This document shows positions 1 to 64,000 of a DNA stretch of 64,000 bases, in pieces. This DNA is from a virus (lineage: Duplodnaviria; Caudoviricetes): the IMG/VR virus record IMGVR_UViG_3300028175_000001; one strand, written 5' to 3'. Position numbers and translations under genes: made by a program. Position 1 is the stretch's first letter. Every line of letters begins with the position of its first letter. The notes under the pieces were generated by a model. That model was given only the letters and a program-made list of their open reading frames with translations, had not been told where the DNA came from and searched no databases.

Positions 1-1
1 A

Positions 2-646
2 TTATAGATTTGAAAGAAAACTATTAAACGCTTTTAACTTTACATTCTCTAGTTTAATGGAAGAGGATTTGTTAATTTCTTTTTTAATAAACGAAAGAGC
101 TTTTTCTTTAATAACCCCTGACTCCCAAACCCATTCTTTTCCTTCCATGATTCCTTGAACAAATGCCTCGGGTGCAGAAGGATCAGCAACTATATCAGCG
201 GCTGTTGCTAAATAAAAATCATCTTTTACATATTTTGTTCCACCCTTTTCTTCTAAAGACCCCATTCCCCTAGAAGAAACGCCTAACTGTGCGCCATTTT
301 CAATAAGATTTTGCACAATTTTTCCATATGGAGTGTCCATAATTTTTGCTTTACCAATAACATTATTACCGTCTTCTTCCAGCTCGGTAATCATATGAGA
401 CACCCTTTCTAAATTTATACCAGGACCATCTGGATGCCCCAATTCTCCAAATGCTCTTTTTTTGTTAACATAATTCTCATTATATCTCTGAATTTCTTTC
501 ATAAGAATTTCTTTGGGATAAACTCTTCCATTTTTATTTTTCACTTCTGCCATCATGAACGGTCCATGAATATATAGAGACTTTTTCCCATTGATAGTTT
601 CTGTAATATATTCTATATTTTCTGTAATTTCTGTAATTAATCTCAT
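2..646 (-). CDS. gp21: T4-like prohead core protease
   Basis: Motifs YIHGPFMMAEVKNKNGRVYP, AFGELGHP, GVSSRGMGSL and DIVADPSAPEAFV match the T4 gp21 (peptidase S77) family; head-module context; TAA at 2-4. Confidence 0.95.
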   Translation of the reverse strand: MRLITEITENIEYITETINGKKSLYIHGPFMMAEVKNKNGRVYPKEILMKEIQRYNENYVNKKRAFGELGHPDGPGINLERVSHMITELEEDGNNVIGKAKIMDTPYGKIVQNLIENGAQLGVSSRGMGSLEEKGGTKYVKDDFYLATAADIVADPSAPEAFVQGIMEGKEWVWESGVIKEKALSFIKKEINKSSSIKLENVKLKAFNSFLSNL

Positions 647-655
647 GACTTAGCC

Positions 656-1054
656 TTATTGTCCAGGTGTTTTTATCTTTGTCTTTCTTTTACGTTGCAA
701 TTCTTGATATCTTTTAACTTTTACTAGTCGTTTTGCCATTTTTTTAATTTTGGGTAAAAACTTATCTAATCTTGTTGATATCATCATTTTTTGAGCAGGA
801 GACATAGATGCCATACTTTGTCCTTTAGCAATTCTATTTTTCATTATATTTCTAGCACTTCTCTGAGCCCGTTTTTGCAATACTTTTGGACTAGCCATTC
901 TTCTTAATGCTCTCTCCTTCGCTCTTGTCAATAACTTAGAACGTCTTCTAGCTCGTTGACCCGCTTTCAATCTTTGTTGAAGAGTAAATTTTCTTTCCTC
1001 TAAGGGAACATGTTGATATTCTGATTCATCTTTAAATTCTCTGAAATTTTTCAT
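656..1054 (-). CDS. Highly basic prohead core-type protein
   Basis: Very Lys/Arg-rich 132 aa directly upstream of gp21; N-terminus MKNFREFKDE resembles a T4 capsid-targeting sequence. Confidence 0.6.
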   Translation of the reverse strand: MKNFREFKDESEYQHVPLEERKFTLQQRLKAGQRARRRSKLLTRAKERALRRMASPKVLQKRAQRSARNIMKNRIAKGQSMASMSPAQKMMISTRLDKFLPKIKKMAKRLVKVKRYQELQRKRKTKIKTPGQ

Positions 1055-1371
1055 TTTTTTTGATGATGCTTTCCTAATTTCGAAATTCCCCTATACAACC
1101 CAGATCTCAACGTTTTCTTTCTTTTTAAAGTTATTAATCTCTGTTTTATTTTTCTTTTTCTTAAAGACTGCCTTATTTTCAAATTAGTTTTAGGATTAAA
1201 CCTTTTTCTTTCTTTAGCAGACATTTTTTTAAGGATCTTTTTACCCGCAACTTTTCTATATCCTTTACCGATCAGGCTTCTGCTTTTTCTAAAAATATTT
1301 CTGAACGCCTTTCGTCTACCGCCAATAGTTCGAACACGACTAATTTTATGTATTCTTCTCGCATTTGCCAT
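1051..1371 (-). CDS. gp68-like prohead core protein
   Basis: Basic protein with RVRTIGGRRK...KGYRKVAGK...KMSAKER pattern recalled from marine T4-like gp68; lies just upstream of gp21; 4-bp overlap with next gene. Confidence 0.6.
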   Translation of the reverse strand: MANARRIHKISRVRTIGGRRKAFRNIFRKSRSLIGKGYRKVAGKKILKKMSAKERKRFNPKTNLKIRQSLRKRKIKQRLITLKRKKTLRSGLYRGISKLGKHHQKK

Positions 1372-1377
1372 TTAACA

Positions 1378-1626
1378 TTAGTCCGAATGTGCTATTTTTG
1401 TCGCTTGACCCGTGAAGGTTATGCTATAAGCGGCATCTTTATTAACTTTATGTATTCCTACAGGAAGTTTAATTGTTCCTTTAGACTCCCATGCCGCACC
1501 ATTTAATCCAAGACCCTGTACTTCTACAACTCCAGCAGTTTCTATGTTACACGCAACCGAAGTCGCTGAACCTATTGTATTATTTGCTGGATCTGTTACT
1601 AAAGTTCCAAGTATTTTATAAGCCAT
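1378..1626 (-). CDS. Hypothetical protein (head module)
   Basis: 82-aa ORF tightly packed between neighbours (3- and 6-bp gaps). Confidence 0.6.
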   Translation of the reverse strand: MAYKILGTLVTDPANNTIGSATSVACNIETAGVVEVQGLGLNGAAWESKGTIKLPVGIHKVNKDAAYSITFTGQATKIAHSD

Positions 1627-1629
1627 TAA

Positions 1630-2208
1630 TTACTCTCCTCTGCTTCTAGAAAAAGAAACCATGTTCCAAAAATCTTTCTTACTTTCAAATAGTTTTTTAG
1701 AAAACTCTTCTTTATTTTTTTCATTTAATCTTTTATATGTTTCGTATAAAATTTTTGCATCATCAGGATCAACAATTACTTGAATATCATCTTTTAAACT
1801 TATTTTATGAGATCTTTGTTCTTTATAAATTTGTTTAAGCAATGGAATTAAATCATTAATATGATGAACATCTTCAATCATATCTGCATCATCATATTCA
1901 TATTCTTCATATGGATTATCTTCTGAACCATGTTCCATTTCATAATCAAGATAATATTTTACAGAACTTAAATTAGAACATGCTTTTGAAATTTTATCTT
2001 GTACCCATGTTTCTAATTCAACTTGATCATCAAGCATTTCAAAAAGGTCCTTACTGTATTTATGCACTTTATATAAACTTTGTTTAGCCAGTCTTCCTTC
2101 AAAATCATCATATTTCATTTTCATATGAGGAAATTCATGAGAAATGTTTACAGAATGTTCTTTTATTTCTTTTTTAGCTACTGATGATAAATCTTTAAAT
2201 GTTTTCAT
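1630..2208 (-). CDS. Prohead-associated hypothetical protein
   Basis: EGRLAKQSL...LETWVQDKISKA motif of the kind seen in T4-like head-region proteins; AAGGGG RBS; late promoter 34 nt upstream. Confidence 0.55.
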   Translation of the reverse strand: MKTFKDLSSVAKKEIKEHSVNISHEFPHMKMKYDDFEGRLAKQSLYKVHKYSKDLFEMLDDQVELETWVQDKISKACSNLSSVKYYLDYEMEHGSEDNPYEEYEYDDADMIEDVHHINDLIPLLKQIYKEQRSHKISLKDDIQVIVDPDDAKILYETYKRLNEKNKEEFSKKLFESKKDFWNMVSFSRSRGE

Positions 2209-2242
2209 AACCCCTTGGCATTAAATTGTAATATCTAATTTA

Positions 2243-2250
2243 TATTTATA
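2243..2250 (-). promoter_or_regulatory. T4-type late promoter TATAAATA
   Basis: Exact TATAAATA on the minus strand in the 60-bp intergenic gap upstream of the head-core genes. Confidence 0.75.
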
Positions 2251-2268
2251 TAATCCATGTCCTTTGTG

Positions 2269-2643
2269 TTAAATCATTTTTCCTAAAATCATGCCAAAGT
2301 CATTAGGTAAATGGTAAATTATATTTTTTTCATCTAAAAGTGTTTTAACTTGATCATATATGGATTCATCAAAATCAAAATACCACATATAATCTTCTGC
2401 CCATTGCCCAGCACATGAAACCAAAGAAAGCAATGTTGAATTATTAGCAGTGTGTTTATATTCATTTTTAACATATCCAGATGTAGTAGGATCAAAAGTG
2501 CATATTAACGATGATGTTTGTAAATGTATTTTATGAAAGTCTGTTAAATCTGGAACAGGTTCAATATCACAATCCAATACAAATTCATTATCAACTATTG
2601 TTAATGTTGCTTCTATCTCTATTCCGCTCTCTGTTAAAGGCAT
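2269..2643 (-). CDS. Hypothetical protein
   Basis: ORF-track frame 2269..2655; ATG at 2643 with GGAG upstream and overlap with the previous stop is the more likely start. Confidence 0.6.
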   Translation of the reverse strand: MPLTESGIEIEATLTIVDNEFVLDCDIEPVPDLTDFHKIHLQTSSLICTFDPTTSGYVKNEYKHTANNSTLLSLVSCAGQWAEDYMWYFDFDESIYDQVKTLLDEKNIIYHLPNDFGMILGKMI

Positions 2644-3221
2644 ATTCCGCTCCAAAAATCATCCCAAATAAGTTTATCTGCTGAATCATAAGGTCTAAAC
2701 CATTTATCCCCAACATGCATTTTTTTAACACCATCAAATGGAAGTTCGACCCAAAATAATAAGCGAGGTTTCCATTCTGGATTTAATTTCCAATTTTCCC
2801 AATGAAGAACACTACCTAAAAACGAATCCATTAATAAATCGTCACCTAAATACAAATAATTTATAATTTTACTGCCTAATTTTCTTAACAAAAGAGGATT
2901 TTCTAAAATAACAAAAACAGGTAGTCCATAAGCAGAATCAGGAAGTTCATCTAATGATTGCTCGTTAAATGTATGTATTGTTGCACCTGTTTGTTGTAAA
3001 TCATTCTTAATGGCTCTCATCATCTGAACTGCATGAATTTCATATTGTTCCATATCTAAGTCAGAATTAATATTATTATCAGGAAATAAAGATAAGGATA
3101 CATTCATAAGAAAATGATTAATCGCAATATTAGAACCATTAAGATGTGTAGGATATAAATCTTTTTTGAGAGAATTCGTCCAAGCAGTTTTAAATATTGT
3201 TCTTCGTTCTTCGGGAGTCAT
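2634..3221 (-). CDS. Hypothetical protein; paralog of the hidden frame at 20674..20853
   Basis: 195 aa; residues 111-128 (LLRKLGSKIINYLYLGDD) and 182-193 (DKLIWDDFWSGI) recur in the hidden frame; ATGA overlap with upstream gene. Confidence 0.7.
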   Translation of the reverse strand: MTPEERRTIFKTAWTNSLKKDLYPTHLNGSNIAINHFLMNVSLSLFPDNNINSDLDMEQYEIHAVQMMRAIKNDLQQTGATIHTFNEQSLDELPDSAYGLPVFVILENPLLLRKLGSKIINYLYLGDDLLMDSFLGSVLHWENWKLNPEWKPRLLFWVELPFDGVKKMHVGDKWFRPYDSADKLIWDDFWSGICL

Positions 3222-3718
3222 AATGATATTCCTTTTCGGTCAAAATATTCCGTTATACTATGCATAAAATCATAAATATATGCCCATTTCATATGAAATT
3301 GAGGCCTCCCCTCCTTACTTTGCTGTAAATATTCCATCACGGAACTATTAGGATCAACAGTAGGATATGATGTATATAAATTTTCAAGAAAAGCATCAAA
3401 ATGTTCTTGACCATATTTCGTTGCTAACGAATTATATCCATTTATTATAGTATTTATTCTCGTAGAATACGAATGAATATGATCAGGTCCAGGATGTAAT
3501 TGTTTATCGATATATGTTCGACCTTCTTCTACGGTATCATCTGTATATTGAGTATCATCTATGATAGTCTCTTTTGTAAATCTAATCTTTGATGTTGAAT
3601 GAATTAAACAATGAAGTTCTATTAATAATGTATCATCATCTAGTTCATCTTCCATTTTTAACTTTGACCACAGAGGAGATGTATCTATAGTCGGAAATTC
3701 TTCAGTAATTCTTCCCAT
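3218..3718 (-). CDS. Hypothetical protein
   Basis: 166-aa acidic ORF with AAGGA RBS, coupled to its neighbours. Confidence 0.65.
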   Translation of the reverse strand: MGRITEEFPTIDTSPLWSKLKMEDELDDDTLLIELHCLIHSTSKIRFTKETIIDDTQYTDDTVEEGRTYIDKQLHPGPDHIHSYSTRINTIINGYNSLATKYGQEHFDAFLENLYTSYPTVDPNSSVMEYLQQSKEGRPQFHMKWAYIYDFMHSITEYFDRKGISL

Positions 3719-3727
3719 TTTATATCC

Positions 3728-4621
3728 TTACTTTAATGCTTCCAAAAACCAGTCTATTCGTTTTTCTTCTTCTAAAAGGTATTTAGTAAACGGTTTTGCT
3801 ATTTTACCATATTGGCAACTTTCAATAAAGGGTTTATCTTCTGATAAAATGGTCGGTACAAAGTTTTTCGCACTCGTTTTTATAACGTCCGCCATTCGTT
3901 CATCCATACCTTCTTTATTAAAATATCCTTCATATACTACTGTTGTTTCATTATGTTTTTCGGGAATAAAATAACCAATAAACGTCACAATATCAGAAAT
4001 ATTTGATATAAACAAATTAGGAAATATATAGATATTTTCCCATTTCCATTCATCAATATATTTTTTATATCGTTGAGGTGCTTCTGAAACTATTCGTTCT
4101 AATGAATGTTTTCCATATCTTATTTGTTCTGGAATATGGTCTAATGAAAGAAATGGTTTTAACATATTTTTAGATTCTTTATGTACGTGTTTTACATGCT
4201 GGTATTCTATAACATTTTCAACAAATAATTTCCAATTTGCGTTAATTTTCAACTCGTAATGAAAAAAATGATTATTGGCTTTATAATTATATTTGCGTAA
4301 TAAAGAAATCATTGAAGGATCGTGTTCACCTACAAACAATAAATTTTTATATCTGTAATGAGGATATTGTTTTGCATGAGACTGGTCTTTACCATGATAA
4401 CCACATACAAATTCTTGATTACCATATCCTAGGGGGTGTATTAAGGAAAGTCTATGGTCACAAACATTATCATAAACAGCACCATCTCTAACAACAACTG
4501 GGTGTTTTCCTATAAGAAAACTGTGATAATCATTTTTACGTAATGAACGATACCCAGAATCTACAAACATTCCTTTTAAGAATATTTTTTCTATTTCCTC
4601 ACTAAATCGTTGTTTTTCCAT
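3728..4621 (-). CDS. Rieske [2Fe-2S] non-heme iron oxygenase (ring-hydroxylating alpha-subunit-like)
   Basis: Rieske ligands CDH...CGYH; mononuclear Fe motif NWKLFVENVIEYQHVKHVH; C-terminal EDKPFIESCQ. Confidence 0.85.
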   Translation of the reverse strand: MEKQRFSEEIEKIFLKGMFVDSGYRSLRKNDYHSFLIGKHPVVVRDGAVYDNVCDHRLSLIHPLGYGNQEFVCGYHGKDQSHAKQYPHYRYKNLLFVGEHDPSMISLLRKYNYKANNHFFHYELKINANWKLFVENVIEYQHVKHVHKESKNMLKPFLSLDHIPEQIRYGKHSLERIVSEAPQRYKKYIDEWKWENIYIFPNLFISNISDIVTFIGYFIPEKHNETTVVYEGYFNKEGMDERMADVIKTSAKNFVPTILSEDKPFIESCQYGKIAKPFTKYLLEEEKRIDWFLEALK

Positions 4622-5718
4622 TCTCTTTCAGGGATCATAGGCTTCATAAATTTGTTATAAACCATAGTATCTTCAACACGGGACTGTAAATTAAGAATGT
4701 TTCGTATATCTTTACGTGTTTCTGTAAATTGTGTTTTATAGGGTTCTTGAGAATAATAGTTATAATCTTCAGGAATTAAATGACAATAATTACATGGTGT
4801 ACGGTATGCTACTCGTTCATCTACAGGACCTATTCTATTATGTAAAGTTATAGAATTATCAAAAATACATATATCATTATTTTGCTGATATTTATGGTGA
4901 TAAATATATTCATCTACAAATAATTCTTTGTCTAAATCATCTAAAAACTTAGTTCTCTCTACGGTGCCAGGAGAATAGTGTAGTCCTTTTATTCCTCCAG
5001 GAGATGTAATGACCAGTGGAAGTTCAATCGGTTCAAACGTTTGATTCCACCGAAATAAATCATCTTGATCTTTGTCAATTTCAGGCGCAGTTTCATAATT
5101 CTGATATTTAAAAATGATGGTCATATCATCTAATTCTCTTTTAAAAGAATCTCTTTGCTTCTCGTACCAAGAAGCAGTAGTAGCAAATCCTGTTGAAGTA
5201 CCAACCATTCCTTTTATGCCCATTAAAGCAATTCCTGGATTAAATACAATTGATCCCGGTTCATTAGAGTGCCAAAGCAATTCTCCTTCAGCAAACATTC
5301 CTATGGCCTTTCCGTTTTCTTTTATACCAGATATACGGTGTAGTTGAGATTTCCAAGGAATCTTTTCCCCTATAAATTCATCACCTCCGGCCCCCATCCA
5401 AGCTAAATCTTCTGCATGTTTTCGGTCTTCGTCTTCTATAAGATTACGTTTAAATAGACTATAGAAATTGCTTATTCCCAATTTCTCTTTATATTTTTTT
5501 CTAATCCTATATCCATCTAAAATAAAAGGATCACCCCAAAGAATCATTTTTCGTTCAAATTCATTAGGATGAATATCAACACCTCTAATGATTGTTACTA
5601 AATCAGTAAGATGGTCTTTTCCTAGTTCTATCCAATCATTATCAGACATTTCTGCTAATGATATATCATCTATAAATCGACCATAATCACCGAGTCCGGG
5701 TATTTTACTAGTTTTCAT
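4591..5718 (-). CDS. TauD/TfdA-family Fe(II)/2OG dioxygenase
   Basis: N-terminal IPGLGDYGRFIDDI, LLWHSNE (HxN instead of HxD) and C-terminal DICIFDNSITLHNR typical of TauD. Confidence 0.75.
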   Translation of the reverse strand: MKTSKIPGLGDYGRFIDDISLAEMSDNDWIELGKDHLTDLVTIIRGVDIHPNEFERKMILWGDPFILDGYRIRKKYKEKLGISNFYSLFKRNLIEDEDRKHAEDLAWMGAGGDEFIGEKIPWKSQLHRISGIKENGKAIGMFAEGELLWHSNEPGSIVFNPGIALMGIKGMVGTSTGFATTASWYEKQRDSFKRELDDMTIIFKYQNYETAPEIDKDQDDLFRWNQTFEPIELPLVITSPGGIKGLHYSPGTVERTKFLDDLDKELFVDEYIYHHKYQQNNDICIFDNSITLHNRIGPVDERVAYRTPCNYCHLIPEDYNYYSQEPYKTQFTETRKDIRNILNLQSRVEDTMVYNKFMKPMIPEREWKNNDLVRK

Positions 5719-6515
5719 TGCTTACTCCGTTCATATTTTTCATTTCCCATATCTTCTGCAATGTCTTTTATTATATCAAATACTAATTTCTGAAGATCAA
5801 AATTATACGTAAAGATAAATTCATAATAATTTTCACCCGGTAATGGTGCAGTTCGTAATAATGCTGGTTTCCAAAATCCAGTATTAAAACTTAACGTAAT
5901 TCTATTGTTCGTTTGTAGAAAATTAAAATTTTCATTATCAACCAATTCATTTTTTTCCCAAACTTTATTAATAGCAGTTCTTAAAAGAGCAGTTAAATAA
6001 TTTAATCCATCAATTGAACACGCTGTCCATGTTACATATGCTCTACTCTGTGATGATTCATTAATTAAATGTCCCTCACATGATCCAAAAGTTCTAATAC
6101 CATCAAACACGTTGAAAACATCAACTAACGGCTTAATGCCCGTTTCTATTTCAAAAGTATCATTGGTCACACCTCCTCCCATAGAACCACTAGACAAATC
6201 TTCAGTTGGCAAAAGGTCTAATTCATTAAATAAGGCTATATCTTCAGTAGAATTTATATCTTTCCAATTATAACCAATTTCATATTTTTTAAGAAATTCA
6301 CTAAAAACACTTATTAATAGTTCATATTTTAGATTAGCATGTCCACAAATTAATACATATTCTTTTTTTCTTTTCGCTCGTTCAATGTCTTGATCATTAC
6401 CGCTAATCTTATCTACTAATGAAATTAATAACTTATTTAACAGGTCCACTCGAATTTTCGAATCAGGATCATGTACAATAATATAATTCTGTCTCCACGT
6501 ATTAATTGTAATCAT
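5715..6515 (-). CDS. TYW3-like 'SCEGH' protein, paralog A
   Basis: ETGIKPLVDVFNVFDGIRTFGSCEGH resembles the TYW3 N-terminal D-x2-I-x6-N...T-x2-SC-x-G motif; aligns along its length with 16353..17174. CDS is solid, function is weak. Confidence 0.45.
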   Translation of the reverse strand: MITINTWRQNYIIVHDPDSKIRVDLLNKLLISLVDKISGNDQDIERAKRKKEYVLICGHANLKYELLISVFSEFLKKYEIGYNWKDINSTEDIALFNELDLLPTEDLSSGSMGGGVTNDTFEIETGIKPLVDVFNVFDGIRTFGSCEGHLINESSQSRAYVTWTACSIDGLNYLTALLRTAINKVWEKNELVDNENFNFLQTNNRITLSFNTGFWKPALLRTAPLPGENYYEFIFTYNFDLQKLVFDIIKDIAEDMGNEKYERSKQ

Positions 6516-7300
6516 ATTTTTCTCAAAAATTTCTCTATAATAAAAACATTTAAAAAATCTGTCTCATACCATTTATCTGACATTTTCGTATTATATGCAC
6601 TAGGATCATAATGGTGATTATTATGTAACATTGATCCAGTAAAACCAGACAACCATTGCCCGAGTGTATTGTTTGTACTTTTATCTGTAGTTTCAAAATT
6701 ACGATAGCCCCACATGTGTCCTATAGTATTAACTAAACCTCCAGTATGAAGTGTTATAATACTAGGTAATGCAAAAAAGAAAACAGGTATTCTCCAATCA
6801 ATTAATGCAGTTAAAACAAGTGGTGGAACAACTATAGTCAAATAATTTCTATGTAATAATTTTAAGAACGGATCTTTCACAAGATCAGCATACAGTCTAT
6901 GTTCATATATTTCCTGTCTCCAATTAGTAAACCATACATCAAAAGGACTTAAATAATGTGGCGAATGAGGATCTTCAGGTGTGTCAGATTTCTCATGATG
7001 ATATCTATGAAATGCAACCCACGGAAATTGAGTTCCTTGGTATATAAAGATTCCGCATATAGCCATAAATTTATGGGCCCAAGATTTTGCTTTAAAGCTT
7101 CTATGCGCAAAATATCTATGGGCGCCTATTTCTCCTCCTATATGTCGAAACAATATAACTCCTACAAGAGTTAACCACAGCCAGTACCATGAACTATATA
7201 ACAATCCTATTACTGATGCAATATGAAATAAAATCATGAAGCTAAAATATGCTTGCCATGAATTATTATACTTTGAGATAATTTTTAATAAACTTCCCAC
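6512..7300 (-). CDS. Membrane fatty-acyl desaturase (Delta9-like)
   Basis: Three His boxes HRYFAH, HRYHH, HNNHH; hydrophobic segments; GYRNFET motif; GTG start. Confidence 0.9.
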   Translation of the reverse strand: MGSLLKIISKYNNSWQAYFSFMILFHIASVIGLLYSSWYWLWLTLVGVILFRHIGGEIGAHRYFAHRSFKAKSWAHKFMAICGIFIYQGTQFPWVAFHRYHHEKSDTPEDPHSPHYLSPFDVWFTNWRQEIYEHRLYADLVKDPFLKLLHRNYLTIVVPPLVLTALIDWRIPVFFFALPSIITLHTGGLVNTIGHMWGYRNFETTDKSTNNTLGQWLSGFTGSMLHNNHHYDPSAYNTKMSDKWYETDFLNVFIIEKFLRKI

Positions 7301-8003
7301 AATAGTCCCTTTCTTTTCCTGTTACATTTTCATCCCAATTACTAGGATCTTGATGATGATTATTATGCAATCCACTTCCTAATGTTAAATCATTAACCCA
7401 CCAATTGTTTGTACTTTTATCTGTAGTTTCAAAATTACGATAACCCCATTTATGACATACAATATTAACTAATGCCGCGCCATGAATAATTCCTACACTG
7501 GGTATACTAATTAAAAACACAGGCAATCTCCAATCTATTAATGACAATAGTAAAAAAGTTATACCTATGATATAAAAATAATATTTATGGCTTTTTTTGT
7601 ATATCGGATCTTTTAATAAATCAGCATAGTGTTTTATGGGCAAATTAACTTTCCGCCACAATGTTAACCAAACCCTCCACCAAGAAATAATATGAGGTGA
7701 ATGGGGATCTAATTCTTCATCAGAATTCATATGGTGGGCCCTATGCGCTATAGCCCAGGAGATAGGGGAACCATAACAATTAAATATTCCTAATGTTGAT
7801 AACAAAAAATGTCTTATTGGACCTGTCTCAAAAGAGTTATGCGCAACATACCTATGATTACCTATTTCACTTCCAAATTTACCAAACAATAAAAATCCAA
7901 TAGGAATCCATAGATACCACGGCAATGGAGAATATATAATTCCTATTACTGCTAAAATATGATTCAATATCAAAAGTATTCTTACACCTATTTGATGTGT
8001 CAT
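7266..8003 (-). CDS. Membrane fatty-acyl desaturase (Delta9-like)
   Basis: His boxes HRYVAH, HRAHH, HNNHH; start moved to ATG 8003, which forms an ATGA overlap with the upstream stop. Confidence 0.9.
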   Translation of the reverse strand: MTHQIGVRILLILNHILAVIGIIYSPLPWYLWIPIGFLLFGKFGSEIGNHRYVAHNSFETGPIRHFLLSTLGIFNCYGSPISWAIAHRAHHMNSDEELDPHSPHIISWWRVWLTLWRKVNLPIKHYADLLKDPIYKKSHKYYFYIIGITFLLLSLIDWRLPVFLISIPSVGIIHGAALVNIVCHKWGYRNFETTDKSTNNWWVNDLTLGSGLHNNHHQDPSNWDENVTGKERDYCGKFIKNYLKV

Positions 8004-8272
8004 TTTGATAGAAAATCCGCACTCTGTAAAGTTTGTGCTAATTGCTGTTGCCACAAAGTTACATCTCCTGTAACTTTTCCGCGACTTGTTAAATTAAACT
8101 GTTCGGATAAATTATTCAAACAGTCCAATATTATTTCTTCTTTCTTATTTTCTGGTTGACCCGCAGTTGCAATAAGAGCAATCCATTCCTGACATCCACC
8201 CGGGTATGAACCATAAATCGTATTTTCAAGTGATGTCTTTAATATTTCACTTACTTTTTCTATATTGCCCAT
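8000..8272 (-). CDS. Hypothetical protein
   Basis: ATG 8272 lies 1 nt after the upstream stop and the TGA overlaps the next ATG, consistent with translational coupling. Confidence 0.6.
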   Translation of the reverse strand: MGNIEKVSEILKTSLENTIYGSYPGGCQEWIALIATAGQPENKKEEIILDCLNNLSEQFNLTSRGKVTGDVTLWQQQLAQTLQSADFLSK

Positions 8273-8273
8273 G

Positions 8274-9050
8274 TTATTCTCCAAAATCATGATAAGTTTG
8301 TTTTTCTGTTATTGATTCTTTCACTCTGATATCGTTCCATTGCTGTTTTGTCATTCCATGTACTTGAGATTCGTGATCTATGTCCATAAACATGATCAAA
8401 CTATGTCGTTCTTTTTTTGTTGAATTTGATACCCTATGGGGAGTAGATTTTAATTTATTTTGGGTCCACCACTGCATAAAATCACCACAATTAACTATTA
8501 TAAAATCATCACCAGGATGTTTTATCAAAGTCCATTCGCCATCAATGCATACTTCATATTCTTCTACAGGATCACATACATGCACTAATGTCAATGTTCC
8601 GAAATCACAATGACTGCCTAATCGATTATTTCCTATTTGATCTTTATAATATTTTACAAATATCAAATCATTACTTGATTTCTCGTGTTTCAGTGTTATT
8701 GAATTAGGCGGCAATTTCATATATTCTTCAATAGCATATAATATATCACACCCAACTTTTATATATTGGCTCCTTATAGTATTTACGCACTCCCAATCAT
8801 CAGACATATTTTTTAGAACAACTCTTTCGTTTGCTTCTCCGGGAAACCTTTTTGAACTTGATCGACCTTCTTCGTACATAGGTAATGTCTTTAAATCCGC
8901 CGCTTTTAATTTTTCACGTAATTGTTCTAATGATCCTTTCATATCAATAAAAGGATTTACTACTAATAAAAAACCAGTATTTTTAAAACTATCTACAATT
9001 GATTTAGAATTCCAATCAGACGAATTAAATACTATTGAACTTGGAGCCAT
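8274..9050 (-). CDS. IPNS/DIOX-type Fe(II)/2OG oxygenase
   Basis: LGSHCDFGTLTL (HxD), VNCGDFMQWWT...STPHRV (distal His) and RHS (RxS 2OG-binding). Confidence 0.9.
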   Translation of the reverse strand: MAPSSIVFNSSDWNSKSIVDSFKNTGFLLVVNPFIDMKGSLEQLREKLKAADLKTLPMYEEGRSSSKRFPGEANERVVLKNMSDDWECVNTIRSQYIKVGCDILYAIEEYMKLPPNSITLKHEKSSNDLIFVKYYKDQIGNNRLGSHCDFGTLTLVHVCDPVEEYEVCIDGEWTLIKHPGDDFIIVNCGDFMQWWTQNKLKSTPHRVSNSTKKERHSLIMFMDIDHESQVHGMTKQQWNDIRVKESITEKQTYHDFGE

Positions 9051-9781
9051 TTTATAAACCTTGCGCCGGGATCGATTTCACCAAAACGATATTTATTTTG
9101 GTCATTATGATGATTCAAGTGCCACCCCTCTCCACCTGTTATCAATGCTATCAATAAATTATTAGAAGGTTCACCATGTCTATGACAATAAGCATTTATA
9201 AGACCGTATCCGTGATTTGCAAATACAATAGGAAGACAATAACCAAATACTAACAATAAAGGATCTATTAAAAAAAATATTAATATGATTAATGCATGTA
9301 ATTTAAGATAATTATCATAAAACCATTTTAAACTAGAATTTTTACTAAGACTTAACCAATCTTTAAGGTCTTCTCTTTCTGTTGGTATATACCTAAATCC
9401 TGCTTGAAACCAACCACTTGTATATACCCACCAAAAACCCTTATGTTTCGGACTATGTGGATCTTTCTCTGTATCGACGTATTTATGATGATCCCTGTGA
9501 ACACCTATCCATACTAATGCGGGTCCAGGATTTCCGAATAATCCAATAATTTGACTATAAATTTCATACCACTTGCCGATCTTAAAACTATTATGAGTCC
9601 AATATCTATGGTAGCCACTTGTGCCAGCAGTTATATGAACAAATTGCCACCATATAAAACTATACAATAACATCCACCATTCGCCATAAATTATTGCGGG
9701 TATAATAACTAAATGACAAAATACATTAATAGACCAAATACTATACCTGTTTAATGTAGCATTTTTTTCTAATGAGCCCAT
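9032..9781 (-). CDS. Membrane fatty-acyl desaturase (Delta9-like)
   Basis: His boxes HRYWTH, HRDHH, HLNHH; GEGWH motif; ATG at 9781 preferred over TTG at 9790. Confidence 0.9.
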   Translation of the reverse strand: MGSLEKNATLNRYSIWSINVFCHLVIIPAIIYGEWWMLLYSFIWWQFVHITAGTSGYHRYWTHNSFKIGKWYEIYSQIIGLFGNPGPALVWIGVHRDHHKYVDTEKDPHSPKHKGFWWVYTSGWFQAGFRYIPTEREDLKDWLSLSKNSSLKWFYDNYLKLHALIILIFFLIDPLLLVFGYCLPIVFANHGYGLINAYCHRHGEPSNNLLIALITGGEGWHLNHHNDQNKYRFGEIDPGARFIKWLQVQ

Positions 9782-10143
9782 ATATAACAAACTCCTACTA
9801 CATATTCATCTGTATCAGACAATGATATTCTTACATCTTGTCTTGGGCCTTTGTATTCTTTCGATACTGAAGCATGTACAACAGGAAATCGAACCCCCCT
9901 GCTTGTCAAATGCATGTAACTAACATCTAATCTTAAATAAGGTGAAGCTATTGCTTTAGAATATGCTTCCTTAACACACCAACATTTAGTTAAATATCTA
10001 GCAGTCATAGGACTGGGCGCATTTCTTTTTTCAATATCTGTTAATATTTTATTAACAAATTTGTCTCCCCATTTATCATATATCTTTTGAATAGGTTCGA
10101 TTGTTTGTAAATCAATACCTATTAAATTTTCTCTAGCAGACAT
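9769..10143 (-). CDS. acpS: Holo-ACP synthase (AcpS-type 4'-phosphopantetheinyl transferase)
   Basis: IGID, WCVKEAYSKA and ISLS motifs, ~124 aa; next to PKS and ACP. Confidence 0.85.
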   Translation of the reverse strand: MSARENLIGIDLQTIEPIQKIYDKWGDKFVNKILTDIEKRNAPSPMTARYLTKCWCVKEAYSKAIASPYLRLDVSYMHLTSRGVRFPVVHASVSKEYKGPRQDVRISLSDTDEYVVGVCYIWAH

Positions 10144-11150
10144 AAATCAACTTGAAATCCTGGTCCATAAGAAATCATAACCAGTTTTCCTTCTTTCATA
10201 AAATCATTTTGTAAGGTTTTTATTACACTTGTGGCAGACATATTACCAAATAATCTAAACATCTCAAAAGAAGAATCTAATGCACCGTCAGGTAAATTTA
10301 ATCCTTCTGCAGTATTTTGCAAAACAACTTTTCCACCAGGATGACATATCCAATGATCAATATCATGACCTTTAATAAATTCTTCTACTTTTGGTAATAA
10401 CGCATCAGCGGCTTTTGGTAGTTCCTGCAATTTAGTAGATTCTACATTATATAATAATCCTGCACTTGTTCCTTCAAGAGTAATAAAATCTTCTGTATCA
10501 GGTAAAATATGAGATGCATGTTTAAGTACTTTCCAACCTCCGTGTTCATAATCATCACCAGCCATTAAAATAGCACTTACACCATCACCGAAAATAGTAA
10601 TACCAAATACTGTAGTAAGAGAACGATCTTCAGGATTTAAATTCATTGAAACTAAATCATTAGTGAGACAAATTACTACTTTAGTTGGGTTTGCTTTTAA
10701 AAATTCATCTGCAATTTGTATCACATGCGTACCACCATTACACGCTAAACCAAACATGGGTATTTTAATTACAGAATCAGGAAAATCAAAATGACTAAGC
10801 AATTTATGTGGTACAGTAGGAATTCCTACACCTGTCATTGTTGTAGATGTTATCATACACACATCTTCGGGAACAAGAAGGTCCAATTCCAATACTGCTT
10901 CTAATGATAACTTATGTACTACTTCATTAAATGTTTTATTTTTTTGCGTAAAAGTTTGAGACTGTTCCCGCATTGTCTCAATAGGATAACAAGTATGTCT
11001 ATATTCAACTCCTGTCAATGGCATATATCTGTCAAATACTCTACCCGAATAACCTTTTTCTTGCCACCATTCTTTCAGCTTTACTTTGAAGTCATCATTA
11101 TGTAATCGATTTTCAGGATGTTTAGTTACTATTTGTAAAATTTTACTCAT
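10122..11150 (-). CDS. Type III polyketide synthase (chalcone/stilbene synthase family)
   Basis: Catalytic triad motifs GLACNGG (Cys), HPGG (His), FGNMS (Asn); IFGDG and C-terminal YGPG; 342 aa. Confidence 0.92.
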   Translation of the reverse strand: MSKILQIVTKHPENRLHNDDFKVKLKEWWQEKGYSGRVFDRYMPLTGVEYRHTCYPIETMREQSQTFTQKNKTFNEVVHKLSLEAVLELDLLVPEDVCMITSTTMTGVGIPTVPHKLLSHFDFPDSVIKIPMFGLACNGGTHVIQIADEFLKANPTKVVICLTNDLVSMNLNPEDRSLTTVFGITIFGDGVSAILMAGDDYEHGGWKVLKHASHILPDTEDFITLEGTSAGLLYNVESTKLQELPKAADALLPKVEEFIKGHDIDHWICHPGGKVVLQNTAEGLNLPDGALDSSFEMFRLFGNMSATSVIKTLQNDFMKEGKLVMISYGPGFQVDLCLLEKI

Positions 11151-11752
11151 TCTGCCTCTATTGTCATTTCTCTAATACGACCACTAAAATTAATCATATG
11201 ATCTATACATTCTACACATTGTTCAGGAGAAAGCATATTTGGTTCTAGCTTATGATCATATACTCGATTTACGAGAGTTGCCAATCTTGTTGTTCTTGGA
11301 GTTTCCACCCAACCAGGTCTTAGTAGTGAAATTTTACATCCGTTATGTTTTGCAGTCTTTTCATAACATTCTAGATTAATTTTATCAAGTGATATTTTAC
11401 CTGCTGTATAACGACTATGGCCTATAGGATAATCATCTGTATCTTTTTCAGATGCGATAGAACTAACAGAGATTATATGTTTATTTGGATCATCTTTCCA
11501 TAAATGAAAAACGAATAAAAGTGCTTGTGTTTGAGCCCACCATTTGTAGTCATTATATGCATTGTTTATGAATATATCACCTTTAGGATCAAACCATTCT
11601 TTAATATGTTCTATATCATGTTTATTATATCGCCTACTATGACCTTCTACCTCAATTAAGTCTTTGTATTTTGCGAGATAATTTCCATCATATTTTTCAC
11701 TTAGTGCTTTTCCTATACCGGAAGTCACACCAGTTATAATCATTTTACGCAT
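11147..11752 (-). CDS. Short-chain dehydrogenase/reductase
   Basis: TGVTSGIG Rossmann motif, FINNA, catalytic YTAGK (YxxxK), LRPGWVETP. Confidence 0.88.
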   Translation of the reverse strand: MRKMIITGVTSGIGKALSEKYDGNYLAKYKDLIEVEGHSRRYNKHDIEHIKEWFDPKGDIFINNAYNDYKWWAQTQALLFVFHLWKDDPNKHIISVSSIASEKDTDDYPIGHSRYTAGKISLDKINLECYEKTAKHNGCKISLLRPGWVETPRTTRLATLVNRVYDHKLEPNMLSPEQCVECIDHMINFSGRIREMTIEAE

Positions 11753-11996
11753 TTGCTTTTCGCTCTACCATATTATATAAATCGTTTATTGTTGTTGCTT
11801 TTTGAAACTCTTCTGCATCTAAGGCAATATTAAAAGTATCTTCAATAATTATCATTGTTTCTAAAATATGAATAGAATCAATTTCTAAATCTAAAGCAAT
11901 TTTACTATCGGACTTTATCTCTGGAAAATCAATACCCGCGGCCGCTTCTTCAAACGCGGATTTACATTTTTCTTCAATTTCTTGTCGTGTGTACAT
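11745..11996 (-). CDS. Acyl carrier protein
   Basis: 83-aa acidic protein with DLEIDSIHILE phosphopantetheine-attachment motif and EDTFNI...TINDL. Confidence 0.88.
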   Translation of the reverse strand: MYTRQEIEEKCKSAFEEAAAGIDFPEIKSDSKIALDLEIDSIHILETMIIIEDTFNIALDAEEFQKATTINDLYNMVERKANA

Positions 11997-12756
11997 CGTA
12001 TAAATCCTCTTCAGTTATTTGTTCAATGGGTTCAGCAATATAATTAAGGTCACTATGTTTTCCTGTTAATCCGTAAGCATCTGAATGATGACATAATTTA
12101 TAAGACCCCTCTTTATATCCTGCTATGCTAATTAATAAATTAAACCGAGCTGTTAAACCGGCATTAATTACAGTATGATTAATGCAACTATCATCTTGAT
12201 AAGAACTCCCATCTGCTGGTAAATAATATGATTGATCGTCAATAACAAAACGACATCCTGCATTAACTTCAAGGGGTATATGTATATTTTCAAAACTATC
12301 TTGATGCCAATTTATAGTAGTTAAAGGGTTTAACATCGTTATTCTAACTCGGTCTATCTCATAATATATAGACAACTTTTTATAAATGTTATGAAATTCT
12401 GTATCTAAATAATCTTCATTAAAAATAGTATAATCTTTACGTGTTTCAAATCTTTTTAATTTTCTATTAAAATTTGTCCCATCATGTATTATGCGCTTTA
12501 ATATATTGTACTTATAACCAGAAGAAGATGAAAAAACTGATGGTCTTTGAGGACAAAAACTTCTTACAGAATCATATAGTCTTTGTTCTGGTAAACAGTC
12601 TTTTGAATGTAAAAGTCCCAATACATAAGCATCATTAAAGTCGTCTCTTGTATTGAGATCCCATGGAGCGAATAAAGATTTTAGCGGCTGAAGTTCTTTT
12701 TGTAAACGATCTATATCAAATTCCCAAGGTAATTTTTTTACATAAATTGGTCTCAT
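11974..12756 (-). CDS. Aspartyl/asparaginyl beta-hydroxylase-like Fe/2OG oxygenase
   Basis: RVRITMLNPLTTINWHQD (HxD), IHIPL, HTVINAG and terminal RFNLLI pattern typical of the AspH/LpxO-like family. Confidence 0.75.
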   Translation of the reverse strand: MRPIYVKKLPWEFDIDRLQKELQPLKSLFAPWDLNTRDDFNDAYVLGLLHSKDCLPEQRLYDSVRSFCPQRPSVFSSSSGYKYNILKRIIHDGTNFNRKLKRFETRKDYTIFNEDYLDTEFHNIYKKLSIYYEIDRVRITMLNPLTTINWHQDSFENIHIPLEVNAGCRFVIDDQSYYLPADGSSYQDDSCINHTVINAGLTARFNLLISIAGYKEGSYKLCHHSDAYGLTGKHSDLNYIAEPIEQITEEDLYDVHTTRN

Positions 12757-13490
12757 TGTTGATGTATATCAAATTCAAGCATTTCACAAGCAGTTTCTAA
12801 TTCAGTAATAGTATCCAAATCTGTTTCCTGGAGCTGACTAAATGTTTCTCTAATATATGCCAGAAGATCCGTTTGTTGTACAGAAGTTAAATTTGCTAAA
12901 ACATATTTATTTTCTTCATCCATAGCATCATATCTTATCGCAGAATCATAATGATTTTTATATATGATCATCATTTTTAAAAAATAGGAATATTTTGAAT
13001 ACGATAAACTTAATAATTTATCCTGAAGTGATTTAGTATCAGGATCAAGCCATGAACCGGTTTCTAATTCATCTGCTGACGGACCCCTTGCGGAACCATC
13101 ATCATGTGTTCCGGGATTATCTGATATCCATGATAACCAATTATCACGCATAAATGATGTACAATATTTTGTACTAGCATTTAATCTTTCATCAGTAAAC
13201 CATGATATATCTTGTTGCGATAAAAAAGTTCTACTGAAAACGGGTTCTGCATCTTCGAAGATATTAGACGGGTTTAAAATGCATCCTTGATACTTAAACA
13301 TATAAGTTCTATCTAACCATTGATCTTCTGTAATACCACATTCCAAATACACATCTTTATTGGTTATTAAAATATCAACTATATCATTAAACCTAGCAAT
13401 ATCATCACTCTCCATTAGAACCATAATTTGTCGGTCAGCCTTTAATTGTTTCCAGCTAGGATTACTTTTAAATACTTCGGCTTCAGCCAT
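12753..13490 (-). CDS. Hypothetical protein
   Basis: 245-aa acidic ORF abutting both neighbours. Confidence 0.7.
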   Translation of the reverse strand: MAEAEVFKSNPSWKQLKADRQIMVLMESDDIARFNDIVDILITNKDVYLECGITEDQWLDRTYMFKYQGCILNPSNIFEDAEPVFSRTFLSQQDISWFTDERLNASTKYCTSFMRDNWLSWISDNPGTHDDGSARGPSADELETGSWLDPDTKSLQDKLLSLSYSKYSYFLKMMIIYKNHYDSAIRYDAMDEENKYVLANLTSVQQTDLLAYIRETFSQLQETDLDTITELETACEMLEFDIHQQ

Positions 13491-13700
13491 TTAAATGCTT
13501 TCCATTCTACGTGTATATCTATCTTTTAGCTCATTAAAATTAGATGTCAAATTAGCAGAAATAAATATAGACTCTGTTGAGTCTAAAAAGTTCAATATTT
13601 TTTGATATCCGTTTTTTGTGAAATCTTCACTTTCTATTTTATTTATTTTAAATAAAATAGTTTCAAACGATAGGTTTTTTAAGTTTACAATTTTACTCAT
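13491..13700 (-). CDS. Small hypothetical protein
   Basis: 69 aa; ATGA overlap with upstream stop; stop abuts next ATG. Confidence 0.55.
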   Translation of the reverse strand: MSKIVNLKNLSFETILFKINKIESEDFTKNGYQKILNFLDSTESIFISANLTSNFNELKDRYTRRMESI

Positions 13701-14611
13701 TTTAGTATACCATCTTCTCCAGGCATTACTACAGGTAGACTTGGATCAAGCGCATATTCATTTGGGAGATTTACAGTATCGTCACAATATGGAAGTTTTC
13801 CTTCAGTTGATAATATATTCCCGTATTCATCAGCTTTTTCATTTTTTTCTCCAGTAATTTCTTCTATAGGATCGTCAATGGGTCTATTGTTTTGGCCGGC
13901 AAGTCGAACATCAACTATGCCCTGACCAGGAGTGTCTGCACCCTGTACTGCTTGAGGATGTTTTGCGGGAGGATATGGCCCTCCCGCATGTAAATCCAAA
14001 GAACCAACTCCATCTTGACCATGCGCATTTCCTTGAGGTTTAAATATTTGCCCTCCAACACCTTCATTAACAAAAGCATCAACATCAATAATCGCATCAT
14101 CAAGAGTTTTTTTACTAAGGTCATCACGAGCAGTGTCTAGATATTCCATATAGTCTTTAGTGTTGCCTATAGCCTTAATGAGATGTTCTTTACATTGATT
14201 ATCACAATATTTATGAAAGTCAGAAGCAAACTGGCAATTACAAATCATTCCTTTTACATATTCTGCCTGTTCACCTGCTTCTGTTGTATAAGTAGGAGAG
14301 TCGTGTTCAACCATTCCTTCCAATTCTCTCAGAGTGTATTCAACAAGCTCATCAACCTTTTTGTCTTGATTTTCATCTACTTGAATATTTTGATGAGCAG
14401 TTGGCAATCCACCGGCCGGCTGACCTGTATCGGCCGTTAAAGTTTGACTATTCATATCCGTCAACATCTGTTGCTTTTGCAACGCACTTAATCCCAAATC
14501 TAATGACTTTAGTAATGTCATACCTATTGGCTGTGTTATTTCATCATCCAATAGTGGTGATAATGCGGCAATAGCGGCATTTGTGCATTCAATAACTTTA
14601 TTTTCACTCAT
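13697..14611 (-). CDS. Hypothetical protein with central Cys cluster
   Basis: 304 aa with ICNCQFASDFHKYCDNQCKEH and a low-complexity Gly/Pro/Asp-rich C-terminal half; 8-bp overlap with the rSAM gene. Confidence 0.7.
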   Translation of the reverse strand: MSENKVIECTNAAIAALSPLLDDEITQPIGMTLLKSLDLGLSALQKQQMLTDMNSQTLTADTGQPAGGLPTAHQNIQVDENQDKKVDELVEYTLRELEGMVEHDSPTYTTEAGEQAEYVKGMICNCQFASDFHKYCDNQCKEHLIKAIGNTKDYMEYLDTARDDLSKKTLDDAIIDVDAFVNEGVGGQIFKPQGNAHGQDGVGSLDLHAGGPYPPAKHPQAVQGADTPGQGIVDVRLAGQNNRPIDDPIEEITGEKNEKADEYGNILSTEGKLPYCDDTVNLPNEYALDPSLPVVMPGEDGILK

Positions 14612-15956
14612 GATTTATCTCTCTGGGGAAATTTCTTTTTTGGGTTTCAAGCATTTCTTCTGCTATGTGATCTAAACCAGAACCCTGGCCAGAGGTATCT
14701 ATTATTCCCAATCTATCAATAGCAGTTGTCGGATGACCGGTTCTAGGCAATATTCTATTTTTTTCTTCTTTATCTCCTGCATCAGGAAGATGTTTCATTC
14801 CTTTTCCTACTCTCACTAATCCATTTTGTATTGATGCCAATCCTTGTTCTGTATAATAAAATCTATGATCTTTACGTTCTCCACAAGAATTACACATATC
14901 ACAAAACATGTGGCATACAGGAGAAAATAATTTATTTTTTATCCATTGTTTCCGTAAATAATCTATCTGTTCTTTTAATAACCAATTAATTTTTGCTTTA
15001 TCTTCGGGACTATCTTTACCCGCTAAACTTTCATCTATAGATGTAACAACTCTATCCGGTCCATATGTCTTGACTATACGCAAAATATCCTTAGCAAAAC
15101 ATTGTACATTTGATCTGTGAATAGTATACCTGGCCCTCCATTTAATTTGGTCTTGGGGTGGCATATTGGAATTATAATCTGAAATATTTTTAAATGCTTT
15201 TAATACATCTGGAGTAGAATCTTTACCAGAATAATATACCCTATCTAAATTTCCTGCACCATCAAAACTAATATCAAAAGAAACCCGTTGTTTAATTCCT
15301 GGATTAGATTCCAAAAAAGTAATAACACTATTAAAAAATTTTGGCTTACTTAAAAGTATACCATTAGTTGTTATATTGAAATGTAAATTGTGCTTCTGAG
15401 AATATGCATAATTCATAAGATATTCACAATTTTTCCATTCTAACATCGGTTCACCACCAAAAATACAAAATAAAGTTTGTTCATCTGGTCTATCGGTTTT
15501 ATTAATATCATCTACAAGTTTTTTCAACAATGGTGGTTCGGGTAAATGTTTTGGTCGATTTTCTAAATGTTCATAGCAATAAGAACAATTTAAATTACAT
15601 TGACTTGTCATATAAAATAAATGTATACCTCCACCGTGTGCAACTCTTGTATTTTCGTTTTCACCATGAGTAAAATGTCTATCCATAATTTCATTAACAT
15701 TGGCTTCTGCTAAATCAAGTCTTCCTTCTTTTAGTGCTTTAACACGGTCATAATGTTCATCTTTTGATACGCTTTCTACATGTTGTTTTACTACTTGATT
15801 CAATTCACGATCAGTTAGAGTTAATAATTTTTTAACATCATGTTTTTCATATTTACATACACCTTCTCCTGTTTTCAATCCTCGTTCATAATCAATAACA
15901 CCATCAAGAGATCCCATGGTGGGTAAAACTTTTTTAGAGCGTGTTAGTGTTTTCAC
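14604..15956 (-). CDS. Radical SAM enzyme (short auxiliary Cys cluster)
   Basis: CNLNCSYC, FGGEPML, ITTNG, ISFDG; C-terminal CHMFCDMCNSC; ~110-aa N-terminal extension; GTG start overlapping the upstream TAG. Confidence 0.9.
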   Translation of the reverse strand: MKTLTRSKKVLPTMGSLDGVIDYERGLKTGEGVCKYEKHDVKKLLTLTDRELNQVVKQHVESVSKDEHYDRVKALKEGRLDLAEANVNEIMDRHFTHGENENTRVAHGGGIHLFYMTSQCNLNCSYCYEHLENRPKHLPEPPLLKKLVDDINKTDRPDEQTLFCIFGGEPMLEWKNCEYLMNYAYSQKHNLHFNITTNGILLSKPKFFNSVITFLESNPGIKQRVSFDISFDGAGNLDRVYYSGKDSTPDVLKAFKNISDYNSNMPPQDQIKWRARYTIHRSNVQCFAKDILRIVKTYGPDRVVTSIDESLAGKDSPEDKAKINWLLKEQIDYLRKQWIKNKLFSPVCHMFCDMCNSCGERKDHRFYYTEQGLASIQNGLVRVGKGMKHLPDAGDKEEKNRILPRTGHPTTAIDRLGIIDTSGQGSGLDHIAEEMLETQKRNFPREINHE

Positions 15957-16366
15957 TATTTTCCCCTTACAACTGGTCTTTCGTCCAGTTTTCTGCGGAT
16001 TTGTTCTTCTGGATTTTGTTTTAGAATATATGCTATGTTTTTCATAAGTCTAGGAAAATCAATGTTATAATTAAATAAATGTGACTTTATTCTTGTACCA
16101 TCTGATTCAGGATTCCAAGAATCATAAAGTAAATTTTTATCTCTCGCTTGTTTTTTTGATGGGGTGTCTTCTAGCTGTACTTGATTAATAAGAGTTTGAA
16201 TATCTCCGTCTTTTGCGGCCCTTGCCGATTTTTCATATCGCTCTACTGATTTTTTATTTTTATTATTTATTACAGCCTCTTGTCCTGAAATCGCAGGATG
16301 CCATCCTTCTTCACGATCTAGATCATTTAGTTCTTCTGGAGTTCCGTGTATTTTATTTTTTTCCAT
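15956..16366 (-). CDS. Hypothetical protein
   Basis: Charged 136-aa ORF (ATG 16366) overlapping both neighbours. Confidence 0.6.
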   Translation of the reverse strand: MEKNKIHGTPEELNDLDREEGWHPAISGQEAVINNKNKKSVERYEKSARAAKDGDIQTLINQVQLEDTPSKKQARDKNLLYDSWNPESDGTRIKSHLFNYNIDFPRLMKNIAYILKQNPEEQIRRKLDERPVVRGK

Positions 16367-17174
16367 GTAACAATTTTCCAAGATATTTTATCTGTTCAAA
16401 TACTCTTTCTTGTTCAATAGCCATATATTTGTAAGCAAATTCAAATTGAGTATCAGAATTGCCCCCATCAAACGTTAGCATTAATCCATTTTTTTCAAAC
16501 CACGCTTTTGTTGACCAATCTTCATGGTTAAATAATTTAAAATAGTTCCACATAATTTTAATATTTTTTTCTATGGAAGACGAAAAAATATTTAAATTTT
16601 TCATTGAATCTACAGTAAAAACTATATACGCACAACATTGCCAGTCTGTATCATATGCGGGATCGTTTTGATCGTAATGGCCCTCACACGATTCTATAAC
16701 ATCAACACCATCAAATATATTAATTCCACTAACCAACGGTTCTATTCCACATTCAACAATATCTTTTTGATGATCTTTAATTTCTATGTGGCCTATCTGT
16801 AAAGCACCAAGTCTATTAAGATTTTCATAAACTTCTGTTGGTAACCCAGACATATGATCATACACTAATCCAAATTTAGATAAAAAGTTATTCAATATTA
16901 ATCTAAAAGATTTTGATGATTTCTCTGTATTTTTAATAATGATAAAATCACCTATCATATTACCACAATTTTCAATACCTGTCGTTTTTTCAATTACATG
17001 ATTTAATACCGTTAAATCAATAAGATGATCAATATCTTTTATGATAAACAAATTAGACCTAAATTGATATACTGTTACATCCTTACGATCTATTAAATAT
17101 CCAGGCAAATATTTTGTGGGACCGCCAGTGTCCGCAGTTCTGGTGTCTACTACTGGTTCATCAAATATTCCCAT
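16353..17174 (-). CDS. TYW3-like 'SCEGH' protein, paralog B
   Basis: ECGIEPLVSGINIFDGVDVIESCEGH; N- and C-terminal segments align with 5715..6515. Function uncertain. Confidence 0.45.
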   Translation of the reverse strand: MGIFDEPVVDTRTADTGGPTKYLPGYLIDRKDVTVYQFRSNLFIIKDIDHLIDLTVLNHVIEKTTGIENCGNMIGDFIIIKNTEKSSKSFRLILNNFLSKFGLVYDHMSGLPTEVYENLNRLGALQIGHIEIKDHQKDIVECGIEPLVSGINIFDGVDVIESCEGHYDQNDPAYDTDWQCCAYIVFTVDSMKNLNIFSSSIEKNIKIMWNYFKLFNHEDWSTKAWFEKNGLMLTFDGGNSDTQFEFAYKYMAIEQERVFEQIKYLGKLLHGKK

Positions 17175-17187
17175 AAAACCTTTCTTC

Positions 17188-18516
17188 TCAAGTACCTCTT
17201 TGAAGTTTCTTTATGTTATGATTATCTTTAGATTGTAAAAAAGCCAAGGTCGAATTATAATCCTTATAATCAAAAGATTTAATTTTTTCTTCAGTTTTAA
17301 TTTTAAAATTTGTTAACCTTTTATATTTTTCATTCTTTTGCCACGCCTCATCTATCATCTCAAACATATCTACTTCTTCTTTATCTGCATTTGGCTCATA
17401 AAATCCTGTCCTACCCCCCCAAAGCGTCTTAATATATGTTTGAAAAGTTGGCATATCTTTACATATTTCTACCATTCTTATCGCTTCATCATAATATATA
17501 TGAAACAATTCGCACACAGAATCGATTGGTTGATTACCATTTCTTAATTGCGAATATGTACAACCTGCATTACACACTTTATATAATCTACATCCTTTAC
17601 ATTTATCAAATGCTAAAGGATTAAATACAGATTGAAAATAATCAAAATTATATTCATCGCCTTTCATTGGTAATAATTTCTTTGAGCCAAATCTTGCACA
17701 TGGATAAAATGTTCCATCTACTGCCATAATAGAACCATGATGACCAGCAAAACACCCGAATGCTCGTTTTTGTTTAGTTAATCCTAATAACATGTCTTGT
17801 AGGGGAAGATTAAACATTCCATTAGATATTAATTTTCCTTCATCATAATATTGTATGGTTCTATCTGCCAGTCTTCGACATTCCACTCTAAATTTATGAA
17901 TATCGTCTAGGGACCAAATATCATCTCTTACAATAGAAAAATCAGGAGCAGGAATACCGAAATCTACTAAAAATTCAAAATTTTCTGTCATTGAATCAAC
18001 ATTGCCTGGAAATATCATAATTTTACATGTTTTATTATGTTTTGTAACTTTCTTTATAAGATGTTGTCTATCACTGTACATCTCTAAAACATTATTGTAT
18101 CCTTTATTCTCTCCAAAATTTTTAATAATAGGTCTTGATTCGTTTGCTGATATACCATCAAAACTCCAACTAACTCCAATCTGATTATCTAATATCCAAT
18201 CAGCAGTTTCTTCGTTAATTAACGATAGATTAGATATCATAGTAAGACCAACCAATCTATCCTCATATTCAGGAACTTTAACTTTTTTACAAACATGATC
18301 CATCAATGGCACATTTAATAGTGGTTCGCCCCCAAAAAAAGATAAATGAAATTGTTGACCATGGGCTTTTGATCTTTGAATTAATTGTAAAAATTCTGGC
18401 CAAGCCTTATCAAAAATTTCAGGAGTCATAAATTTATCAACATTAGCAACATAGCAATACGGGCACCCCAAATTGCATTTTTCTGTTACAGATATTTCTA
18501 ATTGATAACTAGGCAT
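17188..18516 (-). CDS. Radical SAM/SPASM peptide maturase-like enzyme
   Basis: CNLGCPYC, FFGGEPLLN, SFDG; full SPASM cysteines CFAG...YPC...CKGCRLYKVCNAGC...C; start reassigned to ATG 18516 (ATGCCTAG overlap). Confidence 0.92.
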   Translation of the reverse strand: MPSYQLEISVTEKCNLGCPYCYVANVDKFMTPEIFDKAWPEFLQLIQRSKAHGQQFHLSFFGGEPLLNVPLMDHVCKKVKVPEYEDRLVGLTMISNLSLINEETADWILDNQIGVSWSFDGISANESRPIIKNFGENKGYNNVLEMYSDRQHLIKKVTKHNKTCKIMIFPGNVDSMTENFEFLVDFGIPAPDFSIVRDDIWSLDDIHKFRVECRRLADRTIQYYDEGKLISNGMFNLPLQDMLLGLTKQKRAFGCFAGHHGSIMAVDGTFYPCARFGSKKLLPMKGDEYNFDYFQSVFNPLAFDKCKGCRLYKVCNAGCTYSQLRNGNQPIDSVCELFHIYYDEAIRMVEICKDMPTFQTYIKTLWGGRTGFYEPNADKEEVDMFEMIDEAWQKNEKYKRLTNFKIKTEEKIKSFDYKDYNSTLAFLQSKDNHNIKKLQRGT

Positions 18517-20059
18517 ATTTGCTCTCTGTAGTTTCTGATCTCTTTGGTAAGCTTGATATATTAAAAACTGCACCTATATTCTTGGCCGTTTCTGAAGTGG
18601 GCTCTTTGGATAAACCAGATATAACAGGAGTTTGCTGTTCAATAGAATTGACTTCTAAATTATGACCCTGCGAATAATTTCCTGGTCTATTCATCATAAT
18701 TATTGAATCCGGATTCTTTTTAATCCACAGGGTTCTCCATGCTTTAGATACAGGCTCCAGTGTTTTCCATACTTGACACAATTGATGATTTGCTGGATGA
18801 TTTTGCCATTTTTTACCAGCATCCTGTTCTTCACCAAATTTTGCATCTGCGGCATCAAATGAACCCGCAGGACACTTTAAACAAAAATCCGCTGTACATG
18901 TATTACACGCTAATGTTCCATCTGTTCTAAATTCATCCAAATAAGAACGATATAATGATGTTGTTTCATCCACAAATTTTTGCATTTGCATACCAGATTC
19001 CATTAAATCGCCTCTTACATGATCCTCTCTTTGTCTATACATACACCCATGACAAGGATATGTTTTACCGTCTAAATCAATTGAAAGATAATTAATACCA
19101 GCCGCACAATTTTGTTTTTCTTTTCTGAACCATCTAAAGTGATTTTCTAAATTAATATCATGATCTATACTATATTTCACAATTTTCATTAAATTCACTC
19201 TTAGATCCTTTAAGTGACCCATATATTCTTCTTCCTTAACTGCACCATCAATTCTATCTGGATCTGTACTGTGAGTGTCAGGAGTGGGTCCATATGATTC
19301 TCCATTATCATAATGCCATTTCCAAACATCAAAAAGATATTTAAAATTGCGAGATGATATGACTGCTTTAATACCTATAGAAAAACCATCAGATTTTAAC
19401 TCTTTATAAGTTGCATAAACAGTTTTAGATAATTTTTCACTTTCTCCTGCTTTAGTTCTACGTTCCATCGTATTAACAGGTTCACCATCAAAAGATACTT
19501 GAATATGTAAACGTGATTGTTGCGGCATATCTAATCTATTTCCCAACAGACCTTTTAATTCTATTAACTGTTTTTTATACTTTTTAAGATAAGTTCCATT
19601 AGTATAGAACATAAAACATACTTTTTGAGTATCAGCCAATCTTTTCATTATATCTTTGCAAAAAAGAAAATTAGCAAAAGGTTCTCCGCCCCACCAATTT
19701 ATATTAATATCTCTATACCTATCCATATCCAATGACCTAACTGTTTTTTCTATATCTTCAGGAGTCATCTCTGTTTTTTCTTGATATTGTGATGACAATC
19801 CGCACGATTCTCCTTCAGAACAATATGTACAAGCAAGATTACATTCACTCGTTACATTAACATCTAAATTAAAACTTTGCATTGGATTAAAATTATTTGA
19901 CATTGCACCACCACCCTGTCCCTGGGGCATTGTTGATCCCCCCATCTGTTTTAACATTTTTTCTTGTTCTTCCATCGTTTTTCGCATTTGCATCATTTGC
20001 TGTTGCATTTGTTCGGGTGACATTTGTTCTTTTATAGGATCAAATCGGATATTATTCAT
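18509..20059 (-). CDS. Radical SAM/SPASM peptide maturase-like enzyme
   Basis: CNLACTYC, WWGGEP, FYTNG, VSFDG; CAAG...YPCHGC...CNTCTADFCLKC...C; Gln/Met-rich N-terminus; starts 3 nt after the Cys-rich gene. Confidence 0.92.
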   Translation of the reverse strand: MNNIRFDPIKEQMSPEQMQQQMMQMRKTMEEQEKMLKQMGGSTMPQGQGGGAMSNNFNPMQSFNLDVNVTSECNLACTYCSEGESCGLSSQYQEKTEMTPEDIEKTVRSLDMDRYRDININWWGGEPFANFLFCKDIMKRLADTQKVCFMFYTNGTYLKKYKKQLIELKGLLGNRLDMPQQSRLHIQVSFDGEPVNTMERRTKAGESEKLSKTVYATYKELKSDGFSIGIKAVISSRNFKYLFDVWKWHYDNGESYGPTPDTHSTDPDRIDGAVKEEEYMGHLKDLRVNLMKIVKYSIDHDINLENHFRWFRKEKQNCAAGINYLSIDLDGKTYPCHGCMYRQREDHVRGDLMESGMQMQKFVDETTSLYRSYLDEFRTDGTLACNTCTADFCLKCPAGSFDAADAKFGEEQDAGKKWQNHPANHQLCQVWKTLEPVSKAWRTLWIKKNPDSIIMMNRPGNYSQGHNLEVNSIEQQTPVISGLSKEPTSETAKNIGAVFNISSLPKRSETTESKYA

Positions 20060-20062
20060 TTT

Positions 20063-20674
20063 TTATTTCGAGTTATTACAGTTACATGGACAGTGATTAC
20101 AATCACATGGACAAAAATTACAGTTACATGGACAAAAATTACAGTTACAAGGACAGAAATTACAATTACAGGGACAAAAATTACAATTACAGGGACAAAA
20201 ATTACAATTACAGGGACAAAAATTACAGTTACATGGACAGTGATTACAATTACATGGACAAAAATTACAATCACATGGACAAAAATTACAATCACATGGA
20301 CAAAAATTACAATTACATGGACAAAAATCACAATCACATACGCACACAACTTTCCATTCATCGAGTTTTGTTACCAGATCGTCTATATGTGCGGCGGCTA
20401 TTAAATCTCCGACACTTACAGCACCATAAGATAATGTTGGTGCGGGACTTGGTGGAGTTTGGGTATATAACTTACTTACTATTTCTCCACGCAATTCATT
20501 CCAAATTTGTGCGGCGACAGGATCTGCCATGCTGGTCCAAGATGAAATCGCTATACTTCTTCTTGTAAACTCATCATTTAATGAAGTTCTGCAAGTAGTT
20601 ATCTCTGACTGCTGAATTAGTGTACCAGCTTGTGCAGGTAAACCAGTTAAATTGGTAGGACATGGCGAACCCAT
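20063..20674 (-). CDS. Cys-rich heptad-repeat protein; putative radical SAM substrate
   Basis: 110-aa N-terminal domain, then CV + 12 x C[ND]C[ND][FH]CP + CNCNNSK; 41 Cys in 203 aa; directly upstream of two rSAM/SPASM genes. Confidence 0.8.
   Translation of the reverse strand: MGSPCPTNLTGLPAQAGTLIQQSEITTCRTSLNDEFTRRSIAISSWTSMADPVAAQIWNELRGEIVSKLYTQTPPSPAPTLSYGAVSVGDLIAAAHIDDLVTKLDEWKVVCVCDCDFCPCNCNFCPCDCNFCPCDCNFCPCNCNHCPCNCNFCPCNCNFCPCNCNFCPCNCNFCPCNCNFCPCNCNFCPCDCNHCPCNCNNSK
20066..20338. repeat. 21-bp coding tandem repeat (12 full units plus 1 partial)
   Basis: Units such as ggacaaaaattacaattacat on the plus strand; variation is synonymous or N/D and F/H in the Cys frame. Confidence 0.95.
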
Positions 20675-20853
20675 TATATTTTACTCCAAAATTTATTCCG
20701 TATTAATTTATCATCATTTCCCAAATAAAGAAAATTTGTGATTCTTGAACCAAGTTTCTTTAATAACATTTCTTCATCTATCTCACTATCAAAATCAAGA
20801 TTACCCCAAAAAGGTGCATCAGTTATATTTGCATATTCCAATATCGTATACTT
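20674..20853 (-). pseudogene. Hidden 59-codon open frame without an in-frame ATG at its 5' end (frameshifted gene, readthrough extension, or 31-aa ORF from ATG 20769)
   Basis: Frame continues after the TGA of 20854..24750: KYTILEYANITDAPFWGNLDFDSEIDEEMLLKKLGSRITNFLYLGNDDKLIRNKFWSKI*; its TAA overlaps the next ATG; two motifs match 2634..3221. Confidence 0.6.
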
Positions 20854-23800
20854 TCATATTTTCACTTCAACAAATCCAGCATCACTATCAGACAATGCTA
20901 TTCCAATTAAATCGTGTTTATGTGATTTATATTCATATTTAGTTATAGATTTTCCTGCACCATCATTATAAGCCATAATAAGGTCCCCTTTAACACATCT
21001 TCCCACAATCTTAACTAATATTCTTCCGGTCAAACAAATAAAGATCATAAATTCATTTTTTCTCTGTTCCATACTATCATTCATCCTCAATCCAGGATTA
21101 TCTGAAACAACACCAGCATAAGGCATTTCAGCTTGATATAGAGTAACTTCTTTTTCTCCTCCAATTGATAAAACAGTTCCTGGATCATATACCAAATCAG
21201 ACTCATATCTCTCGGCCAAGTCAGACCAACTCGCTGATGTTGCTCTTCCATTAAATGTAACCGCATACATATCGTTATATACCATTGTAGATGTACCGAT
21301 ATCGTGTGTATTATTTGCGACAGGAACAATGGCCTTAGTTGTCATTGTTCCATCAAAACCAGAAGTTCCATATACTTTTAAAGCTGATAATCCAGTCACT
21401 CCACTTGAAGAAAAAATAGCACCATTAAAATACAATTCTGTTGGTGTAGTAATATCATTTACTCTATATCCAGAATACGCTCCAAGCGAAGATGATGATG
21501 CATAATATTGAACATATCCAGCGGCTCCTGCTGGACTGGTCGGCGCTCCATCAGCTCCAGAACTTCCAGCAGAGCCAGATGTTCCAGCAGTACCAGCACT
21601 TCCTGCACTTCCAGCAGAACCAGATGATGCATATGTTAATCCAGAAGAACCAGCAGTCCCAGACGTTCCAGAAGAACCAGCAGAGCCAGAAGTTCCCGCA
21701 GATCCAGACGTTCCAGCAGAACCAGAAGAACCAGAAGAACCAGCAGTACCAGATGATCCAGAAGTTCCAGAACTTCCTTCTCCAAAAGTTAATGCCGCCC
21801 AACCAGATATTGCAGTAGCAAAAACTAATTTAGCGGTATTTGAACTAATATAACGAATTGATTCTGGATAAATTACATCATAGTTAGAATCTACAACTTC
21901 AATATTTAAAGGTCTAACTCCTAAATTATGATTTATTAACCAAACAGAACTTGCTGAACCTTGAACATGAATCCAGGAACCACCATCTTGACCAGAAGAA
22001 CCAGCACTTCCAGCACTTCCTGCGGAACCCGCACTTCCTGCAGTTCCAGCAGAACCAGAAGAACCAGAAGAACCAGCAGTACCAGATGATCCAGAAGTTC
22101 CAGCAGAGCCAGATGATCCTGCACTTCCAGCACTTCCTGCACTTCCAGAAGAACCAGCAGAACCAGAAGAGCCAGCGGAACCAGATGTTCCAGCAGAGCC
22201 AGAAGTTCCAGCAGAGCCAGCACTACCAGCACTTCCTGCAGAACCAGCAGAACCAGCACTTCCAGCAGAGCCAGATGATCCAGATGATCCAGAAGTTCCA
22301 GCACTTCCAGAAGTCCCTGCGCTTCCAGCACTTCCAGCACTTCCAGCAGAGCCAGCACTTCCTGCAGTTCCAGCACTTCCAGAAGAACCCGCAGAACCAG
22401 CAGAACCAGAAGATGCATATGTTAATCCAGAAGAACCAGAGGAACCAGTAGAACCAGCAGAGCCAGCAGAGCCAGATGATCCTGCACTTCCTGCACTTCC
22501 AGAAGAACCAGCACTTCCAGCACTTCCAGCAGAACCTGCACTTCCAGCACTTCCAGCAGAGCCAGCACTTCCTGCACTTCCTGCAGAGCCAGATGATCCA
22601 GCACTTCCAGCACTTCCTGCGGAACCCGCACTTCCTGCAGTTCCAGCAGAACCAGAAGAACCAGCAGAACCAGATGTTCCAGCAGAGCCAGAAGTTCCAG
22701 CAGAGCCAGATGATCCTGCACTTCCAGCACTTCCTGCACTTCCAGAAGAACCAGCAGAACCAGAAGAACCAGCAGAACCAGATGTTCCAGCAGAGCCAGA
22801 AGTTCCAGCAGAGCCAGCACTACCAGCACTTCCTGCAGAACCAGCAGAACCAGCACTTCCAGCAGAGCCAGATGATCCAGATGATCCAGAAGTTCCAGCA
22901 CTACCAGCACTTCCTGCAGAACCAGCAGAACCAGCACTTCCAGCAGAGCCAGATGATCCAGATGATCCAGAAGTTCCAGCGGTACCAGAATCACCAGTTC
23001 TTGCGAATGAAGCAACAATTTCAGTATTGTTTTGAAAATTATTTAATGAAGAATCTAAAAATGTAACATCCACATAATACCATGAGGGATTTGTGGTATC
23101 AAATTCATTAATGCTGTATAAGAAATACTTTTCAGGAGCTGATTTATCATAAATTCGAAAATGGCCTTTTGGAACACTAAAAGCAACATCATCAATTGTC
23201 TGTAAGAAAGAATCAATTGTCGTGCCATCTTGATCAGTATCACTTATTCTCAATCTATTAGCAGTAGTGGGATATGTAAAAGCACCAGTAGTTAATGTAA
23301 ATGCCAATTTACCCGTACCTGGATCATTCGTTGATTGATCTGTACTGTAACGATATGCAAATGAAGCACCCCCAAAACCACCATCATGTCCAGATGAACC
23401 AGAAGTACCAACAGTCCCAGAACTTCCAGAACTTCCAGCAGAACCAGATGTTCCAGATGATCCAGAAGTTCCAACACTTCCAGAAGAACCCGCAGAACCA
23501 GCAGAACCAGAAGATGCATATGTCAATCCAGAAGAACCAGCAGAACCAGATGTTCCAGCAGAACCAGATGTTCCAGATGATCCAGAAGTTCCAGCACTTC
23601 CTGCAGAACCAGCAGAACCAGCAGAACCAGCACTTCCAGCAGAGCCAGCACTTCCTGCAGTTCCAGCACTTCCAGAAGAACCAGCAGAACCAGAAGAACC
23701 AGAAGATGCATATGTCAATCCAGAAGAACCAGCAGAACCAGAAGTACCAATTGGACCATCAGCTCCAGATGATCCAGAAGTTCCAGCACTTCCAGCAGAA

Positions 23801-24750
23801 CCCGCAGAACCCGCAGTTCCAGAAATTCCAGAAGAACCAGCACTTCCAGCAGAGCCAGCACTTCCTGCAGAACCAGTACTTCCAGAAGAACCTGCAGTTC
23901 CAGAAGTTCCCGCAGTTCCAGAAATTCCAGAAGAACCAGATGTTCCAGATGATCCTGCACTTCCAGCACTTCCTGCACTTCCAGAAGAACCAGCAGAACC
24001 AGAAGTACCAATTGGACCATCAGCTCCAGATGATCCAGAAGTTCCAGCAGAGCCAGAAGAAGCATATGTCAATCCAGAAGAACCAGCAGAACCAGAAGTT
24101 CCAATTGGACCATCAGCACCAGAAGTTCCAGATGTTCCAGCAGAGCCAGCACTTCCCGCAGAACCCGCAGTTCCAGAAATTCCAGAAGAACCAGCACTTC
24201 CAGCAGAACCAGAAGATGCATATGTCAAGCCAGAACTTCCGGAACTACCCGCACTTCCGGAAGAAGTATCCCCTCCTCCGCCTCCACCAGATTCTCCCCA
24301 ACCACTTCCACCGGCCACTCGTTGGGCAGTTAAAGTGGCTTTTTTACTAATCTTTTTAACAACTTCTTTAAAATTATCTAACTCTTTTACGAGTTTAGTT
24401 ACATCAGCATCATCACCAGATTCTCCCTTTTCTCCCATTGGTCCTATAGGTCCAATATCTCCTAAATCTCCCCTAGGACCCTGAACACCTTGTGGACCAA
24501 TTCTTCCTGATATTCCTTTAACGCCCACTTCGCCAGCAAGCCCCTTTTCGCCCTTTTCTCCCTTTTCTCCCTTAGGACCTACAGTGCCTTTAATTTCAAG
24601 AACTTTAACTGTTTCACCAGTAACAGGATCTAAAATTTCTTTTATATCCTCTACAAGTTCTTCTTTAGTTTTTTTTAATTGTTTTTTAGTATAAGCAAGA
24701 GAAGTTGCTAGAACCTTACTTAAATCTAAATCTTTTTGATCGTCTTTCAT
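20854..24750 (-). CDS. Giant collagen-like / Ser-Ala-Thr-Gly repeat fibre protein with C-terminal chaperone-like domain
   Basis: 20 Gly-X-Y triplets, three long [ST][AS]G arrays, globular inserts (YSTDQSTNDPGTG; WLINHNLGVRP) and C-terminal DLAERY...PGTVL...GVVSDNPGLRMN as seen in phage fibre C-termini. Confidence 0.75.
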   Translation of the reverse strand: MKDDQKDLDLSKVLATSLAYTKKQLKKTKEELVEDIKEILDPVTGETVKVLEIKGTVGPKGEKGEKGEKGLAGEVGVKGISGRIGPQGVQGPRGDLGDIGPIGPMGEKGESGDDADVTKLVKELDNFKEVVKKISKKATLTAQRVAGGSGWGESGGGGGGDTSSGSAGSSGSSGLTYASSGSAGSAGSSGISGTAGSAGSAGSAGTSGTSGADGPIGTSGSAGSSGLTYASSGSAGTSGSSGADGPIGTSGSAGSSGSAGSAGSAGSSGTSGSSGISGTAGTSGTAGSSGSTGSAGSAGSAGSAGSSGISGTAGSAGSAGSAGTSGSSGADGPIGTSGSAGSSGLTYASSGSSGSAGSSGSAGTAGSAGSAGSAGSAGSAGSAGSAGTSGSSGTSGSAGTSGSAGSSGLTYASSGSAGSAGSSGSVGTSGSSGTSGSAGSSGSSGTVGTSGSSGHDGGFGGASFAYRYSTDQSTNDPGTGKLAFTLTTGAFTYPTTANRLRISDTDQDGTTIDSFLQTIDDVAFSVPKGHFRIYDKSAPEKYFLYSINEFDTTNPSWYYVDVTFLDSSLNNFQNNTEIVASFARTGDSGTAGTSGSSGSSGSAGSAGSAGSAGSAGSAGTSGSSGSSGSAGSAGSAGSAGSAGSAGSAGTSGSAGTSGSAGSSGSAGSSGSAGSAGSAGSSGSAGTSGSAGTSGSAGSSGSAGTAGSAGSAGSAGSAGSSGSAGSAGSAGSAGSAGSAGSAGSAGSAGSSGSAGSAGSSGSAGSAGSTGSSGSSGLTYASSGSAGSAGSSGSAGTAGSAGSAGSAGSAGSAGTSGSAGTSGSSGSSGSAGSAGSAGSAGSAGSAGSAGTSGSAGTSGSAGSSGSAGSSGSAGSAGSAGSSGSAGTSGSSGTAGSSGSSGSAGTAGSAGSAGSAGSAGSSGQDGGSWIHVQGSASSVWLINHNLGVRPLNIEVVDSNYDVIYPESIRYISSNTAKLVFATAISGWAALTFGEGSSGTSGSSGTAGSSGSSGSAGTSGSAGTSGSAGSSGTSGTAGSSGLTYASSGSAGSAGSAGTAGTSGSAGSSGADGAPTSPAGAAGYVQYYASSSSLGAYSGYRVNDITTPTELYFNGAIFSSSGVTGLSALKVYGTSGFDGTMTTKAIVPVANNTHDIGTSTMVYNDMYAVTFNGRATSASWSDLAERYESDLVYDPGTVLSIGGEKEVTLYQAEMPYAGVVSDNPGLRMNDSMEQRKNEFMIFICLTGRILVKIVGRCVKGDLIMAYNDGAGKSITKYEYKSHKHDLIGIALSDSDAGFVEVKI
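21545..24270. repeat. Degenerate 9-bp coding repeat arrays (about 21545-21745, 21985-22995, 23390-24270)
   Basis: ccagcagaa/ccagaagaa/cctgcactt units; a near-identical block of ~290 bp occurs twice (about 22020-22310 and 22620-22900); six GLTYASSG interruptions. Boundaries approximate. Confidence 0.9.
24409..24588 (-). repeat. Collagen-like Gly-X-Y segment (20 triplets)
   Basis: GTV GPK GEK GEK GEK GLA ... GES GDD. Confidence 0.9.
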
Positions 24751-24776
24751 TTATTATTCCTGCACTCATCTACGGA

Positions 24777-26459
24777 TCAATCTACAAAATTTTCATCATC
24801 TTCTAAAACAGAAAAAAGAATATCATTTACTTTATCTTTAATATCATTTTCTTTTTTCGCAAATTCAAATTTTTCTTCAATCTTTTTATCAATATTTTCA
24901 TTAATTTCTTGTTTATTGTGTGTATCTATTTTTACAGAATTGAACTGCATATTATCTTCTCCCGAAAATCTAGGATCATCAGTTTCTTTTTGAATTTGCT
25001 CATCATTAGTTTTAATTTCATCATCGGTCATCATTAAAACATGTTTTCTAATATATTCATGAGACCAATATTTTCCAGCATATTCTTGTAAATCTCTTAA
25101 AATATTCAATCTATCTTGCATAAGTTCATTCTGTTTTATTTCTACAAAATGACTATCATTTTCAAATTCATAATATATTTCATTTTTAATATTCTTCCAA
25201 TCTTCTTTAGACATTATTCCCCTGAGGATCAACTGTCTTTCCATCATTTCATCAAACAGTAAACTAAATCTACTTTGAAGTTTATTAACAAATCGTGTAA
25301 ATTTAACTTCATCTCTTGAAATTTCAGTAGCACGACCAATCGTATAGTTTGCTTCTGATTCAAGTCTAGAAATAGGAACACCTAGTGATTTATAAAGTTT
25401 TTTCTGAAAATATAATACATCTTCAATATCTCCAAGATTATTACCACCGGGCAAAGTTGTAATTTCTGTTCCTCTCCCACCCTCTCTTCTTGGCATCCAA
25501 TAATCTTCAAGCATTGACATATGTTTTCTATCATCTCTAACCTCACCCGTTTGAGCATCATATACAAGTTTGTTTTTGTATCGTGTCATTAAATCACGCA
25601 TGTATTGTTCTGCTTTTAACTTGGGTAAATTTCCAACATCAACATAAAAAATTCTTCTCTCTGGGGCTCGTGAAATACGATAAATTACGAGAGAATCCTC
25701 GATCATTCTTAATTGATTTAATGGTTTGATTGCTTTGTGTAGGTAGGACAAAACTAATGTACGTGTACTATTCATTAGTCCTGAATGTGTATATATAATC
25801 GCATCAGGAGCTATTTTTAAACCACTGGCGGCACTTGTAAAAGCAGTACCCATTGTCTGCCCCTGTGATTGATATATTCCTTTTTGATTATAAACATAAT
25901 ATTCCTCGACAGTAGTTTTTGAGGTACCATCAGATTGTCTATCGGTTTTCTTTTCACGAATTTTCTTTATTTTTCTAGGGTCTAATACTCTTAATTCGTG
26001 AATTCCTTTTTCTAGATTATTTTCATCAACAACAACATGATAATAAATTCGACCATCAATATACCATCTTTTAAAAACATCGTGTCCTAAATTTTGTAAA
26101 TCTAGAAGTTTGCTTATTTGCTTAAATTCTACTCTTATTTTGTCTCTGATACTTTCAGAGATATTTAAGTTGTCTACATTAATTCTTACAAGGGGCTTGT
26201 CTTTGGAGGCTACAATGGCTTCATTAATTATATCATCAATGGCATTTTCTACTTCTGCTTGAAGACCCATATCACGATATCTGTTTATTAACTCAGATTC
26301 GCTTTTTATGGCTCCTGCCTGATCGACATATGTTCCATAAGCACCACCAGATGCTACGGTTAATGATCCATCTTCATATTCTGGTTCAGCGAAGGTTTGG
26401 GCTTTTACGGTTTTCTTTTCGGTTTTTCCGAGCGAAAAACCGAACAATTCAATGGGCAT
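24777..26459 (-). CDS. gp20: Portal vertex protein
   Basis: MPIELFGFS, WYIDGRIYYH, LSYLHKAIKPLNQLRMIEDSLVIYRISRAPERRIFYVDVGNLPK, EDYWMPRREGGRGTEITTLPGG. Confidence 0.98.
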   Translation of the reverse strand: MPIELFGFSLGKTEKKTVKAQTFAEPEYEDGSLTVASGGAYGTYVDQAGAIKSESELINRYRDMGLQAEVENAIDDIINEAIVASKDKPLVRINVDNLNISESIRDKIRVEFKQISKLLDLQNLGHDVFKRWYIDGRIYYHVVVDENNLEKGIHELRVLDPRKIKKIREKKTDRQSDGTSKTTVEEYYVYNQKGIYQSQGQTMGTAFTSAASGLKIAPDAIIYTHSGLMNSTRTLVLSYLHKAIKPLNQLRMIEDSLVIYRISRAPERRIFYVDVGNLPKLKAEQYMRDLMTRYKNKLVYDAQTGEVRDDRKHMSMLEDYWMPRREGGRGTEITTLPGGNNLGDIEDVLYFQKKLYKSLGVPISRLESEANYTIGRATEISRDEVKFTRFVNKLQSRFSLLFDEMMERQLILRGIMSKEDWKNIKNEIYYEFENDSHFVEIKQNELMQDRLNILRDLQEYAGKYWSHEYIRKHVLMMTDDEIKTNDEQIQKETDDPRFSGEDNMQFNSVKIDTHNKQEINENIDKKIEEKFEFAKKENDIKDKVNDILFSVLEDDENFVD

Positions 26460-26473
26460 GATATTTCCTGAAT

Positions 26474-26524
26474 GCGAGTGAGTAAAAATAATACAATACT
26501 ATTAATTTATATTTATTCACTCGC
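26474..26524 (-). other. Inverted repeat/hairpin in the gp19-gp20 intergenic region
   Basis: GCGAGTGAATAAA pairs with TTTACTCACTCGC (13-bp stem, 1 mismatch, 25-nt AT-rich loop); no U-tract follows. Confidence 0.6.
26510..26517 (-). promoter_or_regulatory. Probable late promoter (AATAAATA, overlapping TATAAATT) upstream of gp20
   Basis: One mismatch from TATAAATA; intergenic; AGGA RBS at 26466-26469. Confidence 0.45.
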
Positions 26525-26545
26525 AAAATCAGAAAATTGAGATTT

Positions 26546-27133
26546 TTATGCAGAGGCACCAATAGAAATAGTATCCGCTGTTCCTTTACCGCCTGTTTGA
26601 CTGCTCTTTGTTCGACTCCAGTAATCATAAGAGAAAGTTACGGTATATTCTTCAATAGTATCGTTATCTCCCCAATCAAGAGTGATTTCTGAAAGATCAG
26701 TTGGAAACATACCATGAAAGCTATATGATGCAGTTACTTTTGAACTACCAGATTTACTAAATTGTTGAACGTTCCCCACTAATGCATAAGCACTAGATGA
26801 ATCACCCGTTTGTCTTGTATTCGTAACATGATCGTTTATACCGTTCATCCACTTTTCAAATTGCGATCTTATAGCAAAATTTTCATCATTAATAACTGTT
26901 ATTGTCCATTCTGGAAAAGTTCTATTTCCTGCTAATTTAACTTCTCTACCAAAATAAGGAACCACAACAGTTCCTATTGTGGTACCGGGTATTGAGGTCC
27001 CTTTAGCAAACAGGTTTATATCAGTTCCATTAAAAAAACTAGCGGAACCATGTGGAATCTTAACCTCAAATAAATTAGGTCTTTGACCATCATAGACCAG
27101 GGCCTGTCTAAAAGTTGTTATATCGAATGCCAT
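26546..27133 (-). CDS. gp19: Tail tube protein
   Basis: RPNLFEV, YFGREVKLAGNRTFPEWTITVINDENF, LDWGDNDTIEEYTVTFSYDYW. Confidence 0.97.
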   Translation of the reverse strand: MAFDITTFRQALVYDGQRPNLFEVKIPHGSASFFNGTDINLFAKGTSIPGTTIGTVVVPYFGREVKLAGNRTFPEWTITVINDENFAIRSQFEKWMNGINDHVTNTRQTGDSSSAYALVGNVQQFSKSGSSKVTASYSFHGMFPTDLSEITLDWGDNDTIEEYTVTFSYDYWSRTKSSQTGGKGTADTISIGASA

Positions 27134-27144
27134 CTATTTTCTCC

Positions 27145-29466
27145 TTAAATTGCGTTGACTACTTCAGAAAATTCAACTCCTGAAGCCACTGCGACAAAGT
27201 TTAATCCAATGAAATTAATTGATTTAGTCGGCTTGATAAAAATATCTCCCCTAAACTCATTTCTATTTATCACCACAGGTGTATTATTTGTGCTGTCACA
27301 TATTACTTTAAAATCCTCTATTCCCCTTTGTGACTGAATATCCCTTAAAAAAGGTTCTATCATAGAAACAAAATTTAATCGTGTAAAATCATCATTAAAT
27401 TCAAACAATAAATTTTCAGCGGCATTTGCTATAGCTTTTTCTAAAATAATAAACAATCTTCGTACATTAATTCTATCAAAAGAAGATGGCCTCGCTAACA
27501 TTGTTTTATCACCAAATAAAATTTTACCTTTTCCAGGAAATGATGCTATTGGATTAATACCATTTATATACAGATCGTCTCTTTCCCCTCTATTGGGAAC
27601 AAATGCTAAAAATTCTGCTCCTTTTATATTTCCTCTGGCAAACCCCGCAGGCGAAACATAAGGATTAACATTATCCGCTTGGGCGCAAATTCCAGCAACA
27701 TCAGCATTGAATGGAATCCATCTATAAACAGAGTTATACCTGTCAAATATGTATTTGTAATTTCCATCCATAACAGCATAACTTGTGCTTGGTAAAGTAT
27801 TTCTTCTAGCAACTATATTTGTTATTTCAGAACCTTCTTTATTTACAACATCTGACTCTTCCGGAGAAATAAACACAACACAATCTTTTCTGGTTTCTGC
27901 TATTTCATTAATTAAATAGGTAGCTAAAGTATTTGATGCTTCCCCCGAAATCAATAAAGAAATATTTATTTTCGCAGGATCTTTGAAATAACTATAAGCA
28001 GTAATTTCATCTGAAGATGAAGAACTATGTCCATCAACACCGCCCGACATACTAGCAGTCATAATTCCGTTTGCACCAGAATCACTAAATGCTCCGGGAA
28101 AACTAGCTGAATCATTTCCTGTGACAATAGTAGCACCCCAATCATAAGTAATTTTATTAGATCCGGCATCAAGAGGAGCATCTCCTGTACTATCGTGATC
28201 TGTCCATCTTATATAATTAGAAGAATTGTTTATTGCATCTTTATAATAGAGAGTTTGACCGGTAGTTCCTGTGGCACCATTTGCTACAGATACACCTTCA
28301 TATTTTTCAATGACTTGTTTTTCTGGATTATTTCCGCGAACATCTTTTGATCCTAAAATTTCACCACCTTCATCTACTATTGCAACATGTATTTCATCTC
28401 CAACAGATGCCGATCCAGTAATATTATAAGCATACACACTTGTAAGAGGCGCAGATCCAAAATCAGACGCAAATTCCCATTCCCTTTTCCAGGTACCACC
28501 ATATAAAGCGGCTGTTGTTACCGCCCTATCTAATTTAGTTGCAACGCCCATTGACGTTGAATTTGTAATAGACGATATTCTTCTTTTATTCTCTACTCCA
28601 TCATCATCTTTAAAGGTAATAATGTCTCCTAAATGCAATTGCCGAGTAAAATTAGTATCTGTTCCTGTAATAGTAGTTGATCCTGCAGAGACAGAAAGAT
28701 TACCAAGCATATTTACTGCTGGCTCTTCGAAGGCAGATCTTTTTTTTCTTACAAGACTTGCACCTGACATAGCGACATCATCCCCCATACCCGTAGTCTC
28801 TAGTCCACCAGTGGCCTGTGAAATTGTTATTGCGGTGTTAGACGTGATTGCCGTTACTATTCCGCTATTAGAACCATGAACAACTACATCACCAATTCTC
28901 AATTCTGTATCTGCTAATGTACCAACACCAGTAAGACCTGTTGTAGCATTAGAATTGGACCATGTACCCGTAAGATTCCAGTCGGTGCTACTTGCATGAG
29001 AAACAGTGCCATCAGAAGCATTAACTTGTGTACTTGTTCTATCCGCAACACACATAGAAACTTTTATTGAATTACCAAGTGTTCCTGGATATTTTGACGT
29101 AAAACTTGTTCCTGAAGTTGTCGTGTCCTTATATGTATTTTGATATTCTTTATCATTGCGAATTAAAATTGCAGAACCACCTGATACTGCATTTTTAGCA
29201 GTCGATGTATTAGCCGCTCTAACAACTCTTAACTTATTCGAATAACTCAAAAAACTTGTAGCACTAAAAAACGTTTTATACGTATTAGCATTCGGTTTTC
29301 CAAACACACCAACCATTTCATCTTCAGAAGTAATTAATGTAGCAACCTCCAAGGGCCCCCATGTTAAGTTACCTGCTATTGCACCATCTGAAATAGAAGG
29401 AATAGGAACTCTAGTAGTTAAATCGATCTCTGCTACGGCTACGCCTGGGCTAACTTGAAATGCCAT
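27145..29466 (-). CDS. gp18: Tail sheath protein with inserted beta-domains
   Basis: MAFQVSPGV, WGPLE, FLSYSNKLRVVRA, GDKTMLARPSSFDRINVRRLF, IFIKPTKSINFI. Confidence 0.97.
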   Translation of the reverse strand: MAFQVSPGVAVAEIDLTTRVPIPSISDGAIAGNLTWGPLEVATLITSEDEMVGVFGKPNANTYKTFFSATSFLSYSNKLRVVRAANTSTAKNAVSGGSAILIRNDKEYQNTYKDTTTSGTSFTSKYPGTLGNSIKVSMCVADRTSTQVNASDGTVSHASSTDWNLTGTWSNSNATTGLTGVGTLADTELRIGDVVVHGSNSGIVTAITSNTAITISQATGGLETTGMGDDVAMSGASLVRKKRSAFEEPAVNMLGNLSVSAGSTTITGTDTNFTRQLHLGDIITFKDDDGVENKRRISSITNSTSMGVATKLDRAVTTAALYGGTWKREWEFASDFGSAPLTSVYAYNITGSASVGDEIHVAIVDEGGEILGSKDVRGNNPEKQVIEKYEGVSVANGATGTTGQTLYYKDAINNSSNYIRWTDHDSTGDAPLDAGSNKITYDWGATIVTGNDSASFPGAFSDSGANGIMTASMSGGVDGHSSSSSDEITAYSYFKDPAKINISLLISGEASNTLATYLINEIAETRKDCVVFISPEESDVVNKEGSEITNIVARRNTLPSTSYAVMDGNYKYIFDRYNSVYRWIPFNADVAGICAQADNVNPYVSPAGFARGNIKGAEFLAFVPNRGERDDLYINGINPIASFPGKGKILFGDKTMLARPSSFDRINVRRLFIILEKAIANAAENLLFEFNDDFTRLNFVSMIEPFLRDIQSQRGIEDFKVICDSTNNTPVVINRNEFRGDIFIKPTKSINFIGLNFVAVASGVEFSEVVNAI

Positions 29467-29506
29467 ATTGTTTCTCCCCTAAATTATTAAAAAATTGCTT
29501 TCGTTA

Positions 29507-29514
29507 TATTTATA
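29507..29514 (-). promoter_or_regulatory. T4-type late promoter TATAAATA for gp18
   Basis: Exact motif, intergenic, upstream of the GGGGAG RBS. Confidence 0.75.
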
Positions 29515-29550
29515 TTTTAGCAGATTTTAGAAATGTTTTATTTATTCTAA

Positions 29551-29558
29551 TATAAATA
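29551..29558 (+). promoter_or_regulatory. T4-type late promoter TATAAATA for the HNH gene
   Basis: Exact motif 4 nt before ATG 29563. Confidence 0.6.
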
Positions 29559-29562
29559 AAAC

Positions 29563-29985
29563 ATGGAGAAAGCAAAATCGAGATTTGAAAAAAAAATTAT
29601 AAAGACAAATGATTGCTGGTTTTGGGTTGCAAGTAAAACAAAACAGGGGTATGGTATGTTTTCGTATGAAGGAAAATCAATTCCTGCTCATAGATTTGCA
29701 TATATTGCATATAATGGAGTCATTGAACAAAATAAAATAGTACACCAGTCTTGCAATAATACATACTGTGTAAATCCAAACCATTTATATTTAACTACAA
29801 AAAGCGAAACAAGGAACAGATTTTATGAACTAAGAATTAATCCTGAAATGGTATTTAAAGAATCTGTGAGATATTTGGATAAATTGAAAAAACTGAGACC
29901 CGATTTAAAATCAAGTATAATTGAATTAATAAATCAAATAAAAGATCCTAAAAACATTCATCAAATCAATGTAGATAATCAGTAG
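29563..29985 (+). CDS. HNH endonuclease-like protein (possibly degenerate homing endonuclease)
   Basis: CWFW...GYG...AHRFAY...SCNNTYCVNPNHL; antisense to the operon, between gp17 and gp18. Confidence 0.8.
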   Translation: MEKAKSRFEKKIIKTNDCWFWVASKTKQGYGMFSYEGKSIPAHRFAYIAYNGVIEQNKIVHQSCNNTYCVNPNHLYLTTKSETRNRFYELRINPEMVFKESVRYLDKLKKLRPDLKSSIIELINQIKDPKNIHQINVDNQ

Positions 29986-31618
29986 AATATTTCGTATCTA
30001 CTATCCATTTTTCACCGCCCATATCAACAACTTCTGGATCATAAGAATTTCTACCATCATTTATATATCCGAAAGGAATCAATTGAGATTCCGCTTCGTC
30101 TAACTGATCTTTAAACATTTTTTCTCGTAAATCTAAATCTGTAACTTCTGTAAAATATTGTTGATTTACAAGCCAACCAAACAGTATTAAAGTCGTCATC
30201 AAATCATCATGATATCCTTCGTCAGCTTCGTAACTAGATCCTTTGGCTATATATGTTGTCATTTCAGAAATAGTATCAAGATCCCAAATGATTAATTTGT
30301 CTCCTTCTATCAAATCTTTGCAACTAGAACACCCCTTTCTTTTAACTTCTTTTGTGGTTCTAATTCCCAATTGCGAAGTTTTACCAAATCCCCCACCCAA
30401 AGTTTGACCAGATCTTCCCATTACACTTGTTTGAAAAATATTAGGATATTCTAACTCGTAATGTAAAATATCTGCTACTTGACCGCCGATGTCATTTATT
30501 TCGACCAAAATATATGCATGATTATAATATTTACATACATTATCAATAACAGTTGGCAATAACATTGGAGAAATATTTGGATCTCTATATTTTGCAACTT
30601 GCTGATATGGAAACTGAGAAACATCAATTATCGAAAAGGCAGAATAATCTTGTCCTCTGCCTCTTGCAACATCAACTATACAAACATAAGAATGTGTAGG
30701 ATCTGGTTCGACATAGACATCTAAACTATCTTTCTTTATAATAGGGGGTTTATATGGCAGAGTTTTTAATTTTGAAGGAGAAATTAAAGTATTTTGTGAA
30801 CCAATAAAATCACACTCGTATTCTTGTGAAAACTGCAATTCACTTGTATTTCTTATCGTTTCTTCTTTCCATGCTTGATCTCTTCCTGGAGTCTGAGACC
30901 AATGAACTTCTAACGGAACATAATCACTTCTTCCCTCGTCTGCATCAACCCACATTTTATAGAACATATTTAATCCCTTCGGGGTTGATACAATAAACAC
31001 TTTAGTTGTATTACCAGAAGAAATTGTAGGATATACAGAATTAAAAAACTCTTCTGCCAACCTTGGTGGATCAATATGAGCAAACTCATCCATGAAGATG
31101 ATGTTAAAAGATGATCCACGAACTGCGGAGGAAGATGTGGAAGCAGATATAACTTTACTACCGTTTTCTAATTCAATATTTCCCCTGTTCCAAACAACAA
31201 CTCCTTGTTGCAACCATTTTGGTAAATTTTCATAAGCAGTTTTTAATCGTTGAAGAATCTCTCTTGAAGTAGAGCCCTTATTAGCTAATATAGCAATATT
31301 AGATTGAGCATTAAAAAGAGCGTAATGTAATAAGTAAGCAACAATTGTTGTTGATTTTCCAGTTTGTCTAGGCATTTTACAAATAACAAACCGATTATCA
31401 TGCATTGTCTGAACAAGTTCTTCTTGATAACCATAAAGATCAAAGGGCATCAATCCATGGTCAACATGAATAATTTTCATGTAGTTTTTTGCAAAATATA
31501 CAGGATCATTAGAGCATTTAAGATACTCTTCTAAAGTATCTTTGTCATATTCTATTGGAATATATGCCGCTTTAAGTAATGGATTTCCTGCATAATTTTG
31601 TATACGGTCTATCGCCAT
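29966..31618 (-). CDS. gp17: Terminase large subunit
   Basis: YAGNPLLK, Walker A PRQTGKST, Walker B IIFMDEFAH, STPKGLNMFY, DVARGRGQDYS, HDDLM. Confidence 0.98.
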   Translation of the reverse strand: MAIDRIQNYAGNPLLKAAYIPIEYDKDTLEEYLKCSNDPVYFAKNYMKIIHVDHGLMPFDLYGYQEELVQTMHDNRFVICKMPRQTGKSTTIVAYLLHYALFNAQSNIAILANKGSTSREILQRLKTAYENLPKWLQQGVVVWNRGNIELENGSKVISASTSSSAVRGSSFNIIFMDEFAHIDPPRLAEEFFNSVYPTISSGNTTKVFIVSTPKGLNMFYKMWVDADEGRSDYVPLEVHWSQTPGRDQAWKEETIRNTSELQFSQEYECDFIGSQNTLISPSKLKTLPYKPPIIKKDSLDVYVEPDPTHSYVCIVDVARGRGQDYSAFSIIDVSQFPYQQVAKYRDPNISPMLLPTVIDNVCKYYNHAYILVEINDIGGQVADILHYELEYPNIFQTSVMGRSGQTLGGGFGKTSQLGIRTTKEVKRKGCSSCKDLIEGDKLIIWDLDTISEMTTYIAKGSSYEADEGYHDDLMTTLILFGWLVNQQYFTEVTDLDLREKMFKDQLDEAESQLIPFGYINDGRNSYDPEVVDMGGEKWIVDTKYSTDYLH

Positions 31619-33039
31619 TATTGTAACTCGTAATTTACCAAACCCTGTTTTGCTGTGAAATCTGTGGCACCCGACATTGATCCTAAAATTTTCAATGAAG
31701 CAGTTTTAGGAGAAACCATTTTAATATCAACAATTCCCCTTCTCCATTTAGTTTTACTTAAATTTGCTTGATAAAAATCTTTACCACCAATTATATCACC
31801 AATATATTTTTTTGATAGAGAATCATTATTTAAACTACTTGCCACAGAATAATTAAAAAAAGAAGTAATAGTAAAAGGATAATTGTCTTTTATTGTTTGT
31901 ATCACTTTGCTTTTTCCATCAAAATGACCTTTCTTTATAAAATAGTCTTCTATTGCCTCTATTACAACATCAAGTTCTTTATTTTCTTTCGATGAAAGAG
32001 AACGACCCATTGCAACCTTTCGAATACTTTCATAAATAGAATGATTTGTGTTTTTTACATTTGTTTTTTTTATATTTAATACTGCTCTTAATCCAACTTC
32101 AAATGTTATATTCTTTGCAAATTTAAATCTGTTTGCTCCCACAAGGTCTGATGTATATCCCATATTAAACGCAATTTGACACATTTTTTTAAAAAAACAA
32201 TTTTTATAATCAGAATAATATTTTATTCCGTAAGGAAGCACATTTGACATAAACGAAGCGGCGGCTCCTTTATCATATTTGCTTGATACACTAACAGTAG
32301 TTGAGTCAAAAATCAAACTACTATCAACAAGTTTAAAAGCAGGATCAGTTGGAACACTAAATGATTTTAAATTTATACCAAACATATTAGAGGGAGTACA
32401 AGTGTTTGATAATTGATTTTTGAATGCTAATAGTCCTATTAAAATTTCACCAAAATATACACCAAGCTCATCAATATGTCTGTCATCAATACCCGCCAAA
32501 TCAATTCTAGACAAATCTTTTTTATCTAAATAAGATTTTATTTTTTCTACCGCATAATCATTGTTATGTATTTTATTGTCTAGTCCCCAAATAATACTTT
32601 TTTTTAATTCATCAAAAGTTTTAAATATTTTTACAGGAACATTTTTTGCAGAAAGCACTGTTATTTTTTCATCTTTACCCTTTTCTGTAAAATCTTCTGC
32701 TAATATTTGTAATTTTGGGGGCCGTTCAGTGTCAAGATTATCTGTAGGTTTTCTTATTTTTGAAATTAATACATATCCCTTTTTTCTTTGATATTCGATA
32801 TTAGCATACTTTTTTTTTTGAAATTCTTTATATTTGTTTGAAGCTAATTTTATCTCAGTTCTTGGTTGAATATTAATATTCATGCCTTCTAGTTCGTTAT
32901 TTTTTTCTTCAAACATTTCGGCAAATTGTCCATTTTCTATTCTTAGGGTCAATTTATTCCAATCGGGATTTTTTGTAACATATCGTGTAAAAACCACGTC
33001 TCCCGGATTTCTTCTATCTATTTGACCTAAGTGAGCCAT
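31618..33039 (-). CDS. Hypothetical protein, possible PD-(D/E)xK nuclease fold
   Basis: 473 aa between gp16 and gp17; YFGE...PTDPAFKLVDS...VSVSSK pattern. CDS is solid, function tentative. Confidence 0.4.
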   Translation of the reverse strand: MAHLGQIDRRNPGDVVFTRYVTKNPDWNKLTLRIENGQFAEMFEEKNNELEGMNINIQPRTEIKLASNKYKEFQKKKYANIEYQRKKGYVLISKIRKPTDNLDTERPPKLQILAEDFTEKGKDEKITVLSAKNVPVKIFKTFDELKKSIIWGLDNKIHNNDYAVEKIKSYLDKKDLSRIDLAGIDDRHIDELGVYFGEILIGLLAFKNQLSNTCTPSNMFGINLKSFSVPTDPAFKLVDSSLIFDSTTVSVSSKYDKGAAASFMSNVLPYGIKYYSDYKNCFFKKMCQIAFNMGYTSDLVGANRFKFAKNITFEVGLRAVLNIKKTNVKNTNHSIYESIRKVAMGRSLSSKENKELDVVIEAIEDYFIKKGHFDGKSKVIQTIKDNYPFTITSFFNYSVASSLNNDSLSKKYIGDIIGGKDFYQANLSKTKWRRGIVDIKMVSPKTASLKILGSMSGATDFTAKQGLVNYELQ

Positions 33040-33041
33040 TG

Positions 33042-33266
33042 TTATTCTTTTTTATCTTTTTTATATTGAACAATTTTTTTTGCACGTTTTAAATCATCTT
33101 TAGAAAGGTTACCATATGGTCTCTCTAAAGAATCTGGTTGTTTATCTATTTTTCCACCCTTTTGTTTAAACTTATGTAAGGCTAATGCTTTTTTTAATGC
33201 ATCTTTATTATCTTCATCAACTTCTACTTCTTCTATTTCTTTTAAATATTGTTTAAATTTTTTCAT
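33042..33266 (-). CDS. Small charged protein with CTS-like N-terminus
   Basis: MKKFKQYLKE start; ATGA overlap with the gp16 stop. Confidence 0.6.
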   Translation of the reverse strand: MKKFKQYLKEIEEVEVDEDNKDALKKALALHKFKQKGGKIDKQPDSLERPYGNLSKDDLKRAKKIVQYKKDKKE

Positions 33267-33664
33267 TTTTCTTTATCCTTTAACATTTGTTGAAGTTCTG
33301 CAGTACTACCAATAAATAATGCATTTGTTACTTTATTAGGTGCCACATTGACTTCTTTTGTAATGTCTTTTACTTGTTTATGTACATTTACTAAATTTTG
33401 GTTTTGTTCGCCTACAGTTTTAATCAATTGACCAACAACTTCGAACATTCTAGCATTACCGCTATCTCGTGCATCTTGCAATAAATCTTCAATGGCCTCT
33501 TGGCCCCTTTCAATAATATTGTATATGTTTTCACGAGCATATTTATAATCAGTATTCAAATCATTTGCGTTTGAATCAACCAATTTTCTTTCAATTGGGG
33601 GCTTAATAATAGAACCAGGCGGAATTTTTAACAATTCATCTAATTTATCTTCAAAATTTTTCAT
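33263..33664 (-). CDS. gp16: Terminase small subunit
   Basis: DYKYARENIYNIIERGQEAIEDLL...ARMFEVVGQLIK...NALFIGSTAELQQML. Confidence 0.92.
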   Translation of the reverse strand: MKNFEDKLDELLKIPPGSIIKPPIERKLVDSNANDLNTDYKYARENIYNIIERGQEAIEDLLQDARDSGNARMFEVVGQLIKTVGEQNQNLVNVHKQVKDITKEVNVAPNKVTNALFIGSTAELQQMLKDKEK

Positions 33665-33667
33665 TGT

Positions 33668-33675
33668 TATTTATT
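33668..33675 (-). promoter_or_regulatory. Possible late promoter AATAAATA before gp16
   Basis: Fills the 11-bp gap; 3 nt before ATG; no RBS visible. Confidence 0.4.
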
Positions 33676-34611
33676 TTATCCATAAACACCTGTTGCAGGA
33701 TCGTAATCAACTGGTGGATTGTAAAAAGTTATTGTAGTATTTGCATCAAAATCATCTCCCGGAGTAATATATGTATTCGCTCCTCCTTCAGGAACAACTG
33801 TAATTTTACTGATTATATTACCAAGGCCCAATTCAGTTTCACTTGCTTCGGTTATAAGATGATCTCCCGTTTCTAGTTGAAAATAATCTTCTGAAAAATT
33901 TGTACTAGATTCTAAAGACAATCTTTCAAATACTCCAGTTGAAGGCGTCTCGGGAACAGTTTCTTTAAATGCAATTTCCACTGATTTAATAATTGATTGT
34001 CCGGATTTAATATCAGGATATATGAAACCCTTTAACATGAAATTTATTGTCCAAACAAGTGTTCTTCTGGCAGAAAATTCTCCTTCATAAGAATCCTCAC
34101 TTGTTGCACTTTGAAGAACAATTGGAATATCTAACTTGATTCCCATATCGGTTAAAATATTTACGCTTACATTGAATTCTGGAGTAAAAAAGGGAAGAAT
34201 TTGTTCTAATATTTGAGTACCGTCTTCAGCATTTTCTACAAACGCATATAAAGAAAAATCAAAAATGTATGGCGAAGGATTGAACATTTTTTTAATGTTT
34301 CTTTCACCATTAATCGAATCTTTATGAGTTAATGTACCTATTGTATTTAATTTTCTAATAGGATCATAAGCTATACCAGTCATTTCAAATCCTATTCTAG
34401 GAAGTTGAATAGCAACTTGTCTGTCTAGCGAAGCATCTTGATTTATTCTTGTAAGAAATTTTTGTTTTGGTCCATAGGATATCGGTACTTTTTGACGAGA
34501 TAAAACATTACCCCCCGAGTCCTTTTTTTCTATATTAATATCATTAAATAATGTTCCAAACAACGCAACATATTTTCTTATTGTTTGATGATAAAAAGTT
34601 TGACCTAACAT
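33676..34611 (-). CDS. gp15: Tail sheath stabiliser/completion protein
   Basis: FYHQTIRKYVALFGTLFNDI, VPISYGPKQKF, LPRIGFEM, QILEQILPFFTPEF. Confidence 0.95.
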   Translation of the reverse strand: MLGQTFYHQTIRKYVALFGTLFNDINIEKKDSGGNVLSRQKVPISYGPKQKFLTRINQDASLDRQVAIQLPRIGFEMTGIAYDPIRKLNTIGTLTHKDSINGERNIKKMFNPSPYIFDFSLYAFVENAEDGTQILEQILPFFTPEFNVSVNILTDMGIKLDIPIVLQSATSEDSYEGEFSARRTLVWTINFMLKGFIYPDIKSGQSIIKSVEIAFKETVPETPSTGVFERLSLESSTNFSEDYFQLETGDHLITEASETELGLGNIISKITVVPEGGANTYITPGDDFDANTTITFYNPPVDYDPATGVYG

Positions 34612-34635
34612 AACACTCCATAAAGATTGTAATAT

Positions 34636-34643
34636 TATTTAGT
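34636..34643 (-). promoter_or_regulatory. Probable late promoter ACTAAATA for gp15
   Basis: CTAAATA variant, intergenic, upstream of the GGAG RBS. Confidence 0.45.
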
Positions 34644-34645
34644 TG

Positions 34646-34653
34646 TATAAATA
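34646..34653 (+). promoter_or_regulatory. T4-type late promoter TATAAATA for 34659..35009
   Basis: Exact motif 5 nt before ATG. Confidence 0.65.
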
Positions 34654-34658
34654 GTCTT

Positions 34659-35009
34659 ATGGCACTTACTATAAAAACTCAAGGCATCAATTTAACAATG
34701 TATCAGGGTAATAACTTTGAAAAAGTTTTTACCGCCAAAGATGCAAATAATTCAAATGTAACCATAAGCACAGGTACATGTGCTTCTGTTATGAAGAAGA
34801 ACCACACAACTACTAACACTTCTTGGATAATGTCTTTTACAGCGACAATATCTGGCAGTAATGTCACAATAACAGCTAATGCTACTCAAACAGCAAATAT
34901 GACTTCTGGTTTATATGTTTATGATGTTGAATACACCCAAGTGGATGCTATAACAAAAGAAAGGATAGTAGATGGTATGATCACAATTCTTCCAGAATCT
35001 ACTTCTTAA
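34659..35009 (+). CDS. Small beta-sandwich virion-type protein (inverted)
   Basis: NLTMYQGNNF...GLYVYDVE...RIVDGMITILP pattern recalled from marine T4-like structural proteins; own late promoter; stop overlaps the gp14 stop. Confidence 0.7.
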   Translation: MALTIKTQGINLTMYQGNNFEKVFTAKDANNSNVTISTGTCASVMKKNHTTTNTSWIMSFTATISGSNVTITANATQTANMTSGLYVYDVEYTQVDAITKERIVDGMITILPESTS

Positions 35010-35866
35010 TAATCTCCCTCACTAAATGGATTTGATTCAGAAAAATCAATAATAGAATCCGCTTCTGTTTCAATAGTTATATTATTTGCAGAAGCATCAT
35101 TAACAAATATTTGAGTATTTGGTGTTGTAGTTACAGTAAAATATGCACTGCTTGTATTACCGACAACATTTTGAGAGGTAGTAAAGGTGCCCACTAAATC
35201 CGTTAATTTCAACAGTCTATCAGTAGAATTCCAAGACAACACTCTTCCCTTCGTATTTGCAGAACTTTCTGTGCTTCCAACATATACATATTCATCATCT
35301 ACATAATTTCCTGTTCCACCAGCATCCAATGATATTTCAATAGCATATGCATATTTATCTTCTATTGAGTCTATATCGTCAATTCCAGTATCAATTTTTT
35401 GATCATCATATTGAAATAGTTCACACGTTAAATCAAATATTGGTAATTTACCAAATTGATAAAACATAGATTCATGTTCGACAAATCTAACTTCGTATAA
35501 TTTTTTATTTAAAGGAAAAAATATTACATCGCCTTCTCTTGGCCTATCATAACCAGTATCTAAATTTTCCCATCGTCTTCTAGCTACAGAAAAAACTACT
35601 TGATCTCTTATTTCTAATCCAAATCTTGAAATAAAGTCGCCCTCTCCCTCAAAACCGTCAACTGATTTAACATACATTTCTATTAAATGAGATTGGTTAA
35701 ATTGTGAAATAGTATCTTCTCCCAAAAGAAGATCTTCATTCATATATTGTCTTGGAAGGTAATAGTTATCCACACCAAAATTTTTTATCGATTCTATAAT
35801 CAAATCTTGATGTAAATTTTGTTCTGATGTATTGTGTAGATGATTAAAATAAGAATTAGTAGGCAT
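35006..35866 (-). CDS. gp14: Neck protein
   Basis: EQNLHQDLIIESIK, YYLPR, IEMYVKSVDGFEGEGDFISRFGLEIRD, RPREGDVIFFP, LTCELFQY. Confidence 0.95.
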   Translation of the reverse strand: MPTNSYFNHLHNTSEQNLHQDLIIESIKNFGVDNYYLPRQYMNEDLLLGEDTISQFNQSHLIEMYVKSVDGFEGEGDFISRFGLEIRDQVVFSVARRRWENLDTGYDRPREGDVIFFPLNKKLYEVRFVEHESMFYQFGKLPIFDLTCELFQYDDQKIDTGIDDIDSIEDKYAYAIEISLDAGGTGNYVDDEYVYVGSTESSANTKGRVLSWNSTDRLLKLTDLVGTFTTSQNVVGNTSSAYFTVTTTPNTQIFVNDASANNITIETEADSIIDFSESNPFSEGDY

Positions 35867-36870
35867 TATCCTGGACCAACCATAAAGTCAACTGGTAATT
35901 CATATTTAAGAGATGCTTGTTCTTCTGTATCTCTCAATTCTTGATTTGCTTCTTCAAATAAGGTTCTCCCATTTAATGTGGTTCCTCCGGGAAGCTGTAC
36001 CCCTTCATATTTTATTAAATTAGCCCCCCACTGTCTTTTAAAAAGGGCTGTAATATATCTTTTTAAAAACATATCATTATATACATCTGCAAATGCAGTA
36101 GGATCAATTATTCTATATGCTTCTACTACAAGATATTCATCGACTTCAAGATCATTTTCCCAATCTAAGTCTATGTACAATCGATTTTGATGTCTATTAA
36201 ATCGTAGAGGTTTTTTTCCTACGAACATGTCATTCAACAATTGTAAATGTTGCATTGACATTTTATAATTTATTATAGAAGTAGCAGTAAGATAAGGCAT
36301 TTCATTTAAATGAAATTGATATCTAAATGAAAACATACTGCTTGATAATTGCCCCCCGCCAGTATCTTGTATATCAAAAATACCAGTCACACCAATTATG
36401 GAGTCATTTAATGTAATATAATGATTATCCATATCACCAAAAGTAACTAACGATGCATCAGTATCGGCTACTGCGGCCGTCCCACTTGAACTTCCAGTTA
36501 TCGTTTCAGCATTTGAAAAACTAGATGTAACATCATTATTTGAAATTCCATTCGTATCGTTATGTGATTTGAATGTTATAATAGTAGAATTTGCCGAAAC
36601 TACAGTTGCAGTTGCATTTGATGTTCCACCAGTTATTGTCTCGCCATCAGTAAAACCTGTTCCAGAAATAATTTTAACAGTTGAGCCAGTAATTTGATGT
36701 ATATTATACATTCTTTCAACACCATCAAAATGATATTCTTGAAAAAATTGTAACCCCTCATCAATTCGATCTTCTAATTGATCATCTTCTACATTTATTT
36801 CAATAACCGGTTGCCCTAATGTTCTAAGACAATATTGTTTTAACTCTTCTCTTGTACTAGGTTTTGCCAT
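35866..36870 (-). CDS. gp13: Neck protein
   Basis: KPSTREELKQYCLRTLGQPVIEINV, QFFQEYHFDG, KRQWGANLIKYEGVQLPGGTTLNG. Confidence 0.95.
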   Translation of the reverse strand: MAKPSTREELKQYCLRTLGQPVIEINVEDDQLEDRIDEGLQFFQEYHFDGVERMYNIHQITGSTVKIISGTGFTDGETITGGTSNATATVVSANSTIITFKSHNDTNGISNNDVTSSFSNAETITGSSSGTAAVADTDASLVTFGDMDNHYITLNDSIIGVTGIFDIQDTGGGQLSSSMFSFRYQFHLNEMPYLTATSIINYKMSMQHLQLLNDMFVGKKPLRFNRHQNRLYIDLDWENDLEVDEYLVVEAYRIIDPTAFADVYNDMFLKRYITALFKRQWGANLIKYEGVQLPGGTTLNGRTLFEEANQELRDTEEQASLKYELPVDFMVGPG

Positions 36871-36877
36871 TTTTATC

Positions 36878-38599
36878 TTAATTAGTATTTACAATTGATC
36901 CACCAGTATCCCTTACTCCTAATAGATAAATTGCTGTAGTAGGATGTTGTGTGGTGAGAAACCCCCCGTGGGTACCTGTCCAAATTGATCCGTTTGCTGT
37001 GACTGCAAACATATCAGCAGACGAATTTGCAACTGTAAGAATTTTTGTTGTCGCTGTGGTAGATAATCCTTTAACCAATAAAGAAGTACCAGTCGCACTA
37101 GTACTAGTTGAAAGAAATTCACCCAATGGTTCTGTATGAGCCTGATCAGACCAAATATTTATTCCTGGTTTATCTGCATTCTGTATAACACTAATTCCTA
37201 TTCCTGCATCTGTTGTAACTCTTAGTCCCATTGTTCCAGTAGCACCTGTTGCATCTTGTACTATATCAAGAATTGCTCTAGCATTTGTTGAACTATTATT
37301 ATCTGTAAGTTTTATCAAAGAACCATTGGCCGCATGTGAAGTACCAGTACCCAATCCATGATGTAATGAAAGTACATGACCCGTTTGAAATGAATCAGCA
37401 TTAATGTCAAAAACATTTGCGGTTGTTTGAGCCGCATCAATTGAAACTCCCATTTGGTCTACATCGTTTAAGTCTAAATACATTCCAGCTATTCCATCAG
37501 TCGAACCAACATTTACATGTAATTTACCACCTTGAGATCCGATAGTGTCTCCGCCAGCAAGTTGCATATATCCACCATAATCATTACCGAATTCCACCGT
37601 ATTAGCACCATCTGTAACTATATGCAAACTATCTGTTGAGTGATTATATACAAATCCTCCAGCATCAACATTATCAGGATCACCAAATGCAATAACACTA
37701 TTTGATACATTATTTGAAAGTAGAGTCAATCCAACCGCAGTATTACCTTCTATCACCATCTCATCAGCAACAGCCGATACTGCGGTTGCTGTCTGTAAAC
37801 CTTCTGCAAAATCTGTTCTTATGTGCAATCTACCTTTAGATGAAGTTGCAAGAGTTGGACTTGTCGTATATTCTGGAAAATTACCAATAGCAACATTAGA
37901 AGATCCTACATCTGTACCAAAAATAGGCCCGGTATTTGTTACAAGAACTGATGCACTATTTACGGATATATTTGCAGAATGCATAAATCCTCCAATAGAA
38001 TATGCATTACTATATGTTCCATTAGAAAATGTTGCGCCAGTAAATAAATGAGGACCCGGAGAAGACACTGTAACAACTTTATCAGAAGCCGTAATATTAA
38101 CGTTTACTTCATTAATTGTTCCACCGTCAATTGTGACAAGGGAAACTGTACCTAAATCGGCAACCGTTGCACCCGTAAGTGTGATTACAGATGATCCATT
38201 TGCATTGAAATTTCGACCATTTAAATTTATTTCACATTCATTTATTTGGGCTCTTTCAATTTTACTATCGGGACTAGCTCCAGAAATAGTTGCACCAGCA
38301 TCTTCAACTAACGCAAATTTATCAACAGTTCCAATATCAGTAACCGCGGCACCAGTAAAATCTACAATACCCCCAGTAAATATTAATCTAGAACCCGTTA
38401 CATTTGACCCCGTGACAATATTTGCTGATATTGTGTTGATTAAAAACCCACCCAAAGAATTAGCAGAAATCAAATTAGATGTAGGATTTTCATCTGAATG
38501 CTCATTCAATACGGTGATAATTTGATTGGTTTTCAGGCGCCATTGCTCAAAAGTGTTAACCAATTCTACACTAGTAATACTAGTATCAGATATTGCCAT
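36878..38599 (-). CDS. Fibre-like virion protein (fibritin/short-fibre position)
   Basis: N-terminal NTFEQWRLKTN attachment-type motif; GATVADLGTV repeats; IAFGD...GGFVYNHSTDSL fibre repeat; upstream of gp13. Confidence 0.65.
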   Translation of the reverse strand: MAISDTSITSVELVNTFEQWRLKTNQIITVLNEHSDENPTSNLISANSLGGFLINTISANIVTGSNVTGSRLIFTGGIVDFTGAAVTDIGTVDKFALVEDAGATISGASPDSKIERAQINECEINLNGRNFNANGSSVITLTGATVADLGTVSLVTIDGGTINEVNVNITASDKVVTVSSPGPHLFTGATFSNGTYSNAYSIGGFMHSANISVNSASVLVTNTGPIFGTDVGSSNVAIGNFPEYTTSPTLATSSKGRLHIRTDFAEGLQTATAVSAVADEMVIEGNTAVGLTLLSNNVSNSVIAFGDPDNVDAGGFVYNHSTDSLHIVTDGANTVEFGNDYGGYMQLAGGDTIGSQGGKLHVNVGSTDGIAGMYLDLNDVDQMGVSIDAAQTTANVFDINADSFQTGHVLSLHHGLGTGTSHAANGSLIKLTDNNSSTNARAILDIVQDATGATGTMGLRVTTDAGIGISVIQNADKPGINIWSDQAHTEPLGEFLSTSTSATGTSLLVKGLSTTATTKILTVANSSADMFAVTANGSIWTGTHGGFLTTQHPTTAIYLLGVRDTGGSIVNTN

Positions 38600-38816
38600 C
38601 TCTATCCTTACTTAATAATTTTAAAATTTTATTTACATTTTGTTGTATATTAATTATTTCATACTTTAAATTATTTATTTCCGCTTCATTAGACATTATC
38701 GTATTTGTTTGTAATACTTTATGCCTATGTTTCAATAAAGCCTGTTGGTCCGTTGCAATAAGCGCATTAGAATAACCATCTCTGTGATATCTTGGATCAT
38801 CTGTTTTTATTATCAA
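38586..38816 (-). CDS. Small conserved virion-region protein
   Basis: RDGYSNALIATD followed by a coiled-coil C-terminus; overlaps both neighbours. Confidence 0.6.
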   Translation of the reverse strand: MIIKTDDPRYHRDGYSNALIATDQQALLKHRHKVLQTNTIMSNEAEINNLKYEIINIQQNVNKILKLLSKDRDGNI

Positions 38817-41800
38817 GGAGCGCCCTCACTATCAAGAGCAATTGCACGTAAATTGATTAATTTAGGGATTCCTATAAAAGTATCTTGTGCAACTCTATCT
38901 AAAGTCATAACCAACTTAATCGCAAACGTTCTAAATTTTTCATATTTTCCACCAGTTGCAGATATATAAGCAATTTTTTCATCTATAGTCTTAAATTCAA
39001 ATCGTTTAAAATCATTTTCATTTAATGAGTAAGTAGCGCTTGCTGTTTTTTGCTCCATAAGAAACCAGGGTTTTTCATCAAAAGATTCAGAATCATCCCC
39101 CGAAAGAACTTTATAATAAACATAAATGTTAGATCCTCTTGGCTTATATGCATCCATATACACTTTAAGATCCATTGCATCAAAACCCTCTTCTAATGTT
39201 ACCCGTCTTGAAATATATCTAGCTTTTAAATTACCACCAGAAGAAAATGATACCACATTAGCTGGTTGAATATTTACACTATTATTAGCGCCTTCACCAA
39301 CAATATCAACAACTGCGGTTGTCGTTCTTCGTACATTATCAGAAATAGAACTCGTTCCGTTAATATCCCAGTTAGTAATAGTTGGTGTAGAAATATATCC
39401 TGAACCACCATGCTTAACAGTAACTTGATTTATAATACCATTTGCATGTACATTAGCGGCTATTGTTGCGGTATTTGAACCAATATCAGGAGCAGACACT
39501 ACAAACACGCTTGTATTACCTTCTGATGACACATTACTGGTTATACTTCCGACTTCCGCGGTGTAATAACCAGTACCAAAATCAGACACAACAATATCAG
39601 AATTTGATAAACTTCCATTGTTAATAAGATTTTCAATAGTAATAACACCTGTTCTTGTCTCATCTAATATTGGAGATAGTAAAGTGTTTGCAGATTCAAA
39701 ATAAACATTAATTGTAAAACTGCTATTTGCGACTTGTGGATATGTAATTTGTTTTTGTTTTTTGAAATCAACATTTTTATTTTCTTTAAAATGCACTCCA
39801 ACATTTTTTGTTATTCCCGCTAAATCTGTTGCATGATAATTAAAACTTGTATATGTGTTTGCAAAGCTGGTTATTTCTGTCGATAATTTAAAAGTATCTA
39901 TAGTTGTATTTGAACTCGTGTTTCCACTTGACACATCAAAATTATCTAATCTGGCATATGCATTCGCTGAGGTAAATTCACATCTATTCAATTGAAACAT
40001 TAAACCTTGATCCGGTAATTCTTCCCAAACACCTACATTTGATGGATTGAAAAAACTTCCAACATAAGGCTGTTTTGTTATTTTCTTAGAAGTTCCAGTA
40101 TGATAAGCACCATATTCAAATCCATAAAGTTTATATGCACTACTATTGGTTTGTACACAAATTGAATATTCGTCTGGAGCAAGAAAAATAGGATGATCAA
40201 ATTTAAACATCGTTCTTGTACCCCTATCGGTATTGCTTCTATTTGCAGTATATGAATTCCCTAAAAATCCGTCAGGAAATCCTCCACTAGTATTTGCGAT
40301 AGGAGTATTTGTATTTGCAGTAATTCTTCCAGGAGATAAAACAACCTCGCTTCCGGGTATAATCAAGGAAGTGCTTGGCATTCCATTAATCATAGGTCTG
40401 ATCTGTAGACTTACGGGAGATTTAATTCCCTGTGAAGCGTCTTTTCCACTAAAAAACAAAGTTACAGAATCAAGAAAAACACCTGTAGAATATTGATTTT
40501 TATCAATAAAAAAAGACTGAGACATAGGGTTCATATAATCGGTAGACGTTGATTGTCTTCCGTCAGAAGTAGATCTTGTTATTCTTTCTTCTTTAATGTT
40601 TTCTCGTCTAGAAATTAAAGGTCTAGGCGAAACAATTCCTAAATCAGTTTTAGCATCAATCACTCCTGCTGAATGAAAAATTTCTTCGGCAACTGAGGTT
40701 GTAATAGCGGGAATATTGTCAGGATCATCTGTTAATCTAAAAAGATTTTGTGAACCAGCAAACTTACCAGAAGGAACATTGAAAACGCCCCCTACAACAC
40801 CTTCAGAAGAAACTGTTAATTGAGAATCTTCAAAATTATAATGGGAAATAGCAGAAATAGAACCGTTTGCTTGTGTCCTGTCTCCTTGGATTACGGTCCC
40901 AATAGTAAAAGAAGTTTGGGCCGACATATCCGTAAGTAAAACAGTACAATTATTTTGATTGTTTCTATCGCTCATGTAAATAATTTTAGCAGTATTGCTG
41001 GCATTTACTCCAGAGCCCTGAATTGTAACTTGTTCAAAATTTCCCGAAGTCGTTCTAAATACATTAGACGAACTTACGTTTGATAAACTCACGATTGAGG
41101 CTTGCTTTACATTAGCCGACATATTGCTATCAGCAAAATAAGCATAAACATTTTTATTTGGCTTCAATCCTTTAGCAATAAAAGTTATTGATTGTTCTCT
41201 TACCTTTGGAACTATGCTTAAATTGACTGTTTTATTTCCGATAGATTTAATTATTTTTTCCGGTACACTTCCTGTACTCAATCCAGTCAATGTTTTAGTT
41301 TGATCTGTTGTTTTTGCTCTTCTATCATTATTTCTTACATCACCGGTGTCTCTTATGCCTTCTTTAACATTGTTATTAATTTGAGTTCCTGACCAAATTT
41401 CCTCCCAATCATTCCAATGAGTCCCGTGTCCATTATATGTTAATTCAGAAGAAGTCCAATTATCATATTGACCTTCAACGTTAACCTTTACTTGCACTAA
41501 ACTACTTTGATCATACCACACATCACCATACGGATCTAGTTTCATTTGTCCTATATAATTCTGAACGGAGAATGGATTTATTTGAAAAGTTTTTTGGACA
41601 TTTTTACCATCATTCGTTCCTGTAAGAGGCATTTGTATAAACGTATTTGAAGAAAACGGTAATGTTAATATTCCGGAATTATTTACTAAAGTTGAAAAAG
41701 CGGTTCCACCTTCAGAATTTGCATTAAAATTTAATGGATATAAATCTGAACTAAAGGATGGTCTTAATTGTCTCTTATCGTAGTCAATTGACATAGAATA

Positions 41801-44800
41801 ATCTTTATTAAAAACATCCCCGACACTATGTCCCGCAAATGGGTCTACAAGAATTCCATTTTTAAACCGATCATTATTATTAGAATCAGTAATGATTAAT
41901 CCGTCTGCTTCTTTTTCCAATAAGCTAAGAGAAACATAATATTCGAGATTTTCAATTCTTCTTTCGAGCTTACCGACATCTCTCATCGTAAATCTCTTAT
42001 TTTCAACATAATTTAATTTTACATCTTCTGCATTAAAAGTATATGCTGGTATTTCAAGATTATACAGTGTCATTGAATCTTCATTATCAGGAGGCAATTG
42101 CGAAAATTTATCAGAAACTCCTTCAATAACATCGAATGTTTTATCTCTATTTAATACAATTTTATCTTTTCTTGAAATATAATATTCATAATCTGCATTA
42201 AATGTATAATCATAATCAGGCATTGCTTTTTCATTAAATACATTAGATGTTGCTGTAATATCATTGATTTGCGAACTAGTTCCATCAGATGTTTCATATC
42301 CTATTCGTTTAGGCCTAAAATCGATCATATCTCGTAGTTCAACTTTTGTCCCAGTCGTTGGACTCGTATATGAAGGAATATTATCATATAGCGTATTGCC
42401 AGAACCAGCATACATATAAGAATCAACAGTAAAGGGACCATAACCTGTGTGATTATAATAATCAACGATTGCTATTACTTGACCACTTGGTTTTTGTTCT
42501 CCGGTTTTTAACGTTATGGTTCCATAATCATAATAATTGTCTTTTTGACCATTATCAAATATAAAGCTACTAGATATATTATGAGCATTTGCAGTATTAG
42601 ACATAGCCTCAGATATCATAGCATTTGTAACTTCAACATCTTCATCTAACGAAGATACAATTGCGACTAAGTTTTTAATATCAGATATTTTTAAACTGTT
42701 AGTCACACTAGGCTGAGCATTTATCGATGTTCCGAAATAAATTTGACCAGAATCTGCCTGAACGGTATTTGTCGAAGAAGATGTTATATTAGCAACTGTA
42801 ACATTTCCTGATACTAGGGTTTTTGTACCAATACCATCATTTGATCTTGTTGCTCCTGCTCCTTTAAACATCATTGTAGCATAAACATATATATTTTTGT
42901 TTGAATAGTTTGACGAACCTGCTCCACCATCCACATTCATGATCAATTGATCTCCAGTCTCGTTTAAGGTCATCGATCTATTGGTTCCCACCGAAGTACC
43001 TGAAGCATTACTAAATTCAATATAATCACCTTCTTTGTTTCCAAGGCTGGCTTCAGTACAAAAAACCAAATAATTTGAATCTATAATAGATGGAGAAATT
43101 GCTCCTGCACCAGTTGCAGGATAAAACAGTTCTCCTGGTTCTGAAGCCGTTAGAGTTACAGTATTACCCGTGAGGGTCGTTGTAAATGATCTTTTTAATT
43201 TATAACTAGCCTTTGACAAGCCTGCAAGTGTTTTATTTTGAAAAGGAAATACTAATGATCTTTGGTCTTCATTATTATCAAATAGAACAGTGTTTCCCGT
43301 TTCAGTTATATCATTTTTACCACTAATATCAATATTCATAGCATTATCAATAACTGTTGGTGTACCAGCCGTTGTTGTCACAATAGAACTAATATCTTTA
43401 ACACCAAAATTTAAAGAATAAGTTGTAGTAGCTTGAGTTGGTTGGGTCAATTCACTATTTAAAACGGCAGTATATGCAGTCGCCGGAGTTAAAGTTGTGC
43501 TAGCCCCAGTCCAAACAATAATCTCTCTAGTATCAGAAGTATTAACCCCCAAATAAGCAGTATTAACCGTTATTGTTGATCCAAACAAACAATTCACTGT
43601 AGGATAAGAAAATGCACCAGTCGTTGGTAATTTAATTTGAAAAGTATTTGCATCAGCGGCGCTTACAGTACCCTCAGTTTTATTAAATATAAAATCAAAT
43701 AAATGAGCATCGTATATTGCAGGATATTTTATATGATAAGTACCGTTTGCATCAGCACCGTACCCATATTCTGAGGTTACAGTAGACGATCTTCCTGATT
43801 TAAAATCAAGTTGTCTTAATCTTACTGTTCCTATTTTTGTATTTGCTACCGATGCGGCTGTAGTAGTATCAATACCTACGTATTTGAATGCTCCATTAGA
43901 TATAAAAGAAATGCCATTTGATGTTACTGTTCCATGAAGTTGAGTTGTTGAAGGCCACTTAACTAAATGTAAATCCATTAAGTCGGCCCCAGTACCCCCA
44001 GACATTGAGTTAATAGATGCAGAATTTACACCTAAAGTAAAAGCAGTATTGGAGATAACATCTGTTACAACTGCATATGGCCCAAATTCAATCCCCTGTT
44101 TCTCTGCTGAAACTGTTTCTGTATCTCTGGCTTTATTTAAATTCACATATGTAGGGAATAAAGTTTCATGTTCAAATCCTTTAATATATGCTTTTCCTGG
44201 ACTTAATTCCGCGGTTATTTTTGAAGAAACACCAATTCGTTGATTGATTCCCCCATCACCTAAAACCGTTCCAGTTGTTAATGTAAGAGACGTAGTATTT
44301 CCTATAGCGGCAACTTCTGCGGTTTTTCCAGTATTACCAGAAAAGAATATAGTATCGCCGACATTTACATCTGCTATAAAATTTGAACCATTAGCCGTAA
44401 TAATCGAACTTGCATTTGTTGATGTTCTGTCACTTGCTGTTCCTCCGATTTTATGATCAATAACATCAAGTACAAATGGTTTAACCGTAAAATCACCAGA
44501 AGCATCAAATGTTCTTCTTGCTAAAACCTTTTCAAGATTTCCCATTATGGGAAATTTTATTTCTTCTATTTTTTCACCATTTTCTAATCTTAATAGTTCA
44601 ATAAAATTAATATCCGAACTTCTAGCAATGGGATCAATCACACCTGTTATATATACAGGAGTTCCAGTAGCAGGGGTTGATGGACTACCCTGTATCAAAT
44701 AAGAAAATTCTGTAGTAGATCCGATTGCTGAAATTGTGTGTTTTCCATTATATTCTAATTCAGATATACCTGACACAACTACAACATCACCAATAGATAA

Positions 44801-45676
44801 ATTATGATCAGTCGTTGTTGATATACTTACTATCCCCGATCTATTATCTTTTGTGTTAATGGCAAACGTAACACCGGACGAATTTATTGTCTTACCCGAT
44901 TCGAAATACTCTTTTGTTGATAACACCAGTTCAATTTTGTATCTATTTGCCCCAGGTGCAGTATAATTAGGAGTCCCTATCGCATTATCTAAAAGCGAGG
45001 AATCTTCAATACTGGAAATGATATTTTCTACAATCGTTAATCCTATTCTTATGGAAGGATTGTCATTTTCAATATCTAAAATGAGATTTTGAAAAGGAGT
45101 TCGTACAAAATAACCACCAATATAAAATAATCCCTCATTAATACTAATAACAGAACCCGCACCAGAAGCCAGAGATGTAATATCTGTCGATTCATCCAAT
45201 CCATCAGCACTTCCGGCCACAGTCGCAAAAAAGACTGTTCCTGCATCAACTGTAGAAATCGTTTCATTGTCTAAAAATGCAATATTGTCAACATAATTTA
45301 TCATTAAAACGTCTAAATTGTCAGTCGAAAACTGTTTACTGGTTACGACTTCTGCTTTTGCACCAGATGTTTGACCTTGAATAATTCTACCGTTAAAATT
45401 AGAGGATATAATAGCAACACCAGAATATAATGGAGTCAATTTTAAAGAATTGATTTTATTATTTAAAATTAACTCTGCGCCCAAAATTTTAGAACCATCT
45501 TGATAGATACTATCTCCTACTTTCTCTAATTGAGTTTGCAGAATAGACTGTATCTGATTTAATTCTCTCGCCTGTACAGAATAGCCAGGCCGATATAGTA
45601 TTTTATGAAAATTAGTTGATTCATCAAAATCATCATAATAAGGTGATATGTTAAAATCTTGTGTTAATTTAGGCAT
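38813..45676 (-). CDS. Large virion structural protein (DUF4815-like)
   Basis: PYYDDFD...ILYRPGYSVQARELNQIQSILQ, PGKAYIKGFE, RIENLEYYVSLSLLE, RFKNGILVDPF, PMSQSF; 2287 aa. Confidence 0.85.
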   Translation of the reverse strand: MPKLTQDFNISPYYDDFDESTNFHKILYRPGYSVQARELNQIQSILQTQLEKVGDSIYQDGSKILGAELILNNKINSLKLTPLYSGVAIISSNFNGRIIQGQTSGAKAEVVTSKQFSTDNLDVLMINYVDNIAFLDNETISTVDAGTVFFATVAGSADGLDESTDITSLASGAGSVISINEGLFYIGGYFVRTPFQNLILDIENDNPSIRIGLTIVENIISSIEDSSLLDNAIGTPNYTAPGANRYKIELVLSTKEYFESGKTINSSGVTFAINTKDNRSGIVSISTTTDHNLSIGDVVVVSGISELEYNGKHTISAIGSTTEFSYLIQGSPSTPATGTPVYITGVIDPIARSSDINFIELLRLENGEKIEEIKFPIMGNLEKVLARRTFDASGDFTVKPFVLDVIDHKIGGTASDRTSTNASSIITANGSNFIADVNVGDTIFFSGNTGKTAEVAAIGNTTSLTLTTGTVLGDGGINQRIGVSSKITAELSPGKAYIKGFEHETLFPTYVNLNKARDTETVSAEKQGIEFGPYAVVTDVISNTAFTLGVNSASINSMSGGTGADLMDLHLVKWPSTTQLHGTVTSNGISFISNGAFKYVGIDTTTAASVANTKIGTVRLRQLDFKSGRSSTVTSEYGYGADANGTYHIKYPAIYDAHLFDFIFNKTEGTVSAADANTFQIKLPTTGAFSYPTVNCLFGSTITVNTAYLGVNTSDTREIIVWTGASTTLTPATAYTAVLNSELTQPTQATTTYSLNFGVKDISSIVTTTAGTPTVIDNAMNIDISGKNDITETGNTVLFDNNEDQRSLVFPFQNKTLAGLSKASYKLKRSFTTTLTGNTVTLTASEPGELFYPATGAGAISPSIIDSNYLVFCTEASLGNKEGDYIEFSNASGTSVGTNRSMTLNETGDQLIMNVDGGAGSSNYSNKNIYVYATMMFKGAGATRSNDGIGTKTLVSGNVTVANITSSSTNTVQADSGQIYFGTSINAQPSVTNSLKISDIKNLVAIVSSLDEDVEVTNAMISEAMSNTANAHNISSSFIFDNGQKDNYYDYGTITLKTGEQKPSGQVIAIVDYYNHTGYGPFTVDSYMYAGSGNTLYDNIPSYTSPTTGTKVELRDMIDFRPKRIGYETSDGTSSQINDITATSNVFNEKAMPDYDYTFNADYEYYISRKDKIVLNRDKTFDVIEGVSDKFSQLPPDNEDSMTLYNLEIPAYTFNAEDVKLNYVENKRFTMRDVGKLERRIENLEYYVSLSLLEKEADGLIITDSNNNDRFKNGILVDPFAGHSVGDVFNKDYSMSIDYDKRQLRPSFSSDLYPLNFNANSEGGTAFSTLVNNSGILTLPFSSNTFIQMPLTGTNDGKNVQKTFQINPFSVQNYIGQMKLDPYGDVWYDQSSLVQVKVNVEGQYDNWTSSELTYNGHGTHWNDWEEIWSGTQINNNVKEGIRDTGDVRNNDRRAKTTDQTKTLTGLSTGSVPEKIIKSIGNKTVNLSIVPKVREQSITFIAKGLKPNKNVYAYFADSNMSANVKQASIVSLSNVSSSNVFRTTSGNFEQVTIQGSGVNASNTAKIIYMSDRNNQNNCTVLLTDMSAQTSFTIGTVIQGDRTQANGSISAISHYNFEDSQLTVSSEGVVGGVFNVPSGKFAGSQNLFRLTDDPDNIPAITTSVAEEIFHSAGVIDAKTDLGIVSPRPLISRRENIKEERITRSTSDGRQSTSTDYMNPMSQSFFIDKNQYSTGVFLDSVTLFFSGKDASQGIKSPVSLQIRPMINGMPSTSLIIPGSEVVLSPGRITANTNTPIANTSGGFPDGFLGNSYTANRSNTDRGTRTMFKFDHPIFLAPDEYSICVQTNSSAYKLYGFEYGAYHTGTSKKITKQPYVGSFFNPSNVGVWEELPDQGLMFQLNRCEFTSANAYARLDNFDVSSGNTSSNTTIDTFKLSTEITSFANTYTSFNYHATDLAGITKNVGVHFKENKNVDFKKQKQITYPQVANSSFTINVYFESANTLLSPILDETRTGVITIENLINNGSLSNSDIVVSDFGTGYYTAEVGSITSNVSSEGNTSVFVVSAPDIGSNTATIAANVHANGIINQVTVKHGGSGYISTPTITNWDINGTSSISDNVRRTTTAVVDIVGEGANNSVNIQPANVVSFSSGGNLKARYISRRVTLEEGFDAMDLKVYMDAYKPRGSNIYVYYKVLSGDDSESFDEKPWFLMEQKTASATYSLNENDFKRFEFKTIDEKIAYISATGGKYEKFRTFAIKLVMTLDRVAQDTFIGIPKLINLRAIALDSEGAP

Positions 45677-45679
45677 TCG

Positions 45680-47461
45680 TTAAAACTCCAATACAATCTT
45701 AAAATCTTCTACTTGATTTTGTAGTCTAGTAATTTTAGCTCTATTTTCAATATAAAGCACATCTCCACTATATAATTTCATTTCGGGTTGAATGACACCA
45801 TCTGCTGAAATGGTTCCTGTTGAACTTGTGTTTGCACCAGTCACAACATTGCTGTCTTCAAAACTGCCCTTTACTTCATTTATTCTTAGTGTTGTAGTAT
45901 TTAGAAAATCAACAACAACACCATTAGCTGTACTAGTTGCTAAAGTCGATCCCGTATAAACTTTTTCGTTTGGTTGAAAATCACCCGCAACGCTTCCTAA
46001 AAATAAAGTGGTAGATTGATCAGATAATGAATCTGTAAAAAACGCAAGAGTATTTGCAGTTTGTAGGGGGTCTCTCAATAAACCAACTTGTCTATAATCA
46101 TTAGATGTTGTAAATCTCCCCGATTCATTACCGGAAATGCGAGTATCAATCAAAATTCTATTTCCACCTAATTCTTCAATAGCATTTATTCCATGTCCAC
46201 CAATTGGTCCAATAATAACTGTGGCATTTGCCCCTGCTCCATGACTCGAATTAGCATAAATAGTTGCTTCCGCTACTGTATAATTTAATCCTGATTGAGT
46301 AACAACTATTTCAGTTACACCCAGTAACTCAGTTCCTCTCGCTCTCCCTTTAAACAATGATCCATCCCCATTTAATGTAATAGACGGAGTTACTTCATAA
46401 CCGGAAACAGTATTTGGTGTAACACTAAAAGCAGGTGAAACAGTTATTCTCTGAAGCAAGGCATCATACTGAGTGATAGTAGTTTGTTCACCCTGTCCCG
46501 CATTATTTACTATAAAAATTGTTGAATTTACATATAGATCATTTAGTGTATTATTTGCACCCGATGATAATTGCATTACGGTGGAATTAGTTACACTTGC
46601 AAAAAATCCAGTATCAAATTTATATGTTGATGCGGGCTCGACAGAAATTGTTGCTCTAGAATTAGAAGATTCCCCTAACACAATTTCACCAACAGTAAAT
46701 TTCGTGTTTCCTGCACTAATATCATAAATTAAACTATTTGCCGCTGAAACAAAACTGATAAGAGATCCATATTGATTGGATGTTTGACCATGCAACACTT
46801 CACCAATAATAAAATCTTGATCATCACCAGCTGAATTTATAGGACCAGCAGTAAATTCAGCGTTAAAATAACCATTCGCAGTTTTATTAATAATATCTAT
46901 TTGCCCATCAACAGTAGCATCTTCGATTGCGGATTGTCTAGCATCTATACTTTTTTGTACAGGAATATAATCAGCCGTTACAAATTTTAAAGTATCCTGA
47001 GACGTAACTGTATACATGTATTTCCACTTATACCCATCGGCAATTTCAATAACCGCTGTACCAGTACCAGTTGGTTGAATTGTTGAAGTACCATTTGATA
47101 AATTATTTTGTAAACACTTATATACATTTAAGTCTTCTGTGACAACATAAAAATTATTTGATAATTGGTCTGGATTTGTATGAGTATAAGCAGTATATGA
47201 AGTATTTGATTCCCAATTTATCCTTGCAATAACATGTTTAACATCTGCAGGAGTAACCTTTTTTGCGGCAATCATCTGATCCCAATAACTATATAAAGTG
47301 TTCGCTACAGCTTCATTAGGTGCAGGTGGATTGGTTTCATCATCCCACTCCTGAACTTTTCCTATAAACAAATATAAATTTGTTGCTGAAGTTTCACTAA
47401 GAGACTCAATAAATTGCTCTGCGTTGTGTATTTTAAATTTTGTCGTTACTAGTCTAGCCAT
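45680..47461 (-). CDS. gp8: Baseplate wedge protein
   Basis: LYLFIGK...W...PPAP, VYKCLQNN, DGYKWKYMYT, GPIGGHG...EELG, SGDVLYIENR. Confidence 0.9.
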   Translation of the reverse strand: MARLVTTKFKIHNAEQFIESLSETSATNLYLFIGKVQEWDDETNPPAPNEAVANTLYSYWDQMIAAKKVTPADVKHVIARINWESNTSYTAYTHTNPDQLSNNFYVVTEDLNVYKCLQNNLSNGTSTIQPTGTGTAVIEIADGYKWKYMYTVTSQDTLKFVTADYIPVQKSIDARQSAIEDATVDGQIDIINKTANGYFNAEFTAGPINSAGDDQDFIIGEVLHGQTSNQYGSLISFVSAANSLIYDISAGNTKFTVGEIVLGESSNSRATISVEPASTYKFDTGFFASVTNSTVMQLSSGANNTLNDLYVNSTIFIVNNAGQGEQTTITQYDALLQRITVSPAFSVTPNTVSGYEVTPSITLNGDGSLFKGRARGTELLGVTEIVVTQSGLNYTVAEATIYANSSHGAGANATVIIGPIGGHGINAIEELGGNRILIDTRISGNESGRFTTSNDYRQVGLLRDPLQTANTLAFFTDSLSDQSTTLFLGSVAGDFQPNEKVYTGSTLATSTANGVVVDFLNTTTLRINEVKGSFEDSNVVTGANTSSTGTISADGVIQPEMKLYSGDVLYIENRAKITRLQNQVEDFKIVLEF

Positions 47462-47466
47462 ATATG

Positions 47467-47474
47467 TATTTATA
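47467..47474 (-). promoter_or_regulatory. T4-type late promoter TATAAATA for gp8
   Basis: Exact motif 5 nt before ATG 47461. Confidence 0.7.
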
Positions 47475-47488
47475 TCAATAAAAAGTTT

Positions 47489-50400
47489 TTATGCTTGTAT
47501 AAATTTAGATGTTTGATTATTAAATGTTGATAGTATTTCAAATTTAAAACTACCCTCGTTTGAGGTGTTTCCAGAGTATCCCGCATTAGCAGTACCAATT
47601 CCATCTTCAAGAAGCATCAGTCCCGTAGAACTTGAATTAATAGACAAATTCATGAAATTATTTGAACCATCATAAGGATTCGATAAAGATATTGTACCTT
47701 CGTTTCTTTCTAGATCAAAATTTCTTAAAGTATGTAAGGTTACAGTTTGGTCAGTTGTTCCATCACCTATTGCTCTATTTAAAGTTAAAGTTTGATCCGT
47801 TATTGATAAAATTTTTGCTTTAAATAACTCATCAGAAGACACTGTAATAATATCATTTACCAATAAATCTTCACCAAAAACAGAATTTTGTCCTTCTAAA
47901 TTAGTATTTCCTGATAAAATACCATTCGTATTGGTTGTCCCTCTTACTGTAGATTCAAGCAAATTATAATGCAGTATATCATCATTATCGAATTTAGTAG
48001 ACGTAGGATCGATATTATTTAAAACAAACTTATCACTATTTTCTGTAATAAAAAATTCACTTGATTCAGACATAAAATTAAAAGAAATATCCGTACTTAT
48101 TGCAGTATTTCCCACTAAACATGTAGAATTAATTATTTCAATTACTTCTGCAAGTTGCAAAGTTGATGATGGTTTAATCCTATCATTTATTCTAAAATCT
48201 GCCTGAAAATCTGTCGATATACCAAAAATCACATTTGATTTAATATATTGAAATGATGCAGTTGTAATTAGATCAGCATTTCGATATATACTATCTTCTA
48301 ATGCAATAATTGATACTCCATCTTCTTCCAATACAAGATCGCCTATCAAATCAGCAGAAGTTCCTTCTAAAATCATATTATATGTTGTTATATCAAGTAA
48401 TGAAGTATTACCAACTGTAGAATTTGCGTTGCTTGAAATGTCAAATTGACCATTACAAGAATGTAAAATTAATATATTATTATTTGATGCATCTAATTCA
48501 TGTTTAAGCACAATCCCTGTTACCAATTCATTCGATGCGGCTCTTACTTGTGTAACTATACTATTTGATATAAAATTAGCACTAGCATTAAAATCATTTG
48601 GTATCGTTGTAGTTTGGGGATAAGTTGCACCCATTCCTATAATAGAAATAACATTTGTTGATGATGATGATATTGTTCCTGCTAAATAATTTTCTAATCT
48701 TAATTCTCCATAAGAAATTTCAAAAGATTGTTCATTGTCAATAATTACTTGGTCTCCCTCAGCATAGGTTAGTCCGAAATCAGTAGCTATTGGATTATTA
48801 AATGCTAATTTTACACTATCTTCTAATATAAGAATTCCTCCAGAATCTAGAGTCATATAAGCATTTACTGTTCCTTGTAATATATTAGATCCACCCGTTA
48901 AAGAAATTAATCCTAAAGATAAATTTTGATTATTATTAAATATAATTTCATGTTTTGGATCGGAAGATTCTTCTAACAAAATATCATCATCATCTTCTTT
49001 TATCGCAAAATCTCCGCCTTCATATTTTAATTTATTATCAAAACCAACATTCAGTTCAACGAGTTCTGGTGTAAATTCTCCAAAAAGTTTTGTTCCCGTA
49101 GGATGTAATAATTTAAAAATTATTTCTTGATAGTCGTTGAGTTGTTTATTTACAATTAAAGAATAAGAATAGTCTTGATAAAAATCACTATCAATGAGTT
49201 TTTTATTAGAACTTAATTGCCCATTTTCATCAAGATATATTCCCTCTTCTTTTCTCTGCGCACCAATTCTTGCAGTTAAAACCGCATTTTCTTCACCAAG
49301 ACCAGGCAATGATACTTGAGGAGAAGATGTAAACCCAATTCCAGGATCTTGAATTATTATTGATTTAATAGAACCGCTACCAACATCAGCGGCAGAAACA
49401 CCAATAATTGCATTATTTCCTAAATCTCCCCCGGAAGAAAAAGCAACACCTGTATTTACAGTTGCAACCGCTCCCGATTTGGAACCAGTAATAATGTCAT
49501 TTGAAGCAAAATCAACAGAAGAAAAAGCATATTCATCATCAACACTATGACCAAAAGGCAATGTAAATTTTACAGAAATATTTTCATCATATGTAATAGT
49601 TCCGGTTGCAGGAGTTACTGGAGAACCGTTTACAGTATACGTAAAAACAGTTGTATTTGCTAGTGCAATTGTTGCGTTCTTATTATATTCTAATTGATCT
49701 GCTCCTTTAATAGCAACTATTTGACCATCAACTAAACCATGTTTCCCATATGTGATCACTGTTGCGGTCGTACTGGAACGTGTAATGCTTGTTATACCAA
49801 AATTTAATGTCTGATAACCACCCGTTATTTCTATTCCGCCTGATGAAGGATACCAATCACATGTTAAATTATTGTTAGCACTATTAAACAATTCTCTAGA
49901 ATCAATACCCCGTCTATATTTTATTGTATTAATAAGGGATGATCCCCCAGAGACAAATCGTAAATGATATACTGATGGCTGTGAAGATGTTAAATAAGAA
50001 GAATTGTTTACAAGTATATCATTTCTTTGATCTGCAGGAATCTTTCGAGTTACTAGTTCATCTAGAAATTTTATAGTCTTTACTCTCATCCTAGAAGGAT
50101 CGGCAATACTAGATTGAGAAGTAACTTCGCCAAAAAATGTACCTATTTTATTTCCACTGTTTGAAGTAATTTTTTCTCCAGGAACAAAAAAATCTGTAAT
50201 TGCAGTTGTTAAACTATGGTCATCAGGATCGGCATTTAAATTTAAAATTTGAACAGCCGCTTCTGTAAATTCTTCAGTGGTGGGCTCTACAATTGATATC
50301 GCAGGAATAGCCTCATACCCGGTACCTGATCCGGTTGTTTGTATACTAGAAATGTGTCCCGCATCTAGTTTAGAAAAACCCAACGCATCAATCAATTTAT

Positions 50401-51730
50401 CACTTATATTTGATCCAGTATTTCCACTCAATTCATATTCAGGATCATTTAAAAAAACTGATGAAAAATTTCCTATTATGTCTTCATTTTTCGAAAATGT
50501 AAAAGTATCAATGATATCTTTAACTTTACCATCAAAACCACTTCCCAATGTAGCAAAATTATTTACAGTCAACGTTTTATTTTCAACATATCCGTCTCCA
50601 CCATCAAACACAGTAAAATGAGTTAATGAACCAGCACCAATAGTTGATATTTTTGCTTTTGCTTCAACGCCCCCTCCACCAGTGATTGTGAGTTTTTGGC
50701 CTATTTTATAGTTCGATCCTGCTGAAGAAATGATAATTTCAGTTATTAATCCTTGTGATACACCTGTACCATACACTCCATCAACATCATTTGAAATAAT
50801 TTCTTCGCCTACAATAAATGTTCCACTTTGGTCGGTTAAAAACAATTCCATTACATCAAAAACACCAGCCGCAAATTTCAAAACACGATTTACAATTCCA
50901 AATGCACCAGATCGACTTCCTGTAATAGAATGGCTTTCAAATGATGATACGGGATCTGAAGTAATAATTCTAATAGATTGATCTTGTTGCCAATTACCAG
51001 AAGAAGGCTTAAGTATGTCTATTTTTGGGGTATAAAAAGTAAGAGCTTGTGTATCATATAAAGACTTAAATAAAAAATCGTATGAAGCACTTGTTCCTTT
51101 TGATCTGTAAACATTAGATATATGTTTTATTAAACGAGATTTATCTGCACGTAGCTTCATGGGAAAGTTTACTAAAAATTCTTTAGTAAAATTATCCAAC
51201 ATAGATGATGTAACACTATCGATATCTCTTGATTTTAATAATGTTCTTGATGCGAAAAGGGGATTTTTTTCAAAACTAATTACAGTACCAATTGTGCGAT
51301 TATTCGATCCTTTTATTATTTCGCCTACTTCAAAATCTAATTTTGTTACATTTGTTACATAAATTTTACTTGACGCCGTATTAGTGTTTCTATCAACCCT
51401 ACCCGTAGCACCTGAACTTAAACCAGTTATTGTTTCGTTTAAATCATAGGCGCTACTAGAATTTCTATTTCCCTCCAGTAATAAGTCATCAGACGTTTCT
51501 AAAATAAAACTACCTTGTTCAGACTCTAAATTAAAATGATACTCGTCTTGAATCACCATTGAAATAGTTAATTCATGTGATTCCATCCATCTATAATAAA
51601 GTTTTAAAAACTCAGAAAAAATTGGACCTTCTTCTTTAACGAAATCTGGTAATTGAGTATCTATTAAATTAGATATTTTACCCACTAATTTAATATTATC
51701 TTCGTCTTTTAAGAAATCGTATTCTGACAT
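47489..51730 (-). CDS. gp7: Baseplate wedge initiator
   Basis: QLPDFVKEE...FLKLYYRWME, YRSKGT...FLFKSLY, DSDFYQDYSY, HPTGTKLFGE; follows gp6. Confidence 0.85.
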   Translation of the reverse strand: MSEYDFLKDEDNIKLVGKISNLIDTQLPDFVKEEGPIFSEFLKLYYRWMESHELTISMVIQDEYHFNLESEQGSFILETSDDLLLEGNRNSSSAYDLNETITGLSSGATGRVDRNTNTASSKIYVTNVTKLDFEVGEIIKGSNNRTIGTVISFEKNPLFASRTLLKSRDIDSVTSSMLDNFTKEFLVNFPMKLRADKSRLIKHISNVYRSKGTSASYDFLFKSLYDTQALTFYTPKIDILKPSSGNWQQDQSIRIITSDPVSSFESHSITGSRSGAFGIVNRVLKFAAGVFDVMELFLTDQSGTFIVGEEIISNDVDGVYGTGVSQGLITEIIISSAGSNYKIGQKLTITGGGGVEAKAKISTIGAGSLTHFTVFDGGDGYVENKTLTVNNFATLGSGFDGKVKDIIDTFTFSKNEDIIGNFSSVFLNDPEYELSGNTGSNISDKLIDALGFSKLDAGHISSIQTTGSGTGYEAIPAISIVEPTTEEFTEAAVQILNLNADPDDHSLTTAITDFFVPGEKITSNSGNKIGTFFGEVTSQSSIADPSRMRVKTIKFLDELVTRKIPADQRNDILVNNSSYLTSSQPSVYHLRFVSGGSSLINTIKYRRGIDSRELFNSANNNLTCDWYPSSGGIEITGGYQTLNFGITSITRSSTTATVITYGKHGLVDGQIVAIKGADQLEYNKNATIALANTTVFTYTVNGSPVTPATGTITYDENISVKFTLPFGHSVDDEYAFSSVDFASNDIITGSKSGAVATVNTGVAFSSGGDLGNNAIIGVSAADVGSGSIKSIIIQDPGIGFTSSPQVSLPGLGEENAVLTARIGAQRKEEGIYLDENGQLSSNKKLIDSDFYQDYSYSLIVNKQLNDYQEIIFKLLHPTGTKLFGEFTPELVELNVGFDNKLKYEGGDFAIKEDDDDILLEESSDPKHEIIFNNNQNLSLGLISLTGGSNILQGTVNAYMTLDSGGILILEDSVKLAFNNPIATDFGLTYAEGDQVIIDNEQSFEISYGELRLENYLAGTISSSSTNVISIIGMGATYPQTTTIPNDFNASANFISNSIVTQVRAASNELVTGIVLKHELDASNNNILILHSCNGQFDISSNANSTVGNTSLLDITTYNMILEGTSADLIGDLVLEEDGVSIIALEDSIYRNADLITTASFQYIKSNVIFGISTDFQADFRINDRIKPSSTLQLAEVIEIINSTCLVGNTAISTDISFNFMSESSEFFITENSDKFVLNNIDPTSTKFDNDDILHYNLLESTVRGTTNTNGILSGNTNLEGQNSVFGEDLLVNDIITVSSDELFKAKILSITDQTLTLNRAIGDGTTDQTVTLHTLRNFDLERNEGTISLSNPYDGSNNFMNLSINSSSTGLMLLEDGIGTANAGYSGNTSNEGSFKFEILSTFNNQTSKFIQA

Positions 51731-51731
51731 A

Positions 51732-53597
51732 TTAATAATTCACTATTGTAGTTTGAGTTGTTGCGGAATCAGTAGTAATAACTTGAGTTTGGTCAATAAC
51801 TGTGGAAACATCATTCATTTTCAAATTAATATCCATTTCTTGAATTGTAATTAATTGCGCCCTCAAAGATAAAACATCACTTAAAACTGGTATCATTATT
51901 ATGCTAATTTCATTACCAATATATGAAAAAGGATCAAAAGCATTTAATATTAGTTTTCCAGTTATATAATTAACTGTACCAATATTATCTCTAACAAACA
52001 ATTCAGTTCCTTCAGAATTTATTCTATAGATTTTTAGCACACCATTAAAATCTTTTATTCTACAGCCCTGTCTTAAAACATTTTGGTCATCTGTAATAGT
52101 AAATGAAGTAGAAGATATAGTAGCAGAATGATTCAAGTGAGGATGACTAATAGGATTATTATAGTTTAAAATATATGTTGATGAAGTATTCAATATTGGA
52201 GTTATTGTTTTTCTCAATCTAATAGCACAATCATTACCTAATATAGAAAAATCAGTACTGTCAATTTTTGTTTGTAATTTTGACAGTCTAAATGTCTGTT
52301 CGAATTTATAAAGGTCCTCAGAAACATATGATTGTATAGACCTTATAATACCACTTCTTAATGTTTGTGAAGTTTTTATTGTTTTTCGAGAATCAAAATT
52401 AACAGTTGTTGTTAATAAAATATAGATATAATCTAAATCAACAAACTCAGGCGTTATAGACGCAACGTTATATTTTTTAATAATATTGGTTTTAATATGA
52501 TTTTTTATCGAATCAGTTAAATAAAGTCCTGATTTAGGTTTTATGCCTATAAAAACCTTCCCATATTCTGGTGGATCTGCATCTTCTCCGCCATATACAA
52601 CTATTGATTCTGCTAACGGATAATCTCTTAATATTATTCTTTTATAATCGTCCGTTGTTACTGCTCGATTTTGAGTACTATAGTGCCTAGGAGCATTAAA
52701 TCTTATAGAATTAATAGTTTCTTCTTCTGACCCACCCTCTGCTTTACTATTAGTCGTAATATTAACGGCCGAATAACCACCAGCAGTTGTCGCAACAGCG
52801 AAATTATTTGCACCATTTCCTAAACCACCCGAGCAGATATTATAATTAATAATAACAATATTACCCGTTATTAATTTTCTTCCTAAAACCCCGTCTCCAA
52901 ATTTTATTTCGGTTAAAAAATCTGTACTTTCTTCTATAAAAAACACATTTGACGTTGAACTAAGTTCAATCAAATCGGATGCTTGATTATAAGGAGATAA
53001 TATTGTACTAGAAGAATTTTCTTTAATAGAAACTGTAATTGTCGAATGGTCAACTCCTCTATTAGGGACAGTAAATCTTTGTGACGAATCTTGTGTATTA
53101 GCAGTATAATTATAAGTTAAAGGATCTCCCTCGATTAATGAAACATTTTGCACAACAACAGTTGCATTATCAGAATTTGCAGTTGTTGAATATGACTGAT
53201 CTGTTACAAAAGTATAATTAATACCATTTATGGCAGAACCGAATCTTGTATTTTTTGCTATAGTAATATTTGCTGGAGCATCATCAGGAGTTATTGATAT
53301 ATTTACATTTGCTTTTGCGCCGGTTCTTGATTTTGGAACATATCCTAATAGTTTAGACAAAGAAATCATGGCACTTCTGGTAGTCGCTGAATCTATAAAC
53401 ATTTCATTTGCAACCATGTTCAAATAAAAAGCATTATAATGAGTATTGTACGCTAAAATATCTAATAAATGAGCAATAGTAGAACCATCTAAATTATAGT
53501 CTCTAAAAACATCTTGTTCTTTAAGATAGCTTTTAAAATTGGTTTTTATTTGATCAAAATCTAATTCTGAAACTCTTAATTTAGTAGTTTCTGACAT
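51732..53597 (-). CDS. gp6: Baseplate wedge subunit
   Basis: ELDFDQIK, LLDILAYNTHYNAFYLNMVANEMFIDSA, QNRAVTTDDY, PPEYGKVFIGIKP. Confidence 0.96.
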   Translation of the reverse strand: MSETTKLRVSELDFDQIKTNFKSYLKEQDVFRDYNLDGSTIAHLLDILAYNTHYNAFYLNMVANEMFIDSATTRSAMISLSKLLGYVPKSRTGAKANVNISITPDDAPANITIAKNTRFGSAINGINYTFVTDQSYSTTANSDNATVVVQNVSLIEGDPLTYNYTANTQDSSQRFTVPNRGVDHSTITVSIKENSSSTILSPYNQASDLIELSSTSNVFFIEESTDFLTEIKFGDGVLGRKLITGNIVIINYNICSGGLGNGANNFAVATTAGGYSAVNITTNSKAEGGSEEETINSIRFNAPRHYSTQNRAVTTDDYKRIILRDYPLAESIVVYGGEDADPPEYGKVFIGIKPKSGLYLTDSIKNHIKTNIIKKYNVASITPEFVDLDYIYILLTTTVNFDSRKTIKTSQTLRSGIIRSIQSYVSEDLYKFEQTFRLSKLQTKIDSTDFSILGNDCAIRLRKTITPILNTSSTYILNYNNPISHPHLNHSATISSTSFTITDDQNVLRQGCRIKDFNGVLKIYRINSEGTELFVRDNIGTVNYITGKLILNAFDPFSYIGNEISIIMIPVLSDVLSLRAQLITIQEMDINLKMNDVSTVIDQTQVITTDSATTQTTIVNY

Positions 53598-54074
53598 TTA
53601 ATTACCTCTTGTTGATTCTAAAAATGCTGTAAATGTTACTGGTTCAGATTCATTTACAACTGAAAAAATTATCTTAATGCGATAACCTGCACCATCTCTC
53701 TCATTATTAACAATTACGTCTAATATATTTGCTCTGGGTTCAAAGTTCGCAACTACAGATCTAATTTCATCTTCAATCAATTGTTCAGTAATTATATCGT
53801 GCGGCTCAAATAACAAATCCATTATGTTTGAACCAATACCGGGCTGAAACACCCTTTCAAATTTTCTAGTTAGAATTAATTTTTTCAAAGATTCTTTTAC
53901 TGCATTAGACCCTGTTTTTAAAGCAAGGTCTCCTGTATTAGGATTATGATAAAATTGTATATTTAAATCTCTAGGTGATAGTAGAGACAAAAATCTAATT
54001 GATTGCCTATCAGTAAGATCTAGTTGAGCCTGATCAAAGGTATAAAAGTCTTCTTGAGTTGAATTTGTAGCCAT
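53598..54074 (-). CDS. gp25: Baseplate wedge subunit
   Basis: NPNTGDL...AVKESLKKLILTRKFERVFQPGIGS...LLFEP...NFEPRA; start moved to ATG 54074 (late promoter 5 nt upstream; avoids overlap with the upstream gene). Confidence 0.9.
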   Translation of the reverse strand: MATNSTQEDFYTFDQAQLDLTDRQSIRFLSLLSPRDLNIQFYHNPNTGDLALKTGSNAVKESLKKLILTRKFERVFQPGIGSNIMDLLFEPHDIITEQLIEDEIRSVVANFEPRANILDVIVNNERDGAGYRIKIIFSVVNESEPVTFTAFLESTRGN

Positions 54075-54079
54075 ATGTA

Positions 54080-54087
54080 TATTTAGT
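54080..54087 (-). promoter_or_regulatory. Probable late promoter ACTAAATA for gp25
   Basis: CTAAATA variant 5 nt before ATG, same spacing as at gp8. Confidence 0.55.
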
Positions 54088-54096
54088 CTTATTTTC

Positions 54097-54336
54097 TTAT
54101 GAGAGAGTTCCTTTGCCTGTTCCCGCTCCAGAACCCGTTGTTGGACCCCCACCAGTTGAGCATACACCAACTCCAGTGGTTACAGTAGTCACTGAAGTAG
54201 TAACATCTGCGGCACTTACATAAGTGTGTATTGCAGTAGCCAATAATTCAGCAACTTTTTCTTCTGATCCTGCCGCAGATCCAATTTTAAATGCGGACTT
54301 TATATTAGTTTCTAATGTTTTTTTAAGCAGTGGCAT
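54097..54336 (-). CDS. Small baseplate/spike-region protein
   Basis: 79 aa, LATAIHTYV...GSGAGTGKG; AAGGAG RBS. Confidence 0.6.
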   Translation of the reverse strand: MPLLKKTLETNIKSAFKIGSAAGSEEKVAELLATAIHTYVSAADVTTSVTTVTTGVGVCSTGGGPTTGSGAGTGKGTLS

Positions 54337-54345
54337 ACTGTCTCC

Positions 54346-57300
54346 TTATGCGGCAGTTGTGAATGAATTAAACCACGTTACATTTGTGGTTAAAGATTTT
54401 CCCCCTTCATTTGTTCCCCCCACAGTAGATCCGACTCTTAAAAAATATCGAGTTCCCGCACTTAAACTTGCACCAAGTTGTATTTTTATTTGTGTTCCGA
54501 ATTTACCGCACGGTGTAAGTGTTCCATTACCTATAGCGATAGTGGTTCCTGGAGAAAAATCATGAGCCGTTCCTAATTCTATTTCTGAATTCAATGCAAA
54601 CGATGTCACATCAGGAACTTCATTAAAGTGTATGATAATAGGAGTTGATTTTGATATTACTGAAGATTGACTCGGCATATTTACAGCCAAAGCGGAACCT
54701 ACTTCTAATTCTATTTCTTGACCGTCTGCGGTGTAAACAGAAGCGTTCACTGCTTTAAAATCAATATTTGTGGCAGTATTAGCATAATACAATGTAGTAG
54801 AAAAAGCATTCTGCAAATTCATATCACCTTTATTTTTTGCTGTCTGAGTCACCTTAGCATAGAGGTTTTTATTTTGTGTTAAATTTAAACTCGTGTTTGA
54901 CAATATTGCTGGTTGAAATTCAAATACAGTTTCATTATTTGAAGTAATAAAGCTTGTACTCAATGGTATTGTATTCTGAAACCCGCTATCGTATGAAAGT
55001 AATATATTATAACCACTACGGACAGCGGAATCTACAGCATTAAAATTAATACTTTCATCATCCATTGTTTGATTAAACGTGTAGATAACATTTGACTGAA
55101 CATTAATAGAATTTTTAATTGATCCGCTTGTTGACACTAAACTGCCATCAGTATTAGTAAAAAACACATTTGCTACAATTGCAGTAGATGCGGTTTTAAA
55201 TCCTGCACCAACCAAACCAGCTGTCCCAGCACTTCCTGTCCAAGCATAACCGTTCGATGTTCTTCCTACAATCCTTTCTATTGATGAAGTTCCGGCTAAA
55301 AATTCATTATCTTTTTTATTGTCTCTATACAATATTCTTTTAGTTCCTGATGTAAAAGAAACAACATTTCCTTCTGCGGGATCAGTTATTGCAACATTAT
55401 CAATTGTAAAATTAACAGAACTATTTACTTTACACTCTTCGCCAGGAACCAAGGATTTAATAGATCCATCTTGACCGGGCAATTCCGTATATCTAATAGA
55501 CGTTATAGCAGAATCGACTTCAATAGCATCTAAAATTTGTCCATAACCCTTTGATGTTGTTCCCAAGAACGTATCTCCAGCAGTTAATCCAGTAGTTATT
55601 GTTCCTGTATTTGATTTAATCGTTAAAGTAATAATACCCGATATAATTTCCCCTGGAACAAAATAATCGGCAGAAGAAGGTGGATTGCTTTCTATCGAAA
55701 AAGTTTTTATAGAACTCACATTATCTGCTATCATTTGATTTCCTTCTTGCGAAGAATCACGAACGCTCTTAAAAACTTTTAAAGTATAAACAGTGTTTGC
55801 TGACAAATTCGCTACAGGAGTGAATTTAAATGTATCATTATCTTCATCTGTCGATGATACACGCGGAATCGATGACATTTGTACAACTGTATTGTAATTA
55901 TCAGAAGATAATTGGACTGTCCCGGTAGGCACCGTACTTGTGGTTGCAGAAGTTATTGAATTTATATTCATACTCTCGGAAAACTGAATTACTAAAGATT
56001 CACCATTAAAATTTATGGGAACAGATTGATAATCATCAGGAGAGGTTATTTCAGAAAGAGTTCCGCTTTCAAAAACTTTTCCCGCAAATCCAGAAGCACC
56101 AAAATCACTTGAACCAAATATTTTTTTAATTTCTGGCGGATCTTCGTCTTTTGAATAAATCACTTCTTTACCGGTTATTGGATCTCTGACAACCAAACCA
56201 GTCGCAATACCTTCAGTTGTTGTGAATTCATAAAGACTATTTGTTTTTCCCAAATCTTGAATAGATGTTGTTGCTTTTATTTTATATCGATGTTCTCTTT
56301 TAAGAATTTCAGGAATAACCGCAAAAACAGAATTACCCGCACTTGCTACTATTGAAACGCAAGATTCAATATCTTCAAAACCAGAATCGGATAACTGTAT
56401 TGTGCTTGAAGATGAATCTTGCAAATATGCCCACGAATTAGAAGTTACAAAATCCCCAGTTGATCCATTTGCTGAAATTAAATGAGTACTGTTCGCAACT
56501 ATAATGGTGCTTGTATTCATAGATTGACTGAAATTTATGAATATAGAATTAAATCTTTCATCATAAGTAGCTCCATTATCATTACTAATTTGAAGTTTGG
56601 GATTGCCGGGAGCGGGACTCTGTACACCTGAAAAATTACTAGTTGACCCCATATCATATTGAAAAGTATTTGAAGACGGAACATACAAAACAGTTTTTGT
56701 CGTATTATAAATCGATTGAGTAGATCCAACAATTTTTATAAAACTACCGGTAGATAAATTATGAGGATGATTTGTAGACACAAGAGCAATAGCACCTTTT
56801 CTTGTAATTTGGGTAATTGTCAATTTTCTAGGAAACGATCCTCCATTTTCAGGAAAGGTTGAAATCACTTTCGGAGCCGATGAATGAAAAGGATGCACAT
56901 TATGTTCAGGAGAAGTATTCGCTTTTATATGAAAGCGAGTATAAGTATTCTGGGTCAAAGAAGTTGAAATATCAACTATAGAATTATTAACAAAAGAATC
57001 AGTTGTGATTTTTGCTTCAGAATCAATTGGAACATATGATAGAGTTGAATTATTGAACTTTATTAAGTTCCCTTTTGCACTTGAACTGGTTGGTCCGCTA
57101 TCTTTAATTGTATAAAATGTTTTATTCATCAAGTTATCGAGCCCATTAATCGAATTTTTCTGAGAGACAGATAATGATTTTTTTCTTATAGTATACGTAT
57201 TAGACGCACTATTCGCTGATTTAGACCACATTAATAAATCATTTTTATTCACATTTCTGTAATAATTTAACCCACCGGCATCACTTGCTCTACCATCCAC

Positions 57301-58278
57301 TGGAATAGAAAAAGTGTCTGAAGTAATTTCTGTTATTGTATATTCACCTATAGTGACTGCATTTCCACTTACGACATCGTAAATTTCGATTTTATCATTA
57401 TCAATTAGGTGATGATTTATGCTAGTTATCACTATAGGATTTGTAGCAGTATAAGTCACATTCATGTTATACGAATCAGGCTCTAATTGATATGTTAATT
57501 TCGTCCCATCTATAGATTGAATTTTTAAAACAGTTGATGCAGAAATTGTTCCATTTGCCCGATATAACCTCATATCATCCCCGCTCTCAAATTGTGGATG
57601 AGCATCGTTTGCTGAGACAGGACCTATTTCAGTTCCAAGCAATGAAGCAGGTTCAACTTGCATTGAAAATCCGTTATAATAATCGTTTGTAGTCACAAAA
57701 CTCATTGTATTATCAGTAACAAACCCCTTTTCAGTATTATAACTAATTTTTGATCCAGTCCAGTCAACTAAAGCATCATTATCTATTTTTAAAAAATAAG
57801 TGGTATTAGAAGAAAGATTTGCTTTTGGGGTAAATTCATAAGTTATATTATCATCTGTTTTTGCAAGAGAAGACATTTCTACAAATTCGTCAATTGCAAT
57901 GTTAGTATATGCGGTTTCTGGTAAAGAAGTCAATTTTAAGGATTGTAGATTATTGTCATCAGCAACATTTCCGGTAGTTCCAGTGACAACATGCGTTAGA
58001 CCAATAGTTCCTATTACATTTTGATAAGCAACAGGTAATTCAATATCTTTATTAAATGTTTTGACAGAACTATTATCAACTTCTTGTGTAAACTTTATAG
58101 AAATTTTATTATCGATATCAGTAAAAATAGAACCGTTTTTTAAATCATCATTAGAATAATAATCCACGCCAGAAATACCAGATGTTCCAGCATATTCATA
58201 TATTCCCGAATCACCAGCACTTCCGCTTGATGAATAAGTTGTATAAGTTCCTGTTCTAGAAATTGCATTGTTAGACAT
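54346..58278 (-). CDS. Large Ig-like (Big_5-type) repeat virion protein
   Basis: Five recurring motifs ISIKFTQEVD, IFINFSQSMN, LVIQFSESMN, IYTFNQTMD, IIIHFNEVPD, most followed by a P-x3-L-x4-Y-x-L/I-like end; two H-x-L-x2-G/N-D modules. Confidence 0.65.
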   Translation of the reverse strand: MSNNAISRTGTYTTYSSSGSAGDSGIYEYAGTSGISGVDYYSNDDLKNGSIFTDIDNKISIKFTQEVDNSSVKTFNKDIELPVAYQNVIGTIGLTHVVTGTTGNVADDNNLQSLKLTSLPETAYTNIAIDEFVEMSSLAKTDDNITYEFTPKANLSSNTTYFLKIDNDALVDWTGSKISYNTEKGFVTDNTMSFVTTNDYYNGFSMQVEPASLLGTEIGPVSANDAHPQFESGDDMRLYRANGTISASTVLKIQSIDGTKLTYQLEPDSYNMNVTYTATNPIVITSINHHLIDNDKIEIYDVVSGNAVTIGEYTITEITSDTFSIPVDGRASDAGGLNYYRNVNKNDLLMWSKSANSASNTYTIRKKSLSVSQKNSINGLDNLMNKTFYTIKDSGPTSSSAKGNLIKFNNSTLSYVPIDSEAKITTDSFVNNSIVDISTSLTQNTYTRFHIKANTSPEHNVHPFHSSAPKVISTFPENGGSFPRKLTITQITRKGAIALVSTNHPHNLSTGSFIKIVGSTQSIYNTTKTVLYVPSSNTFQYDMGSTSNFSGVQSPAPGNPKLQISNDNGATYDERFNSIFINFSQSMNTSTIIVANSTHLISANGSTGDFVTSNSWAYLQDSSSSTIQLSDSGFEDIESCVSIVASAGNSVFAVIPEILKREHRYKIKATTSIQDLGKTNSLYEFTTTEGIATGLVVRDPITGKEVIYSKDEDPPEIKKIFGSSDFGASGFAGKVFESGTLSEITSPDDYQSVPINFNGESLVIQFSESMNINSITSATTSTVPTGTVQLSSDNYNTVVQMSSIPRVSSTDEDNDTFKFTPVANLSANTVYTLKVFKSVRDSSQEGNQMIADNVSSIKTFSIESNPPSSADYFVPGEIISGIITLTIKSNTGTITTGLTAGDTFLGTTSKGYGQILDAIEVDSAITSIRYTELPGQDGSIKSLVPGEECKVNSSVNFTIDNVAITDPAEGNVVSFTSGTKRILYRDNKKDNEFLAGTSSIERIVGRTSNGYAWTGSAGTAGLVGAGFKTASTAIVANVFFTNTDGSLVSTSGSIKNSINVQSNVIYTFNQTMDDESINFNAVDSAVRSGYNILLSYDSGFQNTIPLSTSFITSNNETVFEFQPAILSNTSLNLTQNKNLYAKVTQTAKNKGDMNLQNAFSTTLYYANTATNIDFKAVNASVYTADGQEIELEVGSALAVNMPSQSSVISKSTPIIIHFNEVPDVTSFALNSEIELGTAHDFSPGTTIAIGNGTLTPCGKFGTQIKIQLGASLSAGTRYFLRVGSTVGGTNEGGKSLTTNVTWFNSFTTAA

Positions 58279-61200
58279 TAAACCAATTCCCCAAATTCTA
58301 CAGTTACAGGATGTATATCAAAGCCAATATTCAACATTTTTTTTTCTCTTAATGATTGTCCTTCGAGATTGGTGATACCCCGTTGAACTAAAATTTTATA
58401 TTTTTCATTAGATCTTGTCAATGGGACTTTTGATTTTAAATCCACATTAAAAAATTGCTGTTTAAATTTACCAGTTTCTTCATCAGCATGAGCATCTCCT
58501 TCAATACTAGTTTTTGGTTGTTGATCAAATTGATGAAAAGATGTGTCGTCAGAAAACGAAACAGCTTTGGAAACCAACGATAAAGACGATGTTCCTTGAT
58601 ATAATACAACCGTATCATTTTCTGTAGGGGCATTCGCAAAAATAAAATTACCCATTTGTATTTTTGGAGAAAAATCTACAGTTTTTTCCATTTGTTTATT
58701 GATCGCATTTCTAGCAGATTTGTCTAATTTATAAGCATCGTTTGTAAATTTAATTCTTATAATTCCATCATCATCTATTCTTCCCAAGTTCTCTATTTCA
58801 ACCCAATTACCGTCGCTGTCTTGTCCTTGTATTTCTTTTACATAAGGTGCTATTTTTTGAGCAATACTATCTTCTCCATCATATAAATTAGCAAGAAATC
58901 CTTGCCCAAGAGTTGCCAGTCCATTAAAATTGTTCATAAACTTATCAAATTTTAATATATCAGGACCCTGAGCAAAAAACACAATAGCACCAGAATATTT
59001 TAAATTATCAAGCTCACTTAAGCTTTTAGGGATTCCGTCGGGTTCTATTTCATCATCAGACTTTACTCCTGGTTTTAAAACTTGTCTTTTCACCGTTTTA
59101 TTTAATCCAGTAAAAGGGTCTTGTATTGTGGCATCTATTTCTATTGTTTCAAGACTTATCTCTCGTACTTTATTTTTAGCAGTCTGCAATGCTTTTAACT
59201 TTCCTAGTTTCTCTTTAAAATCACTAACACCATCACCATTAAACATAACAGAATAAAGACCAGCCGCATTTAATCCCTTAGAGAAAAATGCGATCAATTG
59301 TTGAATTTGATCATTTAATCTTTGTATTGCTATTATTTGTCTTTCTAAAAATGCTATGTACTCATCTAATTTTTTGGATATACTTTCAACTTGTTTTTTA
59401 AAACCCTTTACCATGCCAATTGCTTCTTGTATAGTTGCACCGTATGCTGGAAATAAATCTGATACTCTTAAATATTTCCAATTAGGCGAAATATTTTTAT
59501 TAGACGAAGAAATTTGAAACGGTTGATTGGGAGGACCATTACTATCAGCTTCCGAGGGTATTCTTGTTTTCCAAGAATAAACTACACCATTTGGTGGAGA
59601 TATAGCCCCTTTCATATCAAAATTTAAAAAAGCAGTATCATATGTCCCATCATAATCTAAAATTCCTAATTCAATTTCAAGCGTATTCATTCCGATGGGT
59701 CTGGGCGATGCTTGAGAATGTGCTTTATCTGAATAAATAAATAGTTTATGTCTTGTTAAGTCATCCAAGCTTTCAATAGACTCCCCACCAACTTTAATAT
59801 TAGCAACTCGCCACTGCACATTCAATGACGGAATTATATCTAATAATTTACCGTGATTAAATTGAAACGCACTACCCGTTAATTTAGACTCATTATAAAT
59901 ATTTAAATTTCTATCGGAGGCGTCAAACGGTTGCAAATATTGATGATCAATTATCGATCCTTTTTTAAGATAACGTAAAAAATTAAGATAAGAATCTATG
60001 ACACTTGAACTATTATTACCTTCTAATAAAATATTAAGTCCTTTTTCAAAACCGCCTGCAGACTCACACTCATTTCTAATTCGATTTCCCCATGTTCCAG
60101 AAGGTATAATTTCTGTTAAAATGGGACTACCTTCTTTAATTGTCCCGAAAAAAGATCCAGTTGCTACTGAAATCGGTTTTTCTAATGTATCTGTTCTAAA
60201 AATTGCATAATTTTCAGGAGCAATAAATTTACTTGAAATCGCTCGAACAATTGGTATTGTTGCGGAATTAAGAGGTTTATGGTTTGTTTTTTGTAGTTCA
60301 CCTCTAACATTTTTCACCTTAACATTATTTTGTATAACCATACCATTTAAAATAACTATTGGTAGATGTTCAATAACTTCAGCAGAAAAATTGGTAAATC
60401 CTAATATTCCACCCTCTTGAATAATTTTATCTCCTGGTTTAAACATGGGCAGTTTATACTTACGGTGAGTTTTATGTATTCCGTTTTTATATGTCCCATC
60501 TTTAAGATCTGTTCTTGGTTTAAAATCCGCAAGTTCATAGAACCACTCTTCTGGACTTTGTAAAAATCCAAGGTCTTTTCCTGAAGCCCTTTTTATTGCA
60601 TTATCAGTTCCTGTTGGTTTATAAAGCGATTCTCCTAATGAAATAGTCATTTTTGTATCATCTGGCTGGACTAAAAACGCGGACTGAGCCAGTTCATCTC
60701 CTAGGGTAGAACCAAAATAATCCACAAACGATTGTATAATTTGAATTACATCATTAATTGTTGGAAGAGTAAACATAATCATAAATGCTTTATATGGACC
60801 AGACCCAGTTGGTCTATTGCTATCTGGATTAGATCCTGATAAAGATTCTATTATTTTATTTACACAATCTTTTGGAGTTAATTCTTTAAGGATTGCATTT
60901 TTTTGAGTAGCATCAATTGTAGCAAAAAGCGCATCTTTAGCTCCTTCAACAATTTGTCCAGTCACCGATTGTGTTATGGATCCGGGATCTGTAAACCCAG
61001 TTAAAAATGCATTTTTCTGTCTTTCGGCTGTCGCCGCGGCAGTATCAGTATAAAAAACAGAAGAACCTTTCCAGGATTCTGGATGAAAAAAATTACGAAT
61101 ACCCATCAACGAATCATAAATCAAAGCCCTTGACAGACCAGAACCATCATTTTTGGCATCAATCAATGCTTGATCAGGTGTAAGTAAAGTTTCTCCGTTT

Positions 61201-61625
61201 TGCGTTTTTACAAACAAACCCGATTCACTATAACCAAGATTTTGAGCATCTTGTCCATGCAGAGCGGCGACAAGACCAAGAACTGCTTCGTCTAATTTAG
61301 AAGTATTCAATGATGGAGGATATGTTCCATCTTTCCACGGCCAAACAGAAACACTACCAAAACCCAAACCATCCAATTCTTCAAGTGCTTCTATTAGAGC
61401 ATCAATGGTTTCAATTAAAGCCGCAGTAAGAGGATTTTTAAATGCCTGCAAAAACATTTTTGTTGTTTGAAAAAACTGAATTAACGTCTCTGAAATTCTT
61501 GAAAATTCAGCACCAAATGCAGATAGCCCCTTTAAAAATTCATTTAAAGCATCACCCGCAGATCCACCAAAAGGCGAGCCCTCCATTTGTTTTAGAACAT
61601 TATCTTCAGGATTTGACTCAGCCAC
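58278..61625 (-). CDS. Large hypothetical baseplate-region protein
   Basis: 1115 aa, GTG start overlapping the upstream stop; helical and coiled-coil segments; Ig-like C-terminal end. Confidence 0.65.
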   Translation of the reverse strand: MAESNPEDNVLKQMEGSPFGGSAGDALNEFLKGLSAFGAEFSRISETLIQFFQTTKMFLQAFKNPLTAALIETIDALIEALEELDGLGFGSVSVWPWKDGTYPPSLNTSKLDEAVLGLVAALHGQDAQNLGYSESGLFVKTQNGETLLTPDQALIDAKNDGSGLSRALIYDSLMGIRNFFHPESWKGSSVFYTDTAAATAERQKNAFLTGFTDPGSITQSVTGQIVEGAKDALFATIDATQKNAILKELTPKDCVNKIIESLSGSNPDSNRPTGSGPYKAFMIMFTLPTINDVIQIIQSFVDYFGSTLGDELAQSAFLVQPDDTKMTISLGESLYKPTGTDNAIKRASGKDLGFLQSPEEWFYELADFKPRTDLKDGTYKNGIHKTHRKYKLPMFKPGDKIIQEGGILGFTNFSAEVIEHLPIVILNGMVIQNNVKVKNVRGELQKTNHKPLNSATIPIVRAISSKFIAPENYAIFRTDTLEKPISVATGSFFGTIKEGSPILTEIIPSGTWGNRIRNECESAGGFEKGLNILLEGNNSSSVIDSYLNFLRYLKKGSIIDHQYLQPFDASDRNLNIYNESKLTGSAFQFNHGKLLDIIPSLNVQWRVANIKVGGESIESLDDLTRHKLFIYSDKAHSQASPRPIGMNTLEIELGILDYDGTYDTAFLNFDMKGAISPPNGVVYSWKTRIPSEADSNGPPNQPFQISSSNKNISPNWKYLRVSDLFPAYGATIQEAIGMVKGFKKQVESISKKLDEYIAFLERQIIAIQRLNDQIQQLIAFFSKGLNAAGLYSVMFNGDGVSDFKEKLGKLKALQTAKNKVREISLETIEIDATIQDPFTGLNKTVKRQVLKPGVKSDDEIEPDGIPKSLSELDNLKYSGAIVFFAQGPDILKFDKFMNNFNGLATLGQGFLANLYDGEDSIAQKIAPYVKEIQGQDSDGNWVEIENLGRIDDDGIIRIKFTNDAYKLDKSARNAINKQMEKTVDFSPKIQMGNFIFANAPTENDTVVLYQGTSSLSLVSKAVSFSDDTSFHQFDQQPKTSIEGDAHADEETGKFKQQFFNVDLKSKVPLTRSNEKYKILVQRGITNLEGQSLREKKMLNIGFDIHPVTVEFGELV

Positions 61626-61791
61626 CGGTCTCCATTTCTTCTAATTGTTGTTTTTTTGCAATATCTAACTGATTTTTTAAAAATGATACATAATCATCAT
61701 TAAAGTTTTTAACTTTACCCAAAAGGTCTATCATATTACCGTTAATTATTGGCTGTTGTTCTAAAACAATTTCTTCGTCTTTTTTATTCAT
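61618..61791 (-). CDS. Small unannotated ORF (57 aa)
   Basis: Translated by hand: MNKKDEEIVLEQQPIINGNMIDLLGKVKNFNDDYVSFLKNQLDIAKKQQLEEMETGG*; ATGA overlap with the gp5 stop; TGA overlaps the next GTG. Confidence 0.65.
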   Translation of the reverse strand: MNKKDEEIVLEQQPIINGNMIDLLGKVKNFNDDYVSFLKNQLDIAKKQQLEEMETGG

Positions 61792-63815
61792 GATTGAAAC
61801 ACCTTGTCTATTTCTGCATCAAATCCAACAAATTCACTCATATTTGTTGCCACGCCACTCGGACCAGACGGGGTTGGAAAAGTCATATTTTGTAATGCTG
61901 TTGATAATTTTTTTAATAAAGTATGAATATCAGATCCCATTCCTTTTATAGAAATAAGTCCTGAGCTATCCATTTTAATATTAGCTACTTTATTTTTAAT
62001 TTCTATATCTGTACTAGCATCAACAGAAAATTTTGTTCCTGCTTTTAGTTCAATTTTTCCTAGAGTGGCATTTACAGAAATATCACCTAACGTAGTACTA
62101 ACCGCCATTCCATTTCCATTTAATTTTAAAGATGATGATATTCCTCCAGGTCCACTATTTAATATAACACCCCCCACACCGCTTGTTGGATTTTGAGATT
62201 CAATAATAATCGATTTACCTACACATACTTTCTTCATACCTGGACCAAATATACCCTTTACGATTTCATTTGAACTTCCTTCTATTGTCATTTCATGATC
62301 CATCGCTATATTCGTTTTAGAACTTCCTGAAATAGCCTGTTCATGACCCTTGGCAGTTAATTTAAAATCTCCAAATTCTTGTATCATGCTTTCACCAACC
62401 AGAGTAGTTGGCGCTGACTTATCACCAGCCAATGTTCCCATTTGCTGTAATTGAAAGTTAGATTGTCCTTTAGCTGTTCCTATGATTGTAAGATTTCGTG
62501 CTTTAATAGTCATTTCACCGTCTTTTAAATCAATATTATAATTTCCTTTAGTGACTTCCATGTTTACATCACCATCACCATCGAACAGTAAATGATTGCT
62601 TCCACCACTTCTAGAATTATAAACATGATTCATTGATCCTTCAACATGTTTTATTTCATCTCCATAAACATGTGAATGAACATCTGAATCACAAAGAAAA
62701 TACGATTTACCAACAGTATTATCGACTCTAGAACCGTCGGGTAAAAATTCAAGAAAACTTTGAGTCCTATGTAATATTCTAACTCTCTCGCCACCCGGAG
62801 AATCGTCTAATTCAAATAAATGGCCACTTTCAGTATATGTAACATGATTATATGGATATTCAGGATTAAACCTGCTTGAAGGTAAAGACCAAGGAGCCCC
62901 GATAGCTTTTCTAATACCCGTATGCAAACTTATTTGAGTCGCACTTAAACTTCCTGCTATTCTATGAACAGCCATTTCAATTTGAGATTGAGGATGTGAA
63001 GTAGAAACCGGATCCCAGAGTTGTTGATCATACTGTTCAACAAACTTTTCTCTATTTAATCCTAATAAATTTGTTGAAGGCAACGACATAGCGGGAATAC
63101 CATTCCTATCAAATATTATTCTATTTTCATCAGGATTCCTAGAAAAAATCTGAGAAGTCAACAATGGAGGGTTGTTTTTTTTATCAGGTAAACTAGCAAT
63201 GGATCCGGGAGATCCAGCACCTGAACGTTTAAAAATATTTGCTTGAATTTTCGACTCATCTTCATTTTTTCCGAACCAAATCCTTCCACCTTTCATTGGT
63301 GTTTCCCCTACGAAATCATAATGTTCTTCTTGAGCGAAACCCTGACTATGTTCTATAACTTTTGCTGAAATTCCTGAAACAAATCTATCGATATAAAGAG
63401 GTGGATAGGGGGCATTACGCCTTTCCCAAATGGTTCTAGAATCATTAAACCCTCTATCAGGATTTGCAATATTTTCAGGAATTCCACCAGATGTCCCTAA
63501 AACAACTGGTTCTTGGGCGGCTCGACCATCTCTAAAAAAACCAAATACGTGAGTACCTTCTACTAATCCAGTAGGAGTAGTACCAATTCCAGATATTGCC
63601 GCTGATGTTATTGGCTGAATAATATCTGCCCAAGGTAAATCGCCTGTAGGTATTAATGTTTTATCATCTGTATGAAATCCAATACACCTTACTTTAACTC
63701 TACCAAGAAAAAGAGGATCTTTTCTATTTTCAACAACACCATAAAACCAGACAAACCCATCTGTTCCCATAAAATCTTTTATGTCATTATCGTTTAAAAA
63801 AGTTGAACTATTCAT
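61788..63815 (-). CDS. gp5: Baseplate hub/spike protein (OB-fold + beta-helix)
   Basis: GFVWFYGVVENRKDPLFLGRVKVRCIGFH...LPWA, YPYNHVTYTESGHLFELDDSPGGERV; no T4 lysozyme motif recognised. Confidence 0.92.
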   Translation of the reverse strand: MNSSTFLNDNDIKDFMGTDGFVWFYGVVENRKDPLFLGRVKVRCIGFHTDDKTLIPTGDLPWADIIQPITSAAISGIGTTPTGLVEGTHVFGFFRDGRAAQEPVVLGTSGGIPENIANPDRGFNDSRTIWERRNAPYPPLYIDRFVSGISAKVIEHSQGFAQEEHYDFVGETPMKGGRIWFGKNEDESKIQANIFKRSGAGSPGSIASLPDKKNNPPLLTSQIFSRNPDENRIIFDRNGIPAMSLPSTNLLGLNREKFVEQYDQQLWDPVSTSHPQSQIEMAVHRIAGSLSATQISLHTGIRKAIGAPWSLPSSRFNPEYPYNHVTYTESGHLFELDDSPGGERVRILHRTQSFLEFLPDGSRVDNTVGKSYFLCDSDVHSHVYGDEIKHVEGSMNHVYNSRSGGSNHLLFDGDGDVNMEVTKGNYNIDLKDGEMTIKARNLTIIGTAKGQSNFQLQQMGTLAGDKSAPTTLVGESMIQEFGDFKLTAKGHEQAISGSSKTNIAMDHEMTIEGSSNEIVKGIFGPGMKKVCVGKSIIIESQNPTSGVGGVILNSGPGGISSSLKLNGNGMAVSTTLGDISVNATLGKIELKAGTKFSVDASTDIEIKNKVANIKMDSSGLISIKGMGSDIHTLLKKLSTALQNMTFPTPSGPSGVATNMSEFVGFDAEIDKVFQS

Positions 63816-64000
63816 GCGACACCTCCAACGTCGATGCCTAAATCTATTCCATCCATGATAAATTGATCATCTTCTGTGATATTCAATTCCCGAGAAATCG
63901 TACCTCTTTCAAAAGAGGTGCCTCGTGTATTGTCAAGTTTAGAAAACAATGTATCTTTTGCTAATTCCATTGTTGTCAAATAACTGTTACCGTGTATTAT
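63812..64000 (-). CDS. 3' end of the gene upstream of gp5 (partial)
   Basis: 63 open codons IIHGNSYLTTMELAKDTLF...GGVA*, with TGA overlapping the gp5 ATG. Confidence 0.6.
   Translation of the reverse strand: MIHGNSYLTTMELAKDTLFSKLDNTRGTSFERGTISRELNITEDDQFIMDGIDLGIDVGGVA

Follow-up and report, generated by a model that had tools for sequence, protein, structure and literature searches.

A conserved 22-kb block of enzyme genes lies next to the portal gene in a T4-like marine myophage that is abundant and uncultured. The block is a genuine accessory region, conserved and composed of two linked modules, A and B; its gene families, motifs, conservation, and modularity, and its presence in many samples and RNA libraries, were observed directly. 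The best overall explanation, in which our confidence is about even, is that module A produces a thioether-stapled fiber-associated protein and that module B is a polyketide/lipid pathway. We could not find a description, for any phage, of polyketide/lipid genes and a carrier protein combined with three radical SAM enzymes and a Cys-repeat protein.

Boundaries of the block and the polyketide/lipid genes

The window is the whole 64,000-nucleotide stretch of DNA that was analyzed. Within it, the block (2269-24750) lies between the gp21 protease and portal genes and comprises 26 ORFs of at least 60 aa and one 55-aa ORF, in agreement with the earlier note, which had counted about 27 co-oriented genes between portal gp20 and the head-core/gp21 genes. 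These genes are co-oriented and tightly packed, and all ORFs from position 2 to 31618 are on the minus strand. A motif search of the block found no late-promoter motif inside it. GC content is 30-34% throughout the block and its flanks, with the exception of the fiber gene, whose 49% is explained by Gly/Ala/Ser codon repeats. The flanking features were the following.

24777..26459, minus strand: portal protein gp20, upstream boundary (PF07230, E 4e-178)
2243-2250, minus strand: T4-type late promoter motif TATAAATA, preceding the downstream head genes (motif search)
2..2208, minus strand: downstream boundary, four small head-region genes (192, 82, 106, and 132 aa) plus gp21
2-646, minus strand: gp21 prohead protease, downstream boundary region (PF03420, E 2e-35)

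The portal protein is 54% identical to cyanomyovirus portals, and gp22 and gp23 come after gp21 in independent contigs. In the cultured cyanomyovirus S-H38, the gp20-gp21 interval holds a single small ORF where the block sits here.

Module B extends over 3728-11996. Pfam scores were judged in bits against the gathering cut-off of each family.

11745..11996, minus strand: acyl carrier protein (ACP), 83 aa (PF00550, 30.1 bits versus 20.8)
11147..11752, minus strand: short-chain dehydrogenase-like reductase (SDR), 201 aa (PF00106, 26.3 bits versus 26.6, just under the cut-off)
10122..11150, minus strand: type III polyketide synthase (PKS), 342 aa (PF00195, 36.2 bits, and PF02797, 33.7 bits; cut-off 27)
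9769..10143, minus strand: AcpS-type phosphopantetheinyl transferase, 124 aa (PF01648, 41.8 bits versus 25)
9032-9790, minus strand: membrane desaturase (PF00487, FA_desaturase; three His boxes)
8274-9050, minus strand: 2OG-Fe(II) oxygenase, interleaved with the desaturases (PF03171, 2OG-FeII_Oxy)
7266-8054, minus strand: membrane desaturase (PF00487, FA_desaturase; three His boxes)
6512-7300, minus strand: third membrane desaturase (three His boxes; no Pfam match at E ≤ 0.01)
within 6512..9790, minus strand: 96-aa ORF, interleaved with the desaturases
5715..6515, minus strand: 266-aa SCEGH-motif protein, paralog of 16353-17174 (BLASTP E 6e-14, alignment)
4591-5718, minus strand: TauD-like 2OG oxygenase (PF02668, 35.6 bits versus 27)
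3728-4621, minus strand: Rieske-type oxygenase alpha subunit (PF00848, Ring_hydroxyl_A, 59.6 versus 24.9 bits; PF00355)

The enzyme families named in the earlier note were thus all recovered by Pfam matches, here and in module A, with the SDR and the third desaturase recognized by motifs and His boxes. The D-S-I phosphopantetheine site is visible in the ACP sequence, the SDR (65-100% identity in relatives) has the motifs TGVTSGIG (TGxxxGxG) and YTAGK (YxxxK), and the Rieske oxygenase has a CxH...CxxH motif. The best solved relative of the PKS is Mycobacterium tuberculosis Pks11 (4jao, E 1e-29), with which its intact Cys-His-Asn triad aligns. About 20 metagenomic clusters match this PKS at 67% identity or more; the next matches, from Bacteroidota, are only 27-30% identical. 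Judged by these matches, the PKS clade is confined to viruses and separated from cellular enzymes by long divergence. The third desaturase is 42% identical to the L024 ortholog of the one at 7266-8054, and the nearest cellular relatives of the desaturases, about 50% identical, are named stearoyl-CoA delta-9 desaturase. The 266-aa SCEGH-motif protein matched phrog_21654 weakly; its AF2 model had a pLDDT of 63 and gave weak fold matches to TM1457/Prp.

We infer all chemistry, substrates, and biological role of the block. The likeliest product of module B is an unsaturated, oxygenated alkyl-pyrone or alkyl-resorcinol lipid. AcpS would activate the phage ACP, and the three delta-9-type desaturases would desaturate an acyl chain held on ACP or CoA. 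The Pks11-like type III PKS would extend this chain with malonyl units to a lipid of the alkyl-pyrone or alkyl-resorcinol type, which the SDR and the Rieske, TauD, and 2OG oxygenases would then reduce and oxygenate. Family searches of the block recognized neither an acyl-loading enzyme (FAAL or acyltransferase) nor a thioesterase, leader protease, or exporter, and the block is therefore not established as self-contained.

An unlikely alternative is that the region is a hyperplastic one that collects independent auxiliary metabolic genes, with the desaturases, ACP, and oxygenases remodeling host membrane lipids and no dedicated product pathway. In marine myophages, large variable regions hold auxiliary genes, and radical SAM cassettes occur there near fiber genes (PMC7029224; PMC5332604); desaturases, 2OG oxygenases, and AspH are common in these phages as single auxiliary genes (PMC7029224). 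The similarity of the desaturases to cellular delta-9 enzymes fits such a collection, as does the shuffling of gene order among relatives, in which the TauD gene, a trio of small genes, and the desaturases change place, and a 55-aa relic (see below) records rearrangement. However, simple membrane desaturation needs no private carrier protein, phosphopantetheinyl transferase, and type III PKS. The ACP, SDR, PKS, and AcpS genes are contiguous, with overlapping ends, in every relative (65-100% identity), one variant adds a FabA dehydratase beside the PKS, and the virus-only PKS clade also argues against a loose collection. A dedicated lipid pathway is the reading of module B that we prefer.

Fiber, Cys-heptad protein, and radical SAM enzymes

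Module A extends over about 11974-24750, plus the trio of small genes at 2269-3718.

20854..24750, minus strand: collagen-like fiber, 1298 aa, the largest gene of the interval (PF01391, E 2e-92, 11 stretches)
20677..20841, minus strand: 55-aa ORF, an N-terminal relic of the first trio gene (sequence identity)
20063..20674, minus strand: Cys-heptad protein, 203 aa (110-aa helical N-domain, then 13 C-P-C-N-C-[N/D]-[F/H] heptads)
18509..20059, minus strand: radical SAM/SPASM enzyme 1, 516 aa (PF04055, 45 bits)
17188..18573, minus strand: radical SAM/SPASM enzyme 2, 461 aa, with a 442-aa start in gene callers (PF04055, 42 bits)
16353..17174, minus strand: 273-aa protein with an FDG...SCEGH motif, paralog of 5715-6515 (BLASTP E 6e-14 between paralogs)
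15956..16381, minus strand: 141-aa conserved protein (51-52% identity, same position in L004, L023, and L024)
14604..15956, minus strand: radical SAM enzyme 3, 450 aa, extended by about 110 aa at the N-terminus and with a C-terminal cluster of 4 Cys (PF04055, 39.7 bits)
12753..14611, minus strand: three conserved proteins, 304, 69, and 245 aa (no family match in profile searches)
11974..12756, minus strand: AspH-like 2OG oxygenase, 260 aa (PF05118, 32.2 bits versus 22.6)
2269..3718, minus strand: trio of small proteins, 166, 195, and 128 aa (with the Cys-heptad gene in all relatives)

The collagen-like fiber was absent from the list in the earlier note. Its sequence combines a short stretch of canonical collagen with long blocks of G-S/T-A/S triplets and with globular inserts, and its C-terminal domain is conserved. 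In relatives, that domain is 49-72% identical and is encoded immediately upstream of the Cys-heptad gene or of the trio; fiber length differs by sample (1072-1334 aa).

The Cys-repeat protein reported earlier is present, and its repeat contains 39 Cys in 91 residues (43% Cys). Across 11 homologs, with overall identity down to 45%, the Cys columns are invariant. Heptad position 4 is occupied by N, Q, or D and position 6 by N or D, giving two C-x-x-[N/Q/D] motifs per heptad. The N-terminus, M-G-S-P-C-P-T-N-L-T, is strongly conserved. The protein had no Pfam or NCBIfam match and hence none to a curated target family, and AF2 yielded no confident model of the repeat.

Profile searches gave no family match for the trio proteins. 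In L005, L006, L023, L024, L030, L031, and L032 the trio lies between the fiber and Cys-heptad genes (two of the three are seen in L032), and in L015 it follows the Cys-heptad gene; in this genome, it has been relocated to the far end of the block. The 55-aa ORF, called as a gene in independent contigs too, is 45% identical to residues 25-62 of the L005 180-aa protein at the same position and 33% identical to 3218-3718. Among the remaining companions, the 304-aa and 245-aa proteins have counterparts of 33-49% identity in L004, L023, and L024, and a homolog of the 273-aa SCEGH-motif protein lies directly 3' of the Cys-heptad gene in L028 and L029.

All three radical SAM enzymes have a CX3CX2C motif, at residue 73 in enzyme 1 and residue 120 in enzyme 3. 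Enzyme 1 has 7-8 C-terminal Cys (7-Cys SPASM pattern), a pattern shared by enzyme 2, and the cluster in enzyme 3 comprises C348, C352, C355, and C358. Their best NCBIfam matches are the peptide-maturase families PapB, the CXXX-repeat family, CcpM, SCIFF, and TIGR04463, at 63-135 bits, far under the equivalog cut-offs (at least 340), so that the reaction type is assigned by analogy only. PapB was the top match for enzyme 1 (75 bits) and enzyme 2 (135 bits, E 2e-39). The best solved relative of enzyme 2 is CteB (5wgg, E 2e-13), and a radical SAM protein of Campylobacter phage CP220 is 33% identical to it. The N-terminal region of enzyme 3 aligns with N-terminal parts of the HxsB, CcpM, and SCIFF maturase models. 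These O2-labile enzymes share the block with O2-dependent ones (desaturases, 2OG and Rieske oxygenases), which is a counter-point to be recorded.

The Cys-heptad protein is presumed to be the substrate of the radical SAM enzymes, and the likeliest function of module A, by analogy, is thioether cross-linking of a fiber-associated protein. The enzymes would most likely install Cys-to-carbon thioether (ranthionine-type) cross-links along the heptad repeat, a chemistry that PapB and CrpC carry out on substrates with periodic Cys. The AspH-like oxygenase may hydroxylate the Asn/Asp positions of the repeat. The product would probably be a rigid, covalently stapled protein working with the fiber rather than a small secreted peptide; genomic context favors such a virion/fiber link.

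We consider it improbable that the Cys-heptad protein is instead a metallothionein-like metal or iron-sulfur binder, serving as an Fe-S store or scaffold or as a metal-stabilized fiber element. The T4 gp37 tip, with its His-coordinated iron sites, offers a possible parallel for the latter. The Cys content and C-x-C spacing of the repeat are typical of metal-thiolate proteins, several Fe-S enzymes are encoded in the block, and related T4-like environmental genomes carry genes for Fe-S assembly along with as many as 12 radical SAM genes (PMC5332604). Yet even in distant phages the Cys-heptad gene strictly keeps its place beside three SPASM-type enzymes, which are one-to-one orthologs. Positions 4 and 6 of the heptad are kept as residues that fit thioether acceptor motifs, and the enzymes resemble peptide maturases, not Fe-S assembly proteins. 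CrpC forms ranthionine links in a repeat protein that carries C-x-x-Q/D motifs (PMC13692751), and PapB joins Cys to Asp or Glu (PMC9413430).

Linkage and recurrence of the two modules

The block had been proposed to be one self-contained hybrid cluster, a claim that is not supported by comparison with L015, from a distant T4-like phage (TerL 46% identical). L015 carries a fiber C-terminal domain and a homolog of the Cys-heptad protein, with the repeat C-T-C-N-C-N-F. It also has three small ORFs, one of which is homologous to 2634-3221 at 24% identity, and one-to-one orthologs of the three radical SAM enzymes in identical order (43%, 49%, and 40% identity for enzymes 1, 2, and 3). The whole set lies beside fiber genes, just before gp13-15 (neck genes), and the fiber counterpart has a weak Peptidase_G2 IMC match. 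No PKS was found in L015. Because this set occurs without a PKS in so distant a phage, module A is older than the PKS/lipid module and separable from it, and the latter is an addition made in one subclade. The AspH-like gene also goes with the Cys-heptad protein in another variant, L029, where a 46% homolog lies two genes past it.

Bacterial PKS/FAS-RiPP hybrids suggest a further comparison, in which the block is one integrated pathway and the PKS/ACP lipid is covalently attached to the Cys-heptad protein that the radical SAM enzymes have modified. The result would be a virion or membrane protein that is both lipidated and cross-linked. All PKS contigs do carry the radical SAM module, adjoining and on the same strand, and the tight packing, the lack of an internal late-promoter motif, and the conserved Cys-heptad N-terminus are consistent with such a product. 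We nevertheless regard it as rather doubtful, given L015. In addition, Pfam searches of the block recognized no acyltransferase, GNAT, or condensation enzyme that would join lipid and protein, and the PKS clade is rare, present in two of eight IMG/VR contigs with the Cys-heptad gene (many of which end early). We retain the reading of two linked modules.

The earlier note had also taken the block to be phage-borne, and this holds: T4-type structural genes lie on either side, GC is even, and synteny is kept in diverged relatives. The exact portal protein occurs in 219 collection blocks, with the fiber gene next to it every time, and the exact 1630-2208 protein occurs in 281, with the same neighbors. 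Both junctions recur across dozens of independent marine assemblies from different samples and assemblers, on contigs of up to 175 kb. At least 14 marine DNA runs, drawn from about 10 studies, each contained every sampled word of 9001-19000. Contigs from three metatranscriptome studies covered 1-20000 at ≥99% identity, with uneven depth (about 45 at gp21 versus 2-8 in the block; a DNA run was flat at 11-15); being assembled contigs, they give no strand and may include DNA carry-over. Gene order is kept in diverged IMG/VR and ENA contigs at 50-100% amino-acid identity. An assembly artifact, or host DNA fused to a phage contig, for which the GC of the fiber gene is the sole composition anomaly and no support was found, is virtually excluded by the identical junctions in independent assemblies, by the arrangement retained in relatives, and by the lack of a close cellular homolog of the PKS or the Cys-heptad protein in a 5.8-billion-cluster protein collection.

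Comparison with known systems

Module A most resembles CrpA/CrpC (protein thioether cross-links in Methanococcus voltae, PMC13692751), PapA/PapB (freyrasin), and the SCIFF/CteB ranthipeptides, in all of which a SPASM-type radical SAM enzyme adjoins a Cys-repeat protein or peptide. Substrates of the CrpA, PapA, and SCIFF type likewise have an N-terminal recognition part and C-terminal periodic Cys repeats with C-x-x-Q/D or C-x3-D motifs. The phage enzymes best match the PapB, SCIFF, and TIGR04463 models, and CteB among solved structures, with scores far below every family cut-off. The phage-encoded system differs from these in having three distinct enzymes where they have one, a 7-residue repeat that contains three Cys, and a fiber gene as its neighbor, and no leader protease or exporter was found for it. 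The His-Xaa-Ser system (NCBIfam annotation) also pairs a short-period repeat protein, HxsA, with more than one radical SAM maturase (HxsB and HxsC, both among the NCBIfam matches of the phage enzymes), but its repeat is H-x-S rather than C-x-C-x-C-x-x, it is bacterial rather than viral, and the similarity is at superfamily level only.

Among marine T4-like phages, pelagimyophage and cyanomyophage host-recognition/hypervariable clusters have radical SAM cassettes by tail-fiber genes (PMC7029224), and TARA_ERS488813_N000010 is a radical-SAM-rich T4-like environmental genome (PMC5332604). A term search of both papers found no mention of polyketide, and they give no substrate or function for the cassettes. 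L015 shares their arrangement, with fiber genes and module just upstream of neck genes, whereas module A in this genome follows the portal gene.

For module B, the novelty claimed earlier held within the phage collection and literature searched, where the only phage-borne type III PKS was that of Streptomyces phage ZL12, a pseudolysogenic actinophage whose paper records just a Type 3 PKS call, without partner genes; the two enzymes are 24% identical over 68% of the query. Bacterial polyyne pathways (cay/pgn, PMC9828172) similarly place a dedicated ACP and three membrane desaturases in one cluster. They are defined by a fatty acyl-AMP ligase and a thioesterase, neither of which was found in the phage block, which has a type III PKS, an SDR, and non-heme oxygenases instead. 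Pks11 and the Bacteroidota alkylresorcinol/alkylpyrone synthases share fold family, length, and the Cys-His-Asn triad with the phage PKS, and its nearest cellular homologs, at only 27-30% identity, carry the latter names. In contrast to these cellular enzymes, the phage PKS comes with a private set of co-encoded partners: an ACP, AcpS, an SDR, three desaturases, and three or four oxygenases.

Gene order around the block and its occurrence in marine samples

All ORFs from the start of the window to 31618 were on the minus strand in the ORF listing, with a single exception described below. The genes that fix the position of the block are the following.

29966-31618, minus strand, TerL (Pfam)
27145-29466, minus strand, sheath gp18 (Pfam)
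26546-27133, minus strand, tube gp19 (Pfam)
24777-26459, minus strand, portal gp20 (PF07230, E 4e-178)
20854-24750, minus strand, collagen-like fibre of 1298 aa, directly after the portal; the largest gene of the interval, left unnamed in the earlier note
2-646, minus strand, gp21 prohead protease (PF03420), adjoined by four small ORFs

The co-oriented T4-like order gp17-gp18-gp19-gp20 ... gp21-gp22-gp23 is present, with gp22 and gp23 coming straight after the end of gp21 in independent contigs, and the block splits gp20 from gp21. The portal protein was at most 54% identical to those of cultured phages, the nearest being cyanomyoviruses. Cyanomyovirus S-H38 has one 63-aa ORF between gp20 and gp21, compared with ~22 kb and 26-27 genes in the window, where the earlier note had placed its enzyme block.

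The block is phage-borne and not a chimeric join, a concern that the earlier note had raised, since the same neighbours were found at both junctions in contigs from many JGI and ENA samples. The contigs examined reach 175 kb. The exact portal protein was found in 219 collection blocks and the exact protein of the ORF at 1630-2208 in 281. GC content is level through the block and its flanks, except in the Gly/Ser/Ala-repeat fibre gene. In 14 or more marine DNA runs, drawn from about ten studies, every sampled 31-mer of 9001-19000 was present; six metatranscriptome runs contained 37-75% of them. No match was returned when 2000-25000 was compared by megablast with 50,697 phage records.

Contigs from RNA libraries of three studies fully covered 1-20000 at ≥99% identity. 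Their summed depth was ~45 on the gp21 side versus 2-8 over the block, whereas depth in a DNA run used for comparison was flat at 11-15. Uneven RNA depth against flat DNA depth is consistent with transcription, of which contig-level data cannot be proof. The T4-type late promoter motif TATAAATA was found on the coding (minus) strand at 2243-2250, within the 60-bp gap ahead of 1630-2208, at 29507-29514, preceding gp18, and at 33540-33547 and 47467-47474, both preceding structural genes and also in short gaps. With 7 matches versus 13 expected, the motif has no overall enrichment, and it is its placement ahead of gp18 and 1630-2208, and that alone, which is suggestive. A motif scan of the window found no copy inside the 22-kb block; given the copies ahead of gp18 and 1630-2208, late transcripts that start upstream may run on through the block. 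Scans for sigma-70 promoters and terminators returned counts at or under shuffle expectation.

The sole plus-strand gene in the structural run lies between TerL and gp18 at 29563-29985. In independent contigs its counterpart has an HNH_3 match (PF13392), indicating a homing-endonuclease-like insertion. A 473-aa ORF at 31618-33039 (minus strand), between the small terminase region and TerL, is kept in independent contigs. Very large ORFs lie in series at 38813-63815 (minus strand; 2287, 593, 1413, 621, 1310, 1115, and 675 aa) and presumably encode baseplate and tail-fibre proteins.

The fibre gene, the Cys-heptad protein, and three radical SAM enzymes

The portal-proximal part of the block, referred to here as module A, comprises the collagen-like fibre, a Cys-heptad protein, three radical SAM enzymes, and an AspH-like enzyme, together with a trio of small proteins that in the window sits at the far end of the block (2269-3718).

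20063-20674, minus strand, Cys-heptad protein
18509-20059, minus strand, radical SAM enzyme, CX3CX2C at residue 73, SPASM-type 7-Cys pattern
17188-18573, minus strand, radical SAM enzyme, CX3CX2C at residue 33, SPASM-type 7-Cys pattern
14604-15956, minus strand, radical SAM enzyme, CX3CX2C at residue 120, only 4 C-terminal Cys

The C-terminal part of the Cys-heptad protein consists of 13 heptads of the form C-P-C-N-C-[N/D]-[F/H], with 39 Cys in 91 residues. The Cys positions were invariant across 11 homologs, among which heptad position 2 is P/T, position 4 is N/Q/D, position 6 is N/D, and position 7 is aromatic; each heptad thus holds two C-x-x-[N/Q/D] motifs. This conservation across homologs, rather than codon differences, establishes the Cys reading frame. 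Between heptad units, synonymous/non-synonymous differences numbered 13/13 in the Cys frame, against 14/12 and 9/17 when the two other frames were read. As the Cys frame does not stand out in these counts, the codon argument is unsupported on its own.

The protein had no Pfam or NCBIfam match, and thus matched no curated target-peptide model of the CXXX-repeat or Cys-rich families. Its sole match anywhere was phrog_26958, which falls on the repeat and is uninformative. A tblastn search of phage records gave no match, possibly owing to the low-complexity filter, and no description of the family was found in the papers searched. A language-model search returned PF27846 on 19% of one neighbouring cluster (score 0.86), as a lead only. 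An AF2 model from an 11-row alignment had a mean pLDDT of 51, with the repeat unmodelled. The N-domain belongs to a small family, with 5 representatives at 50% clustering, and has no paralog in the window.

Repeat-bearing genes of module A vary in length between samples: the fibre measures 1072, 1099, 1102, 1298, or 1334 aa, and the Cys-heptad protein 189, 196, or 203 aa, depending on repeat number. Many assemblies break at these repeats. In relatives, the first trio gene stands between these two genes; in the window, the N-terminus of that gene survives there as a relic, a 55-aa ORF at 20677-20841 (minus strand). Together with the intact trio at 2269-3718, this relic indicates that the block was rearranged in the window's lineage. 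An atlas feature search with a trio protein found nothing.

All three radical SAM enzymes exceeded the PF04055 cut-off; the Pfam SPASM score (16.7 bits) was under its cut-off of 21.5. Their best NCBIfam matches were PapB, the CXXX-repeat family, CcpM, SCIFF, CefB, HxsB/C, and TIGR04463, but every score stayed under the cut-offs of the named equivalogs PapB, SCIFF, CcpM, CefB, and TIGR04463, the highest being 135 bits versus 340 for PapB. The closest solved relative is the SCIFF maturase CteB. Radical SAM enzyme 2 (17188-18573) also resembles the radical SAM proteins (phrog_1802) of group II myophages of Campylobacter, with 33% identity across 79% of its length. In Campylobacter phage CP220 the protein is encoded at 16347-17450 of the record, and the 21 kb inspected there showed no homolog of the Cys-heptad protein. 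Read by eye, the heptad does not fit the PROSITE-type AspH consensus C-x-[DN]-x4-[FY]-x-C-x-C, and the AspH-like enzyme is therefore linked to it by gene context alone.

IMG/VR and ENA contigs keep the block order, at 50-100% amino-acid identity. Relatives with 88-93% portal identity have the fibre and then the Cys-heptad gene after the portal; in one variant the Cys-heptad gene is directly followed by genes for a protein with an S-C-E-G-H motif and the AspH-like enzyme. A phage with 52% portal identity carries the fibre domain, trio, Cys-heptad gene, and radical SAM genes downstream of the portal on the same contig. The most distant case is L015, a T4-like phage on a 157-kb contig with a TerL 46% identical to that of the window. 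Its fibre shares the C-terminal domain and is followed by a Cys-heptad homolog with C-T-C-N-C-N-F repeats and a 30% identical N-domain, then by three small ORFs, of which one is homologous to 2634-3221 at 24% identity, and then by three radical SAM enzymes. These are one-to-one orthologs of the three in the window, in the same order, at 43, 49, and 40% identity. The L015 module ends with a 2OG oxygenase and is located just upstream of the neck genes gp13-15. PKS is absent from L015. The fibre/Cys-heptad/radical SAM set is thus an old, separable module associated with fibre genes, and the single self-contained hybrid cluster proposed in the earlier note is not supported as such. The PKS/lipid set was seen only attached to module A, within one subclade.

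Two paralogous genes, one per module, lie at 5715-6515 and 16353-17174 (both minus strand) and encode proteins with an invariant F-D-G...S-C-E-G-H. Homologs are found directly after the Cys-heptad gene in the relatives L028 and L029. These proteins matched no family. An AF2 model (pLDDT 63) found nothing in the PDB by Foldseek at E ≤ 0.001; the top rows, for a TM1457/Prp cysteine protease fold, were weak (TM-score 0.22/0.46) and unreliable, a lead only. An atlas feature search returned DUF6919, MTHFR_C, and TYW3 (~0.80), likewise as leads.

The PKS/lipid gene set

The four non-heme iron oxygenases named in the earlier note (Rieske-type alpha subunit, TauD-family, 2OG-Fe(II), and AspH-like), AcpS, the type III PKS (both domains), the ACP, and the three radical SAM enzymes all scored above the Pfam gathering score. 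Two of its three desaturases did so as well (FA_desaturase); the third had no Pfam match and is supported by three His boxes and clear paralogy. At 26.3 bits the SDR narrowly missed its cut-off of 26.6, yet TGxxxGxG and YxxxK are both present in its sequence.

The N- and C-terminal Chal_sti_synt domains of the PKS scored 36.2 and 33.7 bits (cut-off 27). The PKS aligned to Mycobacterium tuberculosis Pks11 (E 1e-29), a long-chain enzyme that forms alpha-pyrones, and its triad of Cys (G-L-A-C-N-G-G), His (C-H-P-G-G), and Asn (G-N-M-S-A) aligned with the Pks11 catalytic residues and is invariant throughout the viral clade. About 20 metagenomic clusters were at least 67% identical to the PKS, and the next matches, at 27-30%, were from Flavobacteriia and Saprospiraceae and annotated as alkylresorcinol/alkylpyrone synthase. 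This gap in identity indicates a virus-specific, long-diverged clade. An IMG/VR profile scan with the clade recovered no contigs beyond the two known before. In the phage collection, the single other type III PKS was that of Streptomyces phage ZL12 (24% identity). A survey of phage biosynthetic clusters reports the same ZL12 case and describes such clusters as extremely rare in phages; of the clusters it found, only five were in a lytic phage.

AcpS scored 41.8 bits (cut-off 25) and the ACP 30.1 bits (cut-off 20.8), with the Ser attachment site D-S-I visible. The ACP, SDR, PKS, and AcpS genes overlap at their ends throughout and are syntenic in all relatives. The desaturases are of the delta-9 type, with ~50% identity to cellular enzymes. 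In the relative L023 a FabA-like dehydratase (11040-11465; PF07977, E 5e-29), which the window lacks, directly follows the PKS; the KS, KR, DH, and ACP set is complete in that variant.

In the pathway that these genes would encode, the phage AcpS would turn the ACP into its holo form, and the acyl chain would then be desaturated. The PKS could off-load the chain and extend it to an alkyl-pyrone or alkyl-resorcinol, which the SDR would reduce, with the FabA dehydratase added in one variant. The Rieske, TauD, and 2OG enzymes may then oxygenate the product. Bacterial polyyne clusters (cay/pgn), whose synthesis is thiotemplated, likewise have a dedicated ACP and three desaturases, but they also have a fatty acyl-AMP ligase and a thioesterase (PMC9828172), and family searches found neither AMP-binding nor thioesterase families among the block's proteins.

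A possible virion-tailoring system and its comparison with known systems

Two known enzymes offer an analogy for module A. PapB joins Cys to Asp or Glu (PMC9413430), and CrpC (2026) introduces ranthionine cross-links into a substrate of protein size whose repeats are C-x-x-Q/D (PMC13692751). By this analogy, the repeat of the Cys-heptad protein may be stapled by radical thioether chemistry, and the presence of three radical SAM enzymes for three Cys registers makes it attractive to suppose that each enzyme would serve one register.

Several observations suggest that the Cys-heptad protein remains whole and acts together with the fibre, instead of being released as a peptide. Its 110-aa N-domain is conserved, its gene keeps its place beside a fibre gene, the repeat number of both proteins is polymorphic between samples, and family searches found no protease or transporter family in the block that could supply a leader protease or exporter. 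The candidate substrate, at 203 aa and with its conserved 110-aa domain, is also not a short leader-core precursor.

The reading that goes furthest is one that we consider rather unlikely. It is a RiPP-type route to virion building, in which three dedicated radical SAM enzymes, each acting on one Cys register, would staple the 13 Cys-heptads of a fibre-associated protein, and the AspH-like enzyme would hydroxylate that protein. One subclade's operon would add an unsaturated polyketide lipid, made on a phage ACP, that decorates the particle or the infected-cell envelope. All components of the block are members of known enzyme families. If the reading is true, such post-translational tailoring of virions would be a new class, and the polyketide pathway the first of any T4-like phage.

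Radical SAM cassettes have been described in the fibre region of pelagimyophages (PMC7029224), and radical-SAM-rich T4-like environmental genomes were noted before (PMC5332604), the substrate being given in neither case. Should the chemistry be as we infer, viruses, and probably virion structure, would be added to the scope of enzymatic protein thioether cross-linking, which on a protein-sized substrate has so far been demonstrated in one methanogen only (2026), and lytic phages would gain polyketide lipid synthesis. As these genes are widespread in marine metagenomes and also turn up in metatranscriptomes, their products could matter in the ocean, where they could affect host recognition, particle stability, or infected-cell physiology.

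In lytic marine phages, an auxiliary gene usually encodes one isolated enzyme by which the metabolism of the host is boosted. The block, carried by an abundant T4-like phage, is unlike these, first, in its complete-looking polyketide/lipid module that depends on a carrier protein, in which an ACP with a PPTase of its own is joined by a type III PKS and a reductase as well as three desaturases and several oxygenases; second, in a three-enzyme radical SAM system adjoining a Cys-periodic repeat protein; and third, in the location of both systems within the late structural operon, beside the fibre gene.

Follow-up and report, generated by a model that had tools for sequence, protein, structure and literature searches.

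Type III polyketide synthase (PKS) systems for long-chain alkylpyrones and alkylresorcinols, among them Pks11/Pks18 of Mycobacterium tuberculosis, ArsABCD of Azotobacter, SrsABC of Streptomyces, and BpsA/BpsB of Bacillus, make membrane-active phenolic lipids, and type III PKSs normally cyclize and release their own products. In polyyne and alkyne cassettes of the cay, pgn, and jamABC type, a dedicated acyl carrier protein (ACP) is accompanied by two or three delta-9-type membrane desaturases, which work on the carrier-bound chain. Desaturases are also carried by cyanophages, whose vFAD-I and vFAD-II are single DesC-like genes, close to host DesC, acting on C16 membrane-lipid chains (Roitman et al. 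2018, PMC5776448). Our literature search found no paper on a pathway joining a carrier protein, a type III PKS, and desaturases in a lytic phage.

The stretch analyzed here (64,000 nucleotides, hereafter the window) comes from an uncultured, abundant, marine T4-like phage. Genes for an ACP, an AcpS, a type III PKS, and a short SDR lie at 6512-12756 on its minus strand, together with three for membrane desaturases, all three intact; every element that the initial annotation had named was found where expected, on that strand. Neighboring genes, proposed to overlap throughout, do so by 4 to 55 nt or are spaced by no more than 13 nt across the run. The unit exceeds this interval: downstream it continues to at least 3728 (a 266-aa protein, a TauD-like protein, and a Rieske oxygenase), and upstream it runs without a break through three conserved genes (12753-14611, minus strand; 304, 69, and 245 aa) into a radical-SAM/Cys-heptad module that extends up to 20674. 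This tie to the adjoining module had been left out of the initial annotation, as had four oxygenases, including the first gene of the interval, a cupin. The three bridging genes gave no family match when searched; their orthologs were present in every PKS locus and were not detected among 27 phage contigs carrying the radical-SAM module only. Without exception, the cassette comes after a Cys-rich protein of the virion type accompanied by radical-SAM enzymes, within the late structural run, and is therefore probably active late in infection. A function could be predicted for all but seven conserved genes of the run.

The block was found again in 11 related phage loci (given L numbers below), with 2 to 7 desaturases and PKS identities of 67 to 92%. 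Nine of its genes are under purifying selection (dN/dS 0.01 to 0.31), and its DNA turned up in 14 metagenome runs of marine origin, which span at least 10 studies, as well as in 6 RNA (metatranscriptome) libraries, although the RNA-library contigs may stem from carried-over DNA.

The PKS (10122-11150, minus strand; 342 aa) scored above the Pfam cutoffs for Chal_sti_synt_N and Chal_sti_synt_C, with Mycobacterium tuberculosis Pks11 as its best solved relative (1.4e-29). The Cys-His-Asn triad is intact, as first proposed: Cys137, His270, and Asn303 align with Cys138, His277, and Asn310 of Pks11, the Cys column of the alignment being fixed by the C138S mutant 4jat. C137 and N303 are invariant and H270 is kept in 12 of 13 phage homologs; one metagenomic homolog has Gln at the catalytic His position. 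Its best solved relatives, with CylI, whose substrate is carrier bound, also among them, are enzymes of long-chain lipids. Its closest cellular relatives carry the annotation alkylresorcinol/alkylpyrone synthase, identity to any cellular PKS being only 26 to 30%. By sequence, the PKS is an intact type III synthase of the sort that makes long-chain alkylpyrones and alkylresorcinols, in line with the product class suggested initially.

The ACP (11745-11996, minus strand; 83 aa; PF00550, 30.1 bits versus a cutoff of 20.8) is acidic (19 D/E versus 8 K/R), and its attachment residue, Ser41, lies in a D40-S41 motif unchanged in seven orthologs. Its dN/dS against the L001 ortholog is 0.06, and its matches to NCBIfam ACP models (E of 1e-10) fall under the equivalog cutoffs. 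The AcpS-type 4'-phosphopantetheinyl transferase (9769-10143, minus strand; 124 aa; PF01648, 41.8 bits versus a cutoff of 25) has an invariant GIDL motif, Asp11, and KEA motif. The motifs noticed earlier in both proteins were thus borne out, and by sequence the two form an intact pair. The short classical SDR (11147-11752, minus strand; 201 aa) conserves TGxxxGxG, NNAY, Ser97/98, and Y115xxxK119, as well as a basic SRR after strand 2, and belongs to a family of mini-SDRs of 166 to 210 aa with 453 representatives. The closest folds to its predicted model (pLDDT 92) are the actinorhodin and monensin polyketide ketoreductases (KRs) and FabG/CylG (TM 0.64 to 0.73). By sequence it is an intact enzyme of the ketoreductase type, and it is probably an NADPH-dependent ketoreductase.

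The same parts could serve as a carrier-protein fatty-acid module, in which the PKS would prime or elongate chains carried by the phage ACP, the SDR would be the ketoreductase and FabZ the dehydratase, and an unusual unsaturated or hydroxylated chain would be delivered to a lipid, LPS, or a phage protein instead of being released as a free pyrone or resorcinol. A genuine FabZ is indeed present within the cassette in two lineages, L003 and L008 (169 bits versus a cutoff of 113), and acyl-ACP chemistry is therefore in use; together with the condensing enzyme, KR-type SDR, ACP, and AcpS, it supplies the greater part of an elongation cycle. Neither a thioesterase nor any release enzyme could be recognized, and the constant position behind the virion-type protein would also suit such a module. 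The condensing enzyme, however, is by sequence a type III PKS and not FabH (about 1e-29 to Pks11 versus 6e-10 to the FabH model, with a GPG loop, YGPGF), and such enzymes as a rule cyclize and free their product; moreover, no acyltransferase was found for chain transfer, and FabZ is present neither in this window nor in most loci. We consider this reading quite unlikely.

The desaturases, all on the minus strand, are encoded at 9032-9790 (orthogroup A, 252 aa; PF00487, 37.4 bits), 7266-8054 (orthogroup B, 262 aa; PF00487, 49.8 bits), and 6512-7300 (orthogroup C, 262 aa; NCBIfam DesA-family, 1.6e-23). They had been described as tandem, which proved inaccurate: the first is set apart from the other two by a 2OG oxygenase (PF03171) and an open reading frame of 96 aa. 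The orthogroup C enzyme had no Pfam match at E ≤ 0.01 and was recognized by NCBIfam and by its paralogs. Each has two long hydrophobic hairpin regions and HxxxxH, HxxHH, and HxxHH boxes (HRYWTH/HRDHH/HLNHH in A, HRYVAH/HRAHH/HNNHH in B, and HRYFAH/HRYHH/HNNHH in C) plus an NxxxH pair, invariant in 28 phage paralogs; the His boxes are as complete as first reported, and all metal ligands are retained. In the desaturase tree, orthogroups A, B, and C comprised 6, 7, and 13 sequences (support of 100, 100, and 98); C occurs in all loci and is the orthogroup enlarged in relatives. With FAAL-ACP-desaturase cassettes of Streptomyces, Burkholderia gladioli, Polaromonas, and Ralstonia plasmids as references, all cellular sequences fell into one clade (SH-aLRT 99) and every phage desaturase outside it, so the tree showed no kinship of the phage enzymes with known ACP-dependent enzymes.

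This placement would fit an island of two independent functions. The ACP, AcpS, SDR, and PKS would then turn host acyl chains into a simple saturated lipid, phenolic or pyrone, and bulk remodeling of host glycerolipids or lipid A would fall to the desaturases and an LpxO-type hydroxylase, as it does to the DesC-like genes of cyanophages. Single DesC-like desaturases are proven cyanophage membrane-lipid AMGs (PMC5776448), and related short desaturases, overlooked in the initial annotation, occur in marine phages without ACP or PKS (L010, L011, L021, and L142); in Pelagibacter phage Mosig, one directly adjoins Asp_Arg_Hydrox and TauD-like genes. The ancestral phage substrate was therefore probably not this ACP. 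Bulk remodeling nevertheless fits poorly with 2 to 7 long-diverged paralogs per genome (28 to 45% identity), where one or two should suffice for fluidity, and with desaturase genes interleaved in the core, between ACP and SDR in L140 and between PKS and AcpS in L008. At ≥50% identity the three orthogroups occur only together with the PKS, the desaturases are coinherited with the ACP/PKS core in all 11 loci, and no cassette gene, desaturases included, was found in the 27 radical-SAM-only contigs. These observations, with FabZ and the kinship of the PKS, support the original proposal of a dedicated pathway centered on a carrier protein over lone membrane-fluidity genes, and we think a division into two functions unlikely.

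The acetylenic part of that proposal found no specific backing. It envisaged a conjugated polyyne or terminal alkyne built on the ACP before PKS extension, in the manner of cay, pgn, or jamABC, and a dedicated ACP does adjoin at least three desaturase-family genes; polyyne-cluster desaturases and the phage enzyme also share a broad delta-9-type family (about 32% identity, E of 1e-18 to 1e-20). However, the block is without the fatty acyl-AMP ligase, thioesterase, and rubredoxin present in the reference cassettes (L012-L015), the reference clade leaves out the phage desaturases, and acetylenases and desaturases are not separable by any sequence signature. We regard this version as very improbable.

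The remaining members are largely oxygenases, all on the minus strand. The cupin (11974-12756; 260 aa) is of the Asp/Arg beta-hydroxylase type (PF05118, 32.2 bits versus a cutoff of 22.6), a family that also includes the lipid acyl hydroxylases LpxO/OlsC, and weakly matches a "beta-hydroxylase" of 182 aa in the PDB (7v4f); it is a variable cassette member, with a shorter homolog within the cassette in L003 and L140. The 2OG-Fe(II) oxygenase (8274-9050; 258 aa; IPNS/ACC-oxidase/plant-DOXC type; PF03171, 57.6 bits) carries an H147-C-D motif and has TraH, thymine dioxygenase, and tri-ketone dioxygenase as PDB relatives. It occurs in nearly every cassette version, with 51 to 54% identical orthologs in L002, L003, L004, and L007 and PF03171 genes in L008/L009 and L140/L141; no ortholog was detected in L001, which has distant homologs (24 to 26%). 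The adjacent 96-aa protein (8000-8290), for which a family search gave no match, has orthologs in L002 and L003 (51% identity). The conserved 266-aa protein (5715-6515), a paralog of 16353-17174, has 66% identical orthologs in L002 and L003 and no match in an HMM search; possibly it has a TYW3/MTHFR_C-like SAM-binding fold, a lead from Atlas feature scores of 0.83 to 0.88, under the 0.9 mark. Two variable members complete the run: a TauD-family oxygenase-like protein (4591-5718; 375 aa; PF02668, 35.6 bits) with invariant WHSNE and HNR motifs, located between ACP and SDR in L002, and a Rieske non-heme iron oxygenase alpha subunit (3728-4621; 297 aa; PF00848, 59.6 bits) with C54xH...C73xxH and NWKxxxENxxExxHxxxxH motifs and orthologs at the same cassette end in L001, L004, and L007.

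With roughly even confidence, we interpret the block as a self-contained phage pathway to an unsaturated, oxygenated specialized lipid, most probably an alkyl-pyrone or alkyl-resorcinol. AcpS would convert the ACP to holo-ACP, on which host FabD and FAS II enzymes would assemble an acyl chain, aided by phage FabZ in some relatives and perhaps by the SDR. Diverged desaturase-family enzymes of the di-iron kind, 2 to 7 in number, would modify the chain, carrier bound or just afterward, together with the LpxO-type hydroxylase. The PKS would then load it on Cys137, extend it by two or three malonyl units, and cyclize the product, thereby freeing it; since cyclization would itself bring about release, a thioesterase would not be needed in the block. 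The PF03171, TauD-like, and Rieske oxygenases would tailor the product, which might alter membranes, take part in redox or antioxidant chemistry, serve in exclusion or deterrence, or be a component of the virion. A search of the block revealed neither an acyl-AMP/ACP ligase nor a FabD-type acyltransferase as a loading enzyme, and chain building would therefore depend on host enzymes. This gap counts against the pathway, as do the desaturases of ACP/PKS-free phages, their separation from ACP-dependent enzymes in the tree, the seven genes without a predicted function, the possible DNA carryover, and the Gln-for-His PKS homolog.

In the plant sporopollenin route, an oxygenated fatty acyl starter is extended by a type III PKS (PKSA/B) and reduced by an SDR (TKPR); the likeness to the phage block would be one of logic only, as that route uses CoA-bound substrates and P450 oxygenases and yields a polymer. 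The polyyne-type cassettes compared (Streptomyces goshikiensis plasmid, L015; B. gladioli plasmids, L012/L013; Polaromonas, L014) contain an acyl-AMP ligase, a thioesterase/hydrolase, and often rubredoxin and a P450, whereas the phage block lacks them all and relies on a type III PKS, and its desaturases are about 70 residues shorter. Like the vFADs, the cassette desaturases are delta-9-family membrane enzymes of marine T4-like phages, but they are sets of three to seven paralogs tied to an ACP/PKS core and not near cyanobacterial DesC-like references. Among 50,697 isolated-phage records searched, only Streptomyces phage ZL12 (GQ919031), a temperate actinophage, has a type III PKS, 24% identical over 68% of the protein. 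The long-chain type III PKS systems share with the phage block the Cys-His-Asn triad and adjoining tailoring enzymes; unlike them, it resides in a lytic T4-like phage, has no recognized methyltransferase, and comes with a dedicated ACP and AcpS, a mini-SDR, 2 to 7 desaturases, and iron oxygenases of four kinds. The SAR324 lineage, a lead on the host, is the donor of the FabZ of related phages. SAR324 genomes contain an operon (L108) of an FAD oxidoreductase, a FabF-like KS, an ACP, a type III PKS, and a BpsB-like, ICMT-family methyltransferase, without desaturases, AcpS, or SDR. At 28% (PKS) and 23% (ACP) identity to the phage proteins there was no recent transfer, yet this operon, in which the ACP immediately precedes the type III PKS, is a cellular precedent for the phage pairing.

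The window derives from an uncultured marine T4-like myophage and encodes the gp5 and gp6 baseplate proteins, the large terminase, the tail sheath, and a portal sharing no more than 54% identity with the portals of Synechococcus phages. The initial annotation had described a type III PKS with an ACP, AcpS, an SDR, and three tandem desaturases, and had read an intact Cys-His-Asn triad in the PKS and complete His boxes in the desaturases. By family matches and motifs, every one of these elements is present, the triad aligns with that of a characterized homologue, and all eight His residues and the NxxxH pair of the desaturases are kept. The three desaturase genes (A, 9032-9790; B, 7266-8054; C, 6512-7300) are there as described, but they are not strictly tandem: genes for a PF03171 2OG oxygenase and a 96-aa open reading frame lie between A and B. 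The interval 6512-12756 opens with an LpxO-type cupin, and downstream of it lie a 266-aa protein without an assigned family, a TauD-like protein, and a Rieske oxygenase.

Sequence comparison identifies the PKS (10122-11150) as a genuine type III enzyme, with FabH/KAS III more distant from it than the type III PKSs are. Both of its Chal_sti_synt domains pass the curated cut-off of 27 (36.2 and 33.7 bits), and C137/H270/N303 are in register with C138/H277/N310 of Pks11, the Cys column being fixed by a C138S mutant entry; this triad is kept in the phage homologues. Searching the PDB gave 114 matches, all those listed being type III PKSs, CylI among them, and the best was the Mycobacterium tuberculosis alkylpyrone synthase Pks11 (1.4e-29). 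The NCBIfam fabH model reached only 6e-10, far under its cut-off, and on these PDB and NCBIfam scores a DarB/FabH-type dialkylresorcinol enzyme was rejected as the identity of the PKS. Its C-terminal loop reads YGPGF. No cellular relative of the phage PKS clade was found above about 30% identity, and IMG/VR profile scans with the PKS and with rSAM3, a radical-SAM enzyme of the module upstream of the cassette, returned the same two contigs only.

The ACP (11745-11996) is acidic, and the D40-S41 attachment motif does not vary among seven orthologues. AcpS (9769-10143) scores 41.8 bits against the ACPS domain (cut-off, 25), with the Mg-binding D11 and K58-E59-A60 (KEA motif) invariant; the NCBIfam AcpS equivalog cut-offs were not attained. 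A complex prediction for the ACP and desaturase C scored 0.09 (mark, 0.32) and was counted neither for nor against binding. The 201-aa SDR retains TGxxxGxG, NNAY, the Ser, YxxxK, and a basic SRR after strand 2, the last being typical of NADPH-binding SDRs, and scores 26.3 against Pfam adh_short (cut-off, 26.6). Its fold from 7 sequences (pLDDT 51) was replaced by one from 89 sequences (pLDDT 92), the deep alignment being drawn from 453 mini-SDR relatives, and the closest folds to the resulting model are those of the polyketide ketoreductases for actinorhodin, granaticin, and monensin, together with FabG/CylG (TM 0.64 to 0.73). Agreement with FabG is confined to the fold and catalytic residues; the best FabG equivalog model gave an E value of 0.004 and 16.6 bits against a cut-off of 296.

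FabZ is not in the window, but it lies inside the cassette of two related lineages (L003:11037-11465 and, for L008/L009, L008:8400-8831), where it passes NCBI FabZ equivalog models at 169 bits versus 113 and 160 versus 155. Because FabZ to our knowledge acts on 3-hydroxyacyl-ACP only, it is the strongest sequence-level sign that ACP-bound acyl chains are the currency of the pathway. Family searches recognized no ligase, FabD-type acyltransferase, or thioesterase in the block; with no loading enzyme recognized there, ACP loading must depend on host enzymes or on genes elsewhere, and the simplest explanation for product release is the PKS itself. A fatty-acid-type module, in which the chain is handed on rather than cyclized, could likewise draw on FabZ and the ACP; we consider it improbable and favor cyclization and release by the PKS.

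Across 28 phage desaturase paralogues, H61, H66, H98, H101, H102, H195, H229, and H230 are invariant and N191 is nearly so, and box 3 starts with either His or Gln. Each of the three window desaturases has two long hydrophobic hairpins and matches the NCBIfam DesA-family model below its cut-off. Their His boxes, their NxxxH pair, a feature of the stearoyl-CoA desaturase structure, and their four predicted membrane spans are those of the delta-9-type (stearoyl-CoA/DesC-like) family. CrtW/CrtR-type carotenoid enzymes were ruled out for the short desaturases, box 1 (HRYxxHRSF) and the GEGWH-type box 3 being of the delta-9 type. A, B, and C are three old orthogroups (support, 98 to 100) with mutual identities of 28 to 45%; orthogroup C is universal among the loci, and the group is expanded in relatives. 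Seven paralogues stand in an unbroken row at L002:12151-17685, several of them with Gln as the first His of box 3.

References for the desaturase tree came from plasmids (one Streptomyces, two Burkholderia gladioli, one Polaromonas, and one Ralstonia cassette), and stand-alone cyanobacterial and Acinetobacter desaturases were also taken in. The core of the Streptomyces reference comprises a thioesterase, an acyl-AMP ligase, two desaturases, an ACP, a third desaturase, a hydrolase, a rubredoxin, and a P450. The cellular references, ACP-linked or not, formed one clade (support, 99) without any phage sequence; one long-branch reference row was left out of the clade count, and the clade excludes all 24 desaturases of PKS-bearing phages. 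Group A is nearer to this clade, with B and C further out, and in a tree built without vFAD sequences none of the window desaturases grouped with the cyanobacterial references (Gloeothece and Nostoc). Since ACP-linked and stand-alone enzymes intermingle in the reference clade, the tree cannot tell the substrate carrier. It supports neither a polyyne-type nor a DesC-type affiliation. Polyyne and alkyne cassettes of the cay/pgn/jamABC type resemble the phage in having a dedicated ACP beside at least two membrane desaturases, but a fatty acyl-AMP/acyl-ACP ligase occurs in all four reference polyyne-type cassettes and the phage block is without one. Family searches found no AMP-binding protein among the genes of 3728-20674, and no thioesterase/hydrolase or rubredoxin was recognized in the block, where the 96-aa open reading frame lacks CxxC pairs. 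With no ligase, thioesterase, or rubredoxin recognized and the desaturases outside the reference clade, the acetylenic version entertained in the initial annotation was not supported, and a specific polyyne pathway now seems very unlikely.

To see the cassette across relatives, eleven related loci were gathered from IMG/VR, ENA/Tara, and Logan assemblies, with PKS identities to the window of 67 to 92%. The core is inherited together: ACP, SDR, PKS, AcpS, and at least two desaturases are found in all eleven, and the PF03171 oxygenase in all but L001. Three desaturases are present in the window, L001, L003, L007, and L008/L009, five in L140/L141, and seven in L002. Gene order varies among the loci in ways that are informative: it is ACP, desaturase, SDR, PKS, cupin, AcpS, 2OG oxygenase, and four desaturases in L140 and PKS, desaturase, FabZ, and AcpS in L008, while L002 has a TauD-like gene between ACP and SDR. 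All nine genes tested between the window and L001 are under purifying selection (dN/dS, 0.01 to 0.31). Exact window DNA was found in 14 marine metagenome runs (at least 10 studies) and in six metatranscriptome libraries, the contigs of which span nearly all of 3001-21000; these contigs are weak evidence of transcription, as DNA carry-over is possible. Megablast of 3700-16400 against isolated phages gave no match. A search for psbA (Photo_RC) in two related IMG/VR records, only 18 to 33% complete, saw none and has no bearing on the host.

The radical-SAM module is much more widespread than the cassette, and of 27 IMG/VR contigs with an rSAM2 enzyme 46 to 52% identical, none had cassette genes within 10 kb, which indicates that the cassette is a separable add-on whose desaturases follow the ACP/PKS core rather than the radical-SAM genes. 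Other marine phages that lack an ACP or PKS have short desaturases of this radiation, single or paired (contigs L010, L011, and L142 and Pelagibacter phage Mosig), and known cyanophage desaturases are single DesC-like genes that act on C16 membrane lipids (PMC5776448). A separate role for the window desaturases in host-membrane remodeling would be in keeping with such genes; weighed with their linkage to the ACP/PKS core, it is unlikely, and we prefer a role on the chain destined for the PKS. The 91-kb phage contig L011 encodes, at 1-10109, three radical-SAM enzymes, an AAA ATPase, two short desaturases, and a GNAT protein, with no ACP or PKS. Mosig, an isolated pelagimyophage (MT647606, 54765-65307), has an island of two Asp_Arg_Hydrox genes, a 216-aa desaturase, aminotransferases, an FMN reductase, a peroxiredoxin, a TauD-like protein, a methylase, and a GNAT protein, in which the desaturase adjoins Asp_Arg_Hydrox and TauD-like genes; several of these enzyme families are shared with the window island.

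The FabZ of the relatives also bears on origin. It shares 66 to 73% identity with FabZ from twelve SAR324 genomes, with other taxa found at no more than 52%, and an independent protein search had only SAR324/'Deltaproteobacteria' among its best matches. As the FabZ search patterns were taken from an alignment already holding SAR324-type sequences, SAR324, the putative source of FabZ and a possible host for these uncultured phages, is a host lead rather than a result. All five SAR324 genomes searched have a type III PKS of their own, 28% identical to that of the phage. An uncharacterized SAR324 operon (L108:9610-14302; genome G003, contig 4) encodes an FAD oxidoreductase, a FabF-like KS, an ACP, a type III PKS, and an ICMT-family methyltransferase; it shows that an ACP immediately ahead of a type III PKS has a precedent in cells, and we take the operon to be similar to the Bacillus BpsA/BpsB pair. 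A phage desaturase query had no match in the five SAR324 genomes, which is not proof of absence.

All genes of the cassette and the radical-SAM module are on the minus strand, and 23 consecutive genes run from 20674 to 3728, each overlapping the next by 1 to 65 nt or lying no more than 13 nt from it, with the portal on one side of the run and the prohead protease on the other. On the minus strand, the strict T4 late-promoter motif TATAAATA is present just before the sheath gene (29507) and next at 2243, upstream of the gene at 1630-2208, with no further copy in the approximately 27 kb between. This places the island inside a long run of late virion genes, and the sheath, portal, fiber, radical-SAM module, and PKS cassette may form one late transcription unit; in relatives, the run goes on to the prohead protease gp21, a scaffold protein, and the major capsid protein gp23. 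Scans for sigma-70-type promoters and terminators gave results at chance level. Directly 3' of the portal gene is a 1,298-aa protein (20854-24750) with a local GC content of 0.49 versus about 0.32 and many spurious open reading frames in other frames, as expected for a repetitive fiber gene.

Several neighboring proteins were also of note. In the module at 14604-20674, the C-terminal part of a 203-aa protein is made up of roughly twelve Cys-x-Cys-Asn-Cys-Asn-Phe-type heptads; next come three radical-SAM/SPASM enzymes with PapB-type ranthipeptide maturases as their best family match. Paralogous proteins of 266 and 273 aa (5715-6515 and 16353-17174), one per island end, have a G-x-CEGH motif in common; their language-model features toward a TYW3/MTHFR_C SAM-binding fold are weak (0.83 to 0.88, below the 0.9 mark). 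An Atlas look-up of a 245-aa protein returned sub-threshold rows only. The TauD-like protein (4591-5718) has an invariant W-H-S-N-E, kept in three orthologues, where the TauD family usually has W-H-x-D, so that Asn, with an adjacent Glu, seems to take the place of the usual carboxylate ligand; by sequence, the protein had no solved relative in the PDB. Cassette and module might even serve one target: the polyketide lipid, its head group made quinone-type or reactive in some other way through oxidation by the 2OG, Rieske, and TauD-like enzymes, would be attached to, or cross-link, the Cys-heptad fiber protein modified by the three radical-SAM enzymes, giving a chemically tanned or lipidated virion appendage. 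This is compatible with the single overlapping 23-gene run, with no consensus late promoter within it, between portal and prohead protease; it is speculative because the module also occurs without the cassette, and we think it a long shot.

The scheme that we favor has five steps and, as a whole, is about as apt to be right as wrong. What the sequences show is the family and intactness of each enzyme, the joint inheritance of the genes, and purifying selection on them; the substrates, the sequence of steps, and the product are inferred from these. AcpS would prime the phage ACP, on which a chain would be built by host FAS II, aided by phage FabZ and possibly by the SDR. The diverged desaturase-family enzymes, whose family also holds hydroxylases, conjugases, and acetylenases, and the cupin hydroxylase would then introduce double bonds or other oxidations; the type III PKS would extend, cyclize, and release the chain, and soluble oxygenases would tailor the product. 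If it is made, infected cells would be chemical factories for a lipid made by neither partner alone, with a bearing on marine lipid pools, virocell membrane physiology, and natural-product discovery. The compact proteins (83-aa ACP, 124-aa AcpS, 201-aa KR, and desaturases of about 255 aa) are attractive parts for enzymology, and the kinship of FabZ makes SAR324 the first host lead that can be tested for these uncultured phages.

The metabolic genes known from phages for the most part raise or redirect host pathways, one enzyme each time, whereas this lytic, abundant ocean phage has a near-autonomous secondary-metabolite pathway of ACP, AcpS, PKS, reductase, oxygenases of four kinds, and as many as seven desaturases. 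Searches of open-access papers and preprints, including those on viral BGC surveys and SAR324 myophages, found no description of the pathway or of any type III PKS/ACP/desaturase pathway in a lytic phage. Among 50,697 isolated-phage records, the sole carrier of a type III PKS is Streptomyces phage ZL12 (24% identity), which is temperate, whereas the phage here is lytic. The cyanophage vFAD is a single gene that clusters with picocyanobacterial DesC, whereas the window has three paralogues without that clustering. All of the parts come from known families, and it is their combination and setting that are new.

Follow-up and report, generated by a model that had tools for sequence, protein, structure and literature searches.

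Three radical SAM enzymes conserved with a cysteine-heptad protein in T4-like phages: a candidate cross-linked fiber rod

Reciprocal co-occurrence across viral loci, as judged from sequence, supports the grouping of a Cys-heptad protein and three radical SAM (rSAM) enzymes as one conserved functional unit. This gene set recurs in dozens of only distantly related phages, a pattern suggesting chemical cross-linking of a structural protein by the phages that encode it. We lean, with some reservation, toward reading the Cys-heptad protein as a virion protein of trimeric fiber type, with a Cys rod that the rSAMs mature. The window analyzed here (64,000 nucleotides of the Caudoviricetes record IMGVR_UViG_3300028175_000001) is a T4-like myovirus structural region, in which sheath, tube, portal, and a collagen-like fiber are followed by the Cys/rSAM cassette; the Cys gene is placed between the collagen-like fiber gene and the remaining tail and neck genes. 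The features are as follows.

24777-29466: portal, tube, and sheath (portal phrog_213, E 2.5e-204; gp19 and sheath domains in Pfam)
20854..24750, minus strand: collagen-like fiber protein (1298 aa), directly upstream of the Cys gene (Pfam Collagen, E 1.8e-92)
20063..20674, minus strand: Cys-heptad protein (203 aa)
about 20345-20674, minus strand: N-domain of the Cys-heptad protein, residues 1-110
about 20069-20344, minus strand: 13-heptad array C-P-C-[ND]-C-N-[FHN] of the same protein, residues 111-201
18509..20059, minus strand: rSAM1, radical SAM/SPASM enzyme (516 aa; PF04055, conserved Cys)
17188..18573, minus strand: rSAM2, radical SAM/SPASM enzyme (461 aa from GTG; PF04055, conserved Cys)
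16353..17174, minus strand: p273, conserved protein (37% identity to neighbors in loci L005 and L111)
15956..16381, minus strand: small accessory protein (141 aa; alignment A5, 16 orthologs)
14604..15956, minus strand: rSAM3, radical SAM enzyme (450 aa; PF04055, conserved Cys)
13697..14611, minus strand: p304, conserved rSAM3 neighbor (homologs beside rSAM3 elsewhere)
11974..12756, minus strand: Asp/Asn beta-hydroxylase-like 2OG oxygenase (260 aa; PF05118, 32 bits)

The Cys-heptad protein and its family

The original prediction described a 203-residue protein with a 110-residue N-terminal domain and a core of 39 Cys in 93 residues, and the open reading frame and residue counts confirm this (2 Cys in residues 1-110, 39 in residues 111-203). 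Its 12 heptads of the form C-[ND]-C-[ND]-[FH]-C-P were also recovered in that register, while the register C-x-C-[ND]-C-[ND]-[FHN] yields 13, with a Cys spacing of 2-2-3. At the DNA level, Tandem Repeats Finder reports a 21-bp period with 12.6 copies and 89% matches (20075-20339). A profile of the protein matches 561 clusters at 50% identity, almost all of them viral, so the open reading frame is no accident of this repeat. AlphaFold2 predicts three helices with pLDDT above 90 and, for the array, no structure (pLDDT about 50); as modeled, the N-domain is a conserved folded domain. A homotrimer prediction with three copies gave no verdict (score 0.00). Foldseek comparison of the model with the PDB and BFVD gave no match at E ≤0.001, and the VIA-align matches, with a best Z of 8.1 and including a three-fold beta-alpha BARA domain at Z 7.8, lie in the chance range for helical models. 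Scans for sigma-70 promoters and terminators gave results at chance level.

Among the relatives, the repeat unit has the consensus C-[TPS]-C-[ND]-C-[ND]-[YFH] and is 7 residues long in 603 cases and 8 in 309; Asn stands at 82% in the units, and the aromatic position is Y in 68%, F in 15%, and H in 10%. Scanned against Pfam and NCBIfam at E up to 10, the Cys protein and its relatives returned only S74 and Hint, and the family profile matched nothing among all PDB sequences. In relatives of 380-680 aa, the array lies mid-protein and joins globular parts. Peptidase_S74 (PF13884, Pfam cut-off 22 bits) starts immediately past the array in three relatives, L061 (28.3 bits), L041 (29.6 bits), and P0025 (E 1.5e-5), in each case above that cut-off; other relatives retain in its place a 13-residue stub, S-D-x-x-x-K-x-x-I-x-Y. 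P0099 has a Hint domain past the array at 27.2 bits, slightly under the 28.4-bit cut-off, and P0056 and P0100 look similar by eye. The window's own chain stops immediately past the array, with no S74 domain at its C-terminus.

PHROG places the window's protein in phrog_26958 (E 1.4e-22), whose members include gp140 of Campylobacter phage CP220, CPt10_1891, and IBB_35 gene 3-9. Neither megablast of the cassette nor tblastn of the Cys protein found a match in the isolate phage collection; the tblastn result likely reflects low-complexity filtering, because PHROG and a pattern scan later found the CP220 homolog. The Campylobacter homolog has the same junction helix as the window's protein, followed by heptads of the form C-x-C-D-C-N-Y-C-T, but it is a 534-aa protein with 7 units in an array at its middle, and the rSAM genes of its phages are dispersed. 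These genomes hold 11-12 rSAM genes, one of them an ortholog 33% identical to rSAM2 and about 145 kb from the array gene; adjacency is therefore not required, and the rSAMs could have other targets. CP220 gp020-022, beside the rSAM2 ortholog, were considered as Cys-repeat proteins and contain no such repeat. IBB_35 gene 3-9 (60,318 Da), identified as the homolog by mass and gene order, is among the virion proteins found by MS/MS of purified particles, in a single data set and at 2.6% sequence coverage (PMC3322345, Table S2). The Campylobacter 21-bp repeat and rSAM genes have been reported separately, without being connected (PMC2853527).

Radical SAM enzymes and their linkage to the array

All three enzymes belong to the radical SAM superfamily: their PF04055 scores of 45.0 (rSAM1), 42.3 (rSAM2), and 39.7 bits (rSAM3) exceed the gathering cut-off of 29.5 bits, and CX3CX2C is kept in 97-100% of orthologs. 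rSAM1, whose start overlaps the stop of the Cys-heptad gene, carries this motif at 73/77/80 with 7 further Cys conserved in 37 orthologs. rSAM2, the best conserved member of the gene set, likelier begins at a later ATG (M20) than at the GTG, and combines the motif with 7 near-invariant (98%) Cys, including CX2CX5CX3C, across 43 orthologs. Such a set characterizes SPASM, a C-terminal domain in which about 7 Cys, CX2CX5CX3C among them, serve two auxiliary 4Fe-4S clusters; with 7 Cys each, conserved in 98-100% of orthologs, the two genes next to the Cys gene do encode rSAM/SPASM enzymes, as had been predicted. The Pfam SPASM model gives 16.7 bits for the window's rSAM1, below its 21.5-bit cut-off, and a borderline 21.4-21.5 bits for orthologs. 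A third rSAM had been placed 1.2 kb further on, and rSAM3 indeed begins 1231 nt past the end of rSAM2. Its conserved Cys (120/124/127 and 348/352/355/358, in 35 orthologs) include only 4 in the C-terminal part, forming one CX3CX2CX2C auxiliary motif and falling short of SPASM; it also has a 110-aa N-terminal extension.

The top NCBIfam matches are PapB, QhpD, SCIFF, CcpM, CefB, and the CXXX-repeat maturase, every curated cut-off standing far above the scores. The best model for all three enzymes is the PapB-family ranthipeptide maturase (NF047865; 75.4 bits for rSAM1, 135.5 for rSAM2, and 62.9 for rSAM3), whose cut-off of 340 bits none of them reaches. For rSAM2, QhpD (TIGR03906) comes second at 82.9 bits against 453; SCIFF (TIGR03974) reaches at best 66.2 bits, again with rSAM2, against 425, and CefB (NF038107) 33 to 47 bits against 600. 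Membership in the CXXX-repeat maturases (TIGR04115), the comparison suggested in the original prediction, takes at least 350 bits and a target whose every fourth residue is Cys; rSAM2 (70.5 bits) and rSAM3 (52.4 bits) fall well below, and the Cys of the array are not so spaced. The peptide-maturase models align to rSAM3 from residue 43 onward; with HxsB, CcpM, and SCIFF, it is an N-terminal part of the model that aligns to the N-terminal extension of rSAM3. In sequence searches, the best solved structure for all three is 5WGG, which we take to be the SCIFF maturase CteB (rSAM2 E 1.9e-13, rSAM3 E 7e-9). A RiPP recognition element (RRE), a PqqD-like wHTH carried by the maturase or encoded separately, is not recognizable in rSAM1 or rSAM2, and the match of rSAM2 to 5WGG covers that chain from residue 100 onward only. 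Because of the NCBIfam ranking, the 5WGG match, and the conserved SPASM Cys sets, the three enzymes appear closest to thioether-forming peptide maturases.

Other genes travel with this set. The small accessory gene lies downstream of rSAM2, with no gene between the two in the majority of related loci, and it comes after rSAM2 in gene orders A and B; its product carries the motif H-L-F-x-Y-x-x-D across the 16 orthologs and is modeled by AlphaFold2 as helical with low confidence (pLDDT 64). p273 has a paralog at 5715-6515 of the window and, in the L111 lineage, a homolog that is the next gene past the Cys gene; p273 matched no family in Pfam, NCBIfam, or PHROG and gave weak leads only in the Atlas. 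Homologs of p304 follow rSAM3 in L005/L036 (E 3e-49) and L111 (27% identity). An ortholog of the 2OG oxygenase (45% identical) lies two genes past the Cys gene in L111/L112/L114, and the oxygenase is a possible additional member of the module. Pfam, NCBIfam, and PHROG scans of the neighbors at 3728-16381 found no protease or transporter families, and four of these neighbors match no family at all, so that a novel protease among them is conceivable.

Homologous rSAM trios lacking a Cys-rich neighbor, which the original prediction had named as evidence against itself, essentially did not turn up: of 57 viral loci that encode an rSAM2 ortholog (33% identity or more), 50 have a family member within 10 kb, whereas among 18 whose rSAM2 relative is weaker, 16 have none. 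In either direction, almost every exception is a cut contig. Conversely, rSAM genes occur at 21 of 27 Cys-anchored viral loci, the gaps being due to cut contigs or matches missed by phmmer, save for one 23%-complete fragment. They also occur at all six metagenome-assembled-genome loci and on all five contigs of distant relatives (1 to 8 rSAM genes). The three enzymes form unambiguous ortholog classes, which stay together with the Cys gene through three or more gene orders. A short contig (L070) has rSAM2 and rSAM1 without an adjoining Cys gene, and a fragment (L020) has the Cys gene and no rSAM. Two relatives apparently without rSAMs (L011, L012) were dismissed as exceptions, since longer contigs with the identical protein have the three rSAMs 3-8 kb downstream; an apparent trio without the Cys gene (L055) proved to have both gene ends present and the middle collapsed or frameshifted. 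Several relatives hold many additional rSAMs adjoining sugar-modifying enzymes.

A proposed cross-linked fiber rod and competing readings

The S74 and Hint domains after the array, the arrays within proteins of 380-680 aa, the position by the fiber gene, and the virion detection in IBB_35 argue for a structural role. We infer from sequence linkage that the array is the rSAM substrate. The 203-aa protein would then be a fiber-type structural protein rather than a diffusible peptide, its folded N-domain bearing a C-terminal rod of 7-/8-residue C-x-C-[ND]-C-[ND]-aromatic units. Triple beta-helices ahead of S74 domains are built of short per-strand repeats, which these units resemble, and the rod may assemble as a trimer, possibly in that fold; because the Cys residues would be buried once a triple beta-helix has folded, modification would have to come before assembly. 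The three co-inherited rSAMs—two SPASM enzymes and one with a single auxiliary cluster—would modify the rod post-translationally, perhaps assisted by the small accessory protein. The likeliest chemistry would be radical linkage of Cys sulfur to neighboring side chains, as in the thioethers to Asn/Asp of ranthipeptide or QhpC type, though the cross-link type is conjectural and Asn/Asp or Phe/His might conceivably be the acceptors. The product would be a covalently laddered, highly stable fiber segment. The full version, with at least one thioether or other radical link per 7-residue unit in a rod forming the distal part of a trimeric virion fiber, we put forward tentatively, as falling short of probable.

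That the enzymes act on the array by other radical chemistry—epimerization, C-C (cyclophane) links to the aromatic residue, conversion of Cys to formylglycine or dehydro residues, or methylthiolation—seems rather unlikely, given that the top models of all three (PapB, QhpD, SCIFF) are Cys-thioether formers. The lists do include YydG, presumably an epimerase, among the PDB matches of rSAM1, and the cyclophane maturases YhhB and XyeB and the anaerobic sulfatase maturase in NCBIfam; the conserved aromatic position would suit such reactions, and three different enzymes suggest more than one. It is also possible, if unlikely, that the rod carries no covalent modification and binds Zn, Fe, or Fe-S clusters through its CxCxC units, the rSAMs serving another target or using the Cys protein as a cluster store. 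The iron-binding His-x-His motifs of the T4 gp37 fiber tip offer an analog. Three Cys per 7 residues, IscA-like genes (C-G-C-G-x-S end) immediately after rSAM2 in L046 and L057, the dispersed genes of the Campylobacter phages, and the Fe-S assembly genes of rSAM-rich marine T4-like phages (PMC5332604) all fit such a rod. Yet it leaves unexplained why exactly three peptide-maturase-type classes are co-inherited through at least three gene orders, and a store or scaffold is at odds with the S74 and Hint fusions and the virion detection. Aromatic residues are rare in metallothioneins, whereas here every unit has one, and Asn stands at 82%.

The original prediction was of a RiPP-like cross-linking system, and its core—a conserved Cys/rSAM unit with maturase-like enzymes—stands, whereas a small product cleaved from a leader and exported is not supported. 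In a true RiPP, the N-domain would be a long leader and the array a cross-linked core that is cleaved away and diffuses freely, for example as a toxin, signal, or metallophore made in infection. The enzymes come from RiPP maturase families, the window's array is C-terminal, and S74 or Hint in relatives shows that proteolytic processing takes place at the C-terminal end of the array. Even so, we consider this improbable: nothing in the cluster is recognizable as a leader protease, an exporter, or an immunity gene, the array has no site of double-Gly type ahead of it, no RRE is recognizable in rSAM1 or rSAM2, the N-domain is conserved and folded, the arrays of relatives lie within large multi-domain proteins, and the gene sits in a structural module with a homolog detected in virions by mass spectrometry (PMC3322345).

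Over hundreds of phage lineages, maturase-type enzymes are here tied to a repeat module that belongs to particle-type proteins. Radical SAM/SPASM cross-linking is otherwise known from small bacterial peptides and one enzyme subunit, QhpC. If the modification is enzymatic, it would represent a new viral means to harden or functionalize a fiber and, for RiPP enzymology, a new periodic substrate motif with three enzymes per 7-residue unit; it would also suggest a target for some of the many rSAM genes known for a long time from Campylobacter and marine T4-like phages (PMC2853527, PMC5332604). Should the laddered rod be correct, maturation by radical SAM chemistry would for the first time be established for a protein of a virus particle, and rSAM-cross-linked materials would gain a new class at protein scale, widespread in T4-like phages of the ocean, the gut, and Campylobacter. 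The cultured phages CP220, CPt10, and IBB_35 have a family member, and the idea is therefore open to direct test on virions.

Comparison with known systems

The array ahead of S74 in relatives, and its short 7-/8-residue units, recall S74 fibers and tailspikes such as endosialidase and T5 pb1. Two published accounts place a triple beta-helix stalk before the C-terminal S74 chaperone in trimeric fibers (PMC4690869, PMC8326128). The window's protein differs in lacking S74. We know of no fiber stalk made of Cys, Asn, and aromatic heptads, nor of one linked to rSAM enzymes.

Like PapB/PapA (freyrasin) and CteB (5WGG), the cassette pairs an rSAM/SPASM enzyme with a Cys-rich repeat substrate, and, as in ranthipeptides, Asn/Asp near Cys could serve as acceptors. 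However, scores of 63-135 bits against a cut-off of 340 exclude membership, and the cassette further differs in having three enzymes rather than one, no recognizable RRE in rSAM1 or rSAM2, no protease or exporter, and a viral setting within a structural gene module; its substrate is no ranthipeptide precursor but a protein with a folded 110-aa N-domain or one of 380-680 aa. The CXXX-repeat (TIGR04115) and CefB (NF038107) systems similarly join a periodic Cys repeat to a dedicated rSAM/SPASM maturase, but here the spacing is 2-2-3 rather than 4 or 5 and the target has no NCBIfam or Pfam match. QhpC, the gamma subunit of quinohemoprotein amine dehydrogenase, is thioether cross-linked by QhpD. 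The cassette scores far under 453 bits for QhpD, and QhpD/QhpC is not viral and has no repeat array; it is alike in that a SPASM enzyme links Cys to Asp/Glu in a protein that is kept in a larger assembly, with no diffusible product.

The Cys-array protein and its virus family

In the 64-kb window (G+C ~32%) the minus strand carries every long ORF, and the gene order runs from sheath, tube and portal through a collagen-like fibre to the Cys gene with its radical SAM (rSAM) cassette.

Features of the window and the evidence for them
24777-29466, minus strand: T4-type portal, tail tube and sheath genes (phrog_213, gp19, sheath domains)
20854-24750, minus strand: collagen-like fibre, 1298 aa (Pfam Collagen, E 1.8e-92)
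20063-20674, minus strand: Cys protein, 203 aa (ORF, Cys count, 21-bp repeat)
18509-20059, minus strand: rSAM1, overlapping the Cys-gene stop (Pfam Radical_SAM)
17188-18573, minus strand: rSAM2, after rSAM1 (Pfam Radical_SAM)
15956-16381, minus strand: small accessory protein (orthologue alignment A5, motif H-L-F-x-Y-x-x-D)
14604-15956, minus strand: rSAM3, 1231 nt beyond rSAM2 (Pfam Radical_SAM)
11974-12756, minus strand: Asp/Asn beta-hydroxylase-like protein (orthologue within the module of the L111 viral lineage)
8274-9050, minus strand: 2OG oxygenase (orthologue within the L111-lineage rSAM module)
5715-6515, minus strand: p266, a paralogue of the neighbour protein p273 (orthologue within the L111-lineage rSAM module)

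With Synechococcus phage portals the portal shares 54% identity, and its phrog_213 match has E 2.5e-204; hits to gp19 and to sheath domains mark the tube and sheath proteins. The fibre comprises 11 Pfam collagen stretches, almost only Gly-Ser/Thr-Ala/Ser triplets, with globular inserts between them; its counterpart in contig L012 has 2007 aa, with additional copies of the same blocks. Between the fibre and Cys genes sits a 55-aa ORF (20674-20857), similar to part of a 180-aa gene at the equivalent place in L004 and L005 and probably a remnant of it. The sheath gene is preceded, 41 nt before its start, by a T4-type late promoter motif, TATAAATA, at 29507-29514 (minus strand). The next exact minus-strand copy is found only at 2243, which suggests that the run from sheath to rSAM genes may be late-transcribed as one; overall, 7 copies of the motif stand against 13 expected, showing no enrichment.

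The original prediction described the Cys protein and the three rSAMs correctly throughout. Of the Cys residues, 2 fall in residues 1-110 (the N-domain) and 39 in residues 111-203 (the array), and the 12 heptad units of the predicted register become 13 when the frame is set to C-x-C-[ND]-C-[ND]-[FHN]. The array DNA is a 21-bp repeat of 12.6 copies, and the encoded array contains neither Lys nor Arg. AlphaFold2, supplied with a 118-sequence alignment, returns three confident helices for the N-domain (pLDDT >90) and no confident structure for the array (pLDDT ~50). The protein has no match among Pfam or NCBIfam models, nor has the family profile among PDB sequences.

The Cys protein is a member of a large family found in viruses. 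Word-based searching recovered 36 relatives, and when 1.84 billion representatives were searched with a profile, 561 clusters (50% identity) matched, 308 with E <=1e-10. Members share a variable N-terminal region with two or three helix motifs (I-x-A-x-x-x-N-x-L-R) and an E-x-x-R-R motif, followed by a junction helix and then the array. Across 652 heptads from 150 proteins the consensus unit is C-[T 50%, P 20%]-C-[N 63%, D 27%]-C-[N 82%, D 13%]-[Y 68%, F 15%, H 10%], and units measure 7 residues in 603 cases and 8 in 309. As a lead from the Atlas, the Pfam 38.1 family PF27846 (rSAM target, Cxxx repeat) falls on 52% of one viral cluster's members. Some phages (L047, L048, L079, L082) carry two to four tandem paralogues; those at L047:12735-15332 (four) and L048:9489-11555 (three) each have a short 4-unit array and then a 13-residue stub of Peptidase_S74 at the end. 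Across 185,579 species genomes only six family loci came up, all on MAG contigs and all adjoined by rSAM1/rSAM2 orthologues; we infer that these are mis-binned phage contigs.

Association with radical SAM genes

All three enzymes pass the Pfam Radical_SAM threshold. In alignments of 35 to 43 orthologues per enzyme from related phage contigs, each conserves a CX3CX2C motif, to which rSAM1 adds seven further Cys, rSAM2 seven (CX2CX5CX3C among them), and rSAM3 one CX3CX2CX2C group; judged by these conserved Cys sets, rSAM1 and rSAM2 are SPASM enzymes and rSAM3 has one auxiliary site. The PapB ranthipeptide maturase is the top NCBIfam model for each enzyme, ahead of QhpD, nif11, SCIFF, CcpM, CXXX-repeat, Cys-every-fifth and HxsB maturases; in sequence searches of solved structures, PDB 5WGG (CteB) comes first for each. 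The CXXX-repeat maturase model, which the original prediction put forward for comparison, thus appears among the matches at a score far below cut-off. Since PapB and 5WGG are the best matches, yet all NCBIfam scores fall far under the curated cut-offs (the highest being 135 bits vs 340), the three rSAMs would work like Cys-peptide maturases while standing outside every described family.

The association itself is real and conserved. Anchored on the Cys gene, rSAM ORFs occur within 10 kb in 21 of 27 viral loci. In four of the six exceptions the contig stops <=1.7 kb past the gene, and for two of these, L011 and L012, longer contigs with an identical protein have rSAM1, rSAM2 and rSAM3 3-8 kb downstream; in one the rSAMs are present but missed by phmmer, and the last, L020, is a 23%-complete fragment with no rSAM. 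Five contigs with distant relatives (26-36% identity) carry 1, 3, 3, 6 and 8 rSAM genes around the Cys gene. The relatives L010 and L007 have up to eight radical SAM genes (~300 aa) around it, plus DegT aminotransferase and epimerase genes, and the L007 cluster also contains an IS605-type transposon (TnpA, TnpB).

Anchored on rSAM2 (>=33% identity), a family member (hmmsearch E <=1e-5) is found in 50 of 57 loci; the seven exceptions comprise two cut flanks, a collapsed array (L055), an 8.6-kb contig (L070) and three Campylobacter phages in which the Cys gene is present elsewhere in the genome. Among weaker rSAM2 relatives, 16 of 18 loci lack a family member. Assignment to the three rSAM classes is unambiguous, the best score being several-fold over the second. 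rSAM trios occurring without any Cys-rich neighbour would have counted against the original prediction; the classes instead stay with the Cys gene through three main orders (Cys-r1-r2-r3, r1-r2-r3-Cys and r2-r3-r1-Cys), which rules out simple hitch-hiking.

The small accessory protein directly follows rSAM2 in most related loci, and in the window p273 intervenes. In L046:6194-6523 and L057:11161-11493 this slot holds an IscA/HesB-like Fe-S carrier, called by eye from a C-terminal C-G-C-G-x-S-V-x-F motif.

A probable structural protein, with self-cleaving ends in relatives

In three relatives, P0025, L061 and L041, a Peptidase_S74 domain starts at profile position 1 right behind the last heptad (28-30 bits vs a cut-off of 22 in L061 and L041; E 1.5e-5 in P0025), and many others retain only its first 13 residues. 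Domains of the S74 type act as self-cleaving chaperones for trimerisation in fibre and tailspike stalks (PMC4690869, PMC8326128). P0099 has a Hint domain behind the array (27.2 bits, just under the 28.4 cut-off), and P0056 and P0100 have a Hint-like end there by eye; this intein-like C-terminus is a second self-cleaving end type, in place of S74. Because both modules are self-cleaving and lie right after the array, mature relatives would end at the array; the protein of the window already does so by itself.

Cultured Campylobacter firehammerviruses encode a family member, CP220 gp140 (534 aa, defining phrog_26958). Its counterpart in vB_CcoM-IBB_35, gene 3-9 (1605 bp; 60,317 Da calculated here vs 60,318 Da published), is one of 38 proteins that ESI-MS/MS identified in purified virions; its coverage was 2.6% (PMC3322345). 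A second kind of Cys-repeat protein, with C-x-x-C-x-x-C runs (14-17 Cys per 42 residues), lies beside the portal gene (L086:17908-18276, CP220 gp032; L087:17900-19334, CP21). The rSAM2 orthologue is ~7 kb away, which makes this protein a possible further target of rSAM enzymes.

The RiPP framing of the original prediction is not supported by these comparisons: besides the S74 and Hint fusions and the virion homologue, relatives of 380-680 aa carry one to three arrays linking globular parts, and Pfam, NCBIfam and PHROG scans of the neighbours found no recognisable protease, exporter or immunity gene near the cassette. The proposed structural role of the Cys protein is well supported by comparative evidence, as is the array's proposed relation to the rSAMs as their substrate.

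Candidate maturation chemistry and known systems

Nishimura et al. (2017; PMC5332604) described marine T4-like genomes in which Fe-S assembly genes occur along with as many as 12 rSAM genes. Timms et al. (2010; PMC2853527) recorded a 21-bp intragenic repeat (CPT_0180) and, apart from it, that CP220 and CPt10 have 11-12 rSAM genes. No paper joining a Cys-repeat phage protein to rSAM enzymes came up in full-text searches, and the feature is undescribed in the literature searched.

Downstream of the cassette, 3728-12756 holds genes for a type III PKS-like enzyme, a phosphopantetheinyl transferase, an SDR fragment, two to three fatty-acid desaturases, and 2OG, TauD and Rieske oxygenases. In the L111 lineage, p273 and the beta-hydroxylase-like gene directly follow the Cys gene, and p273 and the neighbour protein p304 likewise have orthologues within the module. 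Because the 2OG oxygenase and p266 orthologues also fall inside it, the rSAM cassette and this gene set may be interleaved; the beta-hydroxylase-like and 2OG oxygenase orthologues there make Asn/Asp hydroxylation a possible maturation step.

The array unit, C1-x-C3-N4-C5-N6-aromatic7, presents Cys-x-x-Asn spacing in two pairs, C1/N4 and C3/N6. From the kinship of the enzymes we propose that the rSAMs install ranthipeptide- or QhpC-type thioethers in the array, and that they would act on the unfolded chain, prior to trimer assembly. Other rSAM chemistries may act on the array instead—among them epimerisation, links to the aromatic residue or formylglycine formation—or the array Cys may only bind metal. 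A period of 7 or 8 residues, together with the place before S74, would fit a triple beta-helix in which each turn takes one strand; T4 gp5 has an 8-residue repeat.
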